Origin: an uncultured virus (IMG/VR IMGVR_UViG_3300005405_000008)
Taxonomy: Duplodnaviria; Heunggongvirae; Uroviricota; Caudoviricetes
Direction: 5' to 3' (one strand)
Virus record (IMG/VR): IMGVR_UViG_3300005405_000008
Location: 62,001-122,175 of that record
DNA length: 60,175 nucleotides
Within the stretch, counting starts at the first letter, position 1. Every line of letters starts with the position of its first letter. The position numbers and the translations under genes were made by a program. The notes below the pieces were generated by a model, which saw nothing but the letters and a program-made list of their open reading frames with translations, was not told the origin of the DNA and searched no databases. Positions 1 through 60,175 of the stretch are shown here, piece by piece.

Positions 1-205
1 ATTGCATATCAACTTTGCATACTTTATCTTGTTCAATTGTTTTTTCTAAACTAGTTAGACATTTTCTTGCATGATCTGCTGATACTTGTTCTCCGTATAA
101 TATTTCATAAACTTCAACTTTGTCTAAATCATATTCTTTTCTATTGGATAATAGTCTATCAGCAAATTGTAAAAATGACTCATTTTCTTTTCGTATATAT
201 TCCAA
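1..205 (-). CDS. N-terminal part of a YonJ-like phage protein, runs off the window
   Basis: TTG start after AGGAG; MEYIRKENESFLQFADRLLSNRKEYDLDKVEVYEILYGEQVSADHARK; position downstream of HU and YonK-like genes. Confidence 0.55.
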   Translation of the reverse strand, partial: MEYIRKENESFLQFADRLLSNRKEYDLDKVEVYEILYGEQVSADHARKCLTSLEKTIEQDKVCKVDMQ

Positions 206-250
206 ATAAATTCTCCTAAAGAAGTTATTTTATTTTCAAAATTAAAATAT

Positions 251-272
251 CCCCTAATCGACCAATAGGGGA
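251..272 (-). terminator. Intrinsic terminator-like hairpin
   Basis: CCCCTA...TAGGGG stem followed by an A/T-rich tract after the 273..455 ORF. Confidence 0.45.
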
Positions 273-455
273 TTAAATTTTCTCAAAATGTCCACAATCT
301 TCACATCTTAGAATTGTTTCGTTACAATAAAATTTAAGCCAGAAACGTAATTTACCACACACCGGACATTTAGTATCAGCATTTTCAATATCATAATTAT
401 TGTATTTGTTTAATTTATTTTCAATAGGCTGTTCTACTATTTTATTTGTCTTCAT
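273..455 (-). CDS. Small zinc-ribbon protein
   Basis: CPVC and CEDC pairs; AGGAG RBS upstream. Confidence 0.6.
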   Translation of the reverse strand: MKTNKIVEQPIENKLNKYNNYDIENADTKCPVCGKLRFWLKFYCNETILRCEDCGHFEKI

Positions 456-611
456 CTTTTATTATATTTCATCTCCTTATAAGAGAATAGGGGAGAGGGT
501 ATAATAAATTAAATAAGAGTACAGAATGAAAAGTTAACTGTGTCACACAATTTCTTTACACTCCATACTCTGTTATTGAAGGCAGTTTATGAAACTCCTT
601 CCATATTAGAT

Positions 612-832
612 GGGAGACATACGCCTCCATATAACGTGCCTAAAGCACAAACGACTTTTATAACCACCATAAAGGCGAAATATGAGATAGAGTCTCTTGA
701 TTAAACCCCAAGTATGTATCCATGAGAGATTGTATTTTTAACCGTAGTCAAACACAACTTTTATTCTCATGTGTAAGATGTGTATTCACAAACATCTTAT
801 TAAGTCTTAATTAATTCAGTCGGCGTAATTCC
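612..832 (-). ncRNA. Candidate structured RNA
   Basis: TACGCC (620-625) / GGCGTA (822-827) closing pair enclosing several hairpins; no ORF. Confidence 0.35.
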
Positions 833-855
833 TTTTAATAAATCAAAATTTATAT

Positions 856-1210
856 AATAACTTACTGCTTTCCAGCCCTGCGGATACTTTTGGGCAAGCA
901 TAATCATCCCAAACCGTTTTATCAGGGATTTAATCAATCTTTATTATTTACTATTTAAACCTTAAACTTTACACTTATAATAAACTTTGAATTTTTAACT
1001 TTAAGCGTTTAGATTTAAACTTTAATCTTTACAGAATTTTTGTTGTTTTGCTTTTGTATCATTTGATTTTAATTAAATCATATAATTTTCAAAGTAAACA
1101 TCCTGTTAAAGATGTAAATAATATGTACTTTCTTTATATTTATTAAACCAGTCTAAGTACATAAAAGACTTGTCAATTATGGTTTAAAGTTTTCGGAAAA
1201 CAGTAAGTAG
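856..1210 (-). ncRNA. Candidate ~350-nt structured RNA with heptamer repeat tract
   Basis: 13-14 bp closing helix 860-873 / 1195-1208 with a G-U pair on the minus strand; internal hairpins; about 13 tandem 7-mers at 936-1030. Confidence 0.65.
936..1030. repeat. Degenerate 7-bp tandem repeat, consensus AAACTTT
   Basis: aatcttt attattt actattt aaacctt aaacttt acactta taat aaacttt gaatttt taacttt aagcgtt tagattt aaacttt aatcttt. Confidence 0.75.
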
Positions 1211-1231
1211 TTATTTCTTAAGGATTATGGA

Positions 1232-1873
1232 TTAATATTCAATTTCTATTACAGTCAGAGCATTTGATGTGCTCAGCGTGGAATCGATCTCAGATTCAAA
1301 ATCAGAAATTTCTTTCTCTAATTCATCAATTTTTTCCTTAACTTTAATTGGATCTACAAATTCAAATGAATTATTAAGAATAAATTCTTTCCTAACTTTT
1401 TCAAGTTCATCAGTATTTGTCTTACCTTCTTTTGAACCAAATAATCCAATTACATAATTTTCAGCTTTTTGATTTAATGTTTCTCCATTTTCTTTATCTA
1501 TAATTTGAATAGAATGTACATAATGTTGGTTCATTGTGTTCATTAAAGTTTTCTTATATGCCATTCCACTATTTTTCATCTCAATTGCTTCTGCTACCGT
1601 CATTTCATTATCGCCAATTTTTACTTTTGTAGTAGCATTAGATAAAACAGTTGCTCTTTTAATGGCATTCCTGCGACTGATTAAGTCATTGGCTTTGTTC
1701 CAACTAGCTTGAATTTGCGTCTTGAATTCTTCTACTGATACACCATTGATTTTGTCGTTGGAATGTTTATTTGCTTTACAATATACTCCTTGGGAAATAG
1801 TTTTATCAATTTTAGCACCAATTACTTTGAGTTCAGATAATGCTTTATGGATTGTCATTGTTTCAGTTGTCAT
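1232..1873 (-). CDS. Conserved helical/coiled-coil phage protein, DIP1984-like
   Basis: 213 aa; MTIHKALSELK, SNATT, TVAEAI and terminal SNALTVIEI motifs. Confidence 0.7.
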   Translation of the reverse strand: MTTETMTIHKALSELKVIGAKIDKTISQGVYCKANKHSNDKINGVSVEEFKTQIQASWNKANDLISRRNAIKRATVLSNATTKVKIGDNEMTVAEAIEMKNSGMAYKKTLMNTMNQHYVHSIQIIDKENGETLNQKAENYVIGLFGSKEGKTNTDELEKVRKEFILNNSFEFVDPIKVKEKIDELEKEISDFESEIDSTLSTSNALTVIEIEY

Positions 1874-1981
1874 GTTTTGTTTGTCCCCTTTAATTTTAAA
1901 TTTTGATAAATTATTAGTAGGTTAGAGAGTTAGGAGAATAATTACTAACTATGATAACTTTATCCTAACTCTCTAAAAACG

Positions 1982-2131
1982 AATCAAACCACAATAGTAG
2001 GGCGACGCTCAGTTTATTTTATAAACTCTATATCCTTATTGATATAGTTCCTACATCTCTAATCCTTCATATAAAACATATGTTGGAGCGTTGGATGCCT
2101 GTTCCAAACCTTATTGTGGTTAGGTATGATT
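1982..2131 (-). ncRNA. Candidate rod-shaped structured RNA
   Basis: AACCACAATA (1987-1996) / TATTGTGGTT (2112-2121) closing stem; inner ACGCTC/GAGCGT stem; CTATATC/GATATAG hairpin. Confidence 0.45.
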
Positions 2132-2148
2132 AATTATTCAGATTTTTC

Positions 2149-2364
2149 TTATCCATTATCCTCACCAACTACATCTTCAATTTCTTCTTCTGTAAAAGAA
2201 AATTTAACATATTTCCCTGAGAAATTTTTCAGTAACTCAATTAGATTTTTAACACCTTCGTCGGGAATGTTAATTACTGCTATATTATTTTCAATAGTTA
2301 ATTCACCTTCAGTTGCTAGTTTATGAGTAATTTTCTTAGTTTCTGTAAGTTTTGATTTTGCCAT
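2149..2364 (-). CDS. YonK-like protein
   Basis: 71 aa; LLKNFSGKYVKFSFTEEE resembles the YonK C-terminus; position after HU. Confidence 0.6.
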   Translation of the reverse strand: MAKSKLTETKKITHKLATEGELTIENNIAVINIPDEGVKNLIELLKNFSGKYVKFSFTEEEIEDVVGEDNG

Positions 2365-2428
2365 TGTTTATTTATTCCACCTTTTATTTTTAATTTTTTA
2401 TTATTAGTTTGCCTTATGCTAATTTATA

Positions 2429-2503
2429 TGGAGCTGGATATCCTATTTGAACGGATGACATGATGCTTACAAGGCAACTGCTCTACCACTGAGCTAATCC
2501 AGC
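2429..2503 (-). tRNA. tRNA-Thr(UGU)
   Basis: GCTGGAT/ATCCAGC acceptor stem, GCTC/GAGC D-arm, CT-TGT-AA anticodon loop, TTCAAAT T-loop, encoded CCA. Confidence 0.88.
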
Positions 2504-2516
2504 ACTGTAAATTACT

Positions 2517-2795
2517 TTATTTCCCTTTAACCTTATCACTAAGGACTTTACCAGCCTTCCAGTGCGGAGCAACAGTTGCAGGAATTACCATAGGTTCTTT
2601 TGTAGCCGGATTCCGACCATTGCGTTCTGCGCGATCTTTTACAGAAAATGTTCCGAATCCAGTTAGAGATACCTTTTCTTTATTTACAAGTGCTTCTTCA
2701 ATTGCTTGTAATACTGCCGTTACTGCTTCGTCAGATGCTTTTTTCGTTGTATTAATTTTTTGGGCTACTACCGCTACGAGTTGTTCTTTATTCAT
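2517..2795 (-). CDS. hup: HU family DNA-binding protein (YonN-like)
   Basis: MNKEQLV, GFGTFSV and RNGRNPAT motifs. Confidence 0.95.
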   Translation of the reverse strand: MNKEQLVAVVAQKINTTKKASDEAVTAVLQAIEEALVNKEKVSLTGFGTFSVKDRAERNGRNPATKEPMVIPATVAPHWKAGKVLSDKVKGK

Positions 2796-3047
2796 GTTTA
2801 TTTTTATCCCCTTTTATTTTAATTTGTTTTTGTTGTTTTTGTTATTTTAGTCTGTATACCTTGTGAGTATCAGACTATGTGTTTTTAATCATGGTGCATT
2901 ATACTTTTTTATTAAGCATAAAGACCTCTCTTCAGTGATTCGATTGTTACTACCCTCCTTAAAGTTAATTAAAGAGGCGACAGATGAACAGTCTGTCCCC
3001 TTACTCCGTACAGTGAAACAGACTGAGGGAGCAAAAATTAATAATCC

Positions 3048-4298
3048 TTACATCTTATCAGATATATCTGCCATTCTACTTCTCCAAATATTAGGTAAAT
3101 GTACACATCCGAACATATCTTCATTTTTGAAAACTTCAATAGCTCGTAGAAGACCATTATTCCTTCCAACATAATCTATTTTATCTACCTGTTGATATGG
3201 ATCACCTTCTATAATGATTTTCGCATCTTTACTACATCTTGATAATGCAAGTTTCATTAAATCAGGCGTAGTATTTTGAGCTTCAGTTATATAAAGAATT
3301 TGATTATCAGTTATCTCCATACCTCTACTATCTGCCATAGGAATCAACCTAATCTTGTCTTGTGTAATTAAATTATTCACAATACTTTTATCACCAAATT
3401 TAGTAATAAGCATATTGCCGATAAACTGTTGCATTCCCTTTTCTATGGAGTTGCCACTGTAATAACCCATATCAACTGCACCACGAACTTTTGTGGGATT
3501 ATACATTATTACGCAGGAATCATATTTTTGGTTTTGTAATGCCCACATAATATACATAAGACTACTAAGTGATTTACCACTTCCTGGTTTACCTGTAATA
3601 GCAGTAAATTGATTATTATGTAAACTATCAATACATAACTCTTGGTATATATCTTTTGGTTTTAAATTTCCAAACATCATACTTTTAAAATCTTTTTTTA
3701 CAATACTTTTAAACCCATTTGATGTCCAACGATATTTATCAACTATTTCATTATTAACCTGAACTAATAAATACTCATTGATATTCATATTCCAAAGATT
3801 TGATTTTGCTTCTGATTGATACCAATTAGCAAGTTCATTTTCTGTCATTTGGATGGTCTTATATCCTGTGTATTTTTCACCATTAGATTCCGTAGGTTCA
3901 AATTTACTATAAGGAATACCTAAATCCTTACATTTTTGCCTAAACAATATGTCATTACTATAAGCAATAAATTTATTATCATTTTTCCACATTTTATATA
4001 AAATAGAGATTATTTTATTATCCATATTATCTTTATCAAAGTTTTCTGGAAGATCGTAATCAGTCTCACTAATAAGATATGTAATCTTGTCCTCATTAGC
4101 ATCTATATATCTACACGCTCTTCTGGCCTGAAATTTTGTTTCTTCTGTTTTTCCATTCTTCCTTAAATTGTCCATCTCTCCTGCAACATAACCACTAAGG
4201 AAGATATGATCAAACTCTTCAAAAACTTCTTTTGGGTGATCCATTAATACACACGAATCTATATATTGTTGATTGATTGTGTATGGTTCATCGGGCAA
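3048..4298 (-). CDS. phoH: PIN-PhoH family ATPase
   Basis: N-terminal PIN (IDSCVLM, EMDNL, D-x-x-I, SNDILFR); Walker A GKPGSGKS; EAQN; GDPYQQVD; RS motif. Confidence 0.9.
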   Translation of the reverse strand: MPDEPYTINQQYIDSCVLMDHPKEVFEEFDHIFLSGYVAGEMDNLRKNGKTEETKFQARRACRYIDANEDKITYLISETDYDLPENFDKDNMDNKIISILYKMWKNDNKFIAYSNDILFRQKCKDLGIPYSKFEPTESNGEKYTGYKTIQMTENELANWYQSEAKSNLWNMNINEYLLVQVNNEIVDKYRWTSNGFKSIVKKDFKSMMFGNLKPKDIYQELCIDSLHNNQFTAITGKPGSGKSLSSLMYIMWALQNQKYDSCVIMYNPTKVRGAVDMGYYSGNSIEKGMQQFIGNMLITKFGDKSIVNNLITQDKIRLIPMADSRGMEITDNQILYITEAQNTTPDLMKLALSRCSKDAKIIIEGDPYQQVDKIDYVGRNNGLLRAIEVFKNEDMFGCVHLPNIWRSRMADISDKM

Positions 4299-4340
4299 TA
4301 TAAACCATTCCTCTGCAATTTATTTTATTATTACTATTAT

Positions 4341-4592
4341 TCATGAGATATTTACACTACTATCACTAAAAAGATACCTTTGATTATCCTTAATCTTATC
4401 TAAATCAAATATCTCTTCTTGTTTTAATCTTGAAAGATAATTGTATAAAGGATCTGTTACAAATCTCTGTTTACCACGTTTACTACTAAACTTACCTGTA
4501 ACCACTAGATTGTCTCCGTAGTTACCTTTTGACTGTCTAAGAACTTGTTTTTGTATTAAATATGACATGTCTTCTTTTGTGATTCTTTCCAA
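4341..4592 (-). CDS. Hypothetical protein
   Basis: 83 aa ORF with AGGAG RBS. Confidence 0.65.
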   Translation of the reverse strand: MERITKEDMSYLIQKQVLRQSKGNYGDNLVVTGKFSSKRGKQRFVTDPLYNYLSRLKQEEIFDLDKIKDNQRYLFSDSSVNIS

Positions 4593-4753
4593 ATTGTTAT
4601 ATTGATGCTCCTTTGGAGTTTATTATTTTGTTTTATTATAAATTTACAAAGTGATCGACCACACCTTACAAATTATGAATATAATAAATTAAATATTGGT
4701 TGAAACCATTGTTATAATTGTATTTCTATTATATTCATATATACGGATTTACA

Positions 4754-5566
4754 TTAAGTGCTTGTAACTATTGTTACAGCAGTGTTACAGGTGTTTTCAG
4801 AATGATTACATTTTGATTTTTCTCTGAAATTGTGCACATTTATACGAACTTTTTCTTTTCTAATTTCCTTTGCACATTCTTGGCAGTATTTATGAGTAAC
4901 ATTTGTAGGCAGAAATGGAGAACAACATTTTACACAATAATCTACATTTTCACCTTTATAACTCAAATACTCTAAAACAAAGTTTTCATATTTTTCGATT
5001 GTAAATTCAGGCTCTTTTGTTTCATCAACAAAATTAACTTTTAATGTTACAAATACAGTCAAATCAAACAAATCTGTTTCTTTTAATTTTCCTATATAAT
5101 CTTCTCTCTGTTCTTTGTCACTTCTAACCTTTGAATTTATAAACATTTCTTTTAAATTATTACAATAATATTCATCTTTCTTACTTTTCTTTTTCAATCT
5201 ATATTTATCCATCTTGCTTAATACTAAGGCAACAAATGCAATCGTTTCTAATTTCGTGTCGTTTAGAGATTCTATTTTATCAAGCTCACTCTTAGTTATA
5301 GGTATCGGTGGTATATCTACTAAAGTATTTTTCTTTTGAACACCATACCTTGATGCTTTAATTATCATTTCTAAATGCAATACTTCATTATATTTTGGTA
5401 AAAACTTTTTACAAAATTCCTTGAGTTTTTCTTTGATTGCATCCGTCTTTAATCCATTTATCTTATTATAATACTTTGCTAATATTTTTAACTCCATTGT
5501 ATATCTATCTCCGATAAAACCTTTTATCAGCATTTTTTTAGTATATTCTAATTCATTAAATATCAT
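4754..5566 (-). CDS. Hypothetical protein with C-terminal zinc ribbon, coupled to the RNAP gene
   Basis: CVKC and CQEC pairs; start overlaps the RNAP stop. Confidence 0.75.
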   Translation of the reverse strand: MIFNELEYTKKMLIKGFIGDRYTMELKILAKYYNKINGLKTDAIKEKLKEFCKKFLPKYNEVLHLEMIIKASRYGVQKKNTLVDIPPIPITKSELDKIESLNDTKLETIAFVALVLSKMDKYRLKKKSKKDEYYCNNLKEMFINSKVRSDKEQREDYIGKLKETDLFDLTVFVTLKVNFVDETKEPEFTIEKYENFVLEYLSYKGENVDYCVKCCSPFLPTNVTHKYCQECAKEIRKEKVRINVHNFREKSKCNHSENTCNTAVTIVTST

Positions 5567-8354
5567 ATATAACCTCCTGTAATTTGAATTTATCTCCTAA
5601 ATATTCGATTGTACCATTGTTATCTAAAATAGGAATAAAAACTTTATCTTGTTTATTTTTTTCTATATTTACTAAAACATCTTTTCCAAATACATCCCAT
5701 AAGAAATCTTTCTTATCTTTTGGATGCAATTCATAAGTTATTTCTGTAGCATAATTTATTAATTCTGAGGTGTTTGAACATATTTTATATGCCTCAATGC
5801 GTATTTGCTTATAAAATAATTGTAAATCATCATATGATTCTTCATCATATTTATCTTTCGTATATGATCTTTGCTTTGTTTTCTCATGAATTCTTTTCTT
5901 TCCACAAAAATCTTTATACAACTTCAGAACTTTTGAAAATGTAACATCATTTTTTTCTATATCTTTATCTTTTAATATTTCAACAATATCAGCATTATTA
6001 TCTATACTTACTTCTGTTTTTATATCCTTACAAGCATATTCCATATGCCAACACAATTTGTTCATTACACTTGGAGATATACTAAGTGGTAGGTTGTGAT
6101 AATGAAATCTCATATAATCATTTTCTTCTGGTGTTTTTCTTCTTTTTTCTTTAAGTTGTTCTAAAGACATTTTAAAAATTACTTTACAATATAAATTAGC
6201 TTTTTCTATATATTCTAAATACTTCTTTCTATATTTAGGGTATATCCATCCCTGAAAATATGGTTTTCTATGAATAACTAATTTATTTAGAAATTTTTTC
6301 TCTTTAATTGATTCTGGTGTATCCTTTTCTTTACCTTTAATTACTTTCCCATCTTCATCACATTCATCCTTGTATCTAATTGTTTGATAAGTAATCCAAT
6401 CTTTAGGGAAATCTTGTACCTGAACACCTTTTGATTTATCTATTGCATTCCCTTGGAGCATACGAGTTATTTTCAATCTCTCTAATATGGTATTATGTGA
6501 TTTACCTCCTTTATGAAATTGTTCCAACATAGTATACATATCTGTAGAATAATTAGTAATAGTTCCTATATCATTACTAAAACTTAATAAATCGGCTTGA
6601 AACATTGCTTCTTCTGTAAGTTTATCTATGGGAGCAGTTTTCTTTTCGTATGTAATAGGTAATGTATCTTTGTGAGAACATCTTAAGAATACTGGATTAC
6701 TGGAAGTAAATACCAAATCTAGGTCGAAATCTGAATCTGCATGACGAATTGTGTCTAATCCTAGTGTTGGATAGATTATACCAGTTGTTTGATATCTATA
6801 CCAATGATTAACCACATTATGATTTTGAAGTTTTAGTATATTATGCTCTGAGTAATGAGTAAGAGGGCTTCTACACGCATCAACACTTGTAACATTCTTA
6901 TTATTCCAATATGCTGAATAATGTTCTCCTTCATTAAGCAATCCTGTACAATCTTCCGGTTTTTCACCAAATATATTTTGGCATAAACTAAACGGGTCTG
7001 CTAACATAGTTTGGTAATTTCCTTGAATAAGAACTTTTCCTGCATAAGAGTGTTGAATCTTTTTTCTTATACTATTCATTATTTTAGTTTGTATATATGT
7101 GTCTTTTGCTAGAGTATTATTTAGTAAGATTGCTTTTACAATAGGATTATGAATGTCATTTATGTTTTCTATTTTTTCTACACCTTTGCCTAATAAATAT
7201 AAAGAAGTTTTAATAGCATCTGCACCTAAAATATCTTTAAACCAATCTACATTAAATTTGCAAAGTTCTTCAATATCATTATCTTCCATATCTAAGGTCT
7301 GTAAATACTGATAATTTGTCAAGCAATAATTATTGTTGCGTTGGGGAGCTACATGACATACTCCCCAAGACAAATTATTATCCTCGCAATTTTTAGTAAA
7401 TTCCTCAAGTGACTTATAATTCTTCCATAGTTTTAGTTGGCTAGTGGTCAGGAATATATCGTATTCCCTAGAATCTCTTTCAGCACCCCATGCATCAATA
7501 AATTTGCATGTTCCAGAAATTTCATTAGTGTACTCATCCACTGGGTAGGAAATTAGCATCCCTTTAATAAACGAATTTCTGATTCCGAAAAATCCTGGAA
7601 TATAATCATTAATTTCTAAATCCTCTGCCCAAAGTTTTGCACCACGTATTGTTAAAATACCTTCGCCATCATGAGGTTTTAAGTCTATTGAATGATTATC
7701 TAATTCTTCCACCCAAGTTTTTTCTTCATCCTGAAATACAAAATCTACTTTTCTTTTAATATTTACCTCTAAGTCTTTTACAACACAGAACTTTAAATTT
7801 CTTACTTTATATGTACTACTACTGTAGAGTGCGAAATAAGCATTAAACTTATTCGCACTGAAGTTTTTTTCATTATCATATCCATTTTCCAATTTTGATT
7901 TAATTCTATTAATAGTTTCTTCTTCTACAAAAATAACTTTACTGTTACGAGAATGTCCACTACCACACATGAAACGTCTAAAAGTCTTATTATTTACAGT
8001 TATACTATCAGCAAACATGTTCTTATATTGACTATTTGAATTTATATTTGTTACAATTACTTCTGGAACAAATAATATATCATCAATTTGTTTTTGAATA
8101 TTTTCCAATGCTTTGATGTTTGCGTCTGATGATTTTTGAAATTTAATTATTTTCTTAATTTTATTTAACTCTTGAAGTTTTTCAGTATCAACCCCTATGT
8201 GATTCCTGATTTGTCTAATTAATTCACTATCTCCAATAGATATTAGTTCTTTGTTTTTCCTTGCTTGATCTGGAGTTAGTGTTATATTATACTTATACTC
8301 TTTTAATCTAGAAGATTTAATACGAAAAACATAGAATTGTTGTTGCTTAATCAA
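5556..8354 (-). CDS. yonO: YonO-like single-subunit DNA-dependent RNA polymerase (RdRP-like double-psi barrel)
   Basis: 932 aa; DGEG, RNSFIKG, CRSP...SEH, catalytic DSDFDLD, IGTITN, QGNAIDKSK motifs. Confidence 0.85.
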   Translation of the reverse strand: MIKQQQFYVFRIKSSRLKEYKYNITLTPDQARKNKELISIGDSELIRQIRNHIGVDTEKLQELNKIKKIIKFQKSSDANIKALENIQKQIDDILFVPEVIVTNINSNSQYKNMFADSITVNNKTFRRFMCGSGHSRNSKVIFVEEETINRIKSKLENGYDNEKNFSANKFNAYFALYSSSTYKVRNLKFCVVKDLEVNIKRKVDFVFQDEEKTWVEELDNHSIDLKPHDGEGILTIRGAKLWAEDLEINDYIPGFFGIRNSFIKGMLISYPVDEYTNEISGTCKFIDAWGAERDSREYDIFLTTSQLKLWKNYKSLEEFTKNCEDNNLSWGVCHVAPQRNNNYCLTNYQYLQTLDMEDNDIEELCKFNVDWFKDILGADAIKTSLYLLGKGVEKIENINDIHNPIVKAILLNNTLAKDTYIQTKIMNSIRKKIQHSYAGKVLIQGNYQTMLADPFSLCQNIFGEKPEDCTGLLNEGEHYSAYWNNKNVTSVDACRSPLTHYSEHNILKLQNHNVVNHWYRYQTTGIIYPTLGLDTIRHADSDFDLDLVFTSSNPVFLRCSHKDTLPITYEKKTAPIDKLTEEAMFQADLLSFSNDIGTITNYSTDMYTMLEQFHKGGKSHNTILERLKITRMLQGNAIDKSKGVQVQDFPKDWITYQTIRYKDECDEDGKVIKGKEKDTPESIKEKKFLNKLVIHRKPYFQGWIYPKYRKKYLEYIEKANLYCKVIFKMSLEQLKEKRRKTPEENDYMRFHYHNLPLSISPSVMNKLCWHMEYACKDIKTEVSIDNNADIVEILKDKDIEKNDVTFSKVLKLYKDFCGKKRIHEKTKQRSYTKDKYDEESYDDLQLFYKQIRIEAYKICSNTSELINYATEITYELHPKDKKDFLWDVFGKDVLVNIEKNKQDKVFIPILDNNGTIEYLGDKFKLQEVIYDI

Positions 8355-8365
8355 GTTACTCCTCC

Positions 8366-10657
8366 TTAAATTATGTTATGTACGTTATGTATACCTAGTT
8401 TTTCTAGAGCTTCTATAAATTCTTTAATTAACCAAGGTTGTTTTATTACGTCATAAGTAAAATCTATATTGAGTTTAATATTCAATACATCATTTTGATT
8501 TTTCTCTGCCAAATAAATCATTGGATAAAGTGCTTTGTATATTTTATTATTAATATTTTCATCTGTGGTTTCCAAGTAATATATATTACTATCTTTTTTG
8601 TCGTTTAAAAATTTGAATTTAATATATGATATTTCTTTAAGAATATTATTTATTTGCTGTGTTGCATTTAAAAAATTATATCTTGGCAAGTTCTTTGTAC
8701 TATACCCCATATCTCTAAATGATAGATTAATTTTAGGGTTCTTGAAATAAATTGGGAATTTATAATTCAGCATATCTATTTTATTTGATATTTTATAGGA
8801 ATTCATTAAATTCATTATATAAATTTCATCACTTATATCAATTTTACTACTAATTTGAATGATTCCACATTTACTATTATAAAGACACTGTTTGAAATAA
8901 GGACTATAATATGATCTCTTATCACAGTTAATTTTATGTAAGTAATAATCACTGTAAATAATAAATTCTTTATTATTACGATCCTTAAAATATAATAAAT
9001 TATCAAAAAGTTTATCAACAAAATAATTATATTTATATTCGACAATAATATCTTTATTATCTTCAAATATTTGAATAATTTTAAGCAAAATATTATTGAA
9101 TGTAATTTTTTCTTGTTTAATTTCTAATAATATTTTCTCTTGCTCCTCTTTTTCTCGCTCTTCTTTTTTTAGTAATTCAAATTGTTTTTCCTTCTCTATA
9201 TTTTCTTTTTTAATTAAATATTGATTATATCTCACTAACCCCTTATCAATAGTTTCAGATATAAATTTAATCATTTTGACTTCATTATTTTTATCTAATA
9301 TATCCATATCAATTATTTTGTCAAAATATTTCTTATTATCTTTATTGATATGAATTGTATATTCATACTTGACACTATTTTTATTAATATAAATTGAAGC
9401 ATATTTAGTATCATAATAGTCATAATACCAATTAGACTTAGCATACAAAGATATTTCACATGAACTTCCATTCTTCGAAGCAAAAAATTTTAGGTCTTTT
9501 GAATTTGGCACACTATTATATTTCACCTTCAGTATAGATAAAATTTCATCAAATCTATCATAATGTGGAATTAATTTAATAATAACATTAATATTATCAT
9601 ATATTTTAATTAAGTATTCTTCTTTGGTGTATTTAATTAAATTAAAAATCAAAATTAATTCTGGAGAATATGTGTTTTTAATTTGTATAGTATTATATTT
9701 TATATTTTTATACTTTTTCCCCTCTTTTATTTTTTCAATTATAAAATATTCCTCATAAACACCATTTTGAAAATTACCATAATAATCAATTGCTAACTTC
9801 TCAAACAAATCAACCTTATAATTAATATAATCTTCATATATCGGGACACATCTCTTTTTAGATAATATCATGAAAATTAGATCCTTTTCATCATGTTCAG
9901 CATAATCAATATAATCGACCAACTGCTCAATATTGGTTTCTCCTCTTTTATAATTTATTGTTTCCAACCAAAACCAATCAAGTTTTTTAATTCTTTCCCT
10001 TATTTCATTGTCAATAATATTGTTTTTACATATTCTTTCTTTAAATTGTCCAACAGTATCATAATACAAATCATTCTTCTTAGTATTAAAACACTTACCT
10101 TCATAAAACAATGCTCTAAATTCGTATGTGTTTTTGTTAAAACTTGCATCCATGAGCATCTTAATATCAACTTCTACCACTGGATTGCCTAGTTCTAACC
10201 ACTTATCCATATAGTCTTCTACTTTCTTCTTGTTAGTATAATTCATTTCAAAGTAAATACTTTTACCACACTCAGTAATGATGGTAATATCAGGTCTATA
10301 AATACCAAACTCAGTTCTATAAAATTGTTCAATCAACACTTCTTTACATTTATATTTATTCTCAACATCTGTCTTAATAATAAAACTATCTCCATTGAGT
10401 AATATTTTATTCTTGAACCAGTAGTGGATCGCTGACTCGTTACTACATTTACTAGCATCATAATGAGAGAAATGAGCAGATACTTGCGCTACCTTACCAT
10501 CTTTTGTTTTTCCTTCTAAAGCAACAGGTTTGACATCTGATCCGCAAACTGGACATGTGTATTTCTTATTCCTATCTTCTTCTACCATATCAAATATAAT
10601 TGCAATATCACCATTCTCATTATTTGCCCAAAATAATTGTACATCGCTGTTAATCAA
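8366..10657 (-). CDS. CoiA-like zinc finger plus PD-(D/E)XK nuclease with long C-terminal region
   Basis: YTCPVC, HFSH, ESAIH, RPDI, YFEMNYT motifs. Confidence 0.7.
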   Translation of the reverse strand: MINSDVQLFWANNENGDIAIIFDMVEEDRNKKYTCPVCGSDVKPVALEGKTKDGKVAQVSAHFSHYDASKCSNESAIHYWFKNKILLNGDSFIIKTDVENKYKCKEVLIEQFYRTEFGIYRPDITIITECGKSIYFEMNYTNKKKVEDYMDKWLELGNPVVEVDIKMLMDASFNKNTYEFRALFYEGKCFNTKKNDLYYDTVGQFKERICKNNIIDNEIRERIKKLDWFWLETINYKRGETNIEQLVDYIDYAEHDEKDLIFMILSKKRCVPIYEDYINYKVDLFEKLAIDYYGNFQNGVYEEYFIIEKIKEGKKYKNIKYNTIQIKNTYSPELILIFNLIKYTKEEYLIKIYDNINVIIKLIPHYDRFDEILSILKVKYNSVPNSKDLKFFASKNGSSCEISLYAKSNWYYDYYDTKYASIYINKNSVKYEYTIHINKDNKKYFDKIIDMDILDKNNEVKMIKFISETIDKGLVRYNQYLIKKENIEKEKQFELLKKEEREKEEQEKILLEIKQEKITFNNILLKIIQIFEDNKDIIVEYKYNYFVDKLFDNLLYFKDRNNKEFIIYSDYYLHKINCDKRSYYSPYFKQCLYNSKCGIIQISSKIDISDEIYIMNLMNSYKISNKIDMLNYKFPIYFKNPKINLSFRDMGYSTKNLPRYNFLNATQQINNILKEISYIKFKFLNDKKDSNIYYLETTDENINNKIYKALYPMIYLAEKNQNDVLNIKLNIDFTYDVIKQPWLIKEFIEALEKLGIHNVHNII

Positions 10658-11094
10658 TTAATTATTCCTCCGTCTTTCTTATTATACTCTTCTAAACCCT
10701 CTACCCATTCCAACACAACAATTGCGTTTTTATAAAGTTGTTTACTCAACTCCATAAGACTTAATTTTTCATCAAAATATCTTAGAATTGAAACTTTTCC
10801 TTCATCGAATTTAATATGAGGATACATATCTTGATCATGCTTATATCCTTCAGGCAAGCAAGGAAGAGAAGTATAATCTTCAAAGTATATATAACTATGC
10901 AAACCACCATTTCCAGCAACATGACCGCTACAACAGTATCTAGTCTCATAACCTTTTCTATTCAACTCTGCAATAATTGGTACAAATAATTCATCAACTT
11001 CTACAACATCTCCGTAGCAATCTTTAACCTTACACATGTTATTCTTTATTGTCTTTTGGTTATAAACTTTATAGCAATTTAAACATAAAAGCAT
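10654..11094 (-). CDS. Hypothetical Cys-rich phage protein
   Basis: CLNC and LNRKGYETRYCCSGH motifs; RBS. Confidence 0.75.
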   Translation of the reverse strand: MLLCLNCYKVYNQKTIKNNMCKVKDCYGDVVEVDELFVPIIAELNRKGYETRYCCSGHVAGNGGLHSYIYFEDYTSLPCLPEGYKHDQDMYPHIKFDEGKVSILRYFDEKLSLMELSKQLYKNAIVVLEWVEGLEEYNKKDGGIIN

Positions 11095-11316
11095 ATATTA
11101 TATTACTCCTTATTATATTATTATCTAAACTAAACAGGGGTAGGAGAGTACAAAACTCTCCCAATAACCATATAAAATTGATCTTTTAACTATTATTCTA
11201 ATTTGGACTTTTCTCGCAATTTTTCATACAATACATTTGCCCAATCCTAACATCATCACATTTATCTAATGGTATAATATGCCACTTTAATATAATAACT
11301 TGATTCATAATACAGT

Positions 11317-11577
11317 TTACATCTCCTTTCTTTTACTCTTACCATGCCAACCAAACCTCTTAACCTCACCCTGAAACCAAATCTGATTTACAAATGGTTC
11401 ATCTGAATACCTAGCACAAAAATGATAATAATTATTATTATCTCTCAAATCCAACCAATAAAAATGAGGCCATTTAAATTGAAATACTTCTAACCATGAA
11501 CCACGCATATGTATCTTTGTACTCAATGGGTGTTTTATATATTGCTTCATTGCTCCTAATAAGCAGTTACTTTTCAT
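11317..11577 (-). CDS. Hypothetical protein
   Basis: 86 aa ORF with AGGAG RBS. Confidence 0.65.
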   Translation of the reverse strand: MKSNCLLGAMKQYIKHPLSTKIHMRGSWLEVFQFKWPHFYWLDLRDNNNYYHFCARYSDEPFVNQIWFQGEVKRFGWHGKSKRKEM

Positions 11578-11589
11578 TATTATTTTCTC

Positions 11590-11832
11590 CTATAGATCCA
11601 TACATTTTACAACATTATTATAATCCTTTGAACACGACTTACATAAATAGTTACCCGAATCTAAATCAACATATATGTACTTTATATTTGTCATATGTTT
11701 ATAGCACGAAGAACATTCCTCTTCTACATAATCTAATTCTATATTATTACTATTATCACAAACTGCTGAAATATTATGCTGTCTTTGTTGCTGTGTCATC
11801 TGTAACGTCCTCCGAAGCTGTAATAAACTCAC
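11590..11832 (-). CDS. Small Cys-rich hypothetical protein (start uncertain)
   Basis: CSSC and CKSC pairs. Confidence 0.45.
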   Translation of the reverse strand: MSLLQLRRTLQMTQQQRQHNISAVCDNSNNIELDYVEEECSSCYKHMTNIKYIYVDLDSGNYLCKSCSKDYNNVVKCMDL

Positions 11833-12193
11833 TAATAGAATTTGTGTAATCTTCCAGTATCAATTCAATTTCTTCTCCAATTAACTCAAACAACTCATTT
11901 TCAACAGGAAAGTTACCAATATGATAAGATTGTGTATGATATTTATCCTCTTTTATGTATAAACCTTCAAACCCATTTAATTCTTTAATTCTGCTTATTG
12001 AATGCCCATTGACACAAACCTTACCGCAAATTCTTACTAATTTCTTAATAGCATTTTTAGAATTGTAAATTATATCTAATATATCTGTAAGTGACACTTC
12101 TTTATTTGTACTAGGACAGTGGATAAGATAATTCATTCTTGATAAATCATTCTCATCTAAAATAACTTGACCTTTTAACAAAATTGATTGCAT
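11774..12193 (-). CDS. Hypothetical protein
   Basis: 139 aa ORF with GAGG RBS. Confidence 0.7.
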   Translation of the reverse strand: MQSILLKGQVILDENDLSRMNYLIHCPSTNKEVSLTDILDIIYNSKNAIKKLVRICGKVCVNGHSISRIKELNGFEGLYIKEDKYHTQSYHIGNFPVENELFELIGEEIELILEDYTNSISEFITASEDVTDDTATKTA

Positions 12194-12481
12194 TTGTAAA
12201 ACCTCTTTCTATTTATTATTTTATTTTTATTCTTATACAAAATCTAAGAAAATATTAGGGTTAAGTTAAAGAAAATTGATTATTTATAATAATTCTAATA
12301 AAACCTTGAAACCCTTATGAGAGTGGGAATACGTGTTATTTAGAATTATTACACATTGCATATATTTCAGTCTAGGTTGAGTTTAAATTAGTCAATGGTA
12401 AGATTGTGTCAAATCAAAACATCAAAAGATTATAGGGTCTATAATTATTGATTTGTTATATATCTTACATTTTAGTTATAT

Positions 12482-12883
12482 TTATTTTTTACCTTTATCA
12501 AATTCTTCTTTAAGTTTTGCTTTTAGTTTATCCGCTTTTAATTTTAATTTATAATCTTTAAGTTGCTGATTACTACCCATAGTTTGAATTTTAACGATTT
12601 TATGTACATTATGTATATTTTCTTCATTAAACAAAAGAACCGCTTCTTCACAAACTTCGCTACTAATATATTCCCATACTTTTATACCTGCTGATTCAAA
12701 TTTTGGCATTAGATTATTTACTGTACTTGCTCCAGATGGAAGAAACATTGCTAATATAGAATCAGAATAACGATATATTTGATTGTTTTTGAATTTAAGG
12801 TAATTATCATCTTTATTTTTTGATATTTTACCATCTAAATTGGTCTGATGTTCTATGTAATAAGTTCCAATGTATTTGTAAAT
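12482..12883 (-). CDS. Hypothetical protein, probable ATT start
   Basis: Frame is open 45 codons upstream of the ATG at 12748, to an ATT 8 nt after GAGGTG. Confidence 0.6.
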   Translation of the reverse strand: MYKYIGTYYIEHQTNLDGKISKNKDDNYLKFKNNQIYRYSDSILAMFLPSGASTVNNLMPKFESAGIKVWEYISSEVCEEAVLLFNEENIHNVHKIVKIQTMGSNQQLKDYKLKLKADKLKAKLKEEFDKGKK

Positions 12884-12911
12884 TTTATTTTCACCTCTTT
12901 TATTATTTTAA

Positions 12912-13184
12912 TTATCTTTTCTTATCAACTTTAAAATTACCTCTAATTGTAGTACCATCCTCAAACATTATATATCCATCTTCATACCCGTGACCACAAC
13001 AAGCATTTTTAACTCCTGGTAATTTACCTAAACAAGCATCATAACCTTCTTTAGTTGGTAATTGTCCACATCTTTTACATGGTCTTGGATTATTTTCTAC
13101 AGGTTCTTTAGTGTCAACATAGATCCATTGTTCATTTTCAACATTATAAGTAATTTGATATCCTTTTTCTTGGGCAGTAATCAT
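12912..13184 (-). CDS. Cys-rich hypothetical protein
   Basis: CKRC, DACLG, ACCGHG motifs. Confidence 0.75.
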   Translation of the reverse strand: MITAQEKGYQITYNVENEQWIYVDTKEPVENNPRPCKRCGQLPTKEGYDACLGKLPGVKNACCGHGYEDGYIMFEDGTTIRGNFKVDKKR

Positions 13185-13381
13185 ATTTTCATCACCTCTT
13201 TTCTATGTAAAATTTAGAGTAGGGGATAGGTATGATTGTTTGTGTGGGTATGAATTGTAAACATACCCCGTCCCTTATCTGTGTATGTGATGTGGTATTT
13301 GGATTGGATTGGTATATATCTAATTTAACATTCTGTGTACTTAATGTCAAGAAAATATTTTATTTTTGTACTTATAGGAGA

Positions 13382-15166
13382 TTAATTATGTAATTCGTGT
13401 CCCATGTCTTTATATCTCATTAGTAAATATCGTTTAATACTATCGCTGAGTTCTATTTGACCCTTACAACGACTTATTGCAACATATATGATAAAAATTT
13501 CCTCTGATATATCTTTTTTAACCTTCTTTTTATCATTAAAATCCTCTTCTTTTTTAAAATATTTATTTCTATAAGTAACTTCTAAATCTAGATGATCATT
13601 ACTAATATAAACAGGAGTGTCTATAGTAAGACCTTTCGCCTTGTGACATGTCGAAAATATAATATCAGCTTTATTTTTATCTGTAACAGTATTATTTTTA
13701 ATTCCATCTACAATATCAATAATACGTGAACCATATTTATCTACCATTCTAATCAATGATAAAAGTTCAATTTCTTCAATTTCCTCCGCATACGTTTTCA
13801 TAGTATGGTAGTCTTCAAACTTAGCAAATAATTTATTCTTTGTAGGATGACCTTGGCTGAAATAATAGCATTGTTTAAGTGAATCAAATGAATAAGATGA
13901 AAAACCTCCAACAAAGAAAAGCTTTTTATTTTTATCTTCGCTTAATACTTCAGCAATTTCTGCAAATATGTAAGCATTAGTTCTACATAAACAGGCATAA
14001 GGTTTTGATTTATCTATAGCATCTACTATTGTTTGCTTGGTATTAAATCCTTTCATTTTAATATTGTCACCAATGAAATCTGATATGATTAGGTTTTCTA
14101 TATGTGCAATATTATTAGATACTCTAAATGATGTTGTGAGTTTATATTCTTTAGCATCAAACATTGGCATAATATTTACCGCTTTTTTCCATCCATTAAT
14201 TTTTTGATAAGGATCTCCTACAGTCACAAGACCTTTAACATTAGAGTTTTTAAGTATATCAAACATCATTTTAGAAGAATCTTGACATTCATCAAGCATA
14301 ATAATATCATATTTGTTTGATAAATCTGTGCGACTTAAATGAAACATCTTCAAATAATCATCGTGACTAATTTTGACAGAATTCTTATATTTCTTTTTAA
14401 GTTCCCATAATCTTTCACTTAATGCTAATATTTTACCTCTCATATCATCTTCTTTAAATATTTCTAAGTCACTAAAAGTTTCTGCTGACGACAGTGAGTA
14501 TTCCTTCATCATTGCGTTGATCTTAACTGCAAGTTCCATATCTTTGTCCCAATTAAGATTTAAATCTTTAATAATATCTACAACACCATAATTAAATGTC
14601 AATTTATCTCTATAGAATTTTCCAGAATAATTATAGCCGAGCGAATGTATAGTACGTATTTCTACGTGTCGTTGTGATTTAAACATTTTTTCACTTTCTA
14701 ATTGCATTGATTTGTTATATACTAGGTAGAGAATTTTACTGAAAGGGTGTTCTTTGCTATAGTAATATAGGGTCGTAGATTTACTACTCCCTGTAAGAGC
14801 TGATACCTTAACCCTATCCTCTGTACTAAAGATAATATCCTTTTGCTCCTGAGTTAAATAATAGTCATCTTCTGACATATAATCAGACATTTCTACTTCT
14901 ACATCATCAAATTGTTTACTATAAAACTCTGTAGATAAAATATCTGTATCAGATTGTTGGAAGATAGATTTATCTTCTTTGATTATTAGTTTCATTTTTA
15001 TTTCACAATTTGTTGCGTCAACGTTAGGAGGGTGTGAATAGAATTGTCTTTGAGCACCAAAGTTACGGGTTAATACTTCTTTACAGACAGGGCATGTGTA
15101 TGTTGATGTGGATTGGGACTCAATAATATCTATAAGTTTGTGGTTTTCATCATATGCTTTTTTCAT
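13382..15166 (-). CDS. SF1 (UvrD-like) DNA helicase with N-terminal zinc finger
   Basis: ALTGSSKST, LVYNK, TIHSL, LDECQD, VGDPYQKI, SFR, STCHKAKG, YVAISR motifs. Confidence 0.88.
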   Translation of the reverse strand: MKKAYDENHKLIDIIESQSTSTYTCPVCKEVLTRNFGAQRQFYSHPPNVDATNCEIKMKLIIKEDKSIFQQSDTDILSTEFYSKQFDDVEVEMSDYMSEDDYYLTQEQKDIIFSTEDRVKVSALTGSSKSTTLYYYSKEHPFSKILYLVYNKSMQLESEKMFKSQRHVEIRTIHSLGYNYSGKFYRDKLTFNYGVVDIIKDLNLNWDKDMELAVKINAMMKEYSLSSAETFSDLEIFKEDDMRGKILALSERLWELKKKYKNSVKISHDDYLKMFHLSRTDLSNKYDIIMLDECQDSSKMMFDILKNSNVKGLVTVGDPYQKINGWKKAVNIMPMFDAKEYKLTTSFRVSNNIAHIENLIISDFIGDNIKMKGFNTKQTIVDAIDKSKPYACLCRTNAYIFAEIAEVLSEDKNKKLFFVGGFSSYSFDSLKQCYYFSQGHPTKNKLFAKFEDYHTMKTYAEEIEEIELLSLIRMVDKYGSRIIDIVDGIKNNTVTDKNKADIIFSTCHKAKGLTIDTPVYISNDHLDLEVTYRNKYFKKEEDFNDKKKVKKDISEEIFIIYVAISRCKGQIELSDSIKRYLLMRYKDMGHELHN

Positions 15167-15196
15167 TTATTTTTCTCCTTAATATTATTATGGTTA

Positions 15197-16231
15197 TTAT
15201 ATTACTTTTTCTAATTTATTATTTAATATATTACAATAATATAATAAATCATTTTTAATTTTTAAATCGATATTACTTATAATTATTTCAATCATTCTTT
15301 CATCTTTACAATTTTCTAATGTATGTATAGTATTGTGACAATTAGGACAAATCAATATTAAATTTTCAATAGAATTATCTTCTGTGTCGGCATATTTATG
15401 TATATGATGTGGAATCAATATTCCTTCAAGTCCTATTCCTCCCCAATGACAAATTTCACATTTTCCATTAGTTTTATTTATTAAATGTTTAATTGTAGTC
15501 TGAGGAATTGATTTTCTATAATCTTTTTTGTTTGTCTTAATTGGTTTTATCTCTTCAGTAAGTTTTTGAATATCAGTGTTGGTTGCTGATACTTTATCTT
15601 TTTGAGGATTGGTATTTGCTTTATCTCCTAAAAGAGAAGTAAGTTCTGTGAGTAGAGATTGTTGTTCTGATGGATCTAATTTTGAACAGATACCTAGTGC
15701 TGCTGTTTTAGATATAAATCCTTTATCTAATGCTTGTTTAAGTTCTGGAATAAGGTTTCGTTCAAGCGATAGAATATTTTGTAGATCACGAACAGATATA
15801 TTTAATTCTTTTGCTATTTCTTTATGTGTTTTCAGAGTATCATCTTGATATTCTGATTTTCTATCACCTCCATTCTTATTCCCAACTAAATCAACATACT
15901 CAGCAACAGCTTTCCTCATCTTGGCAGGATCATTACTTAATCTACCAAAGTTAGCTGCTATTAATTGCCTAAGTTTTAAATCCTCATTAATAAGTTCTTC
16001 CCTAATAATTGCAGGAATTAATTCTATACCTAAGTCAACACATGCTTTATATCTTTGGTTGCCAGATACTATTACCATGTCAGGTGCTACTACAATAGGG
16101 GTAATAATACCATCTTCTTGAATGGACTTTTTAAATTGTTTATATGTATCACCTTCAATATCATCAAAGAATTCTAGATTTCTTGGGTGAACCTTTAGAG
16201 AATTTACTGATAGTTTTGTTATTTGTTCCAT
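15197..16231 (-). CDS. ParB/Srx-like domain + HTH + C-terminal HNH nuclease
   Basis: LKVHPRN, SIQEDGIITPIVV, SGNQRYKA; C-terminal CEIC...HHI...N...NL..ICPNCH. Confidence 0.8.
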   Translation of the reverse strand: MEQITKLSVNSLKVHPRNLEFFDDIEGDTYKQFKKSIQEDGIITPIVVAPDMVIVSGNQRYKACVDLGIELIPAIIREELINEDLKLRQLIAANFGRLSNDPAKMRKAVAEYVDLVGNKNGGDRKSEYQDDTLKTHKEIAKELNISVRDLQNILSLERNLIPELKQALDKGFISKTAALGICSKLDPSEQQSLLTELTSLLGDKANTNPQKDKVSATNTDIQKLTEEIKPIKTNKKDYRKSIPQTTIKHLINKTNGKCEICHWGGIGLEGILIPHHIHKYADTEDNSIENLILICPNCHNTIHTLENCKDERMIEIIISNIDLKIKNDLLYYCNILNNKLEKVI

Positions 16232-16395
16232 TTATTTTTCTTCTCCTTTTAATTATATTTTATTTTCATATTTATATGTGGCTTTAAAATGAGTTTAGTT
16301 ATGTAAATCCGCTCAAAATTATTCCAACCTTTCTTAAGAATTTTCTCCATATGTAGTATATATCATTTATAACATATATGTCAATATTTATTTTA

Positions 16396-17769
16396 TCATT
16401 TATCCTCATTTCTTTCATTCAATTCATCCTCAATTTGTTGTAATACATCTATAGGTATTTGTGACCGATTTAATTCTTCTATTTCTTGTAATGATTTTTG
16501 TTCTTCATCTGTAAGTTCATTAATATCCCAATAATCATTTTCTTCATTATTCCAATCACAATCAAACATATCTAAATCTTCATCACTTATTTCTGGTAAG
16601 GGTAGTGGTTTAGGATTCTTATTCTGAAGTCCTCTGGGTTTAGGTTTGTTTAATTCTTCAATTCTTTTTTCCTCATCTTCAGATGCCCTATCTGCTTTTC
16701 TTTCACATCCCATATTTGTATATATCTCGGATAATTCTTGATTAGGGTTATCTGCTAATAATTTATCTTCTTCAAGTTTTCTAATATCTACTTCGTTATC
16801 ATATTCTACTTTCCATTTTTCTTGCTGTCTTTTTAATTTTGCTAATTCCTTCTTTTGTGTTTGAGTCAATGTAGAATCTATAGATAATTTCTCTAACATA
16901 TTTATTTTTTGTGTCACAGACCTTTTCTCGTTTGCAGATATTTCTTTATCTTTAGTTAAGAACTCCCATCCATTAGCTTTTTTCCTACTTTTAAATAAAG
17001 ATATTGCATGTTCCAACTCCAATTCCCACTGTGGTTTAAATAAAGCATATGTAAAATTAGATTTTCTTCTAAGAGGTTGTGCTCCATTAATATTGAATAT
17101 CATATCTCCTGCACAATCATATCTAATAAGATCCAATTCAACCAATGTATCTATGTATTGTTTAAGTGTCTTATCAGATTCTATAAATATATCTTTCATT
17201 ATTGTATCATAAGAAGGATATGCCACTTCTGGTACTCTTTCAGCAGGAGAAACATCATTATCATTTCTCCACATTCTACTTTTAAGATTACAAAATAGAT
17301 TAAGTAAGTTGTATTTATCTAAATTTCCTGAATAAGACATGATTGAATTGTATTCAGAATCTTTAAGTATAAAGAAATTTGTTTTATATTTGTTACCATC
17401 TTTATCTTCTTTATAATCATATATGTTTAGTTTTATAATGATAAAATCACTAGAATTTAAGGATAAGATATTAATTTCATTATACAAACTAATTAATGAA
17501 TTTTTACTCAATTCAGATAAAAAATCTTTAAAATATATTCTTTCACGTTTGATATTATTTTCTACATTTAATAACCACATAATCATATCTATAGATAAAT
17601 GAATATCTTCTCTGAGATTTTGTAGTTCTAATAGCTGTTTAAGGTATGCTACTGATCTTTTACCAAATAATTGTATGTAACTATCTTTATTTATTTTATC
17701 AACTGTAATATTTTGAACTACGTTATTAGGCATCATTATCCAATTATCATTGGAATTATTATCATTCAT
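16396..17769 (-). CDS. Putative replication initiator (winged-helix) with acidic tail
   Basis: AYPSYDTIMKD...TLKQYIDTLVELDLI wHTH-like segment; iteron-like repeats directly upstream. Confidence 0.5.
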   Translation of the reverse strand: MNDNNSNDNWIMMPNNVVQNITVDKINKDSYIQLFGKRSVAYLKQLLELQNLREDIHLSIDMIMWLLNVENNIKRERIYFKDFLSELSKNSLISLYNEINILSLNSSDFIIIKLNIYDYKEDKDGNKYKTNFFILKDSEYNSIMSYSGNLDKYNLLNLFCNLKSRMWRNDNDVSPAERVPEVAYPSYDTIMKDIFIESDKTLKQYIDTLVELDLIRYDCAGDMIFNINGAQPLRRKSNFTYALFKPQWELELEHAISLFKSRKKANGWEFLTKDKEISANEKRSVTQKINMLEKLSIDSTLTQTQKKELAKLKRQQEKWKVEYDNEVDIRKLEEDKLLADNPNQELSEIYTNMGCERKADRASEDEEKRIEELNKPKPRGLQNKNPKPLPLPEISDEDLDMFDCDWNNEENDYWDINELTDEEQKSLQEIEELNRSQIPIDVLQQIEDELNERNEDK

Positions 17770-17838
17770 TTGTTAATAACCTCTTTCATTTGTTAAGGGT
17801 AAACCCTGAAACACGCATTAGATAGGAGTGTATTAGCA

Positions 17839-18012
17839 ACTGTTCCCGTTAGGTACAGTAACTTGAAGTGTAAAAGTGACTTAGTGTACCTGTTGGGTAC
17901 AGTAAGTACAAGTGTGTTTGGAATTACAGTACCAATTTTGGTACTCCATATAAGTGTAATAAGAGTATACTAATATAATAATAAGAAAAGAATAATAATA
18001 TAATAAGAGTAC
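17839..18012. repeat. Iteron-like palindromic repeats plus AT-rich repeats (candidate origin)
   Basis: GTACC-N5/6-GGTAC-type units at about 17839, 17883 and 17926 (~44 bp spacing), then three TAATAAGA repeats. Confidence 0.55.
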
Positions 18013-18092
18013 ACTAAGTATTGTAAATCACCGATAAATCGGATGATTTAATTTTATTATAATTATTTTACTCCTATTTTATTTCTATTATA

Positions 18093-18296
18093 TTATTTAT
18101 TAATATTTTTAATTAATTTATAATCATTTATTGCGTTAATTAATTCATATGTATTGTTAAATAGAAATATATTTCTTTTTGTATTCTGGGTGGTATCTGG
18201 TTTTATTCCTTTAAGTACAAATCCTCTCATCATAAGATAACCTGCTAATTTTTGAGATTTAATATCTATAGATGGATTAGTGTTTATTGTTTGCAT
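18093..18296 (-). CDS. DUF5659-like small protein
   Basis: SQKLAGYLMMRGF...NIFLF motif. Confidence 0.7.
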   Translation of the reverse strand: MQTINTNPSIDIKSQKLAGYLMMRGFVLKGIKPDTTQNTKRNIFLFNNTYELINAINDYKLIKNINK

Positions 18297-18540
18297 TGGT
18301 TTTTACCACCTTTGATTAGAATTTAATTTGTCATGATATTGATTGTTTTAAATAATTTTATTTTCATTCTTATATAAGCTATGTAAATAAACCCAATAAT
18401 ATTTAGTTGTGCTTGTATTATTTTTATTATTTATCTCACCTCCTTTCAAATGTATTCCCAGAGAATTATCCCTGTATCCCTGACTTTATAATATTGTGTA
18501 CTTAATGTCAAATATTTTATATTTATTTATATTTATTGGG

Positions 18541-19317
18541 TTAATCATTAATTTCTACCTCATATCTATACATTGCTTCATAAAGATTTATAGGAATATT
18601 ATTTTGGTATTTATTGGCGACTTGTTTTATAAGATTTTCTTTAAAATCTTTGTAAACCATAAACGCTTCTTCTACAGTTTCAAATATTCCTAATCTTGTA
18701 GTTGAATTACCATTATAGCAAGACGCTTGATATTTATTGTAATATGTAGATATTCCTAATGGTAAATTACTAACATTATTTGTTTTAAATAATCCGTTAA
18801 TTCTAACTGGTACAAACACACAAGTTTCAGGAGAATAAACTTTATTACCTTTTATTAGAATATCTTTGTCTAAATGCATTTCTTCATTTATTATTTGATA
18901 AAAGTTTAGATCATACCATTGAGCAAAGTTCTGAAAGTTATGCCATTCATCACATACGGTACATCCTATGTATGTGGGATGCGTTTTATGTAATTTATTA
19001 TCATAACATCTTTGTAGCATGTTGTACCAACAGCGATATTGATTAGTTACTTTATAATTTATAGAACTTTTATATTTTCCTATTCCAAAATAACCAACCC
19101 CCAAGATTACTTTATCATACCATGATTTTATTTTTCCTTCTAAGAAATCTTTATATGCTCTATTATGTGCAGTATAATTACTATTAGGGAAATATACATT
19201 TATATCATCAGTATTATTATATTTAGTTATAATCATTTTACTACCAAAATTATTTTTCCCAATTTGTCCGATCCTATCTGAAATTTTTACAGATTCATTA
19301 ATTTTTATATGTGCCAA
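18541..19317 (-). CDS. HNH-type homing endonuclease with AP2-like C-terminus
   Basis: WYNMLQRCY, VCDEWHNFQNF, LDKDIL..GNKVYSPETC, LGIFETVEEA motifs. Confidence 0.8.
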   Translation of the reverse strand: MAHIKINESVKISDRIGQIGKNNFGSKMIITKYNNTDDINVYFPNSNYTAHNRAYKDFLEGKIKSWYDKVILGVGYFGIGKYKSSINYKVTNQYRCWYNMLQRCYDNKLHKTHPTYIGCTVCDEWHNFQNFAQWYDLNFYQIINEEMHLDKDILIKGNKVYSPETCVFVPVRINGLFKTNNVSNLPLGISTYYNKYQASCYNGNSTTRLGIFETVEEAFMVYKDFKENLIKQVANKYQNNIPINLYEAMYRYEVEIND

Positions 19318-19484
19318 TTTTTACAGATCCTTTCTATTTTTAATTAGTTTTTATGAGAAAAGAAAAATTAAAAAGAATATCATTCTTTATTAATTATATA
19401 TTACTTATGTAAAACCTATAATATTTATTAGCATAAAAGTAAACACTCCTTTTATTTAGTTTTATGGATATTTAACCCTGACTA

Positions 19485-19514
19485 TAGTATATCAAATTGC
19501 AAGAAGTGTGTCAA
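19485..19514 (-). promoter_or_regulatory. SigmaA-type promoter for the left arm
   Basis: TTGACA-17 nt-TATACT on the minus strand. Confidence 0.65.
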
Positions 19515-20832
19515 CATATTTTATATAATGTTTTATGTAAATAAATTTGATTTGGATTTTTGAATATCGGGTATGTGTATAAAATTATTCGTAATGGAGT
19601 TGTAATCACTAGGCAGTAGGTAAAAAAATATTGTGAAATGATTGATATATCAATAGTTTAAAGGTTATTTGATATTGGTAATTTATGATCTTTTGGACGA
19701 GATTGATTTTAGATTTAATGCTAATATTTTAATCGGTGAAATTAGATTTGATTTGTTGTTTTGAGATTAATTTATTGTGAGTGTTAGGTGGTTATTTATA
19801 TTTGATTAATATCAAAAAGTGTTGTGGTATAGGATTTAAGGTTGTTGGAATGTTTGGTTTATTTGATATTATTAGTGATTTTGAGATATTTTTGATTTGT
19901 TTTTATGGATTTTTAGAAATTATTTAAGATTTATTGATTATTTTAGAGTGATTTATATTGTGTGAAAGTGGGATAAGATAAGGATTTTTGCGATGATGAG
20001 ACGATAAAAATTAGAGATAATTAGATGATAATTTTTGAAATTGTTGTTGATTTAGTATTGACAATTTTATTTAAGTATGATTGAAAATATTTCTATTATT
20101 TGCTTGACATTTTAAAATGTATATGGTTTCGATTTTTGGATTTTTCCTGTGGATAGATGTACTGTGTCGAATACTGTCGAATGGAAATTACTGGTATTTG
20201 TAATCCACGCCCGGTAATACCTTTTGCAAGCGATATACAGAGTGCCGGGTAATGCATCAGACTACTACAAAGAACGAATATAAATAGTAACTGTCCACGA
20301 CTGACGGACACGACAACAAAATACAGCTAATTGTATTATACTGAAAACCTCAACCCTTACTCCTGCAAGGGATACAGCAATTATACTGAATGTTACAAAA
20401 TGGGATTGAGTAATATACACTTTATTATAATATTAGATTAATTTAATATAGATATGTCGTGTGAGCTTGCAGAATTGATTTGGGGTAGAGAATTGGATAT
20501 ATCAGATCGGTGAGATATCTGATGGGAGTTGAGCCGGAATCAGGAATGCCGCACTCGTTATCCTGGTTGGTCATGATTATAATTACACAATGTGTAACTT
20601 TACTCGTTGTGCAAATCGGAGGTTATAACATGGCGCGAATCAGTGAACACTTACATATTATCAATAACTGTAATACATAATAAAGATAACCATGTCATAT
20701 AGTATTAAATACTACATAACCATAATAACCATAATCTATCTAAAGTATCCAGCAGTATTTGTGTTTACACTATAAGCATATTATTATCGTTTATCGATAA
20801 ATAATTATCATTATTCGATAATAATATAAAAG

Positions 20833-20916
20833 TTATCCACAATCAACCTATACTTATCAACAACCAATTACGACTAACCCACAGTATACTATAAGTTATC
20901 CACATACTTATCCACA
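20833..20916 (+). promoter_or_regulatory. DnaA-box cluster
   Basis: Perfect TTATCCACA at 20833, 20896 and 20908; TTATCAACA at 20854. Confidence 0.75.
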
Positions 20917-21140
20917 ATGTTCACCTCACAAACACATAATACCTATAATGTCTACTATATAAATACAAACCATCCACAAATTATTATCAATTATAATCAA
21001 AACACTACCACTACATTAAAAACTCTAATAATAAAATCCATAAAATATTATTAATAAAATAGAAAATAAAATAAAGGAATATGAATGCCCAATGGCGAAT
21101 ATAATACTTATAAGTAAAAACTGAATGGAGTTGGTTAACA

Positions 21141-21380
21141 ATGACTAACAAATTTGAATCTAATATACATAATGTTTTAGCAGAAAAAGGAATTGCAGGA
21201 CTCGACTGGAGAATAAAAATAATAAGTAAAGAGATTATCGGCAAAAGTGATTTTGCAAAAGTGTTAGTTGAAGTTTATGAGCCTAGAAAAAGAAAACCAT
21301 GTATGAATTGGGATTTATGCATAAATATTGTAAGAGAACAAATTTACTGGGATAAAAGCACATTTGTATATTTAAACTAG
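21141..21380 (+). CDS. Hypothetical protein
   Basis: GGAG RBS; followed by a terminator. Confidence 0.7.
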   Translation: MTNKFESNIHNVLAEKGIAGLDWRIKIISKEIIGKSDFAKVLVEVYEPRKRKPCMNWDLCINIVREQIYWDKSTFVYLN

Positions 21381-21403
21381 AATCCGAAAGGGTTCTTTTT
21401 TCT
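21380..21403 (+). terminator. Intrinsic terminator
   Basis: GAATCC-GAAA-GGGTTC hairpin followed by a T-run. Confidence 0.7.
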
Positions 21404-22024
21404 TTGTCTTAAAATAAAAAATAAAATACTCTGCACTCAGGCAGCGCAAACAAAACAATCCAAAACAATTTCCCTGCCACAAAAACGTCCATTCTTGCCT
21501 TTAGATTACATTACCTAGCATAATTACACTCTACAAATCATAAAACAGCTTAAAACCATCTTTCTGTCGCTCTAAATCAATTCCGACCTATTTTGTGCTA
21601 TTATCAATCCATTAGATCATATATAAAAGAAAATATAAAATCAGTAAAATTAAAAATAATTAACTACAATAAGCAATACCTAGATAATAGAGTACCTAAC
21701 ACACTAAAACGAGTTAATAAGGCTTAAAATAATTGTATTTGAGAAATGACTTATTGTTGCAAAAGATTTAAAATGGGTACATAGCAAAGAGCGCACACGA
21801 AAACCTGTTAGGAAGTAGTTAGCAGGTTAAGACAATAAAGAGGAAAATAATTTTTCCAAGGTACTAGTAATTTAGTCAGAAATAGTTTAAAATGGTATCA
21901 AGAAGCACAAACTGAGCAGTAAGTTATTAGGAGGTAATCAGACTCTTAGCAAAGAATAAGTCCTTCGAAGCCCAAGGCTACCAGAAGGAAAGCACCTCTA
22001 GTCAGGGAATGCTTAAAAAGGTTC

Positions 22025-22037
22025 GCTCTTTGAAAAT
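22025..22037 (+). promoter_or_regulatory. boxA-like antitermination motif
   Basis: GCTCTTTGAAAAT at the head of the long plus-strand operon. Confidence 0.5.
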
Positions 22038-22187
22038 TACATAAACCTTTCCTGAAGTTATACAAAAGTTGTTTATATGTCTATAAGTTCGCTTGCGTCT
22101 GATGGCAATTAAACAATATGGAAATACTGGCTCTAAGGTAGCCAAGGAAGTAATAAGGAAAGGATTAAATACTCTCTTTCAAAGGAT

Positions 22188-22475
22188 ATGTCTTTGTTAG
22201 TACCTGCTAAAAGGAGATTGAACAAAATGGAACTTAAACAATGGTATAAGCAAGTATTAAACAAAATATTTTCTAACTATAATCTTTCTGGATGTTTTAC
22301 TCAATCTGTTTTTGAGAAAGCTATTGATTTAGAAGATTTTTATTTTTGTTACTTAACAAAAGAAACAAAAAAATTGGAAAAAGAATTGCTCGAATTTGTC
22401 AATGATTTTATAGTTGATTTTCCAAAAGCAAAAGATCCATTCTTTAAAAATCATTTCCATGTTAGCCCTTACTAA
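22188..22475 (+). CDS. Hypothetical protein (true start probably the internal MELK)
   Basis: AGGAG precedes the internal ATG. Confidence 0.6.
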   Translation: MSLLVPAKRRLNKMELKQWYKQVLNKIFSNYNLSGCFTQSVFEKAIDLEDFYFCYLTKETKKLEKELLEFVNDFIVDFPKAKDPFFKNHFHVSPY

Positions 22476-22603
22476 AAATAATAAGCAGGTATTAACAAAA
22501 GCATATCCTAAAAAGAGATACTATCAAAAAGACATTTTATTGCAAAATATCATGTCCTTTCTAGATTATATCATAACACAATATGATATAATCTAGAAAG
22601 GAC

Positions 22604-22804
22604 ATGAAGTTCTTTAAAATGAAGGAGGTTTTAATAATGAAAACATTTAAAATCTATTTACTGGCTGACAATGGTATTCAACTTTATGGTATTACTGTAA
22701 AATGTGATGAAATTCTTCTTGATAAAAACAATCCATGCGCATGTTATTTGGACAATGTACAAATTGATTTTGATATGAAAATTAACAGAGTTGAAAAGGT
22801 ATAA
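22604..22804 (+). CDS. Hypothetical protein (true start probably MKTF)
   Basis: AGGAGG precedes the internal ATG. Confidence 0.6.
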   Translation: MKFFKMKEVLIMKTFKIYLLADNGIQLYGITVKCDEILLDKNNPCACYLDNVQIDFDMKINRVEKV

Positions 22805-22924
22805 GCAAACCCAAATAAATTTTACCTTAATCCTTAATAATAGGTTGAAGCCCGAAACATTAAAAAATCCTCTATGACAAAATTAATGTTTCGGCTTGAG
22901 TCTATTAAAAAGGAGGAAAATAAA

Positions 22925-24316
22925 ATGTCTGAAGAAAAGAAAGAAATCACTTTTACCACTGAAAAACGCGACATTAAAACTCTTATCGAACACATTGAAA
23001 AACAATACTACACTGTTGGCAAATATCTCCAAAATTTCCTTGTCACAAAAAAGGAAAGCGAAGGGAAAGAGCTTAAAACCCTTCGTGATTTCATGGAATC
23101 ACAACGTGGTTATGTTTGGGAAATATGGAGGGCTTCAAACCTTATTCAAACTCTGCTTCTCAAAAATCCAGTCCCTGAAGTAACAGTCTACCGCGCAGAT
23201 GATAAGAGTCAATTCCGCAAAACTGTTGACGGTCAGCAGCGTTTAACCTCCATTTTCCTTTTTATCAATGATGGATTTAAACTTGACATGTCAAAAACCA
23301 TGTTCCCGAAATTTACAATCGAAGGCGAGCAATTTAACGCTATGGAAACGCTTCACGGAAAAACATTTTCCCAATTGCCGGAATTGTGGCAGGACATCAT
23401 CAAAGGTTATCAGCTTCGCATAACAACAATGAATAATTGTTCTGAAGAAGATGCAGAAAAAGCATTCGTGCAAATGAATTCAGGAGCCAAAGGGTTAAAA
23501 CCTGCCGAAATTCGCAAGGCAGCAATGGGGAGTAATACACGTAAATTATTCAGACTTATTTTAAATAGTGATTGGATTTTACACGCTTTACCCCCACTAT
23601 CGGCAAAAGGAAACGCAGGAGACGAGATTCTTTCTCAAGTCATCACGCTAATACATAATGGCGGGGCCATTGAACTATCTAAGGACAACATTGACAAGGT
23701 GATCTATGGTTTCAGAGAATTGGGAGTACCCGAAGAAATTGAGGATGATATGATAAATACTTCCAATTATCTTTCAGAAGCAACAGAAATTTGGATTAGC
23801 AACAAAAAGAAAACCGACGAGAAAGAAGGGAATAAAAGGGTTAAAAACTATTCGACTTATCGCTATACTTGGCTAAATAAAACCTGTACAACTATGTTAG
23901 TATATTCTGCTTATGTGGCAGTAAAAAATAATGTTGACGTTGAAGAGTTTTCTGCATGGGCTTATAATTTCTTCCAAGCTCCAACTAAGGAGTATAAGGA
24001 AGGATTACAAGATAAGGCCATTGATTTAAAACGTGTAGAAATGCGCTTGAATGCAATCAATGCGGAATTGGGGAAACTAAGTTCATATTCTCCCAACCAG
24101 GAGGATGAAGAGAAAGAAATTGAACAAGAGGAAGAACCATGGGAACAACCTCAACAAACTGAAAACCTCGAACCTGTTATAACAGCAGTCCAAGAAGAGT
24201 TGAGCGAAGAAAACCAAGAACAAACTGAAGAACAGACTGCCGATGATCAAGAACAGGAACAGAAATTCCAAGAAGAAGCAAAAGCAATCCTAAACATTGT
24301 TAATAATGTTGCTTAA
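22925..24316 (+). CDS. DUF262 (ParB/Srx-fold) protein with acidic C-terminal tail
   Basis: QRGYVW, LIQTLL..PVP, DGQQRLT, F..MNSG..L motifs; AAGGAGG RBS. Confidence 0.85.
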   Translation: MSEEKKEITFTTEKRDIKTLIEHIEKQYYTVGKYLQNFLVTKKESEGKELKTLRDFMESQRGYVWEIWRASNLIQTLLLKNPVPEVTVYRADDKSQFRKTVDGQQRLTSIFLFINDGFKLDMSKTMFPKFTIEGEQFNAMETLHGKTFSQLPELWQDIIKGYQLRITTMNNCSEEDAEKAFVQMNSGAKGLKPAEIRKAAMGSNTRKLFRLILNSDWILHALPPLSAKGNAGDEILSQVITLIHNGGAIELSKDNIDKVIYGFRELGVPEEIEDDMINTSNYLSEATEIWISNKKKTDEKEGNKRVKNYSTYRYTWLNKTCTTMLVYSAYVAVKNNVDVEEFSAWAYNFFQAPTKEYKEGLQDKAIDLKRVEMRLNAINAELGKLSSYSPNQEDEEKEIEQEEEPWEQPQQTENLEPVITAVQEELSEENQEQTEEQTADDQEQEQKFQEEAKAILNIVNNVA

Positions 24317-24366
24317 TCTCCTAAAGAGTTTTATTATTATGCAAAAGGGGCTTAAAAAGTCCCTTT

Positions 24367-24555
24367 GTGTACTCGGAAAAATTCAAAGGAGTTGAAAAAA
24401 TGAATCATATGTCAATATCTTACGATGGATTTTCAAGCGATATAGCACATTCAGTTTGGAAATATCGCTATAATGTATGTAGCGAATCAATTAGAAAATA
24501 CATTAAAATGAGAAGAGAGAAATTATTATCAGTTGGCATAATATTAAACTTTTAA
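24367..24555 (+). CDS. Hypothetical protein
   Basis: Small ORF; GGAG precedes the internal ATG. Confidence 0.45.
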   Translation: MYSEKFKGVEKMNHMSISYDGFSSDIAHSVWKYRYNVCSESIRKYIKMRREKLLSVGIILNF

Positions 24556-24671
24556 TCCCTTCAAATCATGTTTTGGTTGGATTATGTTCTCTAGGGTATT
24601 TCAATAACAAAAAGTTGAAATACCTTGGAGAGTATAAACTCTAAAATAAAAAACGAAAGAGGTTAAAACTT

Positions 24672-25760
24672 ATGAAAATATCCTTAAACGTTTCCGAACT
24701 TCAAGAAGTTATCAAAAAAGCTCAAAAAGTTATAGCAAAAGGTTCAAAGCTTCCAGTATTACATTCTGTCAAGTTCTCCACGCTTACTGGAGCAATAACA
24801 GTGACCGCGAATAATTTAGAGGTTGTAACTGTCTTTACTCTGTCAGGTAGTATCATGGAATCAGGCGAAATGTTACTAAGTAATGAGACATTAAAACTTA
24901 TCGCAAAATTAAAAAATACATACGAAATTGTGATAAGTGAAAACCTTATCCAAGCGGGAAATAAAACTTTAAAATTCACTTCAATCGATCCTGAAGAATT
25001 CCCGATAACACACGACGAATGTACGTTCACAGCCTTTACAATTTCACAACCCGAATTAATCAAAGCTTTTTCGGTTAATTATGCTTCAGCTATCGAAGAC
25101 AATAGACCAGTATTTAATGGAGTATGCATCGATCAAAATACTTTCCTTTCAACAGATACACATAGATTAGCATGGTATAAAGCTCAAATCGTTAATACTC
25201 TTGATAAACAAATTATAATTCCTTTGCAAACCACAAAATTGTTAATTGGATCTCTACTTGATAAAAAAGTTAGCGGGTTTCCTGTTATAGTATCAGTCGA
25301 TAAAAAGTGCAAATACTTAAAACTTGAATTCCAAAACACTTTAGTTATTACTCGATTGATTGAAGGTGATTTTTTAAACTATAAGCAAGTTCTTCCTCAA
25401 GACCACAAAACGAATGTAAAATTAAATGTTAAAAAATTACTTGACGAACTTTCATTCATTGAAGAACTTGCCAAACAATCAAATGGAGTCATAACTTTAG
25501 CAGTCGAACAGAATGCTATATACTTTGATGCAATGGCTGAAGGCAACGCAGTAACGCTGAATATAGAATCTGACATAACAGGCGAACTCATAGAATGTAT
25601 GGCAGTATCTTATAAGCTTTTGACTGATGCACTAAAGAATGTAGAAGGGGAAGAGATTGAAATAAAATTCAATGGCGCATATTCTCCAATTAGTTTTAAT
25701 AATTCAATTGTTTTACCTGTCAGAATAAAAGACATGAAAAGATTAAATACGGCAGCATAA
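24672..25760 (+). CDS. dnaN: DNA polymerase III beta sliding clamp
   Basis: 362 aa; LPVL, ANNLE, EEFP, RPVFNGV, STDTHRLA, RLIEGDFLNYKQV, VLPVR motifs. Confidence 0.92.
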   Translation: MKISLNVSELQEVIKKAQKVIAKGSKLPVLHSVKFSTLTGAITVTANNLEVVTVFTLSGSIMESGEMLLSNETLKLIAKLKNTYEIVISENLIQAGNKTLKFTSIDPEEFPITHDECTFTAFTISQPELIKAFSVNYASAIEDNRPVFNGVCIDQNTFLSTDTHRLAWYKAQIVNTLDKQIIIPLQTTKLLIGSLLDKKVSGFPVIVSVDKKCKYLKLEFQNTLVITRLIEGDFLNYKQVLPQDHKTNVKLNVKKLLDELSFIEELAKQSNGVITLAVEQNAIYFDAMAEGNAVTLNIESDITGELIECMAVSYKLLTDALKNVEGEEIEIKFNGAYSPISFNNSIVLPVRIKDMKRLNTAA

Positions 25761-25912
25761 ATTATAAAATAAAATTTAGGGAATTGACATAATTCCCTTT
25801 TTGAGTCCGTAAAATATGCTATAATGTATATAGTGGTTACGGATTGAAAAAGGCTGATTATGGAAATTATATAACAATTGGCCTATAACAAATCAAAGGA
25901 GAGTGTATTAAC

Positions 25913-26341
25913 ATGAATTTATACAAGGCATTAAAAGACCAACACCAAGAGGACATCAATAATTTCCCTATGTTCTTTGCTTTCTCAAATGCTCAATTTG
26001 AAGAAGGTATGAACAAACTAGGGTTAAATCCTTCTGAAACTGATAAGCTTTATAAAACTGGTGGCGGTGGTTACTACAGGAAAACTGATGTTAAAGAACT
26101 TCATTCAATCATCAACAGACATGAAGAAGAAATGAAGCAAGCAAGAAAAGATGATCAATTCCTTTATGATATGTTTGATTATGAACTAGGTAATCATGAA
26201 TATTGCATAACATGGGATATAGAGCCTACGTTAGATGCTCTAGGAATGACTAAGGATGAAGTCGAAAATGATGCAAGAATGGCATCTATTTTTAGAAAGG
26301 CCAGACATGCACAGAGTGAATGGTGTTCAAAACACGGTTAA
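25913..26341 (+). CDS. Conserved hypothetical phage protein
   Basis: FFAFSNAQFEEG, GGGYYRK, YELGNHEY motifs; RBS. Confidence 0.8.
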   Translation: MNLYKALKDQHQEDINNFPMFFAFSNAQFEEGMNKLGLNPSETDKLYKTGGGGYYRKTDVKELHSIINRHEEEMKQARKDDQFLYDMFDYELGNHEYCITWDIEPTLDALGMTKDEVENDARMASIFRKARHAQSEWCSKHG

Positions 26342-26434
26342 TAACCCTTCTTTGTGTCGATGGTGGGCAGGTAACATATAACAATAACAAATGTTACTTG
26401 CTTAATTTCGAAGTAAAGAAAGGAAGTGTATTAA

Positions 26435-26650
26435 ATGTATCTAGATTTAGATGAACTTAACAAATTTAATTCTGAAATTCAAAAACTAGAGATTGCAAAA
26501 AGCAAAATGGCAAAGGGAATTGAAACAAATATTATCGAACGATACCTAGACATTATTGAGGAGAAAAAAGACAAAATGACTAGAGGAGATTTCCAAAATA
26601 TTTTAGAGGATTTAGCATATAATGTTAAAAGAATTGGGAAAGGGGTATAG
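26435..26650 (+). CDS. Hypothetical protein
   Basis: ORF with RBS in the array. Confidence 0.65.
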   Translation: MYLDLDELNKFNSEIQKLEIAKSKMAKGIETNIIERYLDIIEEKKDKMTRGDFQNILEDLAYNVKRIGKGV

Positions 26651-26653
26651 TAA

Positions 26654-26860
26654 ATGGGAAATATATATGAATTTAAGGATAAACGAATAAGCGAGTCGGA
26701 AAGCAACACATCTGAAGAATTAATAATTCCCGAAGGTTTCCGAACATGTATTAGTTTATCGGAATGTAAAAAATGTGAAAAAATAGGTCAAAAAAATATT
26801 AAGTCTTGTCAACATTGTTTCAACCTATTTAGAAAAGCAAAGGCAGCCAGACTTATTTAA
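26654..26860 (+). CDS. Hypothetical Cys-containing protein
   Basis: ORF with RBS. Confidence 0.6.
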   Translation: MGNIYEFKDKRISESESNTSEELIIPEGFRTCISLSECKKCEKIGQKNIKSCQHCFNLFRKAKAARLI

Positions 26861-26914
26861 AAAATTACCCACCAATCACGAATTTTAAATGATTATAAAT
26901 AAGGAGGAATAACA

Positions 26915-27109
26915 ATGTTTAAAATCGGTAACGGTTCAAAAACTTTCTTTGTTGTGGCTGAAGTAGTACACATGGGAACGCGAAATGTAAACATTAAATT
27001 AACAGACAATGAAGCATGGGCAAAACAAAACCAAATAATGGGCAAAATCAAAGCTAATACTGAGGAAGATGCTAAAAGTTATTTTAGAATTATTGATATG
27101 ACTCGTTAG
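26915..27109 (+). CDS. Hypothetical protein
   Basis: AAGGAGG RBS. Confidence 0.7.
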   Translation: MFKIGNGSKTFFVVAEVVHMGTRNVNIKLTDNEAWAKQNQIMGKIKANTEEDAKSYFRIIDMTR

Positions 27110-27228
27110 GGCAGTCAATGCCCTCTAAGACCTCCAAACAAGCAATAACAACATAACGTCAAGACTTGTGAGTTTGGGGAGTTTAGAGGGCATTGATACC
27201 TAAAATAATTTAAAGGGAGTTGGATTAA

Positions 27229-27567
27229 ATGGAATTTTGTTTTAAAAATTCATATTGGGGAAAGAATGGTAAATATCAAGAAGATGTGAACAAATTAAAT
27301 GAGTTAATGCCTGACTATGGTTACACCACTAACAAATATATGAATTTGTTTATAACAATCTCTAAAATCTATTACCGCAAATATAATGATGGTGATTCCA
27401 TTTTTGAATTTGAAGAAAGAGTTACAAAGTATATTGAACCCTTCGCGGAACAAATTAACTTTAATTCCTATAAGGATTATGATGGGCAGGAACTTGAAGA
27501 CTTAGTTGACAGGGTAATATTATTTATCAAAGACAAAGATTTAAGTTATGAAAGTATTGACCATTAA
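27229..27567 (+). CDS. Hypothetical protein
   Basis: ORF with RBS. Confidence 0.7.
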   Translation: MEFCFKNSYWGKNGKYQEDVNKLNELMPDYGYTTNKYMNLFITISKIYYRKYNDGDSIFEFEERVTKYIEPFAEQINFNSYKDYDGQELEDLVDRVILFIKDKDLSYESIDH

Positions 27568-27818
27568 AGAGCTTATGCTCTTTATTCAAATTCTGTATAA
27601 CACAAATCTCAATAACAGTTGATAGAATTTGAGTAAAGGATGTAAACTTAATACATCCAAAAATAAAAAAGGAGGATTACACTATGTCATATTTCATCCT
27701 TAATCAATACATATCCATTTGCCAACGTCAAAATGTTCCGGCTAATTTCAATGGTCTTATTGCTTTCAATGCCATCTTCAAAAAGTAGAAAATAAAATTA
27801 TGAAAGAAGGTTACACTA

Positions 27819-28091
27819 ATGAGAATGAAAAGTGAAAAGAAATTACTCAAAATATCTGTATCACATTTAAATGAACTCTATTTGGGCAAACAAATGATTT
27901 ATTCCGGTGAACATGGAACACTCAGACCATACCGAGGCTATATAATCCATATTGCTTATCTTGGAGGACTTGAACCTGTTCCCTATGCTGAAGTACGGCT
28001 AAAAGTCTGGAATAACAGAACTGTGACTAAAATTCTTCCACTGTCTGAGGTTGTTCTAATCGCTTCTTCTAAGAAATCCATTGCAGCATAA
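27819..28091 (+). CDS. Hypothetical protein
   Basis: ORF with RBS. Confidence 0.65.
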   Translation: MRMKSEKKLLKISVSHLNELYLGKQMIYSGEHGTLRPYRGYIIHIAYLGGLEPVPYAEVRLKVWNNRTVTKILPLSEVVLIASSKKSIAA

Positions 28092-28212
28092 TTTATATAT
28101 CTTACCAGATACACGCTAGTAATAAATATGAAAATAATATATAATACTATTATTAGCGTGTAGGTAATAAGGTATATAAGTTAACTGAGTATAAAATAAA
28201 GGAGGAATACAT

Positions 28213-28479
28213 ATGTCAATTACTAGCATCAATATTCAAAAAGCAAATCAAGAGATTATTTCCCAAGAAGCATTTATGAAAGGATTTAATTATGACGGAA
28301 ATAACCTTGATACATTTGAAGGTTGGAGATCAAAGGGCTATGTAGTCAGGAGAGGCCAGAAAGCTTTTATTAAAACTCATTTGTTTACTTACGGAAAGAA
28401 TAGGAGGAAAATTCTTGAATATTTGTTTACAGATAAGCAGGTGGAATTAGTTAGGCATGATGAGTTGATTGTGGTATAA
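28213..28479 (+). CDS. ArdC N-terminal-like ssDNA-binding protein
   Basis: TFEGWRSKGYVVRRGQKA...LFT..QVE motif. Confidence 0.6.
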   Translation: MSITSINIQKANQEIISQEAFMKGFNYDGNNLDTFEGWRSKGYVVRRGQKAFIKTHLFTYGKNRRKILEYLFTDKQVELVRHDELIVV

Positions 28480-28538
28480 TTTGTATATGTCAAATTTTTT
28501 ATAACAGCCGAGGTTATATGGTTCAGCGATTAAATTAA

Positions 28539-28970
28539 GTGAAAGAAGGAATTATTATTATGTCAATTAAATTACCTATTGTAAATGTTAAAGATATTAA
28601 TTGGAGCAATCATGATTCATCAATTGATATATTCCAAGATATTGTGGTAGGAGATATTGCAGTTATCGAGAATAAATCAGAATGTGTTCTTCCATTGGAT
28701 GATGTAGAATATTGCGTTACTATTGACAATAGTGATATTTTTATTGAGGAACCTTTTTCATATGAGGAATGTAAAATATTATTTGGGAAGGATTTTGAGA
28801 CTATAGAATATTTCAAAATTGGGGATAAAGTTAAAATTAGAAAAAGTATGCTTAAAGGAGAAATTGTCGAAATTCAAAAATCTATGAAAGGTAGAAAGAT
28901 ATTTGTAGTTCAAATTACTGAAAATACTAGTAATGGATATTGGGAAGAGGAATTAGAGAGGGTTATTTGA
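28539..28970 (+). CDS. Hypothetical protein with SH3-like C-terminus
   Basis: FKIGDKVKI...EEELE. Confidence 0.65.
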   Translation: MKEGIIIMSIKLPIVNVKDINWSNHDSSIDIFQDIVVGDIAVIENKSECVLPLDDVEYCVTIDNSDIFIEEPFSYEECKILFGKDFETIEYFKIGDKVKIRKSMLKGEIVEIQKSMKGRKIFVVQITENTSNGYWEEELERVI

Positions 28971-29512
28971 TACCAATAAATCTATTAATTCATTGGGTGA
29001 AAGGATGATTAAAAATGAGTTTAAAGGATGTTAAACAGGGATTATTCGATGAATATATTGACAGGGGAATGTCAGAAAAAGACTTTGATAAGGTATTTAA
29101 GAAAGCAATGGATAGCGAATATGTAAGAAAAGCAATATCAGATGCTTTTAATGATGAGCATAATATTTTATTAGAAAAAAGAATGTTTAGATAATTTTAA
29201 CCCAATCAATAGCAAGTTTGCTAGGAATAGAAAGGAGTTTTAAAAAATGATTAAGTTAATATGTAAAAAGTCAGTTCATGGTTTTATCGAGGGTGAAATG
29301 TATTATGGACATTTTGATAAAGATTATAATTTTCACTCTGTTAATCTTAAAAGCGAAGAATATGTTTGTGAAAATGAAGAATGGAAAGAAATATTTGATG
29401 TAAAACATTAACACTGGTCTGAGTCGGTATAATACGCCTTAAGCTCAGAGCGTTAGCAGGGTTTATAACAATCCTGCTAGGTGGTATCAAAATAACAAGG
29501 AGGTGTAAGATT

Positions 29513-29743
29513 ATGAAACTAGTAGAAAAGAAAAGGATTGAATTACCTGTAATAGTTTGGTATGACCATATGGCAAGTGATAGATTCCCAGGAAAGGCAT
29601 GGAATTATACCTTTAGGGATCAAGATGGTAACGAATATTCATGGGATACAACTACGGAACCAGAAATTTACGCTAGTGAAAAATGGTTAGTTAAAATGAC
29701 TTTAATTGGTAAAGACGAATGTTTAGGTTTCCTTTCTTTATAG
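29513..29743 (+). CDS. Hypothetical protein
   Basis: AGGAGG RBS. Confidence 0.6.
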   Translation: MKLVEKKRIELPVIVWYDHMASDRFPGKAWNYTFRDQDGNEYSWDTTTEPEIYASEKWLVKMTLIGKDECLGFLSL

Positions 29744-29810
29744 TTAATCAAGTAAGATTGATTAAGAAATTACCAAATGAAAAGTAAAATTTATTGTATT
29801 TAAGAAAGGA

Positions 29811-30032
29811 ATGATTTTAATGTCAAAATTATTAGTTAATAAGCGTTCAAATTATGCAGGAGGTATTTGGGTGTGGGCAGGTACAGAAGGAACGATTGAA
29901 GAATGTAAATATACAAAAAACTGTCCTAATTGTAAGGATAAATTACAATTTCATCCTAGTTTAATTGGATTTCAAAATGATATTGTTTGTATTAATAAAA
30001 ATGAAGTTATAACAGAAAAGGAGTTAGTATAA
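29811..30032 (+). CDS. Hypothetical protein
   Basis: ORF with RBS. Confidence 0.6.
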   Translation: MILMSKLLVNKRSNYAGGIWVWAGTEGTIEECKYTKNCPNCKDKLQFHPSLIGFQNDIVCINKNEVITEKELV

Positions 30033-30391
30033 TGAGAATAAAAGAATTAAAAAAGAAAATAGAAGAACAGAGAAATAAAAATATAGCACTATACAATTCA
30101 ATTTCTTGGATGCCAACACATGAAGATCCATTAAACAAAAAAGCTGATCCAATTTTAGCAGAGTGGAGGGAAGGAAGTAAAAAACTAAAGGGTATGATTA
30201 AGGAGTTATTAGAATTAGAAAGAATGGTAAAAGATACGAATAGAACAAACGAAAATAATAAAACGGAAGATAATAAAACGTTTGTCAACGGTTATGGAGA
30301 AGCAACAACAAGAAATATAACTTGCTCAGGATATGAAAGAGCAGAAAAAAGGAATAGTAAAGCGATATTATCATTTATAGGAAGTCGATAA
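30032..30391 (+). CDS. Hypothetical protein
   Basis: Coupled ORF; FVNGYGEAT motif. Confidence 0.7.
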   Translation: MRIKELKKKIEEQRNKNIALYNSISWMPTHEDPLNKKADPILAEWREGSKKLKGMIKELLELERMVKDTNRTNENNKTEDNKTFVNGYGEATTRNITCSGYERAEKRNSKAILSFIGSR

Positions 30392-30650
30392 AAGTAAAAT
30401 TTATCGTATTAGAAAGGAGTTTTAAGAATGTATAACTATGAACTACACTGGATTAAAGAAGGTAAAATTGAGACCTTAAAGGGTGATAGTTTAAAAGAAG
30501 CATGTGAGGCAGTAGGATATGATGCTAGTAAAATTAAAATGTCTGAATGCTATGTTCTTACTAATCAACCAAAAGGATTCGGAAGATAATCAGTGCTAAC
30601 GATTTAAACCCATATTCGCTATAACAGCAGACTATATAACAGCATGGGTT

Positions 30651-30914
30651 ATGGCGTTGGTGGGTTTATATGGGGAACATGGGTTAGTAAATAATTATGA
30701 GGAGTGTATTAAGATGGAAATTAAAAGAACTAAAAAATTAACTTTAAAGAGAGCTTTAAAAATTCTTCAATTAAGATATGGAACACAAGTGCAAAATATT
30801 AGAAAAAATAATAATTTCTATATAGCTGATTCAATTTGCAATACTTTAAAAGAATTCAGTAGAACAGACATATTAAATATTGAGGATCAAATATATTCTT
30901 CTTTTGGTTGTTGA
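30651..30914 (+). CDS. Hypothetical protein (true start probably MEIK)
   Basis: GAGGAG precedes the internal ATG. Confidence 0.55.
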   Translation: MALVGLYGEHGLVNNYEECIKMEIKRTKKLTLKRALKILQLRYGTQVQNIRKNNNFYIADSICNTLKEFSRTDILNIEDQIYSSFGC

Positions 30915-31250
30915 TTATCCACTAAAATGCTATTTTGGTAGGATGTCAATAACAGCAACTAATATTTATTGCATGGATTTTCAAACATCCGAATAACGGA
31001 CGTTAGAGAATTTTCACAATTATGTGAAGCAAGAACAATGTTCCTATATCTGGTGAAAACCTTGCCACAAACTAACTGTACGTTATTGTATAGTTTATTT
31101 TTCAAGTGATAGACTGTGAATTCAAAGGCGCAAACAGAGACTTTAAAAGTACGAAAAGCAAACCATATTTATTGCGTGGAAGGTATTGTAATTTATTTAA
31201 AAGTGTAATATAATGTAATCAAGAAATAAATATTTAAGGAGTGATACATA

Positions 31251-31430
31251 ATTGTTACTCTAGACACAAACGAAAAACTATTTAATCCTATTGAAGCAGA
31301 AACTTTTGTTAACGTGATGAAAATAAATGATCCAGATTGGACTTATGTTGCTTGTTATGATCCTAAAGGAACTGGTTATAGTTTTATCAATATTTATGAT
31401 GAGAATGGAGATTTTGTTTCTAAGGTTTAA
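31251..31430 (+). CDS. Small protein with ATT/ATA start, absent from the ORF track
   Basis: AAGGAGTG RBS, then IVTLDTNEKLFNPIEAE...DENGDFVSKV stop, 59 codons. Confidence 0.55.
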   Translation: MVTLDTNEKLFNPIEAETFVNVMKINDPDWTYVACYDPKGTGYSFINIYDENGDFVSKV

Positions 31431-31495
31431 TTCTTAAAAGAGTATATTTTTATTTTTATTATAAAAATAAAAATAAAAGAGGAGAGTGTGTTTAA

Positions 31496-32029
31496 ATGTT
31501 TGAAACTATTGTTAAAAACTATAAAAACTTTGTCATCAAAGTTGAAGAGGGTATTGAAAAAGGATTATTCTTTAGAAGTCCAGTTCAAAAAGTAGACTTC
31601 GGGACATGGGATGAAGACCAATTTAATGCCTATACATATCTTTCAAAAATCAAAAATCCTTTGTTCAGATTTAAAGAAATATTAAAAGGCAATCGTAATA
31701 TTATTGCCAATATTGAAAGATGGGCAGAAAACGACGATGATGGGAGTTGGGCAGGGTTCAAAGCAAATGTATTGTGCTTTCCAGTTTATTTTAGTAGGGC
31801 GTTTAGGCGTTTAGAGGCAATTTCTCAGTTACCAGATACAAATATACAAGAGATAAAATCATACGGATATGAAAGTCAATACAACAAATGTGGTGGATCT
31901 TGTGCAATTGAAAAGACTGTGTTTAAATTAAAGAATGGGAAAAGGATTAATGTTAATGTGTCAGAATCTTTCAAATACACATATAAACATAAGGTTGAAG
32001 AAATAATTGATTCTGATAATGTAGTTTAA
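31496..32029 (+). CDS. Hypothetical protein
   Basis: 177 aa ORF with RBS. Confidence 0.75.
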   Translation: MFETIVKNYKNFVIKVEEGIEKGLFFRSPVQKVDFGTWDEDQFNAYTYLSKIKNPLFRFKEILKGNRNIIANIERWAENDDDGSWAGFKANVLCFPVYFSRAFRRLEAISQLPDTNIQEIKSYGYESQYNKCGGSCAIEKTVFKLKNGKRINVNVSESFKYTYKHKVEEIIDSDNVV

Positions 32030-32232
32030 AAGGCAGATTTTATTCTAAATATGAAAGGAGTTTTAAAAATGAATTGGATGTGGGAAGAAAAAGACAAGTC
32101 TTGTGAAGATTGTTATCATAGGGGATATTGTGTAAAGAAAAACGATACCAAACAAGGTAAATATTGTTTAAGTCATAACACGATTAGTTTACTAGATTGT
32201 AACTGGTGTAAAGATATTAAGTAAATTAAAAT

Positions 32233-32478
32233 TTGAGAGGATGGATTAAAATGAGATTTGCATTACCAACTAGAGTATTCGTTAGAGAAGAGAACGGACT
32301 TTATAATGTATATTTAGATGATAAAATACAAAAGTCATTTATCAAGAAAGAGGCAACTGAAAATCATGATCCTCATTTGTCAGCACATTTTTATGCTGGA
32401 GACTTAGCTGAAGAGTATGATTGCATGTATACAGATGAAGTGGAATGTAAGATAAAATATAACATTGATTGTATTTAA
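32233..32478 (+). CDS. Hypothetical protein
   Basis: ORF with RBS. Confidence 0.6.
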   Translation: MRGWIKMRFALPTRVFVREENGLYNVYLDDKIQKSFIKKEATENHDPHLSAHFYAGDLAEEYDCMYTDEVECKIKYNIDCI

Positions 32479-32496
32479 GAAAGGGGAATATTTAAA

Positions 32497-32751
32497 ATGT
32501 TTGAATTAAAACCAAAGGTTAATATTGGAGATACAGTTGAAATGACTTGCAATATCCAAACTTCATATAATTATAATATTGGTATTCATTTTGTAAAAGG
32601 GAAAAGACTAAAAGTTAAAGATATTAGAATAGAGATTATGTTGAGTACAGGAAAAATTAAATATTCTTATATATTAGATGCAGGATGGACATTAGGATGG
32701 GCAGACGGAGAGGATTTTAAAGTTATTAATGAATTAGAACAAACAGCTTAA
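32497..32751 (+). CDS. Hypothetical protein
   Basis: ORF with RBS. Confidence 0.65.
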   Translation: MFELKPKVNIGDTVEMTCNIQTSYNYNIGIHFVKGKRLKVKDIRIEIMLSTGKIKYSYILDAGWTLGWADGEDFKVINELEQTA

Positions 32752-32969
32752 AATCGCTCTTTTATGACTATTATAGGAGGTAAAAGTAAATGGATTTTAA
32801 ACCAGGAGATTACGTAGAAAGTATAGTCTGCAATAGAATTTCAGGGAAAATAAAAAAGATTCTTAGTAGTACAAATTTTATATTACAAGTAGGAGATAAG
32901 GAAATTTTGTGTCATACAGAATATTATAAAAAAGTTATTTAATGATATAATCAAAAGGAGATATAACAA

Positions 32970-33167
32970 ATGAAAGAAGCAATTGTCTCATCATTACCTT
33001 ATTGCGATATCTGTAAAATAGATGACAAATTTACTAAAGCTAATTATGATGCTAAGACAAATTTAATAGGTCAATGGGCTTATTTGTGCGAAGAACACTA
33101 TCAAAAATATGGTATTGGGTTAGGAGAAGGCAAAGGACAGAGATTGATAGTAGAGGAGGAACAATAA
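32970..33167 (+). CDS. Conserved small Cys/His phage protein
   Basis: CDIC, YDAKT, GQWAYLC, GLGEGKGQ motifs. Confidence 0.75.
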   Translation: MKEAIVSSLPYCDICKIDDKFTKANYDAKTNLIGQWAYLCEEHYQKYGIGLGEGKGQRLIVEEEQ

Positions 33168-33955
33168 TGATACCACGTAAATATATTGTAACCCTAACAA
33201 ATGGAACAGTAGAACATCAATATAAGATCTCTGCAACGAATCAAGAACAAGCAATTATATTAGCTCAAGCTGAAGCTATCAACCTAGCAAGAGGATATGA
33301 ATTTGTATCAATTATCGAGGAAGATATTTCTAAGGTCTTTTATTGTCATGCTAACAACATCGCTATGAAATATCTATAATTGAACCGATATAACTTGGAT
33401 TTTGACAGAAGTAAATATGAAAATAAAACCGTTGAAGAAATAGTTGAGGAATTTAGAGAATTCTATTCTAAAAGACTCCCTATTGATGCAACCACTTGGA
33501 TAAGAGTAAACAGTCCTAGCGATAATATGATTTATAAGCAAGGATTCTCAGATCAAGTGTGTTTTGTGCGAGATACCATCAACTACTTGTTCTATGACAA
33601 TTACGAGGAACTTAAAGCTAATCCAGTTTTAGTAATCAACACTCATACATCTAAATCAATCAAGCTACCTGTCTATAAAATCAATTTGAAAAAATATAAT
33701 TTATCCATGATAATCAGAAATAATTTTCATAATTGGAAAGTATCAGTTATATCTGAGAAGGAAATTAATGCAGACTTTATGAGTTTGTTTGATGAGACTG
33801 AAATAATTAATTCTATATATTGCGAGGGATTTAAAGAGGATCAAGTTTTTGAATGTTTCAAAGATAACAAGAAACGTTTTACTATCGAGATTGGAGACAG
33901 GAATAGGTTATTTACTTTTATGTACTTGTTAAATAATTATTTAAGGAAACTATAG
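33167..33955 (+). pseudogene. Hypothetical gene split by one in-frame TAA at 33377-33379, or two abutting ORFs
   Basis: Both parts share a frame; no RBS before the TTG at 33380. Confidence 0.5.
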
Positions 33956-34003
33956 CACTATCAAACATGCATTTTAAGCCGAAAAAGAAAGAGGGATTAG
34001 ATA

Positions 34004-34363
34004 ATGGAATTAAGACATATCAAAGAAACTAGTTGCCCCATTTGTGGATGTAATATTATAGAAAATGAGCGTGTTGAACTTGATAAGTTTTCTGATAAAC
34101 TAAAAGTTAGGTTGCATTGTAATGGGCAACAATGGGAACATAGAACTTTTGCTTGCGGTCAACGTCTTTCTTGGATACCTAATTTTAATGATGTTGAAAT
34201 AAGTGAATTTTATGTATGTTCCAATAATCAAGAATACATTGAACGCAAACAAAAGAGAGAAAAAAGTAAAGAATGGGTAATACAATATATTAATTCTTTA
34301 GAGACTGTTGACCAGGAGTTTAAAGAGAGAATGGCACATGAAATAAAAATTATTTGGGTGTAA
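34004..34363 (+). CDS. Hypothetical zinc-binding protein
   Basis: CPIC, HCNG, FACG motifs. Confidence 0.7.
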   Translation: MELRHIKETSCPICGCNIIENERVELDKFSDKLKVRLHCNGQQWEHRTFACGQRLSWIPNFNDVEISEFYVCSNNQEYIERKQKREKSKEWVIQYINSLETVDQEFKERMAHEIKIIWV

Positions 34364-34375
34364 AGGGGATTTAAG

Positions 34376-34591
34376 ATGGATATTTATGAGTTAGATTTTG
34401 ATGATATACCTAAAAATTATAATATTACAATTAATCAATGGAACTTATTGACCATAGAGCAGCAAGAGCAATACATAAAAGACAAAAATATAAGAATTAA
34501 ATATTCAACGGATATTTCTGATTGTTTAACTAGAGGTTTCGGGCATTTAGATCAGTGGGGATTCTGGGAATATCAGTGTAAACAAGTTTAA
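34376..34591 (+). CDS. Hypothetical protein
   Basis: ORF with RBS. Confidence 0.65.
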   Translation: MDIYELDFDDIPKNYNITINQWNLLTIEQQEQYIKDKNIRIKYSTDISDCLTRGFGHLDQWGFWEYQCKQV

Positions 34592-34592
34592 T

Positions 34593-34820
34593 TTGAAAGG
34601 AGAATCTAAGATGAGAAAAGATATTTATTTAGGTAAACGAAATGTTTCAGCAGAAATATATTACTGTAATGTATTTAATAAATATAATATAGGTCTTACT
34701 ATCGGAGGGTTTTACACTATACTAAATAAAAAATTTGATACAGAAGATCAAGCGCAAGAATATATTTATGATAATTTCAATATGTGTAATGATTTTGGAT
34801 TGTTTGGATGGGAAGATTAA
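34593..34820 (+). CDS. Hypothetical protein
   Basis: AGGAG precedes the internal ATG. Confidence 0.6.
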   Translation: MKGESKMRKDIYLGKRNVSAEIYYCNVFNKYNIGLTIGGFYTILNKKFDTEDQAQEYIYDNFNMCNDFGLFGWED

Positions 34821-34869
34821 TTCTCAGAAAATTACGAATTTATTCTAAATAAATTGGAGGAAAGTAATT

Positions 34870-35109
34870 ATGAATTATAATGATTGTTTTACTTGCGAAC
34901 ATGCAGATAGGGATAAACATAATAGATTTATTGACAGATGTTCTGGATATAGTAATTGCGGTTACGTAGAATTTAAAGGAGAAATTAAACCTACGTTAGC
35001 AGAAGTTATTAGAAATCTTAGTAAAAATCAAACTAATATTAGTAAAGATTATATTCAAGGTTTTAATGATGCATTAAGATTTATTAAAGTTTGGGAAGAA
35101 GATGAATAA
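34870..35109 (+). CDS. Hypothetical protein
   Basis: GGAGG RBS. Confidence 0.65.
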   Translation: MNYNDCFTCEHADRDKHNRFIDRCSGYSNCGYVEFKGEIKPTLAEVIRNLSKNQTNISKDYIQGFNDALRFIKVWEEDE

Positions 35110-35127
35110 ATTCAAGGAGATTTACAA

Positions 35128-35328
35128 TGAGCAAACTAAAAGAAATAAATCTAAAACTAACTGAAAACGAATATAGAGCATTAATAGCAATGATAGATTA
35201 TGGTTATAACGTTTGTCAAAAGCGGATGTGCATTTGGTGAAATGCAAAGTAAGAATACTGATTGTAATAAATGTCCTTATACAATTGCAAGACATAGTTT
35301 AGAAAATATGTTTGAACAAATCAAATAA
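35128..35328 (+). pseudogene. Frameshifted small gene
   Basis: MSKLKEINLKL...VCQ continues as SGCAFGEMQ...CNKC in another frame after an A-run at about 35218. Confidence 0.45.
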
Positions 35329-35337
35329 TACTTTTAA

Positions 35338-36165
35338 TTGAAAAATAAAGGAGAAATACTGATGACAAGACAAGAATATAAACAAAAACTGATGAGGAAA
35401 ATTATCTTTACTCACAAAATTAAAGACAAAGAAATAATAAAAGAACTCAAAAATGCATCTTTTGAGGACACAATATTATTACATATTCAAATGCTTCCGT
35501 TGCCCCGAACATTAAACCAACATAATAGTCAATTTATCTGGATTAAAAGACATTGTGATTATGCAATAAGATATAAAAGAGAATGTTCTAATAAGTTAAC
35601 AGATTTAAAGAACGAATATTCTAAATTTATTAAAGAAAATAAAATCAAAAACACAAACGATTTTACGCCAGAACAATATACAAAATATCGACTATTACTA
35701 GAACTTATATCCTTAGAAGAACAAAATCTAGAAACAACTAAAGATAGTATTGTTGACTTAAATGGCAAACTTGAGTATATTTGTGATTATTATGATAAGA
35801 TTAATTTATCACTAGAAGAATTTGCTTCTTTGTGCGGCATTAATTATGTCAGTGCTAAATTAAATATAAAAGATGAGACTGACGATACAGAAGATTATAA
35901 GCACTGGAATTATCTTTTTAATGGTATTGAGGATTCTAGGGAAGATACGGGTTGGAAATATAATAGAAATGGTATGCCGATCTTTCATTTAACAACTCAA
36001 AATTTTATGATAATGATGGAACGTAATAAAGAATTGAAAGATAAAGTAGATGATTATGTAATGCATACAATGGGTATGGCAAAAGGAGCTATGAAGTTTA
36101 AAACAGATGATGAAGGGAATCAGATATTAGAAAAATATTATCCTCCATTAAATGTTATTAAATAG
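35338..36165 (+). CDS. Hypothetical protein
   Basis: 275 aa ORF. Confidence 0.75.
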   Translation: MKNKGEILMTRQEYKQKLMRKIIFTHKIKDKEIIKELKNASFEDTILLHIQMLPLPRTLNQHNSQFIWIKRHCDYAIRYKRECSNKLTDLKNEYSKFIKENKIKNTNDFTPEQYTKYRLLLELISLEEQNLETTKDSIVDLNGKLEYICDYYDKINLSLEEFASLCGINYVSAKLNIKDETDDTEDYKHWNYLFNGIEDSREDTGWKYNRNGMPIFHLTTQNFMIMMERNKELKDKVDDYVMHTMGMAKGAMKFKTDDEGNQILEKYYPPLNVIK

Positions 36166-36282
36166 CATAGGGTTAATAAGTTAAGGATGTGATGATACAT
36201 ATGATTGTACTGAATTAAAAGTTTAAAATACATATTACAATGATAATAAAATAAATAAAAAGAAGGATGGTAATATATTAAT

Positions 36283-37248
36283 ATGAGTAATGAATTAACA
36301 ATTTTTGAAGGACAAGAATTAGAAATCCTAACAAAAGATGATGTAAATTTTGAGTTTGAAGGTACTGTATTATTTAATGGTAAACAAGTTTCCAATATTT
36401 TAGGTTATGCTGTTAATTGTACTACTAAAGAAAGTGAGAGAGTTAATTTATCTAAAGCCATTACAAATAATGTAGATGAAGAAAGTAGGTTTCTTGTTAC
36501 GAAAGAAAGTTTTCGTAACTTGGGAGGTTACGAAAATTATACTATAGGAACTAGAGGAGAAATATTTATAAATGAAGATGGTGCATTTGATCTGATTTAT
36601 AATTCACTACTTCCTCAAGCTAAACAATTCAAGAAAAAAGTAAAATCAATAATTTCTCAAATTCAAAGAACAGGTAGATTCGATTCAACAGAAAATAATA
36701 TAATGCTTATCGAAGATGAAACAGAAAGAAATATCACACTTACAATATACAATCTCAAACAAACATTAACCAATAATCCTAATGATATGCTTATGCAATT
36801 TGCTTATAATTCTAAGGTGACTGACTTAACAGCATATAAACAGTCAAAAATGTTAGCATTAATGCAAAGTCAAGTTGACGATATAAAAGCCGATACAGAA
36901 CTAATTAAAGGTCAACAAGTATTTATCTGTGATCGTACCAATTTCTCTGAAAAGATGGTGATTCTTGCTAATAAATATTTTGGAAGAGATAAATCAAAAG
37001 CATATAATGCTCTATTTAGTAAAATGAAGACGTTAGGTAGTTTTGATGTTTATGCAAGACGTAAAAATGAATGGGATAAAATTAATGAGGATAGGGTGGT
37101 TGAAGGCAAAGATCCATATAAACTGAGTACGCTTAAAGGTAAAGTTAATTATTTAGATATCATAGATAAAAATGATAAATGGCAGTTGTGTTCCGAAGCA
37201 TATAAAACAATCGAAACTGAGGAATATGCCACAAGTACATCAAAATAA
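36283..37248 (+). CDS. BRO-N domain antirepressor-like protein
   Basis: LTIFEG, FNGKQVSNILGY, FINEDG..DLI.NS.LP.AK.FK motifs. Confidence 0.85.
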   Translation: MSNELTIFEGQELEILTKDDVNFEFEGTVLFNGKQVSNILGYAVNCTTKESERVNLSKAITNNVDEESRFLVTKESFRNLGGYENYTIGTRGEIFINEDGAFDLIYNSLLPQAKQFKKKVKSIISQIQRTGRFDSTENNIMLIEDETERNITLTIYNLKQTLTNNPNDMLMQFAYNSKVTDLTAYKQSKMLALMQSQVDDIKADTELIKGQQVFICDRTNFSEKMVILANKYFGRDKSKAYNALFSKMKTLGSFDVYARRKNEWDKINEDRVVEGKDPYKLSTLKGKVNYLDIIDKNDKWQLCSEAYKTIETEEYATSTSK

Positions 37249-37262
37249 TTACATAATACATA

Positions 37263-37296
37263 AAAAGCAGGACATAAACCTCCTGCTTTCTATTTA
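37263..37296 (+). terminator. Intrinsic terminator
   Basis: AAAGCAGGA...TCCTGCTTT stem followed by a T-rich tract. Confidence 0.65.
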
Positions 37297-37373
37297 TTTG
37301 TACCTATAAAAACGCAATTTGCTTGGAATATATAAAACGTAAAATAATATTTTTTATTTATCCTAAATTGGTG

Positions 37374-37402
37374 TTGACATACCAATTACCAAGATATATA
37401 CT
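37374..37402 (+). promoter_or_regulatory. SigmaA-type promoter
   Basis: TTGACA-17-TATACT. Confidence 0.7.
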
Positions 37403-37454
37403 ATACTCAAGAGAGAAAACAAATCAACTAGAAAGCAGGTGAATACATAGAAAA

Positions 37455-37721
37455 ATGAATCACATTCAGCAGAAGGATTTAGAATCACTTATAGAAAAAT
37501 ACAATGCAACTGATTCTACTGTCATAAAAAGCAATCTAGTAAGAATTATTGACAATTCAGAATATCATAGGAATGGTCAGGGTTTAGCAGATAAAACCGG
37601 ATTGAGTATTGAAACAATTTATCAATATCGAAAAGTTAGTAAGAAGACCAATATTAGTTTTGAAAATGCTTTAAGGTTAGTTAATGCATTAGGGGTTAAG
37701 ATTGAAGATTTAATGGAGTGA
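37455..37721 (+). CDS. XRE/Cro-like HTH regulator
   Basis: LADKTGLSIETI...ISFENALRLVNALGVKIEDL. Confidence 0.8.
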   Translation: MNHIQQKDLESLIEKYNATDSTVIKSNLVRIIDNSEYHRNGQGLADKTGLSIETIYQYRKVSKKTNISFENALRLVNALGVKIEDLME

Positions 37722-38107
37722 GTGAAAGGATGATTAAGATGGGTAAAAATGACAGGTTTTATTACATTTCTCATGGCGATGGGTGTGTTCACAATATTAA
37801 TGATGTTGAGCATTTTATAGAAAATAAGGAAGGATATATTGGTGCTTGTATTGGGAAAGATTTAGGCGAAGAGGGTTTCAGAGTAGATGAAGAAGTTGTC
37901 TTGCATACAATAGCGGACATTGTGGAATTATTTAAAGAATTGAAAGGAGTGAACTTTTTGACTAATAAAGATAAACCTATTAAAATACAGTGGAATGAAT
38001 ATGCAAGAGGATTTTACTGTCCAATTTGTTTTACAGGCACAGCCAGTAATACACAACAATGTAAATATTGCGGTCAAAAATTATTACCAATGTATAATTT
38101 CAAATAA
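37718..38107 (+). CDS. Hypothetical protein with C-terminal zinc ribbon
   Basis: CPIC and CKYCGQKL motifs. Confidence 0.7.
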   Translation: MSERMIKMGKNDRFYYISHGDGCVHNINDVEHFIENKEGYIGACIGKDLGEEGFRVDEEVVLHTIADIVELFKELKGVNFLTNKDKPIKIQWNEYARGFYCPICFTGTASNTQQCKYCGQKLLPMYNFK

Positions 38108-38149
38108 CTAGATTAAACCTAAATTTACAGGACAGAAGGAGTTGGCGAT

Positions 38150-38344
38150 ATGCGTAAAGAAGACTTAGTAAAACTTTTAAATGGCGAGTCAGTGAAAATT
38201 GGTAAGAATCAAATTTATTTAGATAGTGACGGTTTCTTTATAGTTGAGAAATATGATCACACTGAAAACAAAGTAGAATTTTTTAATGTATTCGAAGGAT
38301 ATAGAAGTATTGAACTTGCAATTAAAACTGCAAAAGAGATTTAA
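38150..38344 (+). CDS. Hypothetical protein
   Basis: AGGAG RBS. Confidence 0.65.
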   Translation: MRKEDLVKLLNGESVKIGKNQIYLDSDGFFIVEKYDHTENKVEFFNVFEGYRSIELAIKTAKEI

Positions 38345-38376
38345 AATTAATTAAGAAGAAAGAGAGTGATTATATT

Positions 38377-38838
38377 ATGATTAAAAAAATCGGAATGTGC
38401 AACAAAGACACAAGAGAAGGTTTTGGAAATATGTATTGCCGGACACAAGAACGTGCAAAAGAGATTGTTGAGTTAGTTAGAAAATCAAAAAGATGGAAAG
38501 GAATATTAGATTATAACCAAGATATTGAAATAGATATCAAAGAAATCTCAGAAGAACAATATTGGAATGAGTGGCTTGAAGAATTTACAAAGAGAACAGA
38601 ATCCGAATTGTTTAATTCTTTTATTAAAGACTTAGATAAAGTATACAGAAGAACTTTTGAAGGATTCCCTGATGTTAATCACGATGGAGAAGTATCTCTT
38701 TATCTTGATAAAGATTTTACAAAATATCTAGATGGTTGTTTAACTTACGATAAACCCATTTGCTCACTAGGAGAAATGATAGAAGATTTAAAAGGTAACA
38801 AAATCAGAATTACTATAGAAGTTATTCAATTGGCATAA
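38377..38838 (+). CDS. Hypothetical protein
   Basis: 153 aa ORF. Confidence 0.7.
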   Translation: MIKKIGMCNKDTREGFGNMYCRTQERAKEIVELVRKSKRWKGILDYNQDIEIDIKEISEEQYWNEWLEEFTKRTESELFNSFIKDLDKVYRRTFEGFPDVNHDGEVSLYLDKDFTKYLDGCLTYDKPICSLGEMIEDLKGNKIRITIEVIQLA

Positions 38839-39102
38839 ATGCCTGATTTGATGTTGTTGTAAACTGACTCAACAAAAGGGTGAGCAGTTAAGAGGAGAAA
38901 TTCAAATGTTAAAAGTTAAAGAAATTAGAAGTGATGGGCAATCTATAGATAAAAAAATTAACGATTTTTTAACAGAGAATAAAATAAGTAGGGAAGATTT
39001 AATTGATATTAAATATATTACAGTAGGTGTGCCACAAACAATTAAAACAAGTTGTTTAATAATTTATGATAAACAATAACACAGATAAATGAGAGGTGCT
39101 AC

Positions 39103-39393
39103 ATGATAAACTTAAAATATCTTCCGTATTTTTATACTACAATGTCTGGAGAAGGTAAAAGCAGAGTTAAACTAATGATGCAAGAAGAACAATTATTAAC
39201 TGAAATTAAAACTATTTCCGACGAAGAACTAATGAACAAAATACAAAATGAATTTAAATCAACACATAATTATTATGACTTTATTAATTATTTAGAAATT
39301 TTGGAAAGATGTAAAAGATTATTGTTAAAAGGCATTAATGATTTTGATTATATTAGGAAATTAATCTATAAAGATTTAGATTTTGTACTTTAA
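39103..39393 (+). CDS. Hypothetical protein
   Basis: GAGG RBS. Confidence 0.65.
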   Translation: MINLKYLPYFYTTMSGEGKSRVKLMMQEEQLLTEIKTISDEELMNKIQNEFKSTHNYYDFINYLEILERCKRLLLKGINDFDYIRKLIYKDLDFVL

Positions 39394-39443
39394 ATGATAG
39401 ATTTAATGGTGTTTAAAATTAAGAATGAAAGAAGGAAGATGTA

Positions 39444-39734
39444 ATGAGTTATGAAGATATTAAAAGATTAGAACAGCAATTGCGTGAAGCAAAAGTAAAT
39501 CAAGAAAATTTAGAAAGAAATTGTAATCATCAATGGAATGAAGTAAAATATGATCCTGAAAAATATAGGGAAGAATATTCAACGGGAGAATATGAGACAC
39601 AAGGAGTTCATATGTGGCCTAAAACTTCATTTAGAGATGCTTTGAAACAAAGATGGAGTAGGACTTGTAAAAAATGTGGTAAAATTGAATATACCTATGA
39701 ACAAAAAGCAGTTAAATATGAACCGAAGTTTTAA
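39444..39734 (+). CDS. Hypothetical protein
   Basis: CNHQW and CKKCG motifs. Confidence 0.7.
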   Translation: MSYEDIKRLEQQLREAKVNQENLERNCNHQWNEVKYDPEKYREEYSTGEYETQGVHMWPKTSFRDALKQRWSRTCKKCGKIEYTYEQKAVKYEPKF

Positions 39735-39946
39735 TTAATTTAAATCAGTTTCAAATATTTAATTAAAGGAGTGATTTTTTTATGGATATTAATGAATTAA
39801 AAGAAAAAATTGAAGAAATGCCTAAAAGAAGCAGAGGAGTCTGCAAAGGAACCATATTTAAAAGATTTAACATATTCATTCAGGGATGGTAAAGTATACG
39901 CATTAGAGAAAGTTTTAGATCTGTTTGAAAGAAAGGAGCAAAACAA

Positions 39947-40168
39947 ATGAAACATCTATATGATATTGGTCAAAGAATCCAAACACTCAACAAAGAAATT
40001 ACTAAACTACAATCAGAAATTATTGATGTTTTAGAATACCAACGAAGTCAAGGTGTAAGACCTAATAAAGATTGTGATGCGATTGCGGGAAAAGAAATAA
40101 GGATATCTATAATTGAAGGTGAAATTAGAGGATTAAAATGGGCAGCAGATGAAAGCGAGGTGGGTTAA
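39947..40168 (+). CDS. Hypothetical protein
   Basis: AGGAG RBS. Confidence 0.65.
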   Translation: MKHLYDIGQRIQTLNKEITKLQSEIIDVLEYQRSQGVRPNKDCDAIAGKEIRISIIEGEIRGLKWAADESEVG

Positions 40169-40378
40169 ATGAGATTATGGGAAATTGTCAAATTAGTATC
40201 TGAAGATAAAATGGCATGTCAAGGCTTTAAATGGAAAGGTATAAATATACCAATTGACATAATAATTGAGTTTGACAATGGAAGTTTAGTTTATCATACT
40301 CTTATGAGTGATACTACCTCTAGAGATCCTGTATCACTATGTAGCGAAATGTATACTGAATTTAAAAGAATAATGTAA
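40169..40378 (+). CDS. Hypothetical protein
   Basis: GAGG RBS; coupled to the previous ORF. Confidence 0.6.
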   Translation: MRLWEIVKLVSEDKMACQGFKWKGINIPIDIIIEFDNGSLVYHTLMSDTTSRDPVSLCSEMYTEFKRIM

Positions 40379-40485
40379 ATGATATATTATTAAATTAAAG
40401 GAGGAGAAAATATTATGGAAGAAAAAAGATTTAGGAGTTGAAGTAAGATAAAACGTGAATTTCATGCTATGAGAGGAGAATAAAT

Positions 40486-40698
40486 ATGTTTAAAGTTAAA
40501 AGTGTAAAAATCGAAGAAAACTTTATGAGGTTAAATGTTGAAGATGGTGTTGCAGGTTCACTAATTATTCAAAGAACTTCAGGTAAAATTGATCCAAATA
40601 TAGCAGAGCAATTAGTTATAAATTATGAGTCGGAAGCTCTTGAATTAATTGAATTGATTAAGAGTGGTATTCCGTTTCTTAATGGGAAAATAGAATAG
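40486..40698 (+). CDS. Hypothetical protein
   Basis: GAGGAG RBS. Confidence 0.65.
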   Translation: MFKVKSVKIEENFMRLNVEDGVAGSLIIQRTSGKIDPNIAEQLVINYESEALELIELIKSGIPFLNGKIE

Positions 40699-40712
40699 CA
40701 CGAAACAGGGAT

Positions 40713-41000
40713 TTGAAAGGAGGATATTTAATGAAAAGTGCAATTGAAATTATACAAGAAGCAAAAACTTTAATTTATCCCAATGAAGGAATAAAGCGTC
40801 TGGCGAAAGAAGCATATGATGATCCTGATTGGTTCTGTATAATGGATAGTGATGGATATTTAACAAGTTCTTATAGAGAAGAATGTCCTGATCGTGGTAT
40901 TTGTCATAGACCAGATTTTATGTTGGTTTGCGTAGCTACAAGATGGAAAAATGATCAAATTGGAGAATTGGCAATTAAAATTTATAACGGTGAAAAATAA
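40713..41000 (+). CDS. Hypothetical protein
   Basis: AGGAGG precedes the internal ATG. Confidence 0.65.
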   Translation: MKGGYLMKSAIEIIQEAKTLIYPNEGIKRLAKEAYDDPDWFCIMDSDGYLTSSYREECPDRGICHRPDFMLVCVATRWKNDQIGELAIKIYNGEK

Positions 41001-41053
41001 ATTAAAATCTTTGAAAGACTTATTTGCTTGGATAAGAAAGGATGGAATTTTAA

Positions 41054-41326
41054 ATGAAAATTAATTACAAATTTGAGGGAAATAAGATAATTAAAACCAT
41101 TGAATCAGAATTCACTGAGAAAGAAATGGATTTATTAAAAAGAGTAAAACACGAACATAGAGTTTATATTACAGATTGCTATAGAACAGATGAAGAAGCT
41201 GAACTTGACACATTGATTGACAATTTAAGAAAGTGTGATTTAGTTAAAGATCAATTCGGGATAAATGAATATACTTTAACTGAAATTGGATTTGAGTTTC
41301 TTAAAAGTTATAACCCAAACAAATAA
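41054..41326 (+). CDS. Hypothetical protein
   Basis: ORF with RBS. Confidence 0.65.
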   Translation: MKINYKFEGNKIIKTIESEFTEKEMDLLKRVKHEHRVYITDCYRTDEEAELDTLIDNLRKCDLVKDQFGINEYTLTEIGFEFLKSYNPNK

Positions 41327-41350
41327 CAAATTTATTGGAGGAATTTTAAA

Positions 41351-41644
41351 ATGAATCAATTAAATAAATTATCTAAACAAGATATTCAAACAAAATATCT
41401 TAATAAACCAATACTTATCATAGATGATAAGAATACCAAAGAATGGTATATTGTAAAAGATACTAATGCTACAATGCCCTTGCATTTATTAAGCGAAGAA
41501 GAGTCAGATTTATATGATCAAGATGAAAGTAATATAGAAGGTATTGAAGTTTCTGGAGTCGATGGAGAAGGGTATTTAATGTGGATTTATTTCAACCAAG
41601 ACGACAAACAGAGTGATGGATGGGAAGCATTTGGATATGAGTAA
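41351..41644 (+). CDS. Hypothetical protein
   Basis: GGAGG RBS. Confidence 0.65.
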   Translation: MNQLNKLSKQDIQTKYLNKPILIIDDKNTKEWYIVKDTNATMPLHLLSEEESDLYDQDESNIEGIEVSGVDGEGYLMWIYFNQDDKQSDGWEAFGYE

Positions 41645-41714
41645 AATACTATTGACTATTGTAATAAGAAAGAATCTAATGTATAATAAAGTATAAATAA
41701 AATATATTAAGGAG

Positions 41715-42257
41715 TTGAGAGAAGGAGTTATGTCTAAATATAATGGCTTAACCTTTAATGATTCTGCTAAAAGGAAATATAAAAGAAAAGCAAATAATTG
41801 TTATACTTATGCAATTAATCAACCTTTAAACCCATACACCGGAAGACATTATGAAAATTATGATTATTGTCAGCCAGGATTTTTAGGTGGAAGAGGCAGA
41901 GATTGCTTTAGGGATTATCATGATCCAAAAGAAACGAGTAAAGAAATAATTAATTCTGCAAGAAGAGATTTAAAAAGATTAGGTTATAAACTTCTTAAAA
42001 CAACTTATAAAAAATATATTGAAGAAGAAAATTGTTGGAAAGTAGCATTGTGTTTGGCAGATGATGATTACCACTGGTACAGACAAAATGATGATGGTAC
42101 ATGGTCTCACAAAAGAGGAGCATATGAAATAACCAATCGAGACAATAGCAGAAAAATAATACATAATCCAGAAACTTGCAATCGAGGAGATTATACAACA
42201 TTTGTAGGATTTTATTTAATTAAGAAAATTGAAGGAGTTGAATGTAAATGTGCTTAA
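41715..42257 (+). CDS. Papain-like fold (Cys/His) protein
   Basis: NCYTYA, QPG, DYHWYRQ...GTWSHK.G motifs; own promoter TTGTAA-17-TATAAT at 41659. Confidence 0.6.
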   Translation: MREGVMSKYNGLTFNDSAKRKYKRKANNCYTYAINQPLNPYTGRHYENYDYCQPGFLGGRGRDCFRDYHDPKETSKEIINSARRDLKRLGYKLLKTTYKKYIEEENCWKVALCLADDDYHWYRQNDDGTWSHKRGAYEITNRDNSRKIIHNPETCNRGDYTTFVGFYLIKKIEGVECKCA

Positions 42258-42447
42258 TAATTCCTAAGAAACTGTGGATTTATGCTATCAAAAAATACTT
42301 CAGTAGACCATTGACTTACGAACAAAGATGGAAGAATACATATTTTACTCGAAAGGAGATTTTTTGAAATGACTAACAAAATCAACAAAGAAAAGGCAAT
42401 CCGTATTCTAAAAATCCTTCAACAATGGAAAGAGGAGGAATTCAATA

Positions 42448-42546
42448 ATGAAATACATAATGTACACAGCAATCTATCTACTAGCACTTGCATCAATATT
42501 GCTATTTAATTATGGAGCGCATAAGAATGAAAATAATAAAATATAA
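42448..42546 (+). CDS. 32-aa hydrophobic peptide
   Basis: GAGGAGG RBS; MKYIMYTAIYLLALASILLFNYGAHKNENNKI. Confidence 0.45.
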   Translation: MKYIMYTAIYLLALASILLFNYGAHKNENNKI

Positions 42547-42559
42547 GGAGTGATCAATC

Positions 42560-42679
42560 ATGAATAAGAAACTCATAATCCTTGCTCTAATCGTTTTATC
42601 AGTGGTTATGTACATCAACATCAAACCTGTTGATACAAACACTTACAAGGTAAATACAGGTCACACAGCGAAGATTTAA
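42560..42679 (+). CDS. 39-aa signal-peptide-like peptide
   Basis: AAGGAG RBS; MNKKLIILALIVLSVVMYINIKPVDTNTYKVNTGHTAKI. Confidence 0.5.
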   Translation: MNKKLIILALIVLSVVMYINIKPVDTNTYKVNTGHTAKI

Positions 42680-42683
42680 GGAA

Positions 42684-43367
42684 GTGATTGTGGTGACAAA
42701 GAAAAATGAATTCACAAAAACATGTAAAGAATGTGGTAGTCCGGCACTAAAAAATTCTACAAAATGCACTTCTTGCGGAGCAAAATTGAAAACTAGTCGT
42801 GGTATGCAAGAGGTTCAACCAATTAAAGATAAGGTTAAGATTGAAGAAATGAAAGTATATCTAAAATCAAAATCGTTAAGAGATTGGGCATTGTTTACAC
42901 TTGGAATCAATTCTGCTTTAAGAATTAGTGATTTGTTGGATTTGAAAGTTTTAGATGTAATGGATGAAAAAGGTAAAATACGTGATAGAATTAGATTGCA
43001 TGAACAAAAGACCAGTAAAGCAAAAAACTTCCCATTCAATACAAACGTAAAAAATGCTTTATCAGAATATCTTGCTACTATTCAACCCGATCAAATATAC
43101 CTATTTGCCTCTAGAAAAGGAAATGAAGCTATCACGAGACAACAAGCGCATGTTATTCTAAGCAAAGCAGCAAAGTCTGTAGGCATAAAAGAATCTATTT
43201 CTACTCATTCCCTACGAAAAAGTTTTGCATTTGCTCTGTATGATGCAGGGGTAGATATTACACGTATTCAAGCTTTGCTTAATCACTCTTCACCAAAGGA
43301 AAGTTTACGGTATATCGGAATCACCCAAGATGAACTAGATGATGTGTATCTTGAATTAAATCTGTAA
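42684..43367 (+). CDS. Tyrosine recombinase with N-terminal zinc ribbon
   Basis: ALRISD, EQKT, HSLRK, LNHS and RYIG give a complete R-K-H-R-H-Y set; CKEC and CTSC at the N-terminus. Confidence 0.92.
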   Translation: MIVVTKKNEFTKTCKECGSPALKNSTKCTSCGAKLKTSRGMQEVQPIKDKVKIEEMKVYLKSKSLRDWALFTLGINSALRISDLLDLKVLDVMDEKGKIRDRIRLHEQKTSKAKNFPFNTNVKNALSEYLATIQPDQIYLFASRKGNEAITRQQAHVILSKAAKSVGIKESISTHSLRKSFAFALYDAGVDITRIQALLNHSSPKESLRYIGITQDELDDVYLELNL

Positions 43368-43566
43368 GGAGGAGAAAATCAATTGAAAACAAACTACAAA
43401 AGCATAGGATACCTAGTCAGATGCAAATGTGGTGAGTGGTCTAAATGGCATATAATTCTTGATTCTGGCGAAGAAGTGTATGTTTGCGAGAGATGTTATT
43501 ATAGAGATTGGAAGAATAAATTAAATAAAACAAAATGAGAATTTCGTTGGATGGAGATGTAAAAAC

Positions 43567-43812
43567 ATGAATTATTTTACTCTCGAAGATGATTATCTTT
43601 ATTGTAACAATTGTGAAGTACAAAACAAATTACATGAAGTAGTTATTGTAACAAATACCAAAACATTTTTTGAATTAGAATGTGGAGTATTAAGAAAACC
43701 AAGAGTAATTAGAGTTTATGATAATCAACCAATTTATTTAAGATGTCATAATTGTCTATGTGAAGAAGAGATATCTTTAGAAAGAGATTTAAATGGCGCA
43801 AAGTTTTATTAA
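43567..43812 (+). CDS. Small zinc-binding protein
   Basis: CNNC and CHNC pairs. Confidence 0.65.
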   Translation: MNYFTLEDDYLYCNNCEVQNKLHEVVIVTNTKTFFELECGVLRKPRVIRVYDNQPIYLRCHNCLCEEEISLERDLNGAKFY

Positions 43813-43833
43813 AGAGGAAGGGAGTAATCTTAA

Positions 43834-44406
43834 ATGTCAATTAGTCTTAATGTTGTAGTCCAAAAAGCTCAATTCTACGCAAAAGAATTATGGGATTTAG
43901 ATTTTGACCTTCCTATAGTTTTAAATGGAAGATATAAAAGTGTAATGGGAAGTGTACATTATAAAGATAGAGAGGGTAAAATCCCTGAAAAACTAGTATT
44001 GGCAGAATTTTTATTCGATGGTAAACACAATGAACTAACTCTTGACGATACACTACTCCATGAACTTTGTCATTGGTATTGTTCTGTTTCAGGTAAAGAG
44101 AGCAGAGATAATAGCAGAGATTTTGAAACGGAATTATATAAAATAGGAGCAAGTTCTACTGGTACAGCTTATCATGTCGGAACATCTTATATTGGTAAAT
44201 GTAAGAAGTGTGGGAAAGAAGTGATTGAAAAGAATAGTAAATACATACTAAGTAAATATCTTAATACTGACCGCTATTGGACTAGATGTTGTAATGCTCA
44301 AATGGTAGATGGAGGAATCAAAGAAACAAAAGATATTAACAAGGTTTCTGATAAGGTTAATGAATTGAATAGGAAGTTTAAGGAGAGTGTTTTATGCGTA
44401 AAGTAG
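43834..44406 (+). CDS. SprT-like zinc metalloprotease
   Basis: LNGR...G, TLLHELCH, CKKC motifs. Confidence 0.85.
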   Translation: MSISLNVVVQKAQFYAKELWDLDFDLPIVLNGRYKSVMGSVHYKDREGKIPEKLVLAEFLFDGKHNELTLDDTLLHELCHWYCSVSGKESRDNSRDFETELYKIGASSTGTAYHVGTSYIGKCKKCGKEVIEKNSKYILSKYLNTDRYWTRCCNAQMVDGGIKETKDINKVSDKVNELNRKFKESVLCVK

Positions 44407-44569
44407 AGGAACTTGTAAATCTAATAAATGAGATTAATAGTGACATATATTTAACTTACCAAGAAAGAAAAGATAAAATAAAGAATTAAAGTTAACTTAT
44501 GAAAAAATAGAATCTATCTTAATGGCAACATGTGAAACACACATATTAGTTTAAAGGAGTTGGAAATAG

Positions 44570-44794
44570 ATGCTGAATACTAAATTTGAATTTGATTTCT
44601 CTGAAGATAAACTTATTTCTAAACTTATTAAAGAATATAATGATTGCGAAAGTAAAGATTCAGATATTGTTTTGAATCTCAAAGGGCATGAATTGCAAGC
44701 GTTGTTGATTAATCTTATTGGAGGAAAAATTCCTTATCAAATATGTGTAAAATATGTTTTGCCTGAATTGGCAAATAAGCAATTAAAAAAATAG
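44570..44794 (+). CDS. Hypothetical protein
   Basis: AGGAG RBS. Confidence 0.6.
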   Translation: MLNTKFEFDFSEDKLISKLIKEYNDCESKDSDIVLNLKGHELQALLINLIGGKIPYQICVKYVLPELANKQLKK

Positions 44795-44851
44795 GAGCAT
44801 TTAAACCTGCGATTTCATTTTATTTGAGAAGAAGAAAGGACCTGATTAAAA

Positions 44852-45199
44852 ATGTTAAAAAGATATAAAAATATAGGTGTTTTAATTGATTATAATGAGT
44901 ACTTAAATTATCCAGAACCAGTAAGAGAAATGATAAACATAGATAAAATAAATTTATTATTGCTATCTCAAAGTAAAGGAGATAATATTCATGTTTGTTT
45001 CGATTCTCCATTGCGCAGTACACAGGACATACAGGTAGATTGGGTATATGCTTGTTTGCAATTGGATGGATTAAATAGTAACAATATAAAATTATTAAGC
45101 ATTGATGATATTGATATAAAACGTAATGTCTTAACTTGCGAAATTGATTGTGTAGATTGCTCAAGATATTTTAATATTTCTAAATTTTTAATACGATGA
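44852..45199 (+). CDS. Hypothetical protein
   Basis: ORF with RBS. Confidence 0.6.
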   Translation: MLKRYKNIGVLIDYNEYLNYPEPVREMINIDKINLLLLSQSKGDNIHVCFDSPLRSTQDIQVDWVYACLQLDGLNSNNIKLLSIDDIDIKRNVLTCEIDCVDCSRYFNISKFLIR

Positions 45200-45208
45200 A
45201 TCAGCAAA

Positions 45209-45457
45209 TTGAAAGGAGGAAATTTAATGCAAGGTCAAGTTTTATTTAGAGCAACAGGTCAAAAAAGCAAAACAGGTAAAAAAGTTTTTGTTGTAATTGG
45301 TGTGGTGGGCATAGATGAAAATGAGATAGGAATAGAAGATGGGTTTAAATATGACTTATTTGATATGTCAGTATTTAATGGAAAAGATTTTACCGAATTG
45401 AATAATTCTCTTTCACCAGAAGACTTGCTTGAACAGAAAATATGGGTAGTCAAATAA
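45209..45457 (+). CDS. Hypothetical protein
   Basis: AGGAGG precedes the internal ATG. Confidence 0.65.
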   Translation: MKGGNLMQGQVLFRATGQKSKTGKKVFVVIGVVGIDENEIGIEDGFKYDLFDMSVFNGKDFTELNNSLSPEDLLEQKIWVVK

Positions 45458-45633
45458 AAAGTCAGTTTTAAGGGAGGAGCTATTTATATGACAATTAAAT
45501 CATTTAAGGAAAGAGCCGAAGAGTTAGAAATTGAACCGAATAATAAACCAATAAATATCAATGGAAAATATTCTCTTGCATTTGAAGAATGGTTAAGAGA
45601 TAATCGAAATAAAATTGAAGGAGAATCAATCAA

Positions 45634-45822
45634 ATGAAAATCACAACGACATTAGAAGTTTCAAAACAAGAAATGGATATAATCTCTGATGCTTTAAAAG
45701 TCTATGTTGAATATCTTAACAAAACACTCTCAGACAGTCCAGAATGCCATTGTAAGGCTCAAATTAGTGATACCTTAACAATGACTAACAAATTGGTTTA
45801 TGAGCTGTTACAGTGCATTTAA
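45634..45822 (+). CDS. Hypothetical protein
   Basis: AGGAG RBS. Confidence 0.6.
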   Translation: MKITTTLEVSKQEMDIISDALKVYVEYLNKTLSDSPECHCKAQISDTLTMTNKLVYELLQCI

Positions 45823-46181
45823 GGAGGAATTATTATGATGATGTCAAACACTTGTATTTCTTGTATTAAATATAATTACTGTTACAGAGATGGCAAATTA
45901 TGTGATATTTTAAACAATAATTATCATTATTATAAAGAAGATCCAATAGCAAAAGATTGGAATAATGGACACTGGGATGATAGTGGAGATTAATAAAGGT
46001 ATTTCTATCCAATTTGTTGAATAATATATTAAATCTAAACTAAAGCGGGTGATTGAATGAATCATCGTGTACCACTTATGAAGCGACTGATAAGGATTGG
46101 ATTATGGAATGGAAGAAAATTTATGGTAGAGACATGAAAACAAGTCCTCAGTGGTGTTTGAAAAGAAAGGAAGTAAACTAA

Positions 46182-46406
46182 ATGCAAGATGACGCTAACC
46201 CAAAATGTAAATTATGTCATGGAGAGGGTGAAGTATATAAATATTTTGCAAATCATAAAGACAAATATGTTTTGTTTGAGTGGTTATATTGTAGTCAGTG
46301 TTTTCCTTACAGTAGTGGCTGTTGGCCTAATCTAGATGAAATAGATATTAATGAATTTTATAGACTTCAAAAAGAAGAAGGATATTCTGATTATACAGGA
46401 TGTTAA
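46182..46406 (+). CDS. Small zinc-binding protein
   Basis: CKLC and CSQC pairs. Confidence 0.6.
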   Translation: MQDDANPKCKLCHGEGEVYKYFANHKDKYVLFEWLYCSQCFPYSSGCWPNLDEIDINEFYRLQKEEGYSDYTGC

Positions 46407-46445
46407 AATTATTTTTTGATTTAGTTAAAGAAAGGAAAGAATAAT

Positions 46446-46916
46446 ATGAAATTAAACCTAACAATTGTAGGAAAATCAATGCAGGATATTCGGAACGCAA
46501 TGAATGTTTTTATGGTAGAATTTAATGATAATAAATTAGATAAGAATTGCAACTGGCCTCTAAATGACGGAAGAGAAACTGAAATTGATTATGATTTTAC
46601 TGACGGAATAGATGTTTTTAATAAAAGTATGGCAGGAGAAGAGAGAGTCTACCCATATCAAGGAGAGGAATGGTGGGAAGAATTAAGAAAAGAAGTTATT
46701 CCAAAAAAGAGTATTAATTTTAATTCAGGAGAAGTATTTAATCTTTATCAGAGAGATATTTTTAATGAAAAGGAACAAATTTATAGAGGTAAATGGAAAT
46801 ATATTAGTTGGGACGGAGACGAAGATATTATTTTTGAAAATGAGAAAAATGAACAATCTTTATTTCCATTGTGGCAGATTAATAATGGTTTTTGGAGATT
46901 TGACGCAATAGATTAA
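46446..46916 (+). CDS. Hypothetical protein
   Basis: 156 aa ORF with RBS. Confidence 0.7.
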   Translation: MKLNLTIVGKSMQDIRNAMNVFMVEFNDNKLDKNCNWPLNDGRETEIDYDFTDGIDVFNKSMAGEERVYPYQGEEWWEELRKEVIPKKSINFNSGEVFNLYQRDIFNEKEQIYRGKWKYISWDGDEDIIFENEKNEQSLFPLWQINNGFWRFDAID

Positions 46917-47157
46917 AATTAGTTTTGATGGGAGGAATAAAACATAATGAAAATAAATGATAGTTATTATGTTATTATTAATAAAGAGAATAACTATTAT
47001 AATCAAGAAGAAGAATGGTGGTATAAAGACATAAGGGATGCTACTAGATATGAAAATTATGATCAAGCTAGTGGTATGTCTGAATATCTAAACATGTATA
47101 CAATGCGGGACATAGCCGCCACGCTAAAGCGTGTGCGGAGAAAAGGAATGATAATTA

Positions 47158-47577
47158 ATTAAAACATATCGTAAAAATAAATCTTATCATGTTTCTGAAC
47201 ATTTGGTATTTAAATGCAATTACCATGTGATATTTTGTCCCAAGTACAGACATAAAATATTAACTGGTAAAGTTTCTGATAGATTGAAAGAAATATGTTT
47301 GGAAGTAGCAACAGCTCATGATTTTGAAATTACTGATATTGAAACTGATAAAGATCATGTACATATGATTATTAATTGTAATCCTAGATACGGTGTTACA
47401 AAATGCATTCAAGTATTAAAACAAGTAACTGCTTATAGATTATTTGAAGAATTCCCACACATAAGAAAAAATAAATTATGGGGTGGGAAGTTCTGGAGTA
47501 GAAGTAGTTTTGTATCTACGGTTGGAAGTGTTTCATTAGAAGTAGTTAAACAATATATTGAGAATCAAGGCAAATAA
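47158..47577 (+). CDS. tnpA: Y1 HUH transposase TnpA (probable ATT start)
   Basis: YHVIFCPKYR, DHVH, LWGGKFWSRS, YIENQ motifs; frame open to an ATT after AAAGGA. Confidence 0.92.
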   Translation: MKTYRKNKSYHVSEHLVFKCNYHVIFCPKYRHKILTGKVSDRLKEICLEVATAHDFEITDIETDKDHVHMIINCNPRYGVTKCIQVLKQVTAYRLFEEFPHIRKNKLWGGKFWSRSSFVSTVGSVSLEVVKQYIENQGK

Positions 47578-47633
47578 TTCTTGTAATTATTATATAAACA
47601 TGATATAATTAATAAAGAAAGGTGGTGAATACT

Positions 47634-49073
47634 ATGTCTAATTTTGTTTTAACTTTGCCGTTAAAAACTGAAAAATTTCAAGAGGATATCTTAGATAAAA
47701 ATTTTGAAAAATGCAGAAAGATTTACAACTCTTGTATTTCTGAATTACATAAGAGATATAATCACATGAGAGAATCTAAAGCATATCAAGCAAATTGCAA
47801 ATACAAAGGGAAAGATAGAAATAAAATATTTAATGGATTGAATAAGAAATATAATTTGACAGAGTATTCATTACATGATTTTGTTAAACCAATGAGTAAA
47901 TATTTTGGCATAGACGCTATGACAGTTCAAAAGATTGCTACTAGAGCATTTGATGCTTTTCAAGAATTAATATTCCATAAGGCAAATAAGATTAAATATA
48001 AAGCATATGGCGAATTAAACTCCATTGAAGGAAAAACTAATAAACAAGGAATTAGATTTAGAGATGATACTGTATTATTTTCAGGGTTGAAATTATCTGT
48101 GATTATTGATAAAAATGATATCTATGCTCATATGGCATTACAAAATAAAGTCAAATATTGCAGAATTAAACGCGAAATTATTAAAGGTAAATACCATTAC
48201 TATGTTCAATTGATTTTAGATGGAATTCCTCCACAGAAGATAGACATGAACACTGGAGAGATTAAACACTATACCAACGAAGGTGTAGTTGGACTGGATA
48301 TTGGAACTCAGAGTTTAGCAATATGTTCTAAGAATGATGTTAAACTATTAGAACTTGCTCCAGATATTCAGAATATTAAAGATAAAAAACGAATATTGCA
48401 ACGTAAAATGGATCGTTCTAGAAGAGTAAATAACCCTAACAAATACAATGAAAATGGCACGATTAATACTAAAAATAAAACTAAATGGATTAAATCAAAA
48501 CATTACATCAAGATTCAAATGGAGTTAAAAGAAATTCAAAGAAAACAAAGAGAAATCAGAAAGCAATCTCACAATCAACTTGCTAACTATATATTAACAT
48601 TAGGTAATGACATAAAGGTTGAGACTATGAGTTATAAAGGATTACAATCTAGGGCTAAAAATACTACTATCAACAAAAAGACAGGTAAGTTTAATAAGAA
48701 AAAGAGATTCGGTAAGAGTTTAGCGAACAAAGCTCCTTCAATGTTGTTGACAATACTGGATAATAAACTTAAATGGATTGATAAGAATTTAAAGAAGATT
48801 GACACTTGGAAAGTTAAAGCTAGTCAATATAATCATACTAGTGATGAGCACAATAAAAAAGAACTTGATGAAAGATGGAACGACTTTGGAGAGTTTAAAA
48901 TACAAAGAGATTTGTATTCTAGTTTTTTGATTATGAATGTAAATAATGATTTAGAAACAATTAATAGAGATTTATGTTTTGAGAAGTTCAATGACTTTAG
49001 AATATTACACGATATTGAGGTTGAAAGATTAAGAAGTTTGGATTTAAGTAAAGCATTAAGAAATGTAATCTAA
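47634..49073 (+). CDS. tnpB: RNA-guided endonuclease TnpB
   Basis: RuvC I GLDIG, II KVE and III QRDLYSS; own promoter TTGTAA-17-TATAAT at 47581. Confidence 0.9.
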   Translation: MSNFVLTLPLKTEKFQEDILDKNFEKCRKIYNSCISELHKRYNHMRESKAYQANCKYKGKDRNKIFNGLNKKYNLTEYSLHDFVKPMSKYFGIDAMTVQKIATRAFDAFQELIFHKANKIKYKAYGELNSIEGKTNKQGIRFRDDTVLFSGLKLSVIIDKNDIYAHMALQNKVKYCRIKREIIKGKYHYYVQLILDGIPPQKIDMNTGEIKHYTNEGVVGLDIGTQSLAICSKNDVKLLELAPDIQNIKDKKRILQRKMDRSRRVNNPNKYNENGTINTKNKTKWIKSKHYIKIQMELKEIQRKQREIRKQSHNQLANYILTLGNDIKVETMSYKGLQSRAKNTTINKKTGKFNKKKRFGKSLANKAPSMLLTILDNKLKWIDKNLKKIDTWKVKASQYNHTSDEHNKKELDERWNDFGEFKIQRDLYSSFLIMNVNNDLETINRDLCFEKFNDFRILHDIEVERLRSLDLSKALRNVI

Positions 49074-49291
49074 CAATTAAATAACGGTTTAGAAACGAGC
49101 CGTATGCTATCGTTAATTTCTATAATGATAGAATTGATAGTAAAAGTCTTGTGGAAAATGATTAGTGTTTATATGTGTAAAATGTGAATGAAATACCATA
49201 CTTGCAAATGAGAGTATAAAAGAAATTCATGAGTACATAAGAACCTGCCGAGCTTTAGCTCGTGCAGTGTTTCAGAAATCATACTAAAACA
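49074..49291 (+). ncRNA. TnpB omegaRNA (right-end RNA) with flanking guide
   Basis: ~200-nt non-coding tract between the tnpB stop and the right end; guide would begin at 49276 (AAATCATACTAAAACA). Confidence 0.65.
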
Positions 49292-49370
49292 GCATTTGTG
49301 GAAATAAAAATGGAAATCACAATACAAGAAGATAAACAATAAAATCCCACTTTGGTCGGGTTAAGAAAGG

Positions 49371-49565
49371 ATGAGAATTATGAACAATGAAGAAAAAGTA
49401 CAGCAGCCAGAATACTCAAAAAGTATCTTACAAGAAATGAAAGAAAAGTATAATATTAAAGATGATGATTGGAGTTATATAATATTTCATTCTCGGATAA
49501 TTGCACTAATGGAACAAGATGAAGAGACTAAAGAATTTATAAAATGGCAAACAGGAAAGGGATGA
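49371..49565 (+). CDS. Hypothetical protein
   Basis: ORF with RBS. Confidence 0.6.
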   Translation: MRIMNNEEKVQQPEYSKSILQEMKEKYNIKDDDWSYIIFHSRIIALMEQDEETKEFIKWQTGKG

Positions 49566-49570
49566 TGTAA

Positions 49571-49867
49571 ATGAAAGAATTAACTATCGAACAATTAGAA
49601 ATTATCCTTAAAGAATATTGTGTGAAAAACAAATTAAAATACAGAGAGATAAATTATGACCAAAAATGTAAATGGATTATATTTTCTTATACATTACCAA
49701 AGAAATTTGAGTATTTTAATAGCGATAGTGAATGTTATTGTATGAGCTTAGATGATGATTATAGATTTACGTCTGTTAAGAGAGGACTTACAAAACAATT
49801 AATTGGATTTAAAGTAGTAGATATTGATAAGATTACAAAAATTCATGAACATATTAATTGGGATTAA
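49571..49867 (+). CDS. Hypothetical protein
   Basis: ORF with RBS. Confidence 0.65.
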   Translation: MKELTIEQLEIILKEYCVKNKLKYREINYDQKCKWIIFSYTLPKKFEYFNSDSECYCMSLDDDYRFTSVKRGLTKQLIGFKVVDIDKITKIHEHINWD

Positions 49868-49924
49868 TCCTAGCAAAGACATCTTTCGAGGGAATAGAAA
49901 TTAAAATGAAAAGGAGATTATATA

Positions 49925-50203
49925 ATGACAAATGATGAATATCAAAGAAAATACCAAAGCAAAGAATATCTGGAAAGTAGATTAATTAGGTTTTGGAAAT
50001 ATAGGCAATCGTATATTGATAGATTATCAACGGACGAAGAAAGAAAAGTATATCAAAATAAAATGCAAGAATTAATTGATGAACATTTAAGAACATACGA
50101 TGAAGGAGATTATAAAATTGAATATTGTCAGTATTGCTATATGCCTTTAGCAAAGGGATCTGTATCGGCTAAATATGGACATTGTGGTTATAGTTGTCCT
50201 TGA
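49925..50203 (+). CDS. Hypothetical protein
   Basis: AGGAG RBS; Cys-rich C-terminus. Confidence 0.65.
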   Translation: MTNDEYQRKYQSKEYLESRLIRFWKYRQSYIDRLSTDEERKVYQNKMQELIDEHLRTYDEGDYKIEYCQYCYMPLAKGSVSAKYGHCGYSCP

Positions 50204-50430
50204 AATATAACTTACCATAAAATACAACATTTATAGGAGTTGATAAAATGAAAGTAGATGTTAAAGATTATCGTTATAAATGGGCAAAAGAATTAGCAAG
50301 AAGAATAGAAGATGATGTTGAAGATAATGCAGATGAGCTAAATGATGGCAGTGTATACTTTGAAAAGTTACTTATTAAGAATATTTTAGAGCATACATAT
50401 CAAACATCAAATTAAGAGAGGAATTAAGTA

Positions 50431-50862
50431 ATGAAACCAAACAAAACAATTAGAGAAATGGACTCTCATAAACTACTCAAAGCATTTGAAAGTGAAGGAG
50501 ATTTTAAAATGAAACAAAGAATTACCGTATCTCAACTTCAAGAACTTACACAAGAGCAACAAGATTATCTAAGATTATGGTGGTCTGAACGCCAACAACA
50601 AGGAGATGTGTTTATATGTCTTGGAAATGATTTTCTAAATGGTAAACAATTTGCATGGGATGGACACAATAAACCATTTAATATGTCAATTCCACTTTTG
50701 AATATTGGGCAGATGATTGAGATATTATTAGGTTGTAGTTGTATTAACTGTGCATTAAAAATGCTTGATGAAAGAATAAGAAATAAAATCTACGGTAATT
50801 ATGGAATGGAATTTTGTGATGCTCTATGGGAAGTGACAAAAGAATATTTAAGGATACATTAA
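50431..50862 (+). CDS. Hypothetical protein (true start probably MKQRIT)
   Basis: PLLNIGQMIEIL and CDALW motifs. Confidence 0.7.
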   Translation: MKPNKTIREMDSHKLLKAFESEGDFKMKQRITVSQLQELTQEQQDYLRLWWSERQQQGDVFICLGNDFLNGKQFAWDGHNKPFNMSIPLLNIGQMIEILLGCSCINCALKMLDERIRNKIYGNYGMEFCDALWEVTKEYLRIH

Positions 50863-50911
50863 GATCATTCTTTGAAACTATTAAATAAAACTATGAAAGA
50901 AGGAAATAAAA

Positions 50912-51571
50912 ATGAGTCATTCACCAGATATTAAATGTGATTTATGTGGTTATCAGTTTAAAGTCTTTTCAAGGCAAGAAGAAGAAATTGAAGATAGAGA
51001 ATATGTAATGGTTACAAATTATTACCCATTGCCAGAAGAAAAAGCCCATCTAGTTAGAAATTACATATGCGACACCTGTTATCATAATATTGGAAATGTG
51101 GTAAAACAAAGCCTAATTCAAGCAGGAGATGAATATCTAAACAAGGTAGAAAGTAGAAAAACTAAGAAATTAAATGAATATCTAAAATATCTTCAAGAGA
51201 TTAATAAAGAATATCAAGAAGTTAAAATATACTGTGATAAACTTAAATCTATTAATAGCATTCTTGAATTAGATGAGCAGACCATTAAAGATTTATCATC
51301 TATGTTTTCTGATAAATATCCACTTTCTGATGGAACTTATTACTTAGAACATGCACTTGATATTGAGAAAATTACTAAACATAATATGAAAAAAATTGGT
51401 GATTGGGAGGGAGAGTATAATATTGAAATTAGTGAATATTCAAAAGGATATGGGTCTTGGGATGTTGTGAGTAAAAAAGAGTTTAAAGATATATTATTAG
51501 AGAGTAAAATAAATAAAAACACTAAAGAAATACTTAAATTAATTGAACATATCAAGGAGGAAGTAATATAA
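50912..51571 (+). CDS. Hypothetical zinc-binding protein
   Basis: CDLC and CDTC pairs. Confidence 0.72.
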   Translation: MSHSPDIKCDLCGYQFKVFSRQEEEIEDREYVMVTNYYPLPEEKAHLVRNYICDTCYHNIGNVVKQSLIQAGDEYLNKVESRKTKKLNEYLKYLQEINKEYQEVKIYCDKLKSINSILELDEQTIKDLSSMFSDKYPLSDGTYYLEHALDIEKITKHNMKKIGDWEGEYNIEISEYSKGYGSWDVVSKKEFKDILLESKINKNTKEILKLIEHIKEEVI

Positions 51572-51766
51572 ATGAGAGAAGTAAGTTTTTGGATAGATGA
51601 ACGTCTAATAGGATCGATATGTAGACACTGCAAAAATTGGGAATTTTATGATTGGTATATATGTGATAAAGCTCCTAGTAATAAGATAGATCCTGATGGA
51701 TTTGGACTTCTAGATTTACCGATAACCGAATGTGAAAATTTTGATAAAGAGGAGGAAAATAATTAA
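51572..51766 (+). CDS. Hypothetical protein
   Basis: AGGAGG RBS. Confidence 0.6.
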   Translation: MREVSFWIDERLIGSICRHCKNWEFYDWYICDKAPSNKIDPDGFGLLDLPITECENFDKEEENN

Positions 51767-52011
51767 TGAAAATGACAGATGAGATGTTTTTAGCTCTTGG
51801 TTTTACAAAAAATAATGACTATTGGCATTACCTAGAATATAAAGGAAATTACAATGATATCAATATAAGTTATTATGCTAAATTAGATGTGGAACTTGAG
51901 GATGTTATAAAGAGATTAAAAACTAAATGGGTTGAAGAAGCAGAAGATAATTTAAGATATAGCTTTAGGAGTTTACTTGGTATTTATAAACATGAAAATG
52001 AATTGTATTAA
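51766..52011 (+). CDS. Hypothetical protein
   Basis: Coupled ORF with RBS. Confidence 0.65.
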   Translation: MKMTDEMFLALGFTKNNDYWHYLEYKGNYNDINISYYAKLDVELEDVIKRLKTKWVEEAEDNLRYSFRSLLGIYKHENELY

Positions 52012-52059
52012 AATCCTAACAAAGCATTATTTGAATGGAATTAGAAAGGAGAAAATAAG

Positions 52060-52257
52060 ATGCAATTAACTAAAAAATTAATTGAAAAGAAATATAATTG
52101 TGAATTAATTAGAGACTTCGGGTTTGATGATAGTCATTTATACTGGGTAGCACATGAAAATGACTCAGAGAATAAAGGATTTGAATTTGCTGATGGGTGG
52201 ACACTTAAAGAATTGGTAAACAACATTGAGAAGAAATTAAAATTACAAAAGAAATAG
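52060..52257 (+). CDS. Hypothetical protein
   Basis: AGGAG RBS. Confidence 0.65.
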   Translation: MQLTKKLIEKKYNCELIRDFGFDDSHLYWVAHENDSENKGFEFADGWTLKELVNNIEKKLKLQKK

Positions 52258-52517
52258 AATTGTCATTTTAAAGGAGAAATTAAATTATGAAACTTTATGT
52301 CACCCAAGAAGAGGCCAACAAAATAAAAGAATTAATCAAGAAAATCAATGATAAATTTTTCACAATAGTATCTAGAAAAATTGCAAAAGCTCAATATGAA
52401 TCATTAATAAGAAGAATCAAAGGTATTCGAGGTTATGAAGATTAATAATAAACAGGAAATAAATATTGACATTATTGTAAATAATATGTTATACTTATAG
52501 TTCAAGGAGGTGAGAAT

Positions 52518-52718
52518 ATGGACAAAAAATATGTAATATATAATTTTATTAATGAATATTACGAAAGAAATTATGACAATGGTATGCCTAAATTAACATC
52601 ATTTATAGAGGATGCTATATTGTTTGATTTACACGAAGTGAAAATAAAATTAACTGAATTACATAAAATGGGATTTACGGGATTAGATTATGATAAAAAG
52701 GAGAATGATTATATATGA
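52518..52718 (+). CDS. Hypothetical protein
   Basis: AGGAGGTG RBS; promoter TTGACA-18-TATACT at 52466. Confidence 0.65.
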   Translation: MDKKYVIYNFINEYYERNYDNGMPKLTSFIEDAILFDLHEVKIKLTELHKMGFTGLDYDKKENDYI

Positions 52719-52900
52719 AAATAATAGCAACAAGTAATTATGATTTAGATGATTTCAGCGAATATATCATTGCAGAAGGACTTAATAATTATTATGGCAA
52801 ACTTATTTGTGATTTTCTACAAAGCAAAGTTAAAGATGGTGATGATGTTTGGCCTGTATTAAAAGAAGATGATTATAAATTGTTTGTGTGGGAACCTTGA
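52715..52900 (+). CDS. Hypothetical protein
   Basis: Coupled ORF with RBS. Confidence 0.65.
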   Translation: MKIIATSNYDLDDFSEYIIAEGLNNYYGKLICDFLQSKVKDGDDVWPVLKEDDYKLFVWEP

Positions 52901-53023
52901 TCTGGATAGATATTAAGTTAAGGAGATGAGTATTAATATGGGAGATAATTACATGGAAGAAGAAAGGTAAATATTAGGGAGTTTATTCTCCCTTTTATAA
53001 TTATAAATTCAAAAATAAATTAA

Positions 53024-53052
53024 TTGACATGTTATTTATTGTGTAGTATAAT
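53024..53052 (+). promoter_or_regulatory. Consensus sigmaA promoter
   Basis: TTGACA-17-TATAAT. Confidence 0.8.
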
Positions 53053-53091
53053 TAATATGTGGTAGAAATATAAGTTAAGGAGTTAAGAATT

Positions 53092-53592
53092 ATGAATAAA
53101 AGGTTATATGTTAATTATGAATTCAATCAAGAAATACCAAAAGAAATTATTAAAGATACAAACGTGTATACTAATGAAATTGGTTTTATTGTTGTAAAAG
53201 CAGAATACAAAAAGAAATTCGAAAAGAAATATATTATTCCGTTAACAAGTTTTTCTGAATGGTTCACTAATAAATATAGTCAAACTCATATTATTAGTGA
53301 ATTAATTTATGAAATAGTAGAATCTGAACGACTTTTAAAACTAGCACGAAAAGATAATATTCTAAATGTTAATTTAATACCGACAATGATTAAATCAACT
53401 CTCGATAAATTATCAATATTAACTGATGATGAAATTATTGGGTATATTGTGAATTATAAATTAGAAGAAGTTTTGAAAGTTGTCATAAAACCATTTGTAA
53501 TGAGTGAAGTGATGAAAAATTATCAAGATTGTCTTAGGGATTTAGAAGCACAATATCGTATTGATTGGGGTAGAAAAATAACAGATATTTAG
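53092..53592 (+). CDS. Hypothetical protein
   Basis: 166 aa ORF behind a consensus promoter and RBS. Confidence 0.72.
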   Translation: MNKRLYVNYEFNQEIPKEIIKDTNVYTNEIGFIVVKAEYKKKFEKKYIIPLTSFSEWFTNKYSQTHIISELIYEIVESERLLKLARKDNILNVNLIPTMIKSTLDKLSILTDDEIIGYIVNYKLEEVLKVVIKPFVMSEVMKNYQDCLRDLEAQYRIDWGRKITDI

Positions 53593-54102
53593 AGTATGAA
53601 ATTTTATTAAAAGGAGGTGAAAATATGCACGAAGATAAAGGTTATTTTGCAGAAGTTGATATTGATGCAATTATTGAAGGAAAATGTAAAGATCCTGAGT
53701 TCGCAAAAGGATTTGAAAAAGTTCAAGAAAGATATGGTAAAAAGAATATTGGTAAGAAAAGATATAGAGTAATTGATAGAGTTAGGGGAATGAAGAAGTA
53801 AAATAAAGGAGGATGTGAAAAACAATGGATTGTGAAAATAGGATAAATGGTTTCTATGAAATATTGCAAATTGATTGTGATAATCCACAAGAAAATAATC
53901 CAGATAATTACAATGAAGAAATTGGTTTCCCCTTGTATTTGTGGAATGTTTGAACCAAAGAATAAATAATCATTATTAATAAAAGGAGGTGAGAAATATT
54001 AGCAATAAAATGATTGTGTATGGATTTACTTAGGTAAGAAATAAAATTATCTTTCAAACAAATATTAGGAGCAAATTAAACAAACGGAGGAGCATTTCAA
54101 TT

Positions 54103-54288
54103 ATGACTGAGCGAAAATACATATTCGTTTATAATTTAACTCAGGCTGAGTTCTATTTTAGTAAAGGTATTACTCCACTAAAGGTTGGCGTTGGAACTAA
54201 GGGAGATACCTTTGTGCAGTTCGCAAAATCAAATGAATTACAATCTGCTTTTGATGAATGGTGCAATCGGTGGAGACCTATGGTTTAA
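54103..54288 (+). CDS. DUF5659-like small protein
   Basis: VYNLTQAEFYFSKG...FVQF....L..AFDEW. Confidence 0.6.
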   Translation: MTERKYIFVYNLTQAEFYFSKGITPLKVGVGTKGDTFVQFAKSNELQSAFDEWCNRWRPMV

Positions 54289-54335
54289 ACTGACCATGAT
54301 GTGAAAATGAAAGGAATAGTGACCAAGAAATAGTA

Positions 54336-55922
54336 ATGATAATAAATCCAGAGAAAGAGGCAATTGTTAAAGCAATTAATGATTTATACATATTACAAAG
54401 ATTCAAATATCTTATATGGAGTACAAAAGCAGATACTTATGTTTCAATTCATTATTATAAGGATTATCCAGAAAAGACTAACGGGCCAATATTAACGGAT
54501 TCTATAGTTAAAAATCATATTGATGGAATTAAAACTATAGGTGTCTTTGCTAGGGATATGAAAGGAGTTGAAGATAGTAAATTCATATGTTTTGATGTGG
54601 ATATTGGACAAAAAGATAAAACTGATAAAGAAGAGAAAAAGAAAAATATAGAGAAAGCGAAATGGGTTACAAGTAAAGTTGTTCATGCTTTACAGGAAGT
54701 AGGGATAGATGATGAATTTATTAATATTAGTTTTTCAGGAGGTAAAGGTTATCATATAGAGATATTTTTTGATGAACCGATAGAAGTAAATTTACTAAAG
54801 AGATTTCACAAATATGTATTAGATAAAGAGGGTTTAAAAGAAAAAGAAGATTTAATTATTGATGGAGATAATTATGGTAAAGTAGAATATAGACCAACAA
54901 ATAAACTAGGAGTTAAACTTCCTTTAGGGATTAATTTCAATAATAAAATTGATAAAAATAATTATTGCTATTTCTGTGAATATAGTAAAGGTTTAAGACA
55001 AATTAGAGATCCATTACATATAACTAAAATAAAAAAGATGGATAATATTCTATTTAGATTGATATTAGATAAAATATTTGACATTGAAGAAATTGAAACA
55101 AGTGTAAAGAACATAGAAAACTATATTGAAATAAAAGAAACACACAATCCATTGACTCAATACAACCAGAATATTGATGAAAAAATTACAATTGAAGCAA
55201 TTCAGGAGTTAATTGAAACTGGTTTAACTAGAACAGGTACTAGATGGAAGTCGTTAATAAATATTGCTAAATATTATAAACATCTTGAAGTATCAAGAGA
55301 TGATTGTAAAGAGTGGATCACCGAATGGATGAACCAACAGGATAAGAAATGTTATACCACAAAATGGAATAATGTTTTAAAAGACATAAATAATATTATT
55401 GAATATGTTTATACTCATGAATTTAATTTGGTCGGTGGAGTAAAAACAGTAAAGATTACATATGAAGAAATAAGAGAAATACTTAAAGCGAAGAGCAAGA
55501 ATGACAAATTAGTATTATACTCGATGCTTATCCACAGTAAGAGGTATGCTAAGAAATCAGGCATATTTTATTTTCCATATAGTTTAATGATGTTAGCAAC
55601 AGATTTATCAAGACCAACATTAATAAAAATAGTCAATCAACTATCAGAAAATAAATTTATAGAAATTGTTTCAAGAAATACTCCTATTGAGCATAAGTTT
55701 ATGAAAGAACCAAACAAATATAAAATTACTTTAAATATTGTAGAGGATAAGGATGTTGAAGAAGAAAAATGTTTTGAATTTAATGAGGGAGATAATTATA
55801 TAGAATCATTTAATAATTGTATTATAAATAACTTTGAGAATAAAGAAATAAAATCACTATGCGGAAGAAGATTCTATGAGGATTTAATGGATTATAAAAA
55901 TAATAATATTGTTAAGGTTTAA
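54336..55922 (+). CDS. Archaeo-eukaryotic primase (AEP) domain protein with C-terminal winged helix
   Basis: CFDVD, FSGGKGYH, VKLPLG motifs; helical PriCT-like region; LSRPTLIKIVNQL wHTH. Confidence 0.82.
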   Translation: MIINPEKEAIVKAINDLYILQRFKYLIWSTKADTYVSIHYYKDYPEKTNGPILTDSIVKNHIDGIKTIGVFARDMKGVEDSKFICFDVDIGQKDKTDKEEKKKNIEKAKWVTSKVVHALQEVGIDDEFINISFSGGKGYHIEIFFDEPIEVNLLKRFHKYVLDKEGLKEKEDLIIDGDNYGKVEYRPTNKLGVKLPLGINFNNKIDKNNYCYFCEYSKGLRQIRDPLHITKIKKMDNILFRLILDKIFDIEEIETSVKNIENYIEIKETHNPLTQYNQNIDEKITIEAIQELIETGLTRTGTRWKSLINIAKYYKHLEVSRDDCKEWITEWMNQQDKKCYTTKWNNVLKDINNIIEYVYTHEFNLVGGVKTVKITYEEIREILKAKSKNDKLVLYSMLIHSKRYAKKSGIFYFPYSLMMLATDLSRPTLIKIVNQLSENKFIEIVSRNTPIEHKFMKEPNKYKITLNIVEDKDVEEEKCFEFNEGDNYIESFNNCIINNFENKEIKSLCGRRFYEDLMDYKNNNIVKV

Positions 55923-56316
55923 TACTTTATCTTATCTCTTAATCTTTATCTCTCTTATAATACTCTAATTAATAGTAATAGTGGTAATGGATTAAGAGAC
56001 ACACCTTCGGGGTTACGTAGGGAACGAAGAACGTAACGTAAGAGCAAAATAATATATTATGTAAAGTCCTGACACATCCAAAAATATGGTAATTCCCTAT
56101 AATATATAAGGGAGGTGAGAAACAAAATGCTATACTGCCCTCACTGTGATGAATTCCATCAAGATAGTGAACTAACTATTATTGCAGAATTTGATTATGT
56201 AGAATGTTTTAAATCAAGAATGGAAATTAAAACATGGAAATTTAATAATTGTGATAATGTAATTGCTTGGAGAAAAGAACATGATTTTAAATAAATTATT
56301 AAGGAGCGTAAAATAA

Positions 56317-57051
56317 ATGAAATTAAAATTCATAGGAACAGGTTCGGCTTTCAACACAAAACTAGGAAACACAAGTGCCTACATCAAAGAAAACAACACA
56401 CTATTACTTCTTGATTGTGGTGAATTGACTTTTGATAGAATATTATCTCTAAATCTATTATCAGATGTTAATGAAGTTCATATTGTAGTAACCCATACTC
56501 ATCCAGATCATATAGGTAGTCTAGGTAGTTTCATATTTTACTGTTATTTTATCAAGAAAATTAAACCAACATTCCATTCTGCTGATAATGATTTTATTGA
56601 ATTACTTGAAATTATGGGAGTTACAGAAGATCATTGCGAATTTGATAATTGTGCTTTTGATCCTTCTGTAATGATTGATAGTTTAGATTTAGGATTATAT
56701 TTCCTAGAAAATAATCATGTTAAAGAACTTATGACATTTGGGCTATTATTAGTTAAAAATCCTTCTGAAGAAGAACATGAATATATTATTTATTATAGTG
56801 GTGACAGTTGTGACATAGAAGATAATATTTTAGATGGATTTAAAGAAGGTAAGATTAATTATCTATACCAAGATACTTGCAAAGCAGATTATAATGGTAA
56901 TGTTCATTTGTCATTGAGAAGACTTACAGAATTAATTCCTGAAGAGTTAAGAAATAAAATATACTGTATGCATTTAGATAGCGGTTTTGATAGAAACGAG
57001 GCAGAGGAGTTAGGATTTAATGTTGTAGAAATCGAAGGAGGTTTAAATTAA
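56317..57051 (+). CDS. MBL-fold metallo-hydrolase (RNase Z-like)
   Basis: FIGTGSAF, LLDCG, THTHPDH, YSGD, VHL, MHLD motifs. Confidence 0.9.
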   Translation: MKLKFIGTGSAFNTKLGNTSAYIKENNTLLLLDCGELTFDRILSLNLLSDVNEVHIVVTHTHPDHIGSLGSFIFYCYFIKKIKPTFHSADNDFIELLEIMGVTEDHCEFDNCAFDPSVMIDSLDLGLYFLENNHVKELMTFGLLLVKNPSEEEHEYIIYYSGDSCDIEDNILDGFKEGKINYLYQDTCKADYNGNVHLSLRRLTELIPEELRNKIYCMHLDSGFDRNEAEELGFNVVEIEGGLN

Positions 57052-57368
57052 TGTTTAAACTATATTATCGTTTAAAAATTTGGAAACTCAAAAGAGACTT
57101 AGTATACTATGAAAATATCACAGGCGAATACAACATAAATAAACAAAAAGAATTGAATTATTATGTAGAAAAATTAGACAAATGTAATCAACAAACATTT
57201 TGTTATTGTCCTTTATGCTTCAATGAATTAATAAGTAGTGATAGTTTTGTTAGTGATGAGAAATTTGTTACTTATAAATGTAGTAAGTGTGGGTTAGTGT
57301 CTAGATGGGACTTTGGAATTTCACCTGTGCCAGTGTTGATTAAGGATTGTAAAGGAGAAATAGAATAA
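57051..57368 (+). CDS. Hypothetical zinc-ribbon protein
   Basis: CPLC and CSKC pairs. Confidence 0.7.
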   Translation: MFKLYYRLKIWKLKRDLVYYENITGEYNINKQKELNYYVEKLDKCNQQTFCYCPLCFNELISSDSFVSDEKFVTYKCSKCGLVSRWDFGISPVPVLIKDCKGEIE

Positions 57369-57589
57369 TGAACACAAATATAAAAACAGTTGGACAATTA
57401 AGAGCAATATTAAAAGATTTTGACGATGATTTTAAATTAGAAATGGATTATATGATATTACTAACAGATGAACAATTGTCAAAGATGTCATATCCTTATC
57501 CGTGGATGCGTCAGGAATGTATATTAGAATTTCATGATGTTGGATATTCGGATAGAGTCCTTTGTTTTGGATTATATGATAAAGATTAG
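57368..57589 (+). CDS. Hypothetical protein
   Basis: Coupled ORF. Confidence 0.65.
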   Translation: MNTNIKTVGQLRAILKDFDDDFKLEMDYMILLTDEQLSKMSYPYPWMRQECILEFHDVGYSDRVLCFGLYDKD

Positions 57590-57633
57590 TACTTCGAATG
57601 TTATGTTTTAAGCCAATTGAAAGGAGAATTTAT

Positions 57634-57972
57634 ATGGATATTGTGGTCACGATTTCTAAATCAGAATATAAAAACGATGACAAGGAAACAGAATTCTTAT
57701 TAAATAACCCAGATGCGTATCAATTTTAGACTTTAAGTAAAATGCCTAGGAGTCTAAACATTGGTGATAGATTATATTTTATTAAAAATAATAAAGTAGA
57801 ATCATCAATGGAGTTTTGTGGCAAGGGTGATGAATTATCTGGATTAACCTGTGAAGTAACTGGCAGAGTATGGCAAGGTTGTTTGTTATTATTAAGAGAT
57901 TTAAGGAACGAAAATTTACCATTCACAATTAAGGGATTCCAAGGATTTAGATATAGGTGGTGGGAAGTATGA
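57634..57972 (+). pseudogene. Gene interrupted by an in-frame TAG at 57727-57729
   Basis: RBS + MDIVVTISK...AYQF*TLSKMPRSL is in frame with the 57742 ORF. Confidence 0.6.
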
Positions 57973-58238
57973 TTGAAGTGATATTATCCAATGGCAGAAA
58001 ATTTTATGCTTGTGAAGATGTGACATGGTTTAATAATCAAGTAATTGTGGATAGATCAAAATATGATATTGATTATAATTATGTCACCTTTACAGTTTGG
58101 AATTTAAAAAAGAAGTTACCATTTATGAAATATCGTTTAGGAAGTCTTGATATAGAAGTAATTAATCAAAATTATATAATTAGTGTTCGTGACGTTGGTA
58201 ATGACAACGAATGGTTTGAAAAGTATGTAAGTAAATGA
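57957..58238 (+). CDS. Hypothetical protein
   Basis: ORF in the array. Confidence 0.6.
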   Translation: MVGSMIEVILSNGRKFYACEDVTWFNNQVIVDRSKYDIDYNYVTFTVWNLKKKLPFMKYRLGSLDIEVINQNYIISVRDVGNDNEWFEKYVSK

Positions 58239-58257
58239 AAGTCATTTTTAACCTATT

Positions 58258-58533
58258 ATGAAAGGAGAAATAATAATGGGCAATAGAAAAAATTGTTGTG
58301 AAGCATATCATATATGTTTTAATCATGATAGTTGGTATTGTGATGAATGTGTAAGAAATAAAAATCTAGTTGATTATTTAGATATAAGAGTAACACCTAT
58401 GTATGAGGGACAATTTGATGAATTTTGTAAAGACCTTACTAAAAAAGAAATGCAAGAGTCTCAAAAAAGATTATTATATGACGATGATGGATATTTACAA
58501 AAGACATATAGAAAAATACTAAAGGAAGAATAG
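58258..58533 (+). CDS. Hypothetical protein
   Basis: AGGAG precedes the internal ATG. Confidence 0.6.
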   Translation: MKGEIIMGNRKNCCEAYHICFNHDSWYCDECVRNKNLVDYLDIRVTPMYEGQFDEFCKDLTKKEMQESQKRLLYDDDGYLQKTYRKILKEE

Positions 58534-58584
58534 GGTACAATGAAAGTCAATTTTCGTGGTATTTAATAAAGAAGAAAAGGATGA

Positions 58585-58839
58585 TTGATAATGTATTTAA
58601 AAGTAAAAGCAAAAGAAGGTTTTATTTTATATAAACACGATGAGACAGAAATTTTAGCAGAAGTAAAAATAGGAGAAATATTTAAGGCAAAGTTATATGA
58701 ATTTACAGAAGAATATTTTGCAAAAGACTCCAAAGGGAGAGAATTTTATGTTGGGGAATTGGATATTGATGGTAATCTTAAATTAGATGAATGTTTTGAA
58801 ATAGCAAATATATTTAAAGGAAAGGAAATTATTAAATGA
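58585..58839 (+). CDS. Hypothetical protein
   Basis: ORF with RBS. Confidence 0.6.
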   Translation: MIMYLKVKAKEGFILYKHDETEILAEVKIGEIFKAKLYEFTEEYFAKDSKGREFYVGELDIDGNLKLDECFEIANIFKGKEIIK

Positions 58840-59405
58840 ATATTAAACCATATTGGGATTACTTTAAATATGTATTAGAACACAAGAAGAATATATTTAA
58901 AATTTGTTGGTCGAAGGGGCTATACAAACACGCCATCACCCATGATTTAAGTAAATTCAGTCCACAAGAGTTTGTAGCATATGCAAAATATTTTTACATA
59001 AACAAAGATGAATTTAAAGAAGAATTTGATAAAGCATGGGAACATCATTACAAAAACAATCCTCATCATTGGGATCACTGGTTAGATGAAAATGGCAAAC
59101 CTAAACCGATCCCTGATCGTTATTTAAGACAAATGATATCTGATTGGGAGGTTATGAGTTTAAAGTTTGGAGGTTCAGCACAGGAGTATTATTTAAATAA
59201 TTATAGAAAGATTAAATTGGAATATGAAACCAGAATGATATTAGAAATGATGCTGAATCTGAATGATAGTTTAGCATGTAATTATGGTCATACATTAGAA
59301 GATTTTGCAAATATGGATGATGAAGATACATATAATAGGTATTTTGGATTTATTAGAGATAGGTATGGTATTGATAGTTATGAGTTGTTGAGTAACAAAC
59401 AATAA
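58836..59405 (+). CDS. HD-domain protein (DUF5662-like)
   Basis: HDLSKFSP.EF, AWEHHYKNNPHHW, MISDW motifs. Confidence 0.8.
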   Translation: MNIKPYWDYFKYVLEHKKNIFKICWSKGLYKHAITHDLSKFSPQEFVAYAKYFYINKDEFKEEFDKAWEHHYKNNPHHWDHWLDENGKPKPIPDRYLRQMISDWEVMSLKFGGSAQEYYLNNYRKIKLEYETRMILEMMLNLNDSLACNYGHTLEDFANMDDEDTYNRYFGFIRDRYGIDSYELLSNKQ

Positions 59406-59418
59406 AGGGGATGTAAAG

Positions 59419-59820
59419 ATGTTAAATGAAATAAATAAATTGTTTTCATATTTTCCTGATGAAGAGACATTAAAAATATCTTTGCATAAAAATGGTGATT
59501 CAAATAAAAAATATCATTTTTATGTATATGTTATGTTTAAAAATGGATTTCCTAGTGGTAAATATGTGTGGGGTTATACTACTGTTGATTATACAGATGG
59601 ATTTGATGATAAAACCAAATATATTTGCGACAAACTATGTGAAAATAGATTTGAAAATATTTCTGATGATATTGCGAAACAAATTCTTATATTAGGATTT
59701 ATGATTAATTATAATACTGATGCCACAAATAGTCGTTCGTTGGAAATAATCAAGCAGAAAACTAATTACGGAAATGATTACAGATTAATAGTCCCTGAAA
59801 TAGAATATAAAAGATATTGA
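59419..59820 (+). CDS. Hypothetical protein
   Basis: 133 aa ORF with RBS. Confidence 0.65.
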   Translation: MLNEINKLFSYFPDEETLKISLHKNGDSNKKYHFYVYVMFKNGFPSGKYVWGYTTVDYTDGFDDKTKYICDKLCENRFENISDDIAKQILILGFMINYNTDATNSRSLEIIKQKTNYGNDYRLIVPEIEYKRY

Positions 59821-59921
59821 GCGAGTGATTATTTTTGTAAAGAAGAAGAGTATGATGAACAATTGCAATAAAAACCAGAATTGATCGGAAGTAATAAATA
59901 AATAATAGAAAGAGGAAATAA

Positions 59922-60175
59922 ATGAATACAGATGTAATGTTTAGTAGCGAAACTGATATGTGGGCAACTCCACAAGATTTCTTTAATAAAATGAGTGAAG
60001 AATTTGATTTTGAATTAGATGTTTGTGCGGTTGAAAGCAATGCAAAGTGTGATAAATATTTTACTCCTGAACAAGATGGATTAAAACAAGAGTGGTTTGG
60101 TGTATGTTGGATGAATCCACCTTACGGAAGAGAGATAGGTAAATGGGTTAAGAAAGCATATGAAACTTGCCACAC
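59922..60175 (+). CDS. dam: Phage DNA N6-adenine methyltransferase, partial
   Basis: WATPQDFF, LDVCA, DGLKQEW, WMNPPYG motifs; runs off the window end. Confidence 0.9.
   Translation, partial: MNTDVMFSSETDMWATPQDFFNKMSEEFDFELDVCAVESNAKCDKYFTPEQDGLKQEWFGVCWMNPPYGREIGKWVKKAYETCH

Follow-up and report, generated by a model that had tools for sequence, protein, structure and literature searches.

Phased short repeats are a feature of systems such as TRAP and its trp leader or the CsrA-CsrB pair, in which oligomeric proteins or sponges are involved, and sponge RNAs of the CsrB type carry many such repeated single-stranded sites. Bacterial and phage Y RNAs, the partners of Rsr (Ro), have a terminal stem and sometimes a tRNA-like module, and are encoded beside the gene of their protein partner. 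ToxI, the RNA of type III toxin-antitoxin systems, consists of tandem units of about 36 nt, each of which is pseudoknotted. RAGATH-27 (RF03100) is an orphan motif, and we take the name RAGATH to denote motifs near genes linked to self-cleaving ribozymes. GOLLD and ROOL have, to our knowledge, no fixed partner gene, and we know of no RNA family in which a pseudoknotted clamp closed over a long range occurs together with phased 7-nt repeats, tRNAs nested inside and a protein of its own. In the available text of one study, GOLLD and ROOL are described as large, pseudoknot-rich RNAs of phages and prophages that often lie beside tRNA genes (PMC5737381), and in that of another as RNA-only homo-oligomers (PMC12286853).

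The locus described here lies in a window of 60,175 nucleotides (the whole stretch of DNA that was analysed), which comes from an IMG/VR virus record of 122 kb, is AT-rich and phage-like, and also encodes HU, a PIN-PhoH fusion, a tRNA-Thr and a Pistol ribozyme. An ORF for a 213-aa helical protein (1232-1873, minus strand), assigned by profile match to phrog_1491, the T5.085 family, is followed by 775 bases without an ORF. The approximately 350-nt stretch 3' of this gene was confirmed to be a real, pseudoknotted RNA with a 7-base repeat array. As delimited by fold z-score, covariation and conservation, the whole structured RNA covers about 347 nt (861-1207, on the minus strand, as are all features of the RNA given below), from the 5' strand to the 3' strand of its closing helix, P1.

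The 5' end of this RNA matches the Rfam model of RAGATH-27 over its full length (model positions 1-86 at 1122-1207; 59 bits, E 9.7e-7). The window copy does not reach the gathering score of 76.1 bits, while RAGATH-27 at the orthologous site in Dulem virus 39, the named relative nearest to the window, directly 3' of the homologous gene, scores 77.2 bits. All 86 of the 86 model positions are aligned in the window, including the conserved 5' sequence, and the pairs of the 7-bp hairpin are all standard. The gathering score is an operational threshold, and homology of the window copy to RAGATH-27 is supported even so. The initial annotation had recognised no named family for the RNA; this does not hold for the 5' 86 nt, one quarter of the RNA, which RAGATH-27 covers. 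In the Rfam model the first 46 nt are unpaired. These are the 5' strands of helices P1, P1b and P1c, and RAGATH-27 is thus the tip of a larger RNA. The window RNA and RAGATH-27 have the hairpin and the ribozyme-rich phage context in common, with a Pistol ribozyme in the window (29413-29486, plus strand; 47.1 bits against a gathering score of 34.5) and a hammerhead II ribozyme at the locus of Dulem virus 39 (L001, 483-547; 59.2 bits). They differ in that the Rfam model has 86 nt and an unpaired 5' part, whereas here three covarying helices lead to a domain 300-400 nt downstream.

The RAGATH-27 model finds only some members of this larger family. At E<=1 it misses the copies in phages D-1873, Jenst, phiCD211, DU_PP_V and PVP-SE1, at E<=0.1 those in T5, Skimmer, PK16, a Sporosarcina locus and a Tenacibaculum locus, and Rfam places no family on distant copies of the RNA. 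The RNA is mostly unannotated, and databases list its first 86 bases only. No paper on RAGATH-27 was found in a literature search that did not extend to the Weinberg 2017 supplement, a possible place of description, and broader searches found no paper on the RNA. What was already known is the 5' 86 nt, as RAGATH-27; what is new here is the full architecture of the RNA and its linkage to a gene. RAGATH-27 can thereby be placed in a whole structure and linked to a gene partner, and T5 in E. coli K-12 offers a tractable system for its study.

A closing helix between segments about 330 nt apart had been proposed in the initial annotation. It is present as a 20-nt inverted repeat of 85% complementarity (854-873/1195-1214) and is used by the MFE fold of the minus strand, which has a z-score of -5.4 versus -2.5 for the plus strand. 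RNAalifold, applied to an alignment of 18 non-redundant relatives (A1) from which the consensus helices were taken, pairs the 5' 46 nt with a domain lying 300-400 nt further 3'. P1 (14 bp; 1207-1194/861-874) has compensatory changes in 10 of its 14 pairs and is paired in 99.2% of cells, and a conserved GGCU stands just before its 3' strand (861-874). Further inward, P1b (five pairs; 1190-1186/886-890) has four compensatory pairs and a sequence that differs per lineage. P1c (eight pairs; 1181-1174/899-906) has seven compensatory pairs, is 97.9% paired and reads AUCUUAC/GUAAGAU in its T5 version; its 3' strand, 899-906, lies in the loop of hairpin P3. The 3' domain (876-931), delimited by covariation and by a score of 67.5 bits with R1, a model of this domain, consists of an AAAUCC motif, P2 (five pairs; 927-923/876-880; three compensatory, 100% paired) and P3 (four pairs; 910-907/892-895; three compensatory). 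P2 and P3, to which the stems noted initially at 877-927 correspond and which both covary, cross P1b and P1c, and the fold is thus pseudoknotted. Single-stranded nucleotides are invariant at GA after P1, AAAUCC and GGCU. A UAAACCA/UGGUUUA stem, also proposed initially, is present in the window, but it is missing from relatives such as L001 and L015 and competes with the covarying P1b and P1c.

On A1, the five helices are paired in 96.8% of 647 cells, as compared with a mean of 81.5% for shuffled controls (0/500 shuffles reach the observed value) and 35-44% for slid controls, and compensatory changes on both sides occur in 27 of the 36 pairs. G-U pairs account for 99 of the 647 cells (15%), and pairing drops from 96.8% to 81.5% when the opposite strand is read. 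These 99 cells indicate that the fold is kept only on the gene strand; the wobble pairs of the closing helix likewise form on the gene strand only, as the initial annotation had noted for its single mismatch. P1 forms in 28 of 28 lineages, with a mean of -19.9 kcal/mol for cognate duplexes versus -9.1 +/- 3.7 kcal/mol for non-cognate ones. Cognate and non-cognate duplexes were not discriminated for P1b and P1c (-15.0 versus -11.7 kcal/mol; run length 7.4 versus 7.0), and these two helices therefore rest on column covariation and on their listing lineage by lineage.

The same data bear on whether the element acts as DNA, for instance as an iteron replication origin, as a site for packaging or as a MITE bounded by terminal inverted repeats. 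Its AT-richness, short tandem repeats and 20-nt inverted repeat at the ends are what such an element would have. However, the 15% of G-U cells and the fall in pairing on the other strand (81.5% versus 96.8%), the compensatory changes in crossing helices, and the fixed place and strand relative to one gene all speak for RNA, and R1 scores 67.5 bits at the RNA versus 13.3-13.6 bits (E>2) for its only other matches in the window. A DNA-level function is extremely improbable, and a MITE or an origin is rejected on the G-U strand bias, the compensatory changes and the fixed position and strand.

An H-type pseudoknot (1122-1170) lies 3' of the 5' strand of P1c and has a stem A (1166-1170/1150-1154), a stem B (1157-1163/1122-1128) and an A-rich third loop. 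The complementarity of 1155-1163 to 1122-1130, initially suggested as a possible pseudoknot, is the hairpin stem of the RAGATH-27 model and forms half of this structure. The pseudoknot score was matched by 6/100 shuffles for the window and by 1/100 each for T5, DU_PP_V and Dulem virus 39, and an automated search found such a fold clearly in about half of the 28 lineages and ambiguously in the others.

After a variable region (1033-1121), marked by alignment gaps and containing a tRNA gene in some relatives, follows the repeat array (936-1032), in which about 12-13 heptads share an AAAG core and which is defined by TRF, by a lag-7 test and by an invariant or nearly invariant A per 7 nt. The initial count of about 13 phased AAAGUUU-like heptamers agrees well with this. 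TRF reports period 7 at 954-1031, with 11.6 copies and 66% matches, and lag-7 identity in the window array is 0.55 versus 0.33 at other lags, a value that none of 500 shuffles reaches. Among 27 arrays tested, the best autocorrelation lag is 7 or 14 in 22, and the observed lag-7 value is reached by 0/500 shuffles in 17. An A is invariant or nearly so at each 7 nt through six heptads in 28 lineages (1023, 1016, 1009, 1002, 995 and 988 in the window), and the heptad register is kept across hosts of three phyla (Bacillota, Pseudomonadota and Bacteroidota), the array being found in their phages or prophages. The downstream helix (P1 in 28/28 lineages) and, in most of the arrays tested, the 7-nt periodicity are retained in homologues. 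The array region has no conserved pairing, and its core is clade-specific, with UUAAG in Vibrio and UUCAG in Aeromonas.

Multiple phased short single-stranded motifs suggest, by analogy with TRAP and CsrA, multivalent protein binding. The array differs from the targets of those proteins in its period of 7 and its AAAG core, as opposed to GAG/UAG triplets or GGA in loops, and the partner in the window is a predicted helical bundle unrelated to TRAP or CsrA. In particular, GGA in hairpin loops, the hallmark of the CsrB type, was not found here: the core is AAAG, or AAG in some clades, and lacks conserved pairing. A related possibility is that the RNA titrates, as a decoy or sponge, some host factor such as RNase E or Y (through AG/UUU-like sites), Hfq, or the ribosome (through the Shine-Dalgarno-like AAAGG). 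The position of the module in an accessory, tRNA-rich region and its many phased A/G-rich single-stranded sites would be in keeping with a sponge. Bacillota, Pseudomonadota and Bacteroidota hosts, however, differ in their RNases and in Shine-Dalgarno use, and yet phages or prophages from all three have the same array; moreover, the core varies by phage clade, and the sole factor seen to co-vary with the array in presence is the phage protein. We therefore consider a sponge improbable. The clade-specific cores are better explained by a phage-encoded reader than by a host factor.

The protein encoded next to the RNA belongs to phrog_1491 (E 1.5e-54 over residues 3-212). Its AF2 model (pLDDT 88.9) predicts a long helical bundle with a small capping sheet made of an N-terminal strand, a C-terminal strand and a hairpin. 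Conservation is good in the N-terminal half, which is basic and includes the sequence RRNAIKRA, while the protein as a whole is slightly acidic (29 K+R, 33 D+E). The best structural match of the model is 3kdq, a protein for which no function is known (Z 10.7, rmsd 7.9); the other matches are generic coiled coils, and no known RNA-binding relative is among them. Pfam, NCBIfam and PADLOC gave sub-threshold noise only, PDB sequence and profile searches gave no match, and Foldseek against the PDB gave none at E<=1e-3. BFVD returned uncharacterised family members only and the ESM Atlas unnamed viral clusters only. The family is labelled 'tail fiber protein' in phrog_1491 and in the RefSeq records of T5, PVP-SE1, Jenst and phiCD211. 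This widespread label is without support, since a helical bundle is predicted and the model has no tail-fibre-like structural match, and the annotation should be corrected. A literature search found nothing on T5.085, on phrog_1491 or on a stable T5 RNA near tRNA genes. The T5 anti-defence protein Rad was considered as a candidate for T5.085 and rejected, as Rad is a different, 189-aa TOPRIM protein in the available text of its report (10.1101/2023.03.15.532788).

Y RNAs resemble the window RNA in being closed by a 5'/3' terminal stem, in sometimes including a tRNA-like module and in adjoining a partner gene. The protein, however, is not a Ro/TROVE ring, as judged by Pfam, and the RNA is three times longer and carries a repeat array. 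ToxI is similar as a tandemly repeated RNA beside a protein partner gene; here, in contrast, 7-nt units lie within one large fold, the gene comes first, and structure and family searches found no toxin-like fold. Rfam models and ARAGORN likewise gave no match to RNase P RNA, tmRNA, 6S RNA or Y RNA in the window.

The module is common. By tblastn, the gene was found in 738 of 50,697 phage records, and the protein family has 3270 representatives at 50% identity, mostly of 203-234 aa among the matches listed. A helix scan of close loci found the closing helix 3' of the gene in 74 of 77, and the remaining three hold the RNA with variant motifs, which brings the count to 77/77. In large phages, additional CGAAAAC words some 1 kb downstream were considered as further copies and dismissed, the helix scan having found one RNA per locus. 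When 13 named phages were sampled from the 738 tblastn matches, 12 had, 3' of the gene, an RNA built on the same plan and 290-440 nt long (D-1873, Jenst, phiCD211, DU_PP_V, PVP-SE1, T5 with T5.085, phiPsa300, Skimmer, PK16, Simmy50, Aeromonas phage 4_4572 and SYP). In Bacillus phage KLEB27-3 and at locus L240 the gene is present and the RNA was not detected. In bacterial genomes, R1 at E<=0.01 matches 52 of 63 loci, always on the gene strand and downstream of the gene; three loci have no downstream DNA, which leaves 60 usable ones, and with two weaker in-place matches and five found by a helix-plus-motif scan the total is 59/60. A pattern search of viral contigs that started from the RNA gave 82 matches in 80 loci, 57 with both helix and gene, 25 with neither, which are chance matches, and none with one alone; in all 57 real matches the gene ends 15-35 nt upstream. 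The module is kept across phages as far apart as those of Clostridium and Bacillus on one side and T5-like, Vibrio and Pseudomonas phages on the other. This co-occurrence in both directions strongly backs the two-part protein-RNA module that the initial annotation had proposed.

It also bears on whether the RNA acts alone, as a ribozyme or as a GOLLD/ROOL-like RNA-only assembly, with the protein merely co-transcribed or a helper such as a chaperone. The very ornate fold, with several pseudoknots and invariant single-stranded GA, AAAUCC and GGCU, would suit such an RNA, as would its neighbours, phage tRNAs and ribozymes, which are those described for GOLLD and ROOL in the available text of PMC5737381. 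GOLLD, ROOL and OLE are RNA-only oligomers according to the available text of PMC12286853. For GOLLD or ROOL, however, no report describes so nearly obligate a tie to a single adjacent protein family in both directions, and phased single-stranded repeats are hard to account for without a reader. In addition, neither Rfam model matches (no hit at E<=10 in window positions 1-3000, nor at the gathering score window-wide), and the window RNA is smaller than these homo-oligomers and has a dedicated neighbour gene and a 7-nt array. Action of the RNA alone is accordingly unlikely. Phage K lncRNAs near tRNAs (PMC9241854) were also compared, and R1 has no match to them.

The T5-type RNA occurs in 444 phage records, in 340 of them at >=95% identity, and among 40 matches listed of the 444, 35 have no feature under the match, three have hypothetical-protein features (one also a promoter) and two lie in wholly unannotated records. 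Another T5 record, AY692264 (113,238 bp), contains it with 100% identity; this record is presumably that of a deletion strain, which would place the RNA outside a deletable island. Small ORFs called inside the RNA are flagged here as probably spurious. Dulem virus 39 (L001), for example, has a small 'hypothetical protein' ORF inside the RNA (4657-4767, plus strand) and opposite-strand ORFs at 4870-4983 and 4968-5114 that overlap the 3' end of the RNA and the adjoining tRNA; all three are probably spurious calls.

The gene often lies within tRNA arrays, with a tRNA at <=1.5 kb in 8 of the 13 named phages. In the window, tRNA-Thr(UGU) (2429-2503, minus strand) lies upstream of the gene, and the same tRNA-Thr in L002, L015, L016, L042, L051 and L061 indicates that gene order is conserved. 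Seven relatives have a tRNA gene nested within the RNA, past the 5' pseudoknot and ahead of the heptad array (L014 3273-3346, L015 3320-3392, L016 3316-3390, L051 3326-3400, L061 3302-3374, L042 3327-3399 and L002 4833-4905). These tRNAs have differing anticodons, for Ile, Gly, Phe and Leu, with some undetermined, and they suggest that the mature RNA may be two pieces joined by P1, P1b and P1c. Pieces with a T-arm-like GGTTCGA followed by an acceptor/D-arm-like segment were noted in L087 (about 1480-1560), L122 (about 1480-1560), L175 (about 1950-2020) and L210 (about 2230-2290). ARAGORN calls no tRNA at these four pieces, which may be permuted or split tRNA-like modules within the RNA.

Transcription signals are informative for a few loci. 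In phiPsa300 and Vibrio phage Skimmer, a promoter-like site precedes the gene and a terminator-like site comes after the RNA; a terminator scan flagged sites after the RNA in two of four loci, and those in Jenst and the Sporosarcina locus were seen by eye only. Around the gene and RNA of the window, neither a promoter-like nor a terminator-like site was found. The sequencing runs listed as containing the window are DNA metagenomes only, with no RNA run among them. A cis-acting 3' UTR, serving as an mRNA stability element or an autoregulatory operator, would be expected where the RNA is found, always 15-90 nt past the stop codon and on the same strand, with no terminator found between gene and RNA and one directly after the RNA in some lineages. 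However, a multi-pseudoknot fold of 300-470 nt, kept from Bacillota phages to T5, exceeds the needs of a stabiliser, other DNA parts the gene from the RNA in L012 and L180, and excision of a nested tRNA would free the 3' domain from the mRNA. A purely cis-acting role is for these reasons decidedly unlikely.

The reading that we prefer is a two-part system of gene and RNA, in which the heptads are bound by the helical protein and the role is related to tRNA or translation; we give it slightly less than an even chance. The RNA and the T5.085-family gene upstream of it share a strand. Both would probably be part of one transcript, and the RNA would probably act together with the protein. It would work as a clamp, the 5' 46 nt zipping through P1, P1b and P1c onto the 3' domain 300-400 nt away, with these helices crossing the local P2 and P3 and the H-type pseudoknot following the 5' strands, and would so present the array, in which about 12 AAAG heptads are single-stranded. 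The helical protein encoded next door may then bind the heptads in several copies and form a defined ribonucleoprotein, which might serve a tRNA- or translation-related part of the infection programme. Gene adjacency alone is no proof of binding; we infer binding of the heptads from the obligate linkage together with the conserved single-stranded register in three phyla and the clade-specific cores. By analogy with proteins that read phased repeats, the protein may polymerise on the array, as the initial annotation had suggested. More tentatively, and as something possible rather than probable, the module may be an undescribed, ancient, phage-specific ribonucleoprotein in which about a dozen copies of the T5.085-family protein coat the 7-nt array on the pseudoknotted clamp and whose action bears on the supply of tRNA, on translation or on host defence. 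RAGATH-27 would then be no more than its 5' tip, a tRNA would sometimes lie inside it, and its range would take in phages of Clostridium, Bacillus and Vibrio as well as T5, Seunavirus and jumbo Erwinia phages.

Other RNAs and ORF-free stretches were observed near these loci. Brevibacillus phage Jenst (L166) has a skipping-rope RNA between gene and RNA (2134-2211; 67.6 bits) and a BsrG match at 2669-2943 (119.1 bits), and L165 has a drum RNA at 2913-3020 (47.7 bits). In the window, a second ORF-free stretch of 400 nt (456-855, minus strand) lies beyond the RNA and has a locally raised G+C content. Rfam gave nothing on it besides a chance-level snoRNA match, and a 52-nt block with two hairpin-like palindromes (612-663) is the only part of it in common with L008 and L124. 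Upstream, the gene has an ORF-free leader of 275 nt on its 5' side (1874-2148, minus strand), with a 17-nt inverted repeat (1922-1938/1960-1976) and a chance-level skipping-rope match in Rfam (15.4 bits). Still further upstream are the PIN-PhoH fusion (3048-4298, minus strand) and a 932-aa ORF of no recognised family (5556-8354, minus strand).

Follow-up and report, generated by a model that had tools for sequence, protein, structure and literature searches.

A dyad-symmetric motif with private 6-bp centres at accessory-arm gene junctions of an uncultured phage: candidate exchange points for a small Xer-like tyrosine recombinase

Sites that have the same arms and different spacers are familiar from recombinase-mediated cassette exchange, where heterospecific lox or FRT sites recombine only with their own kind. 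We know of no natural phage system with sites of the heterospecific type, and our literature search was not aimed at that question. Among Xer sites, E. coli dif is described as having an 11-bp half-site on each side of a 6-bp central region, in which the strands are cleaved, and the arms of difH as ending in AAAA beside the centre (PMC5357621). Here we describe a repeated motif in 60,175 nt of an uncultured virus (IMGVR_UViG_3300005405_000008:62001-122175; this whole stretch is the window, and positions are counted from its first letter). The original prediction, made from the sequence, had read this motif as the junction site of an integron-like system of gene cassettes that are gained, lost or shuffled. 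We confirm the observation, which is stronger than first stated, and find the interpretation as a whole partly supported.

The motif is 26 bp long and dyad symmetric, with the consensus T-C-C-n-W-T-V-AAA-N6-TTT-B-A-W-n-G-G-A, in which arms of about 10 bp flank a 6-bp centre. The exact pattern TCC-N4-AAA-N6-TTT-N4-GGA has four matches where 0.03 are expected, and none of 100 shuffled controls attained four. These matches, at 24556, 30918, 49868 and 52014, start 0, 3, 0 and 2 nt past the upstream stop codon, which reproduces the positions and the 0-3 nt distances first reported. When the spacing was varied from N0 to N12 in the intergenic DNA of the plus-strand arm, AAA-N6-TTT occurred 40 times and AAA-N7-TTT 34 times versus 12-28 times for the other spacings; N6 and N7 were depleted in coding DNA, and the N6/N7 peak recurred in the intergenic DNA of five of five genomes. 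A matrix learnt by EM was symmetric position by position, spanned 26 bp and had a 6-bp centre of low information, matching the arm-6 bp-arm layout of tyrosine recombinase sites to which the motif had been likened.

We scanned the contig with a held-out matrix, trained without this genome, using a threshold of at least 12 bits and the reversed sequence as a control. This gave 35 matches in the intergenic DNA of the plus-strand arm versus 0 in the control and 4 versus 1 in its coding DNA, which bears out an enrichment at junctions. The rest of the contig gave 3 versus 2 in intergenic and 5 versus 8 in coding DNA. The motif is confined to accessory-arm junctions. With simple ORF calls, whose starts were picked by ribosome-binding site, a site of at least 12 bits is present in 28 of the 82 same-strand junctions of the plus-strand arm (about a third). 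We also scored the coordinates first reported, using a position matrix that had been derived from five genomes, and all four perfect and all five near-perfect copies reached at least 12 bits. The 27 degenerate cores fared less uniformly: 21 reached at least 12 bits and 23 at least 10 bits, and four failed (-2.8 bits at about 30389, -2.2 at about 38114, -2.4 at about 58236 and 6.3 at about 46914).

In a covariation test on 220 sites, 13 of the 14 symmetric pairs of positions had z between -1.3 and +1.1, and one pair had z = -3.3. Because symmetric positions do not covary, the motif is a double-stranded dimer site and not a hairpin; judged by its sequence, it is a duplex binding site for a putative dimeric protein, with no fold. 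This bears on whether a phage polymerase or sigma factor could use the sites as promoters, or whether they could work in the RNA as an element (processing site, translation signal or terminator) of the downstream or upstream gene. The core mostly starts 28-56 nt upstream of the start codon, with a peak at 35-45, the right-arm GGA serves also as the ribosome-binding site in some sites, and the phage has its own RNA polymerase of the YonO type, for which the account in PMC5467207 gives no known promoter even in SPbeta. All of this would suit such a role. However, an RNA element does not account for dyad symmetry without pairing covariation, and the sites have neither a G+C-rich stem nor a T run. 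Between TTT and the ribosome-binding site the gap is anything from 1 nt to about 30 nt. Several sites adjoin the upstream stop codon yet stand 90-550 nt before the next gene. Moreover, SPbeta YonO is described as starting at one mapped late-operon site (PMC5467207), whereas here the motif is missing from the late arm. We consider a promoter or RNA element very improbable.

The sites follow one another along the arm, each with its own centre (matrix scores are in bits and no strand is assigned). Upstream of the first exact copy lie 22161..22186 (centre ACTCTC), a weak intergenic match of 13.7 bits whose centre is also in the related sequence G001, and 22519..22544 (AAGACA, 15.9 bits), which is shared collinearly with G001 and G003. 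The exact copy at 24556..24581 (TCATGT, 21.7 bits) is followed by 26867..26892 (CACGAA, 18.8 bits, centre common to G003), 28972..28997 (CTATTA, 14.7 bits, in G001, G005 and L080), 29201..29226 (AGCAAG, 17.3 bits, in G001) and 29773..29798 (AGTAAA, 13.9 bits, in G005). After the second exact copy, 30918..30943 (TGCTAT, 16.0 bits), the next called gene is 552 nt on. Site 32022..32047 (GGCAGA, 16.2 bits) overlaps the upstream stop codon, and its centre recurs in G001, G002, G003, G005 and L079 with several, different flanking genes. Site 32448..32473 (TATAAC, 15.0 bits, in G005 and L079) lies within the 3' end of ORF 32251-32478. Then come 33956..33981 (CATGCA, 16.0 bits, in G002, G005, L075 and L079), 34822..34847 (TTACGA, 14.0 bits) and 35316..35341 (TAATAC, 14.5 bits, in G002 and L075).

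Site 37302..37327 (ACGCAA, 16.8 bits) has a terminator-like hairpin at 37264-37289 on one side and a sigma-A-like promoter at 37374-37402 on the other, and it is kept in G001 together with the downstream HTH gene of the Cro/CI type. The end of that HTH gene (37455-37721) is overlapped by 37692..37717 (TTGAAG, 16.1 bits). Further on are 38831..38856 (GCCTGA, 16.0 bits, in L074), 39386..39411 (GATAGA), which has weak arms (11.9 bits) and a centre common to 10 other sequences, 40444..40469 (CGTGAA, 16.8 bits, in G002) and 40696..40721 (CAGGGA, 23.3 bits), whose right-arm GGA is in the ribosome-binding site, 9 nt from the ATG. Next are 41007..41032 (GACTTA, 15.2 bits) and 41314..41339 (TAACAA, 14.7 bits, in G005, L073, L079 and L081). 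The nearest sites to the recombinase gene are 42262..42287 (CTGTGG, 16.3 bits) upstream and 43526..43551 (TGAGAA, 19.6 bits) downstream.

Beyond it are 44797..44822 (CTGCGA, 15.9 bits, collinear in 7 other sequences), 45192..45217 (CAGCAA, 19.2 bits, in G005 and 4 loci), 45450..45475 (AGTCAG, 18.5 bits, in G002, L059 and L080) and 49335..49360 (TCCCAC, 18.6 bits, in G003, L073 and L080). The centre of the exact copy at 49868..49893 (GACATC, 21.4 bits) is in 7 other sequences with different flanks. After 50213..50238 (TACAAC, 18.4 bits) and 50855..50880 (TCATTC, 14.5 bits, in 4 loci) comes the last exact copy, 52014..52039 (GCATTA, 18.0 bits). The remaining sites are 52250..52275 (TTGTCA, 15.1 bits, in G002), the weak 57590..57615 (GTTATG, 13.5 bits), 58536..58561 (GTCAAT, 17.8 bits, in G002) and 59864..59889 (ACCAGA, 17.8 bits), which is 43 nt past the stop of ORF 59419-59820.

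The centre had been said to differ almost every time, and we found no repeats inside any sequence: 0 of 10,146 pairs were identical, although chance would give only about 4-5, so this result is weak taken alone (p about 0.01). Between sequences, all of them taken from a small number of related metagenome sets and perhaps partially redundant, 629 pairs had identical centres versus about 48 expected. Pairs agreeing at five of six positions were not in excess (609 versus 745 expected), so that centres are either identical or unrelated. For each of the 22 commonest centres, the reverse complement was found 0-1 times. Of the 75 sequence pairs with at least three common centres, 70 were perfectly collinear, and 1200 centre orderings were concordant versus 82 discordant. 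Since the order is the same in all relatives, the sites are fixed landmarks and not parts of moving cassettes.

What flanks these landmarks does change. We placed 119 same-centre pairs among five genomes, and neither flanking gene was homologous in 104 of them; the upstream gene alone was homologous in 6, the downstream gene alone in 8 and both in 1. In most cases homology ends where the core, made up of the centre and TTT, has its right-hand edge. Where there was homology on the upstream side only, the centre was common in 30 of 37 pairs (a count that leaves out the ATTGCA family), with identity of 86-100% across the centre and at background level by 4 nt past TTT. A break at this place means that the two halves of the site come from different parents and are still in register. 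Where there was homology on the downstream side only, the centre was common in just 6 of 18 pairs, which indicates that many exchanges needed no equal centres or occurred outside the site.

High-identity alignment ends lay within 15 bp of a site centre in 37 of 354 cases, whereas random positions of matching class (coding or non-coding) gave 14.4 ± 3.8 (500 draws, maximum 25). Compared with motif-less junctions, motif junctions had no excess of breakpoints (junctions with one or more alignment ends of at least 90% identity; 47/368 versus 176/1449), nor did they when gap sizes were matched (24/99 versus 58/219, and 12/189 versus 28/410), and 227 of 277 junction end points fell in motif-less junctions. 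The claim that gene-content breakpoints fall in the motif therefore holds in part: content changes and the break is at a fixed place in the site, but breaks are no commoner there than at junctions without it. An integron-like array of individually mobile cassettes we rejected. The lack of covariation leaves no attC-like folded strand, the order is fixed, there is no site at a constant position or fixed distance beside the recombinase gene and hence no attI equivalent, and recent breakpoints are not in excess at motif junctions.

Similar breakpoint rates at all junctions are also what one would expect if the sites were passive hot spots for short-homology recombination, as has been suggested for PeSL cassettes in T4-type phages. 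The sites would then bind some protein for an unrelated purpose, general recombination of the host or phage would cross over in a few conserved bases, and selection would keep the in-frame, in-register products. The population is indeed highly mosaic, with short patches of at least 90% identity between otherwise different contigs. However, between sites whose centres differ, the common bases are limited to AAA, TTT and portions of the arms. In upstream-homologous pairs the breaks fall directly after the core and not at the ribosome-binding site, although the latter offers a longer stretch of conserved sequence. Discrete centres that are never repeated within a genome are left unexplained, and we think passive hot spots unlikely.

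An intact tyrosine recombinase had been noted in the array, and it is real, with every catalytic residue present. The gene (42690..43367, + strand) encodes a small Xer-like protein of 225 aa that matches PF00589 at 93.2 bits (cut-off 27.1). R78, K107/K110, H173, R176, H199 and Y208 are invariant across 20 homologues, and the N-terminal segment has a CxxC...CxxC pattern. Its best NCBIfam similarities are to XerA, XerD and XerC, all under their cut-offs (XerA at 96.8 bits, cut-off 220), and the predicted model has XerA, XerH-difH and Cre as its structural neighbours. Members of the family are 187-225 aa long and only about 20-58 residues precede the catalytic domain, so they have no ordinary core-binding domain; NCBIfam profiles for "tyrosine-type DNA invertase" have 198-200 positions, so tyrosine recombinase families of about this size exist. 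Of the plus-strand-arm genes in the window, that of the recombinase alone has homologues in each of the four relatives compared. We think that the recombinase is a candidate for the protein that binds the sites.

The motif is in all five related phage records examined, and the motif and a recombinase orthologue are both in all six family records. In the distant YonO-type phages c-st, BUCT082 and PMBT24, a relaxed pattern had 0 matches, and we judged the orthologue absent, as the best recombinase match was 25-26% identical. Of 80 loci around distant recombinase homologues (41-64% identity), which we searched with the relaxed pattern alone, only 4 had a match.

The main rival explanation, an operator role already named in the original prediction, is that the sites are multi-copy, stoperator-like operators, at which a dimer of a phage repressor silences the accessory arm or blocks read-through across it. 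An HTH protein might be this repressor, or else the recombinase-like protein, which would then act like SPbeta MrpR. The sites would persist through regulation, and the breaks within them would reflect only what selection lets survive. The sites are numerous, dyad symmetric and in short gaps within the operons of one arm, and breakpoints are no richer at motif junctions than elsewhere. The site between the hairpin and the promoter of the Cro/CI-type gene, kept with that gene in a relative, fits as well. There are precedents: cluster A mycobacteriophage repressors are described as halting elongation at numerous genome-wide sites (PMC9283540), and MrpR, which has the tyrosine recombinase fold, as binding the repeated SPBRE at ten places (PMC10516654). 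However, operators give no reason for an uncontacted centre to be conserved all-or-none, unique in each genome and shared in one orientation. Most sites have no promoter, and the best sigma-A-like promoters (37374, 41659, 52466 and 53024) are overlapped by none, whereas SPBRE sites are described as occupying promoter regions. MrpR, by the same account, does not have crucial catalytic residues (PMC10516654), and the phage recombinase keeps them all. The L5-type sites, as described, are asymmetric and bound by a monomer. We regard operators as a real possibility, and on balance a doubtful one.

The explanation that we favor, tentatively and at somewhat short of an even chance, is that the sites are fixed points of exchange, addressed by their centres, at which the small Xer-like recombinase acts, the product of the single conserved gene in the arm. 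As a dimeric protein it would bind the duplex site, whose layout is like that of a Xer/dif or lox core site, and the sites would be fixed crossover points between related genomes co-resident in one cell. The private 6-bp centre would be the address of each site, such that strand exchange is completed only with the equal-position site of a relative. An exchange would swap everything on one side of a site, or a gene block between two sites, and leave gene order, reading frames and ribosome-binding sites unchanged. In addition, private centres would keep two sites in one genome from recombining to give a deletion. We infer the identity of the binding protein, strand exchange at the sites and the control of pairing by centre identity. 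Counting for exchange are the layout, the lack of covariation, the co-occurrence of motif and recombinase, the catalytic residues, the centres, their order, the flanks and the break point. Counting against it are that motif junctions are not hotter, the downstream-only pairs, the short N-terminus, the lack of a fixed site near the recombinase gene, the few matches at distant loci and the possible redundancy of the sequences.

Among known systems, PeSL cassettes resemble the phage sites in that they too are conserved elements between genes, lie in hyperplastic regions and mark places where relatives differ in gene content. However, a PeSL is about 100 bp of promoter plus terminator stem-loop, and PeSLs recombine mutually and can form mini-circles, whereas the phage sites have 26 bp, no promoter or stem, and a fixed order. 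Cluster A stoperators of the L5 gp71 type are likewise repressor sites that occur by the dozen, genome-wide, in the short gaps between genes (PMC9283540); as described there they are 13-bp sequences bound by a two-domain monomer, unlike a 26-bp dyad with a private centre. SPBRE is a repeated intergenic element with a binder of the tyrosine recombinase fold, in an SPbeta-like phage that encodes YonO. It is described as a 15-bp motif at ten sites (PMC10516654), whereas the phage sites are at about a third of junctions, mostly promoterless, and the recombinase has complete catalytic residues. Integron attC arrays also have repeated sites between small same-direction genes, a tyrosine recombinase nearby and an exchange point at a fixed base in the site, with the result that the upstream gene takes part of it along. 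In contrast, attC acts as a folded single strand and cassettes reorder, and the phage recombinase scores far under the integron-integrase cut-offs (43.4 bits, cut-off 265, and 30.1 bits, cut-off 435).

The likeness to Xer/dif (dif, difH and archaeal dif, and the single-recombinase systems XerH, XerS and XerA), as these sites are described, is in the inverted arms of about 10-11 bp, the 6-bp central region and the A/T-rich inner arm ends, and the phage recombinase is nearest XerA, XerD and XerH by sequence and predicted fold. However, Xer has one site per replicon, and each phage genome has about 30-90, located at gene junctions and all differing in their centres; the phage protein has no normal N-terminal DNA-binding domain and scores far under the NCBIfam Xer cut-offs. 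Heterospecific lox and FRT sites are an engineered laboratory arrangement, but their selective pairing is what the unique, collinear centres of the phage would achieve.

The site proposed from the sequence alone, a 26-bp dyad with TCC and GGA at its outer ends and an AAA-N6-TTT core, is a real motif. Its exact pattern matches four times in the window versus 0.03 expected and one to three times per record in five related viral records, and a backwards control pattern never matches. In the plus-strand arm of small genes, the core gave 40 and 34 matches when the spacing was 6 and 7, versus 12–28 at other spacings. This enrichment is confined to those two spacings and to intergenic DNA, with coding DNA depleted at both. 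The peak at 6 and 7 is present in all five genomes, and cores that start 30–55 nt 5' of start codons are far more common than for control spacings. Motif discovery without a seed returned only the ribosome-binding site or A/T-rich noise, so we seeded EM with AAA-N6-TTT on 1,320 upstream regions, where about 225 sites remained at convergence. Each position of the matrix obtained has its symmetric counterpart: T, C/A, C/A, n, W, T, not-T, AAA, six weak positions, TTT, not-A, A, W, n, G/T, G/T, A.

With a threshold of 14 bits, 214 intergenic and 35 coding matches occur in the five genomes (3 and 18 in reversed sequence), and 26 metagenome loci outside the training set have 123 matches versus 18 on reversal. 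When this genome is left out of the training, the matrix still gives 35 intergenic matches in the plus-strand arm, with 0 in the reversed control, and almost nothing above control elsewhere on the contig. Matches in this arm are intergenic in 35 of 39 cases, and with gene calls that are crude, 28 of the 82 junctions between same-strand neighbors have a site. The copies listed in the original prediction mostly held up, as all four perfect ones, all five near-perfect ones and 21 of the 27 degenerate ones score at least 12 bits. When a 12-kb part of the arm was compared with the phage collection by megablast, there was no match.

The window is the terminal 60 kb of a 122-kb viral contig with a G+C of 28–29% and a completeness that CheckV estimates at 66%. 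The minus-strand arm takes up bases 1–19,300. It codes for a 932-aa homologue of the YonO-type single-chain RNA polymerases (5556–8354, minus strand; phrog_8308), which has 24% identity to yonO of SPbeta, 30% to the split gene of Clostridium phage c-st and 34% to Bacillus phage BUCT082, and also for a helicase, a PhoH-like protein and nucleases. Immediately upstream of the polymerase gene is a 763-aa ORF (8366–10657, minus strand) with no match in Pfam, PHROGs or NCBIfam, and this late arm also has a tRNA gene (2432–2503, minus strand; Rfam RF00005, 55.9 bits). The plus strand carries about 100 genes between about 22,000 and the window's end; they are mostly small, and few of them have a family assignment.

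Several other features of the plus-strand arm are worth recording. A perfect palindrome with a 20-bp stem (22555–22602) lies just 5' of the ORF at 22637–22804, near the divergent switch region and beside a TATAAT-like sequence; it may be an operator of the lysis-lysogeny switch. A Pistol self-cleaving ribozyme (29413–29486, plus strand; Rfam RF02679, 47.1 bits versus a gathering score of 34.5) sits in a 101-nt gap between the ORFs at 29247–29411 and 29513–29743. The arm codes for a protein with a GmrSD N domain (22925–24316, plus strand), a DNA polymerase III beta clamp (24672–25760, plus strand) and a metallo-beta-lactamase-fold protein (56317–57051, plus strand) with a sub-threshold likeness to the anti-Pycsar nuclease Apyc1 (47.7 bits versus a cut-off of 50). 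These three genes are consistent with an accessory or counter-defense arm. An IS200/IS605-type element (47203–49073, plus strand) consists of a Y1 transposase (PF01797, phrog_2577) and a 479-aa protein of a PHROG transposase family (phrog_506), and has its own promoter-like sequence at 47581–47609. The first site 3' of it (49335) is unusually distant from the preceding stop, at 261 nt. Since this element sits in the arm we considered REP/RAYT-like elements, and rejected them because the sites are not hairpins.

Each of the symmetric positions is conserved towards the consensus, without co-variation inside sites. In a set of 220 sites, 13 of 14 position pairs are just as complementary as shuffled columns would be, and the remaining pair is less so; on this ground we rejected an RNA or single-strand hairpin. 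Symmetry without co-variation is the signature that we would expect of a binding site for a protein dimer on duplex DNA. The distance from stop codon to TCC is mostly -13 to +9, and overlap of the left arm with the stop codon before it is common. Between the right arm and the following ATG are 9–31 nt, and several sites have the GGA of that arm as the actual ribosome-binding site. A few sites, such as those at 24556 and 30918, adjoin a stop codon yet are 90–550 nt from the next gene, and therefore the anchor is the junction rather than the ribosome-binding site. parS-like centromeres were rejected because the sites lie at gene junctions along a stretch of more than 35 kb.

The strongest sigma-A-like promoters (37374, 41659, 52466, 53024) and terminator-like hairpins (25778, 37264, 52976) split the arm into a few operons, and most sites are inside operons. 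None of the sites overlaps these four promoters, and a generic promoter scan did not exceed its own shuffles (127 versus 114 ± 12; 149 versus 133 ± 10.5). We rejected a promoter on symmetry and variable spacing, and since promoter and RNA readings both fit poorly, we consider it very improbable that the site is either one. Operators or stoperators bound by a repressor would account for the number and the placement of the sites, and we return to this reading with the evidence that bears on it.

The original prediction also pointed to an intact tyrosine recombinase in the array, and this was confirmed: the 225-aa product of the ORF at 42690–43367 (plus strand) matches PF00589 with 93.2 bits versus a cut-off of 27.1, and its catalytic residues are all present. 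R78, K107/K110, H173, R176, H199 and Y208 do not vary across 20 homologues with identities as low as 45%. The protein has little beyond the catalytic domain, and a CxxC...CxxC segment ahead of that domain is found here and in one relative. Among NCBIfam models, XerA, XerD and XerC come closest to the protein, with scores far under their cut-offs. The nearest solved structures are XerA and XerH by sequence, and XerA, XerH-difH, integron integrase and Cre by predicted fold (pLDDT 82.7).

It is the sole gene of this arm with homologues in all four relatives (66–78% identity). The motif and an orthologue of the recombinase co-occur in all six records of the family, and the distant YonO-type phages c-st, BUCT082 and PMBT24 have neither. 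Bacillota and other genomes commonly have homologues at 41–64% identity, of which the nearest are in Desulfosporosinus, and the strict pattern is nearly absent around the more distant homologues (4 of 80 loci). No site was found at a fixed distance from the recombinase gene in 26 loci. Co-occurrence of motif and orthologue makes the recombinase a candidate for the protein that would bind the sites.

We then looked at the 6-bp centers, using 461 non-identical sites of at least 13 bits from this contig, four further genomes and 27 loci, which are drawn from a few related metagenome sets and may overlap. We left the related genome G004 out of this pool and later counts because it is 100% identical to G003 over 105 kb. 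These two IMG/VR records have 20.6 kb and 84.3 kb in common at 100% identity, with the blocks joined differently and the middle parts that they surround (41 kb and 122 kb) unlike each other, which points to a much larger genome or to a chimeric assembly.

The pooled sites carry only 249 center words. Identical centers occur between sequences in 629 pairs, versus about 48–53 expected from column frequencies and 135–243 for hexamers taken from unconstrained flank positions. Within a sequence, a center is repeated in 0 of 10,146 pairs, where about 5 are expected by chance and 67 at the between-sequence rate. Pairs alike at five of six positions are not in excess (609 versus 745 expected, from a null model that is off by up to about 18% in this class). 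Centers are either the same or unrelated. For the 22 commonest centers, the reverse complement relative to gene direction occurs 0–1 times each.

The order of common centers is also alike. Kendall tau is 1.00 in seven of the ten pairs of the five genomes, for example between G001 and G005 with 17 common centers. When all sequences are taken, perfect collinearity is seen in 70 of the 75 pairs that have three or more centers in common, with 1200 concordant versus 82 discordant orderings. The neighboring genes are another matter, as 104 of the 119 same-center pairs placed among the five genomes have no homologous flanking gene on either side (blastp E ≤ 1e-5), and 461 of the 629 same-center pairs have no flank similarity at the nucleotide level. 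Where a gene adjoins a site, its homologue in the other genome mostly lacks one (67 and 71 cases), and if a site is present its center is different (23 and 20 cases) more often than the same (12 and 16). The GGCAGA site (32022 in the window) occurs in six sequences with five upstream contexts and four downstream genes in mixed combinations. From the sharing of centers, their order and the unlike flanking genes, we conclude that the sites act as fixed, individually recognizable landmarks and that the genes between them are replaced.

One family of sites, with the center ATTGCA, was found in 19 sequences, once in each, with none found in the window. It lies 1.5–2.8 kb upstream of the recombinase gene in three of the relatives (G002, G003, G005) and has ahead of it some 70 nt of conserved non-coding sequence (L031:12700–12850 in G002 and 14 other aligned loci), in which we found no consensus RNA structure over the 15 loci. 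This could be a special or accessory site.

Phage genomes are mosaics, and what brings about exchange at gene borders has mostly not been established; it is usually put down either to illegitimate recombination by chance, with selection of the products, or to short regulatory sequences in common. This population is highly mosaic, with short patches of at least 90% identity between otherwise unlike contigs. Among 354 distinct patch ends, 37 are within 15 bp of a site center, versus 14.4 ± 3.8 when positions of the same class are drawn at random. In motif junctions, 14 of 25 upstream-side homologies end 2.5–7.5 nt right of the center. Downstream-side homology starts at the left edge of the core in seven of 25 cases and past the right arm in 13, and in none of the 25 inside the right arm.

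We also made identity profiles of pairs that were not conditioned on their centers. In pairs homologous upstream only (n=37, ATTGCA family excluded), identity is 86–100% through the center and reaches background by 4 nt past TTT. The center is the same in 30 of the 37, and in 30 of the 37 the break falls between the center or TTT and the right arm; selection alone could yield a similar picture. In pairs homologous downstream only, the center is the same in six of 18 and different in 12, so that the asymmetry of the break point is a matter of 55 pairs only. These profiles indicate that hybrid sites form in register, with left and right parts of different origin. Passive hot spots of short homology, of the kind proposed for PeSL elements, give no account of breaks that avoid the better-conserved ribosome-binding site, and we think them unlikely.

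Motif junctions are not, as a class, hotter than others. Recent breakpoints are found in 47 of 368 motif junctions and 176 of 1,449 other junctions, with the same result after gap-size matching, and 227 of 277 junction end points are at junctions without the motif. The adjacency-conservation tests across the five genomes were saturated, as about 90% of arm junctions are broken with or without the motif, and an association of motif with broken adjacency vanished after matching for arm and gap size. G003 and G004, being identical over those 105 kb, yielded no recent indels, and informative cases were few when we looked for simple insertions and deletions. At the gene level, it is ambiguous which gene a site goes with, as the odds ratios for the upstream and the downstream gene are about 4 and about 5–7, both confounded by arm. 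The missing enrichment of breakpoints at motif junctions counts against a dedicated exchange function and is accounted for if the sites are operators or stoperators. That explanation leaves the behavior of the centers unexplained, and we regard it as possible and on the doubtful side.

A requirement that recombining partners have matching centers is the only mechanism known to us that would give importance to a center that is not contacted. If partners needed matching centers, the centers would be discrete, conserved, unique in a genome and in a single orientation, and hybrids would be in register. Because such a requirement would explain the behavior of the centers, and because the layout is of Xer type, we favor sites that would be addressed by their centers and used for exchange by the small recombinase between relatives meeting in one cell. 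We hold this tentatively, at somewhat less than an even chance, and the different centers in 12 of the 18 downstream-homologous pairs speak against center matching. A slight chance goes to some explanation outside those considered here.

A more specific version, which we would call conceivable and rather doubtful, is a natural heterospecific-site system, in which dozens of Xer-like sites have common arms and the private 6-bp overlap of each would serve as its positional address. A small phage tyrosine recombinase would swap allelic gene modules in register between co-infecting or resident relatives, and private overlaps would avoid deletions within one genome. If true, this would be a built-in engine that reassorts an accessory (probably anti-defense) gene arm, and it would explain quick reshuffling of accessory genes without operon breakage. 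What we observe is an arm whose genes are small and mostly uncharacterized and whose sites persist longer than the genes that they separate, with the same site, judged by its center, at the same rank in relatives that have unrelated neighboring genes. If a dedicated recombinase uses these sites, they would be the first natural counterpart known to us of heterospecific-site cassette exchange in genome engineering, and a set of mutually exclusive recombination sites for practical use. If they are operators, the all-or-none centers still call for explanation.

The integron-like cassette system originally suggested fails on folded attC sites, mobile cassette order and an attI site with an IntI-type integrase. 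An attC site folds as a single strand with paired R''/L'' and L'/R' boxes, whereas the 220 sites here have no complementarity beyond column composition. IntI models score the recombinase at 43.4 bits (cut-off 265) and 30.1 bits (cut-off 435). attI lies beside the integrase gene, and in 26 loci we found no site at a constant position by the recombinase gene. Integron cassettes are individually mobile and vary in order, while common centers here are collinear in 70 of 75 sequence pairs. Stoperators, at which a bound repressor blocks initiation or elongation, occur in many copies in short intergenic gaps of transcribed arms, as do these sites (28 of 82 junctions). The L5-type stoperator, as described in PMC9283540, is an asymmetric 13-bp site in a single orientation bound by a monomer, and the site here is a 26-bp dyad. 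The SPBRE sites of SPbeta are in promoter regions and their repressor MrpR is without crucial catalytic residues, according to PMC10516654; here the best sigma-A-like promoters are free of sites and the recombinase keeps all of its catalytic residues. The PeSL regulatory cassette consists of a sigma-70 promoter and a terminator stem-loop over about 100 bp. The element here is 26 bp and has no stem. Core-type sites of tyrosine recombinases (Xer/dif, lox) have two inverted arms of about 10–13 bp and a central region of 6–8 bp. PMC5357621 gives the reference layout. Each arm of such a site binds one recombinase monomer, strands are exchanged at the borders of the central region, and partner sites need the same central sequence. 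The site here has this layout, with a symmetric matrix and a 6-bp center of low information, and its 10-6-10 arrangement with A/T-rich inner arms is the one known from Xer-type core sites.
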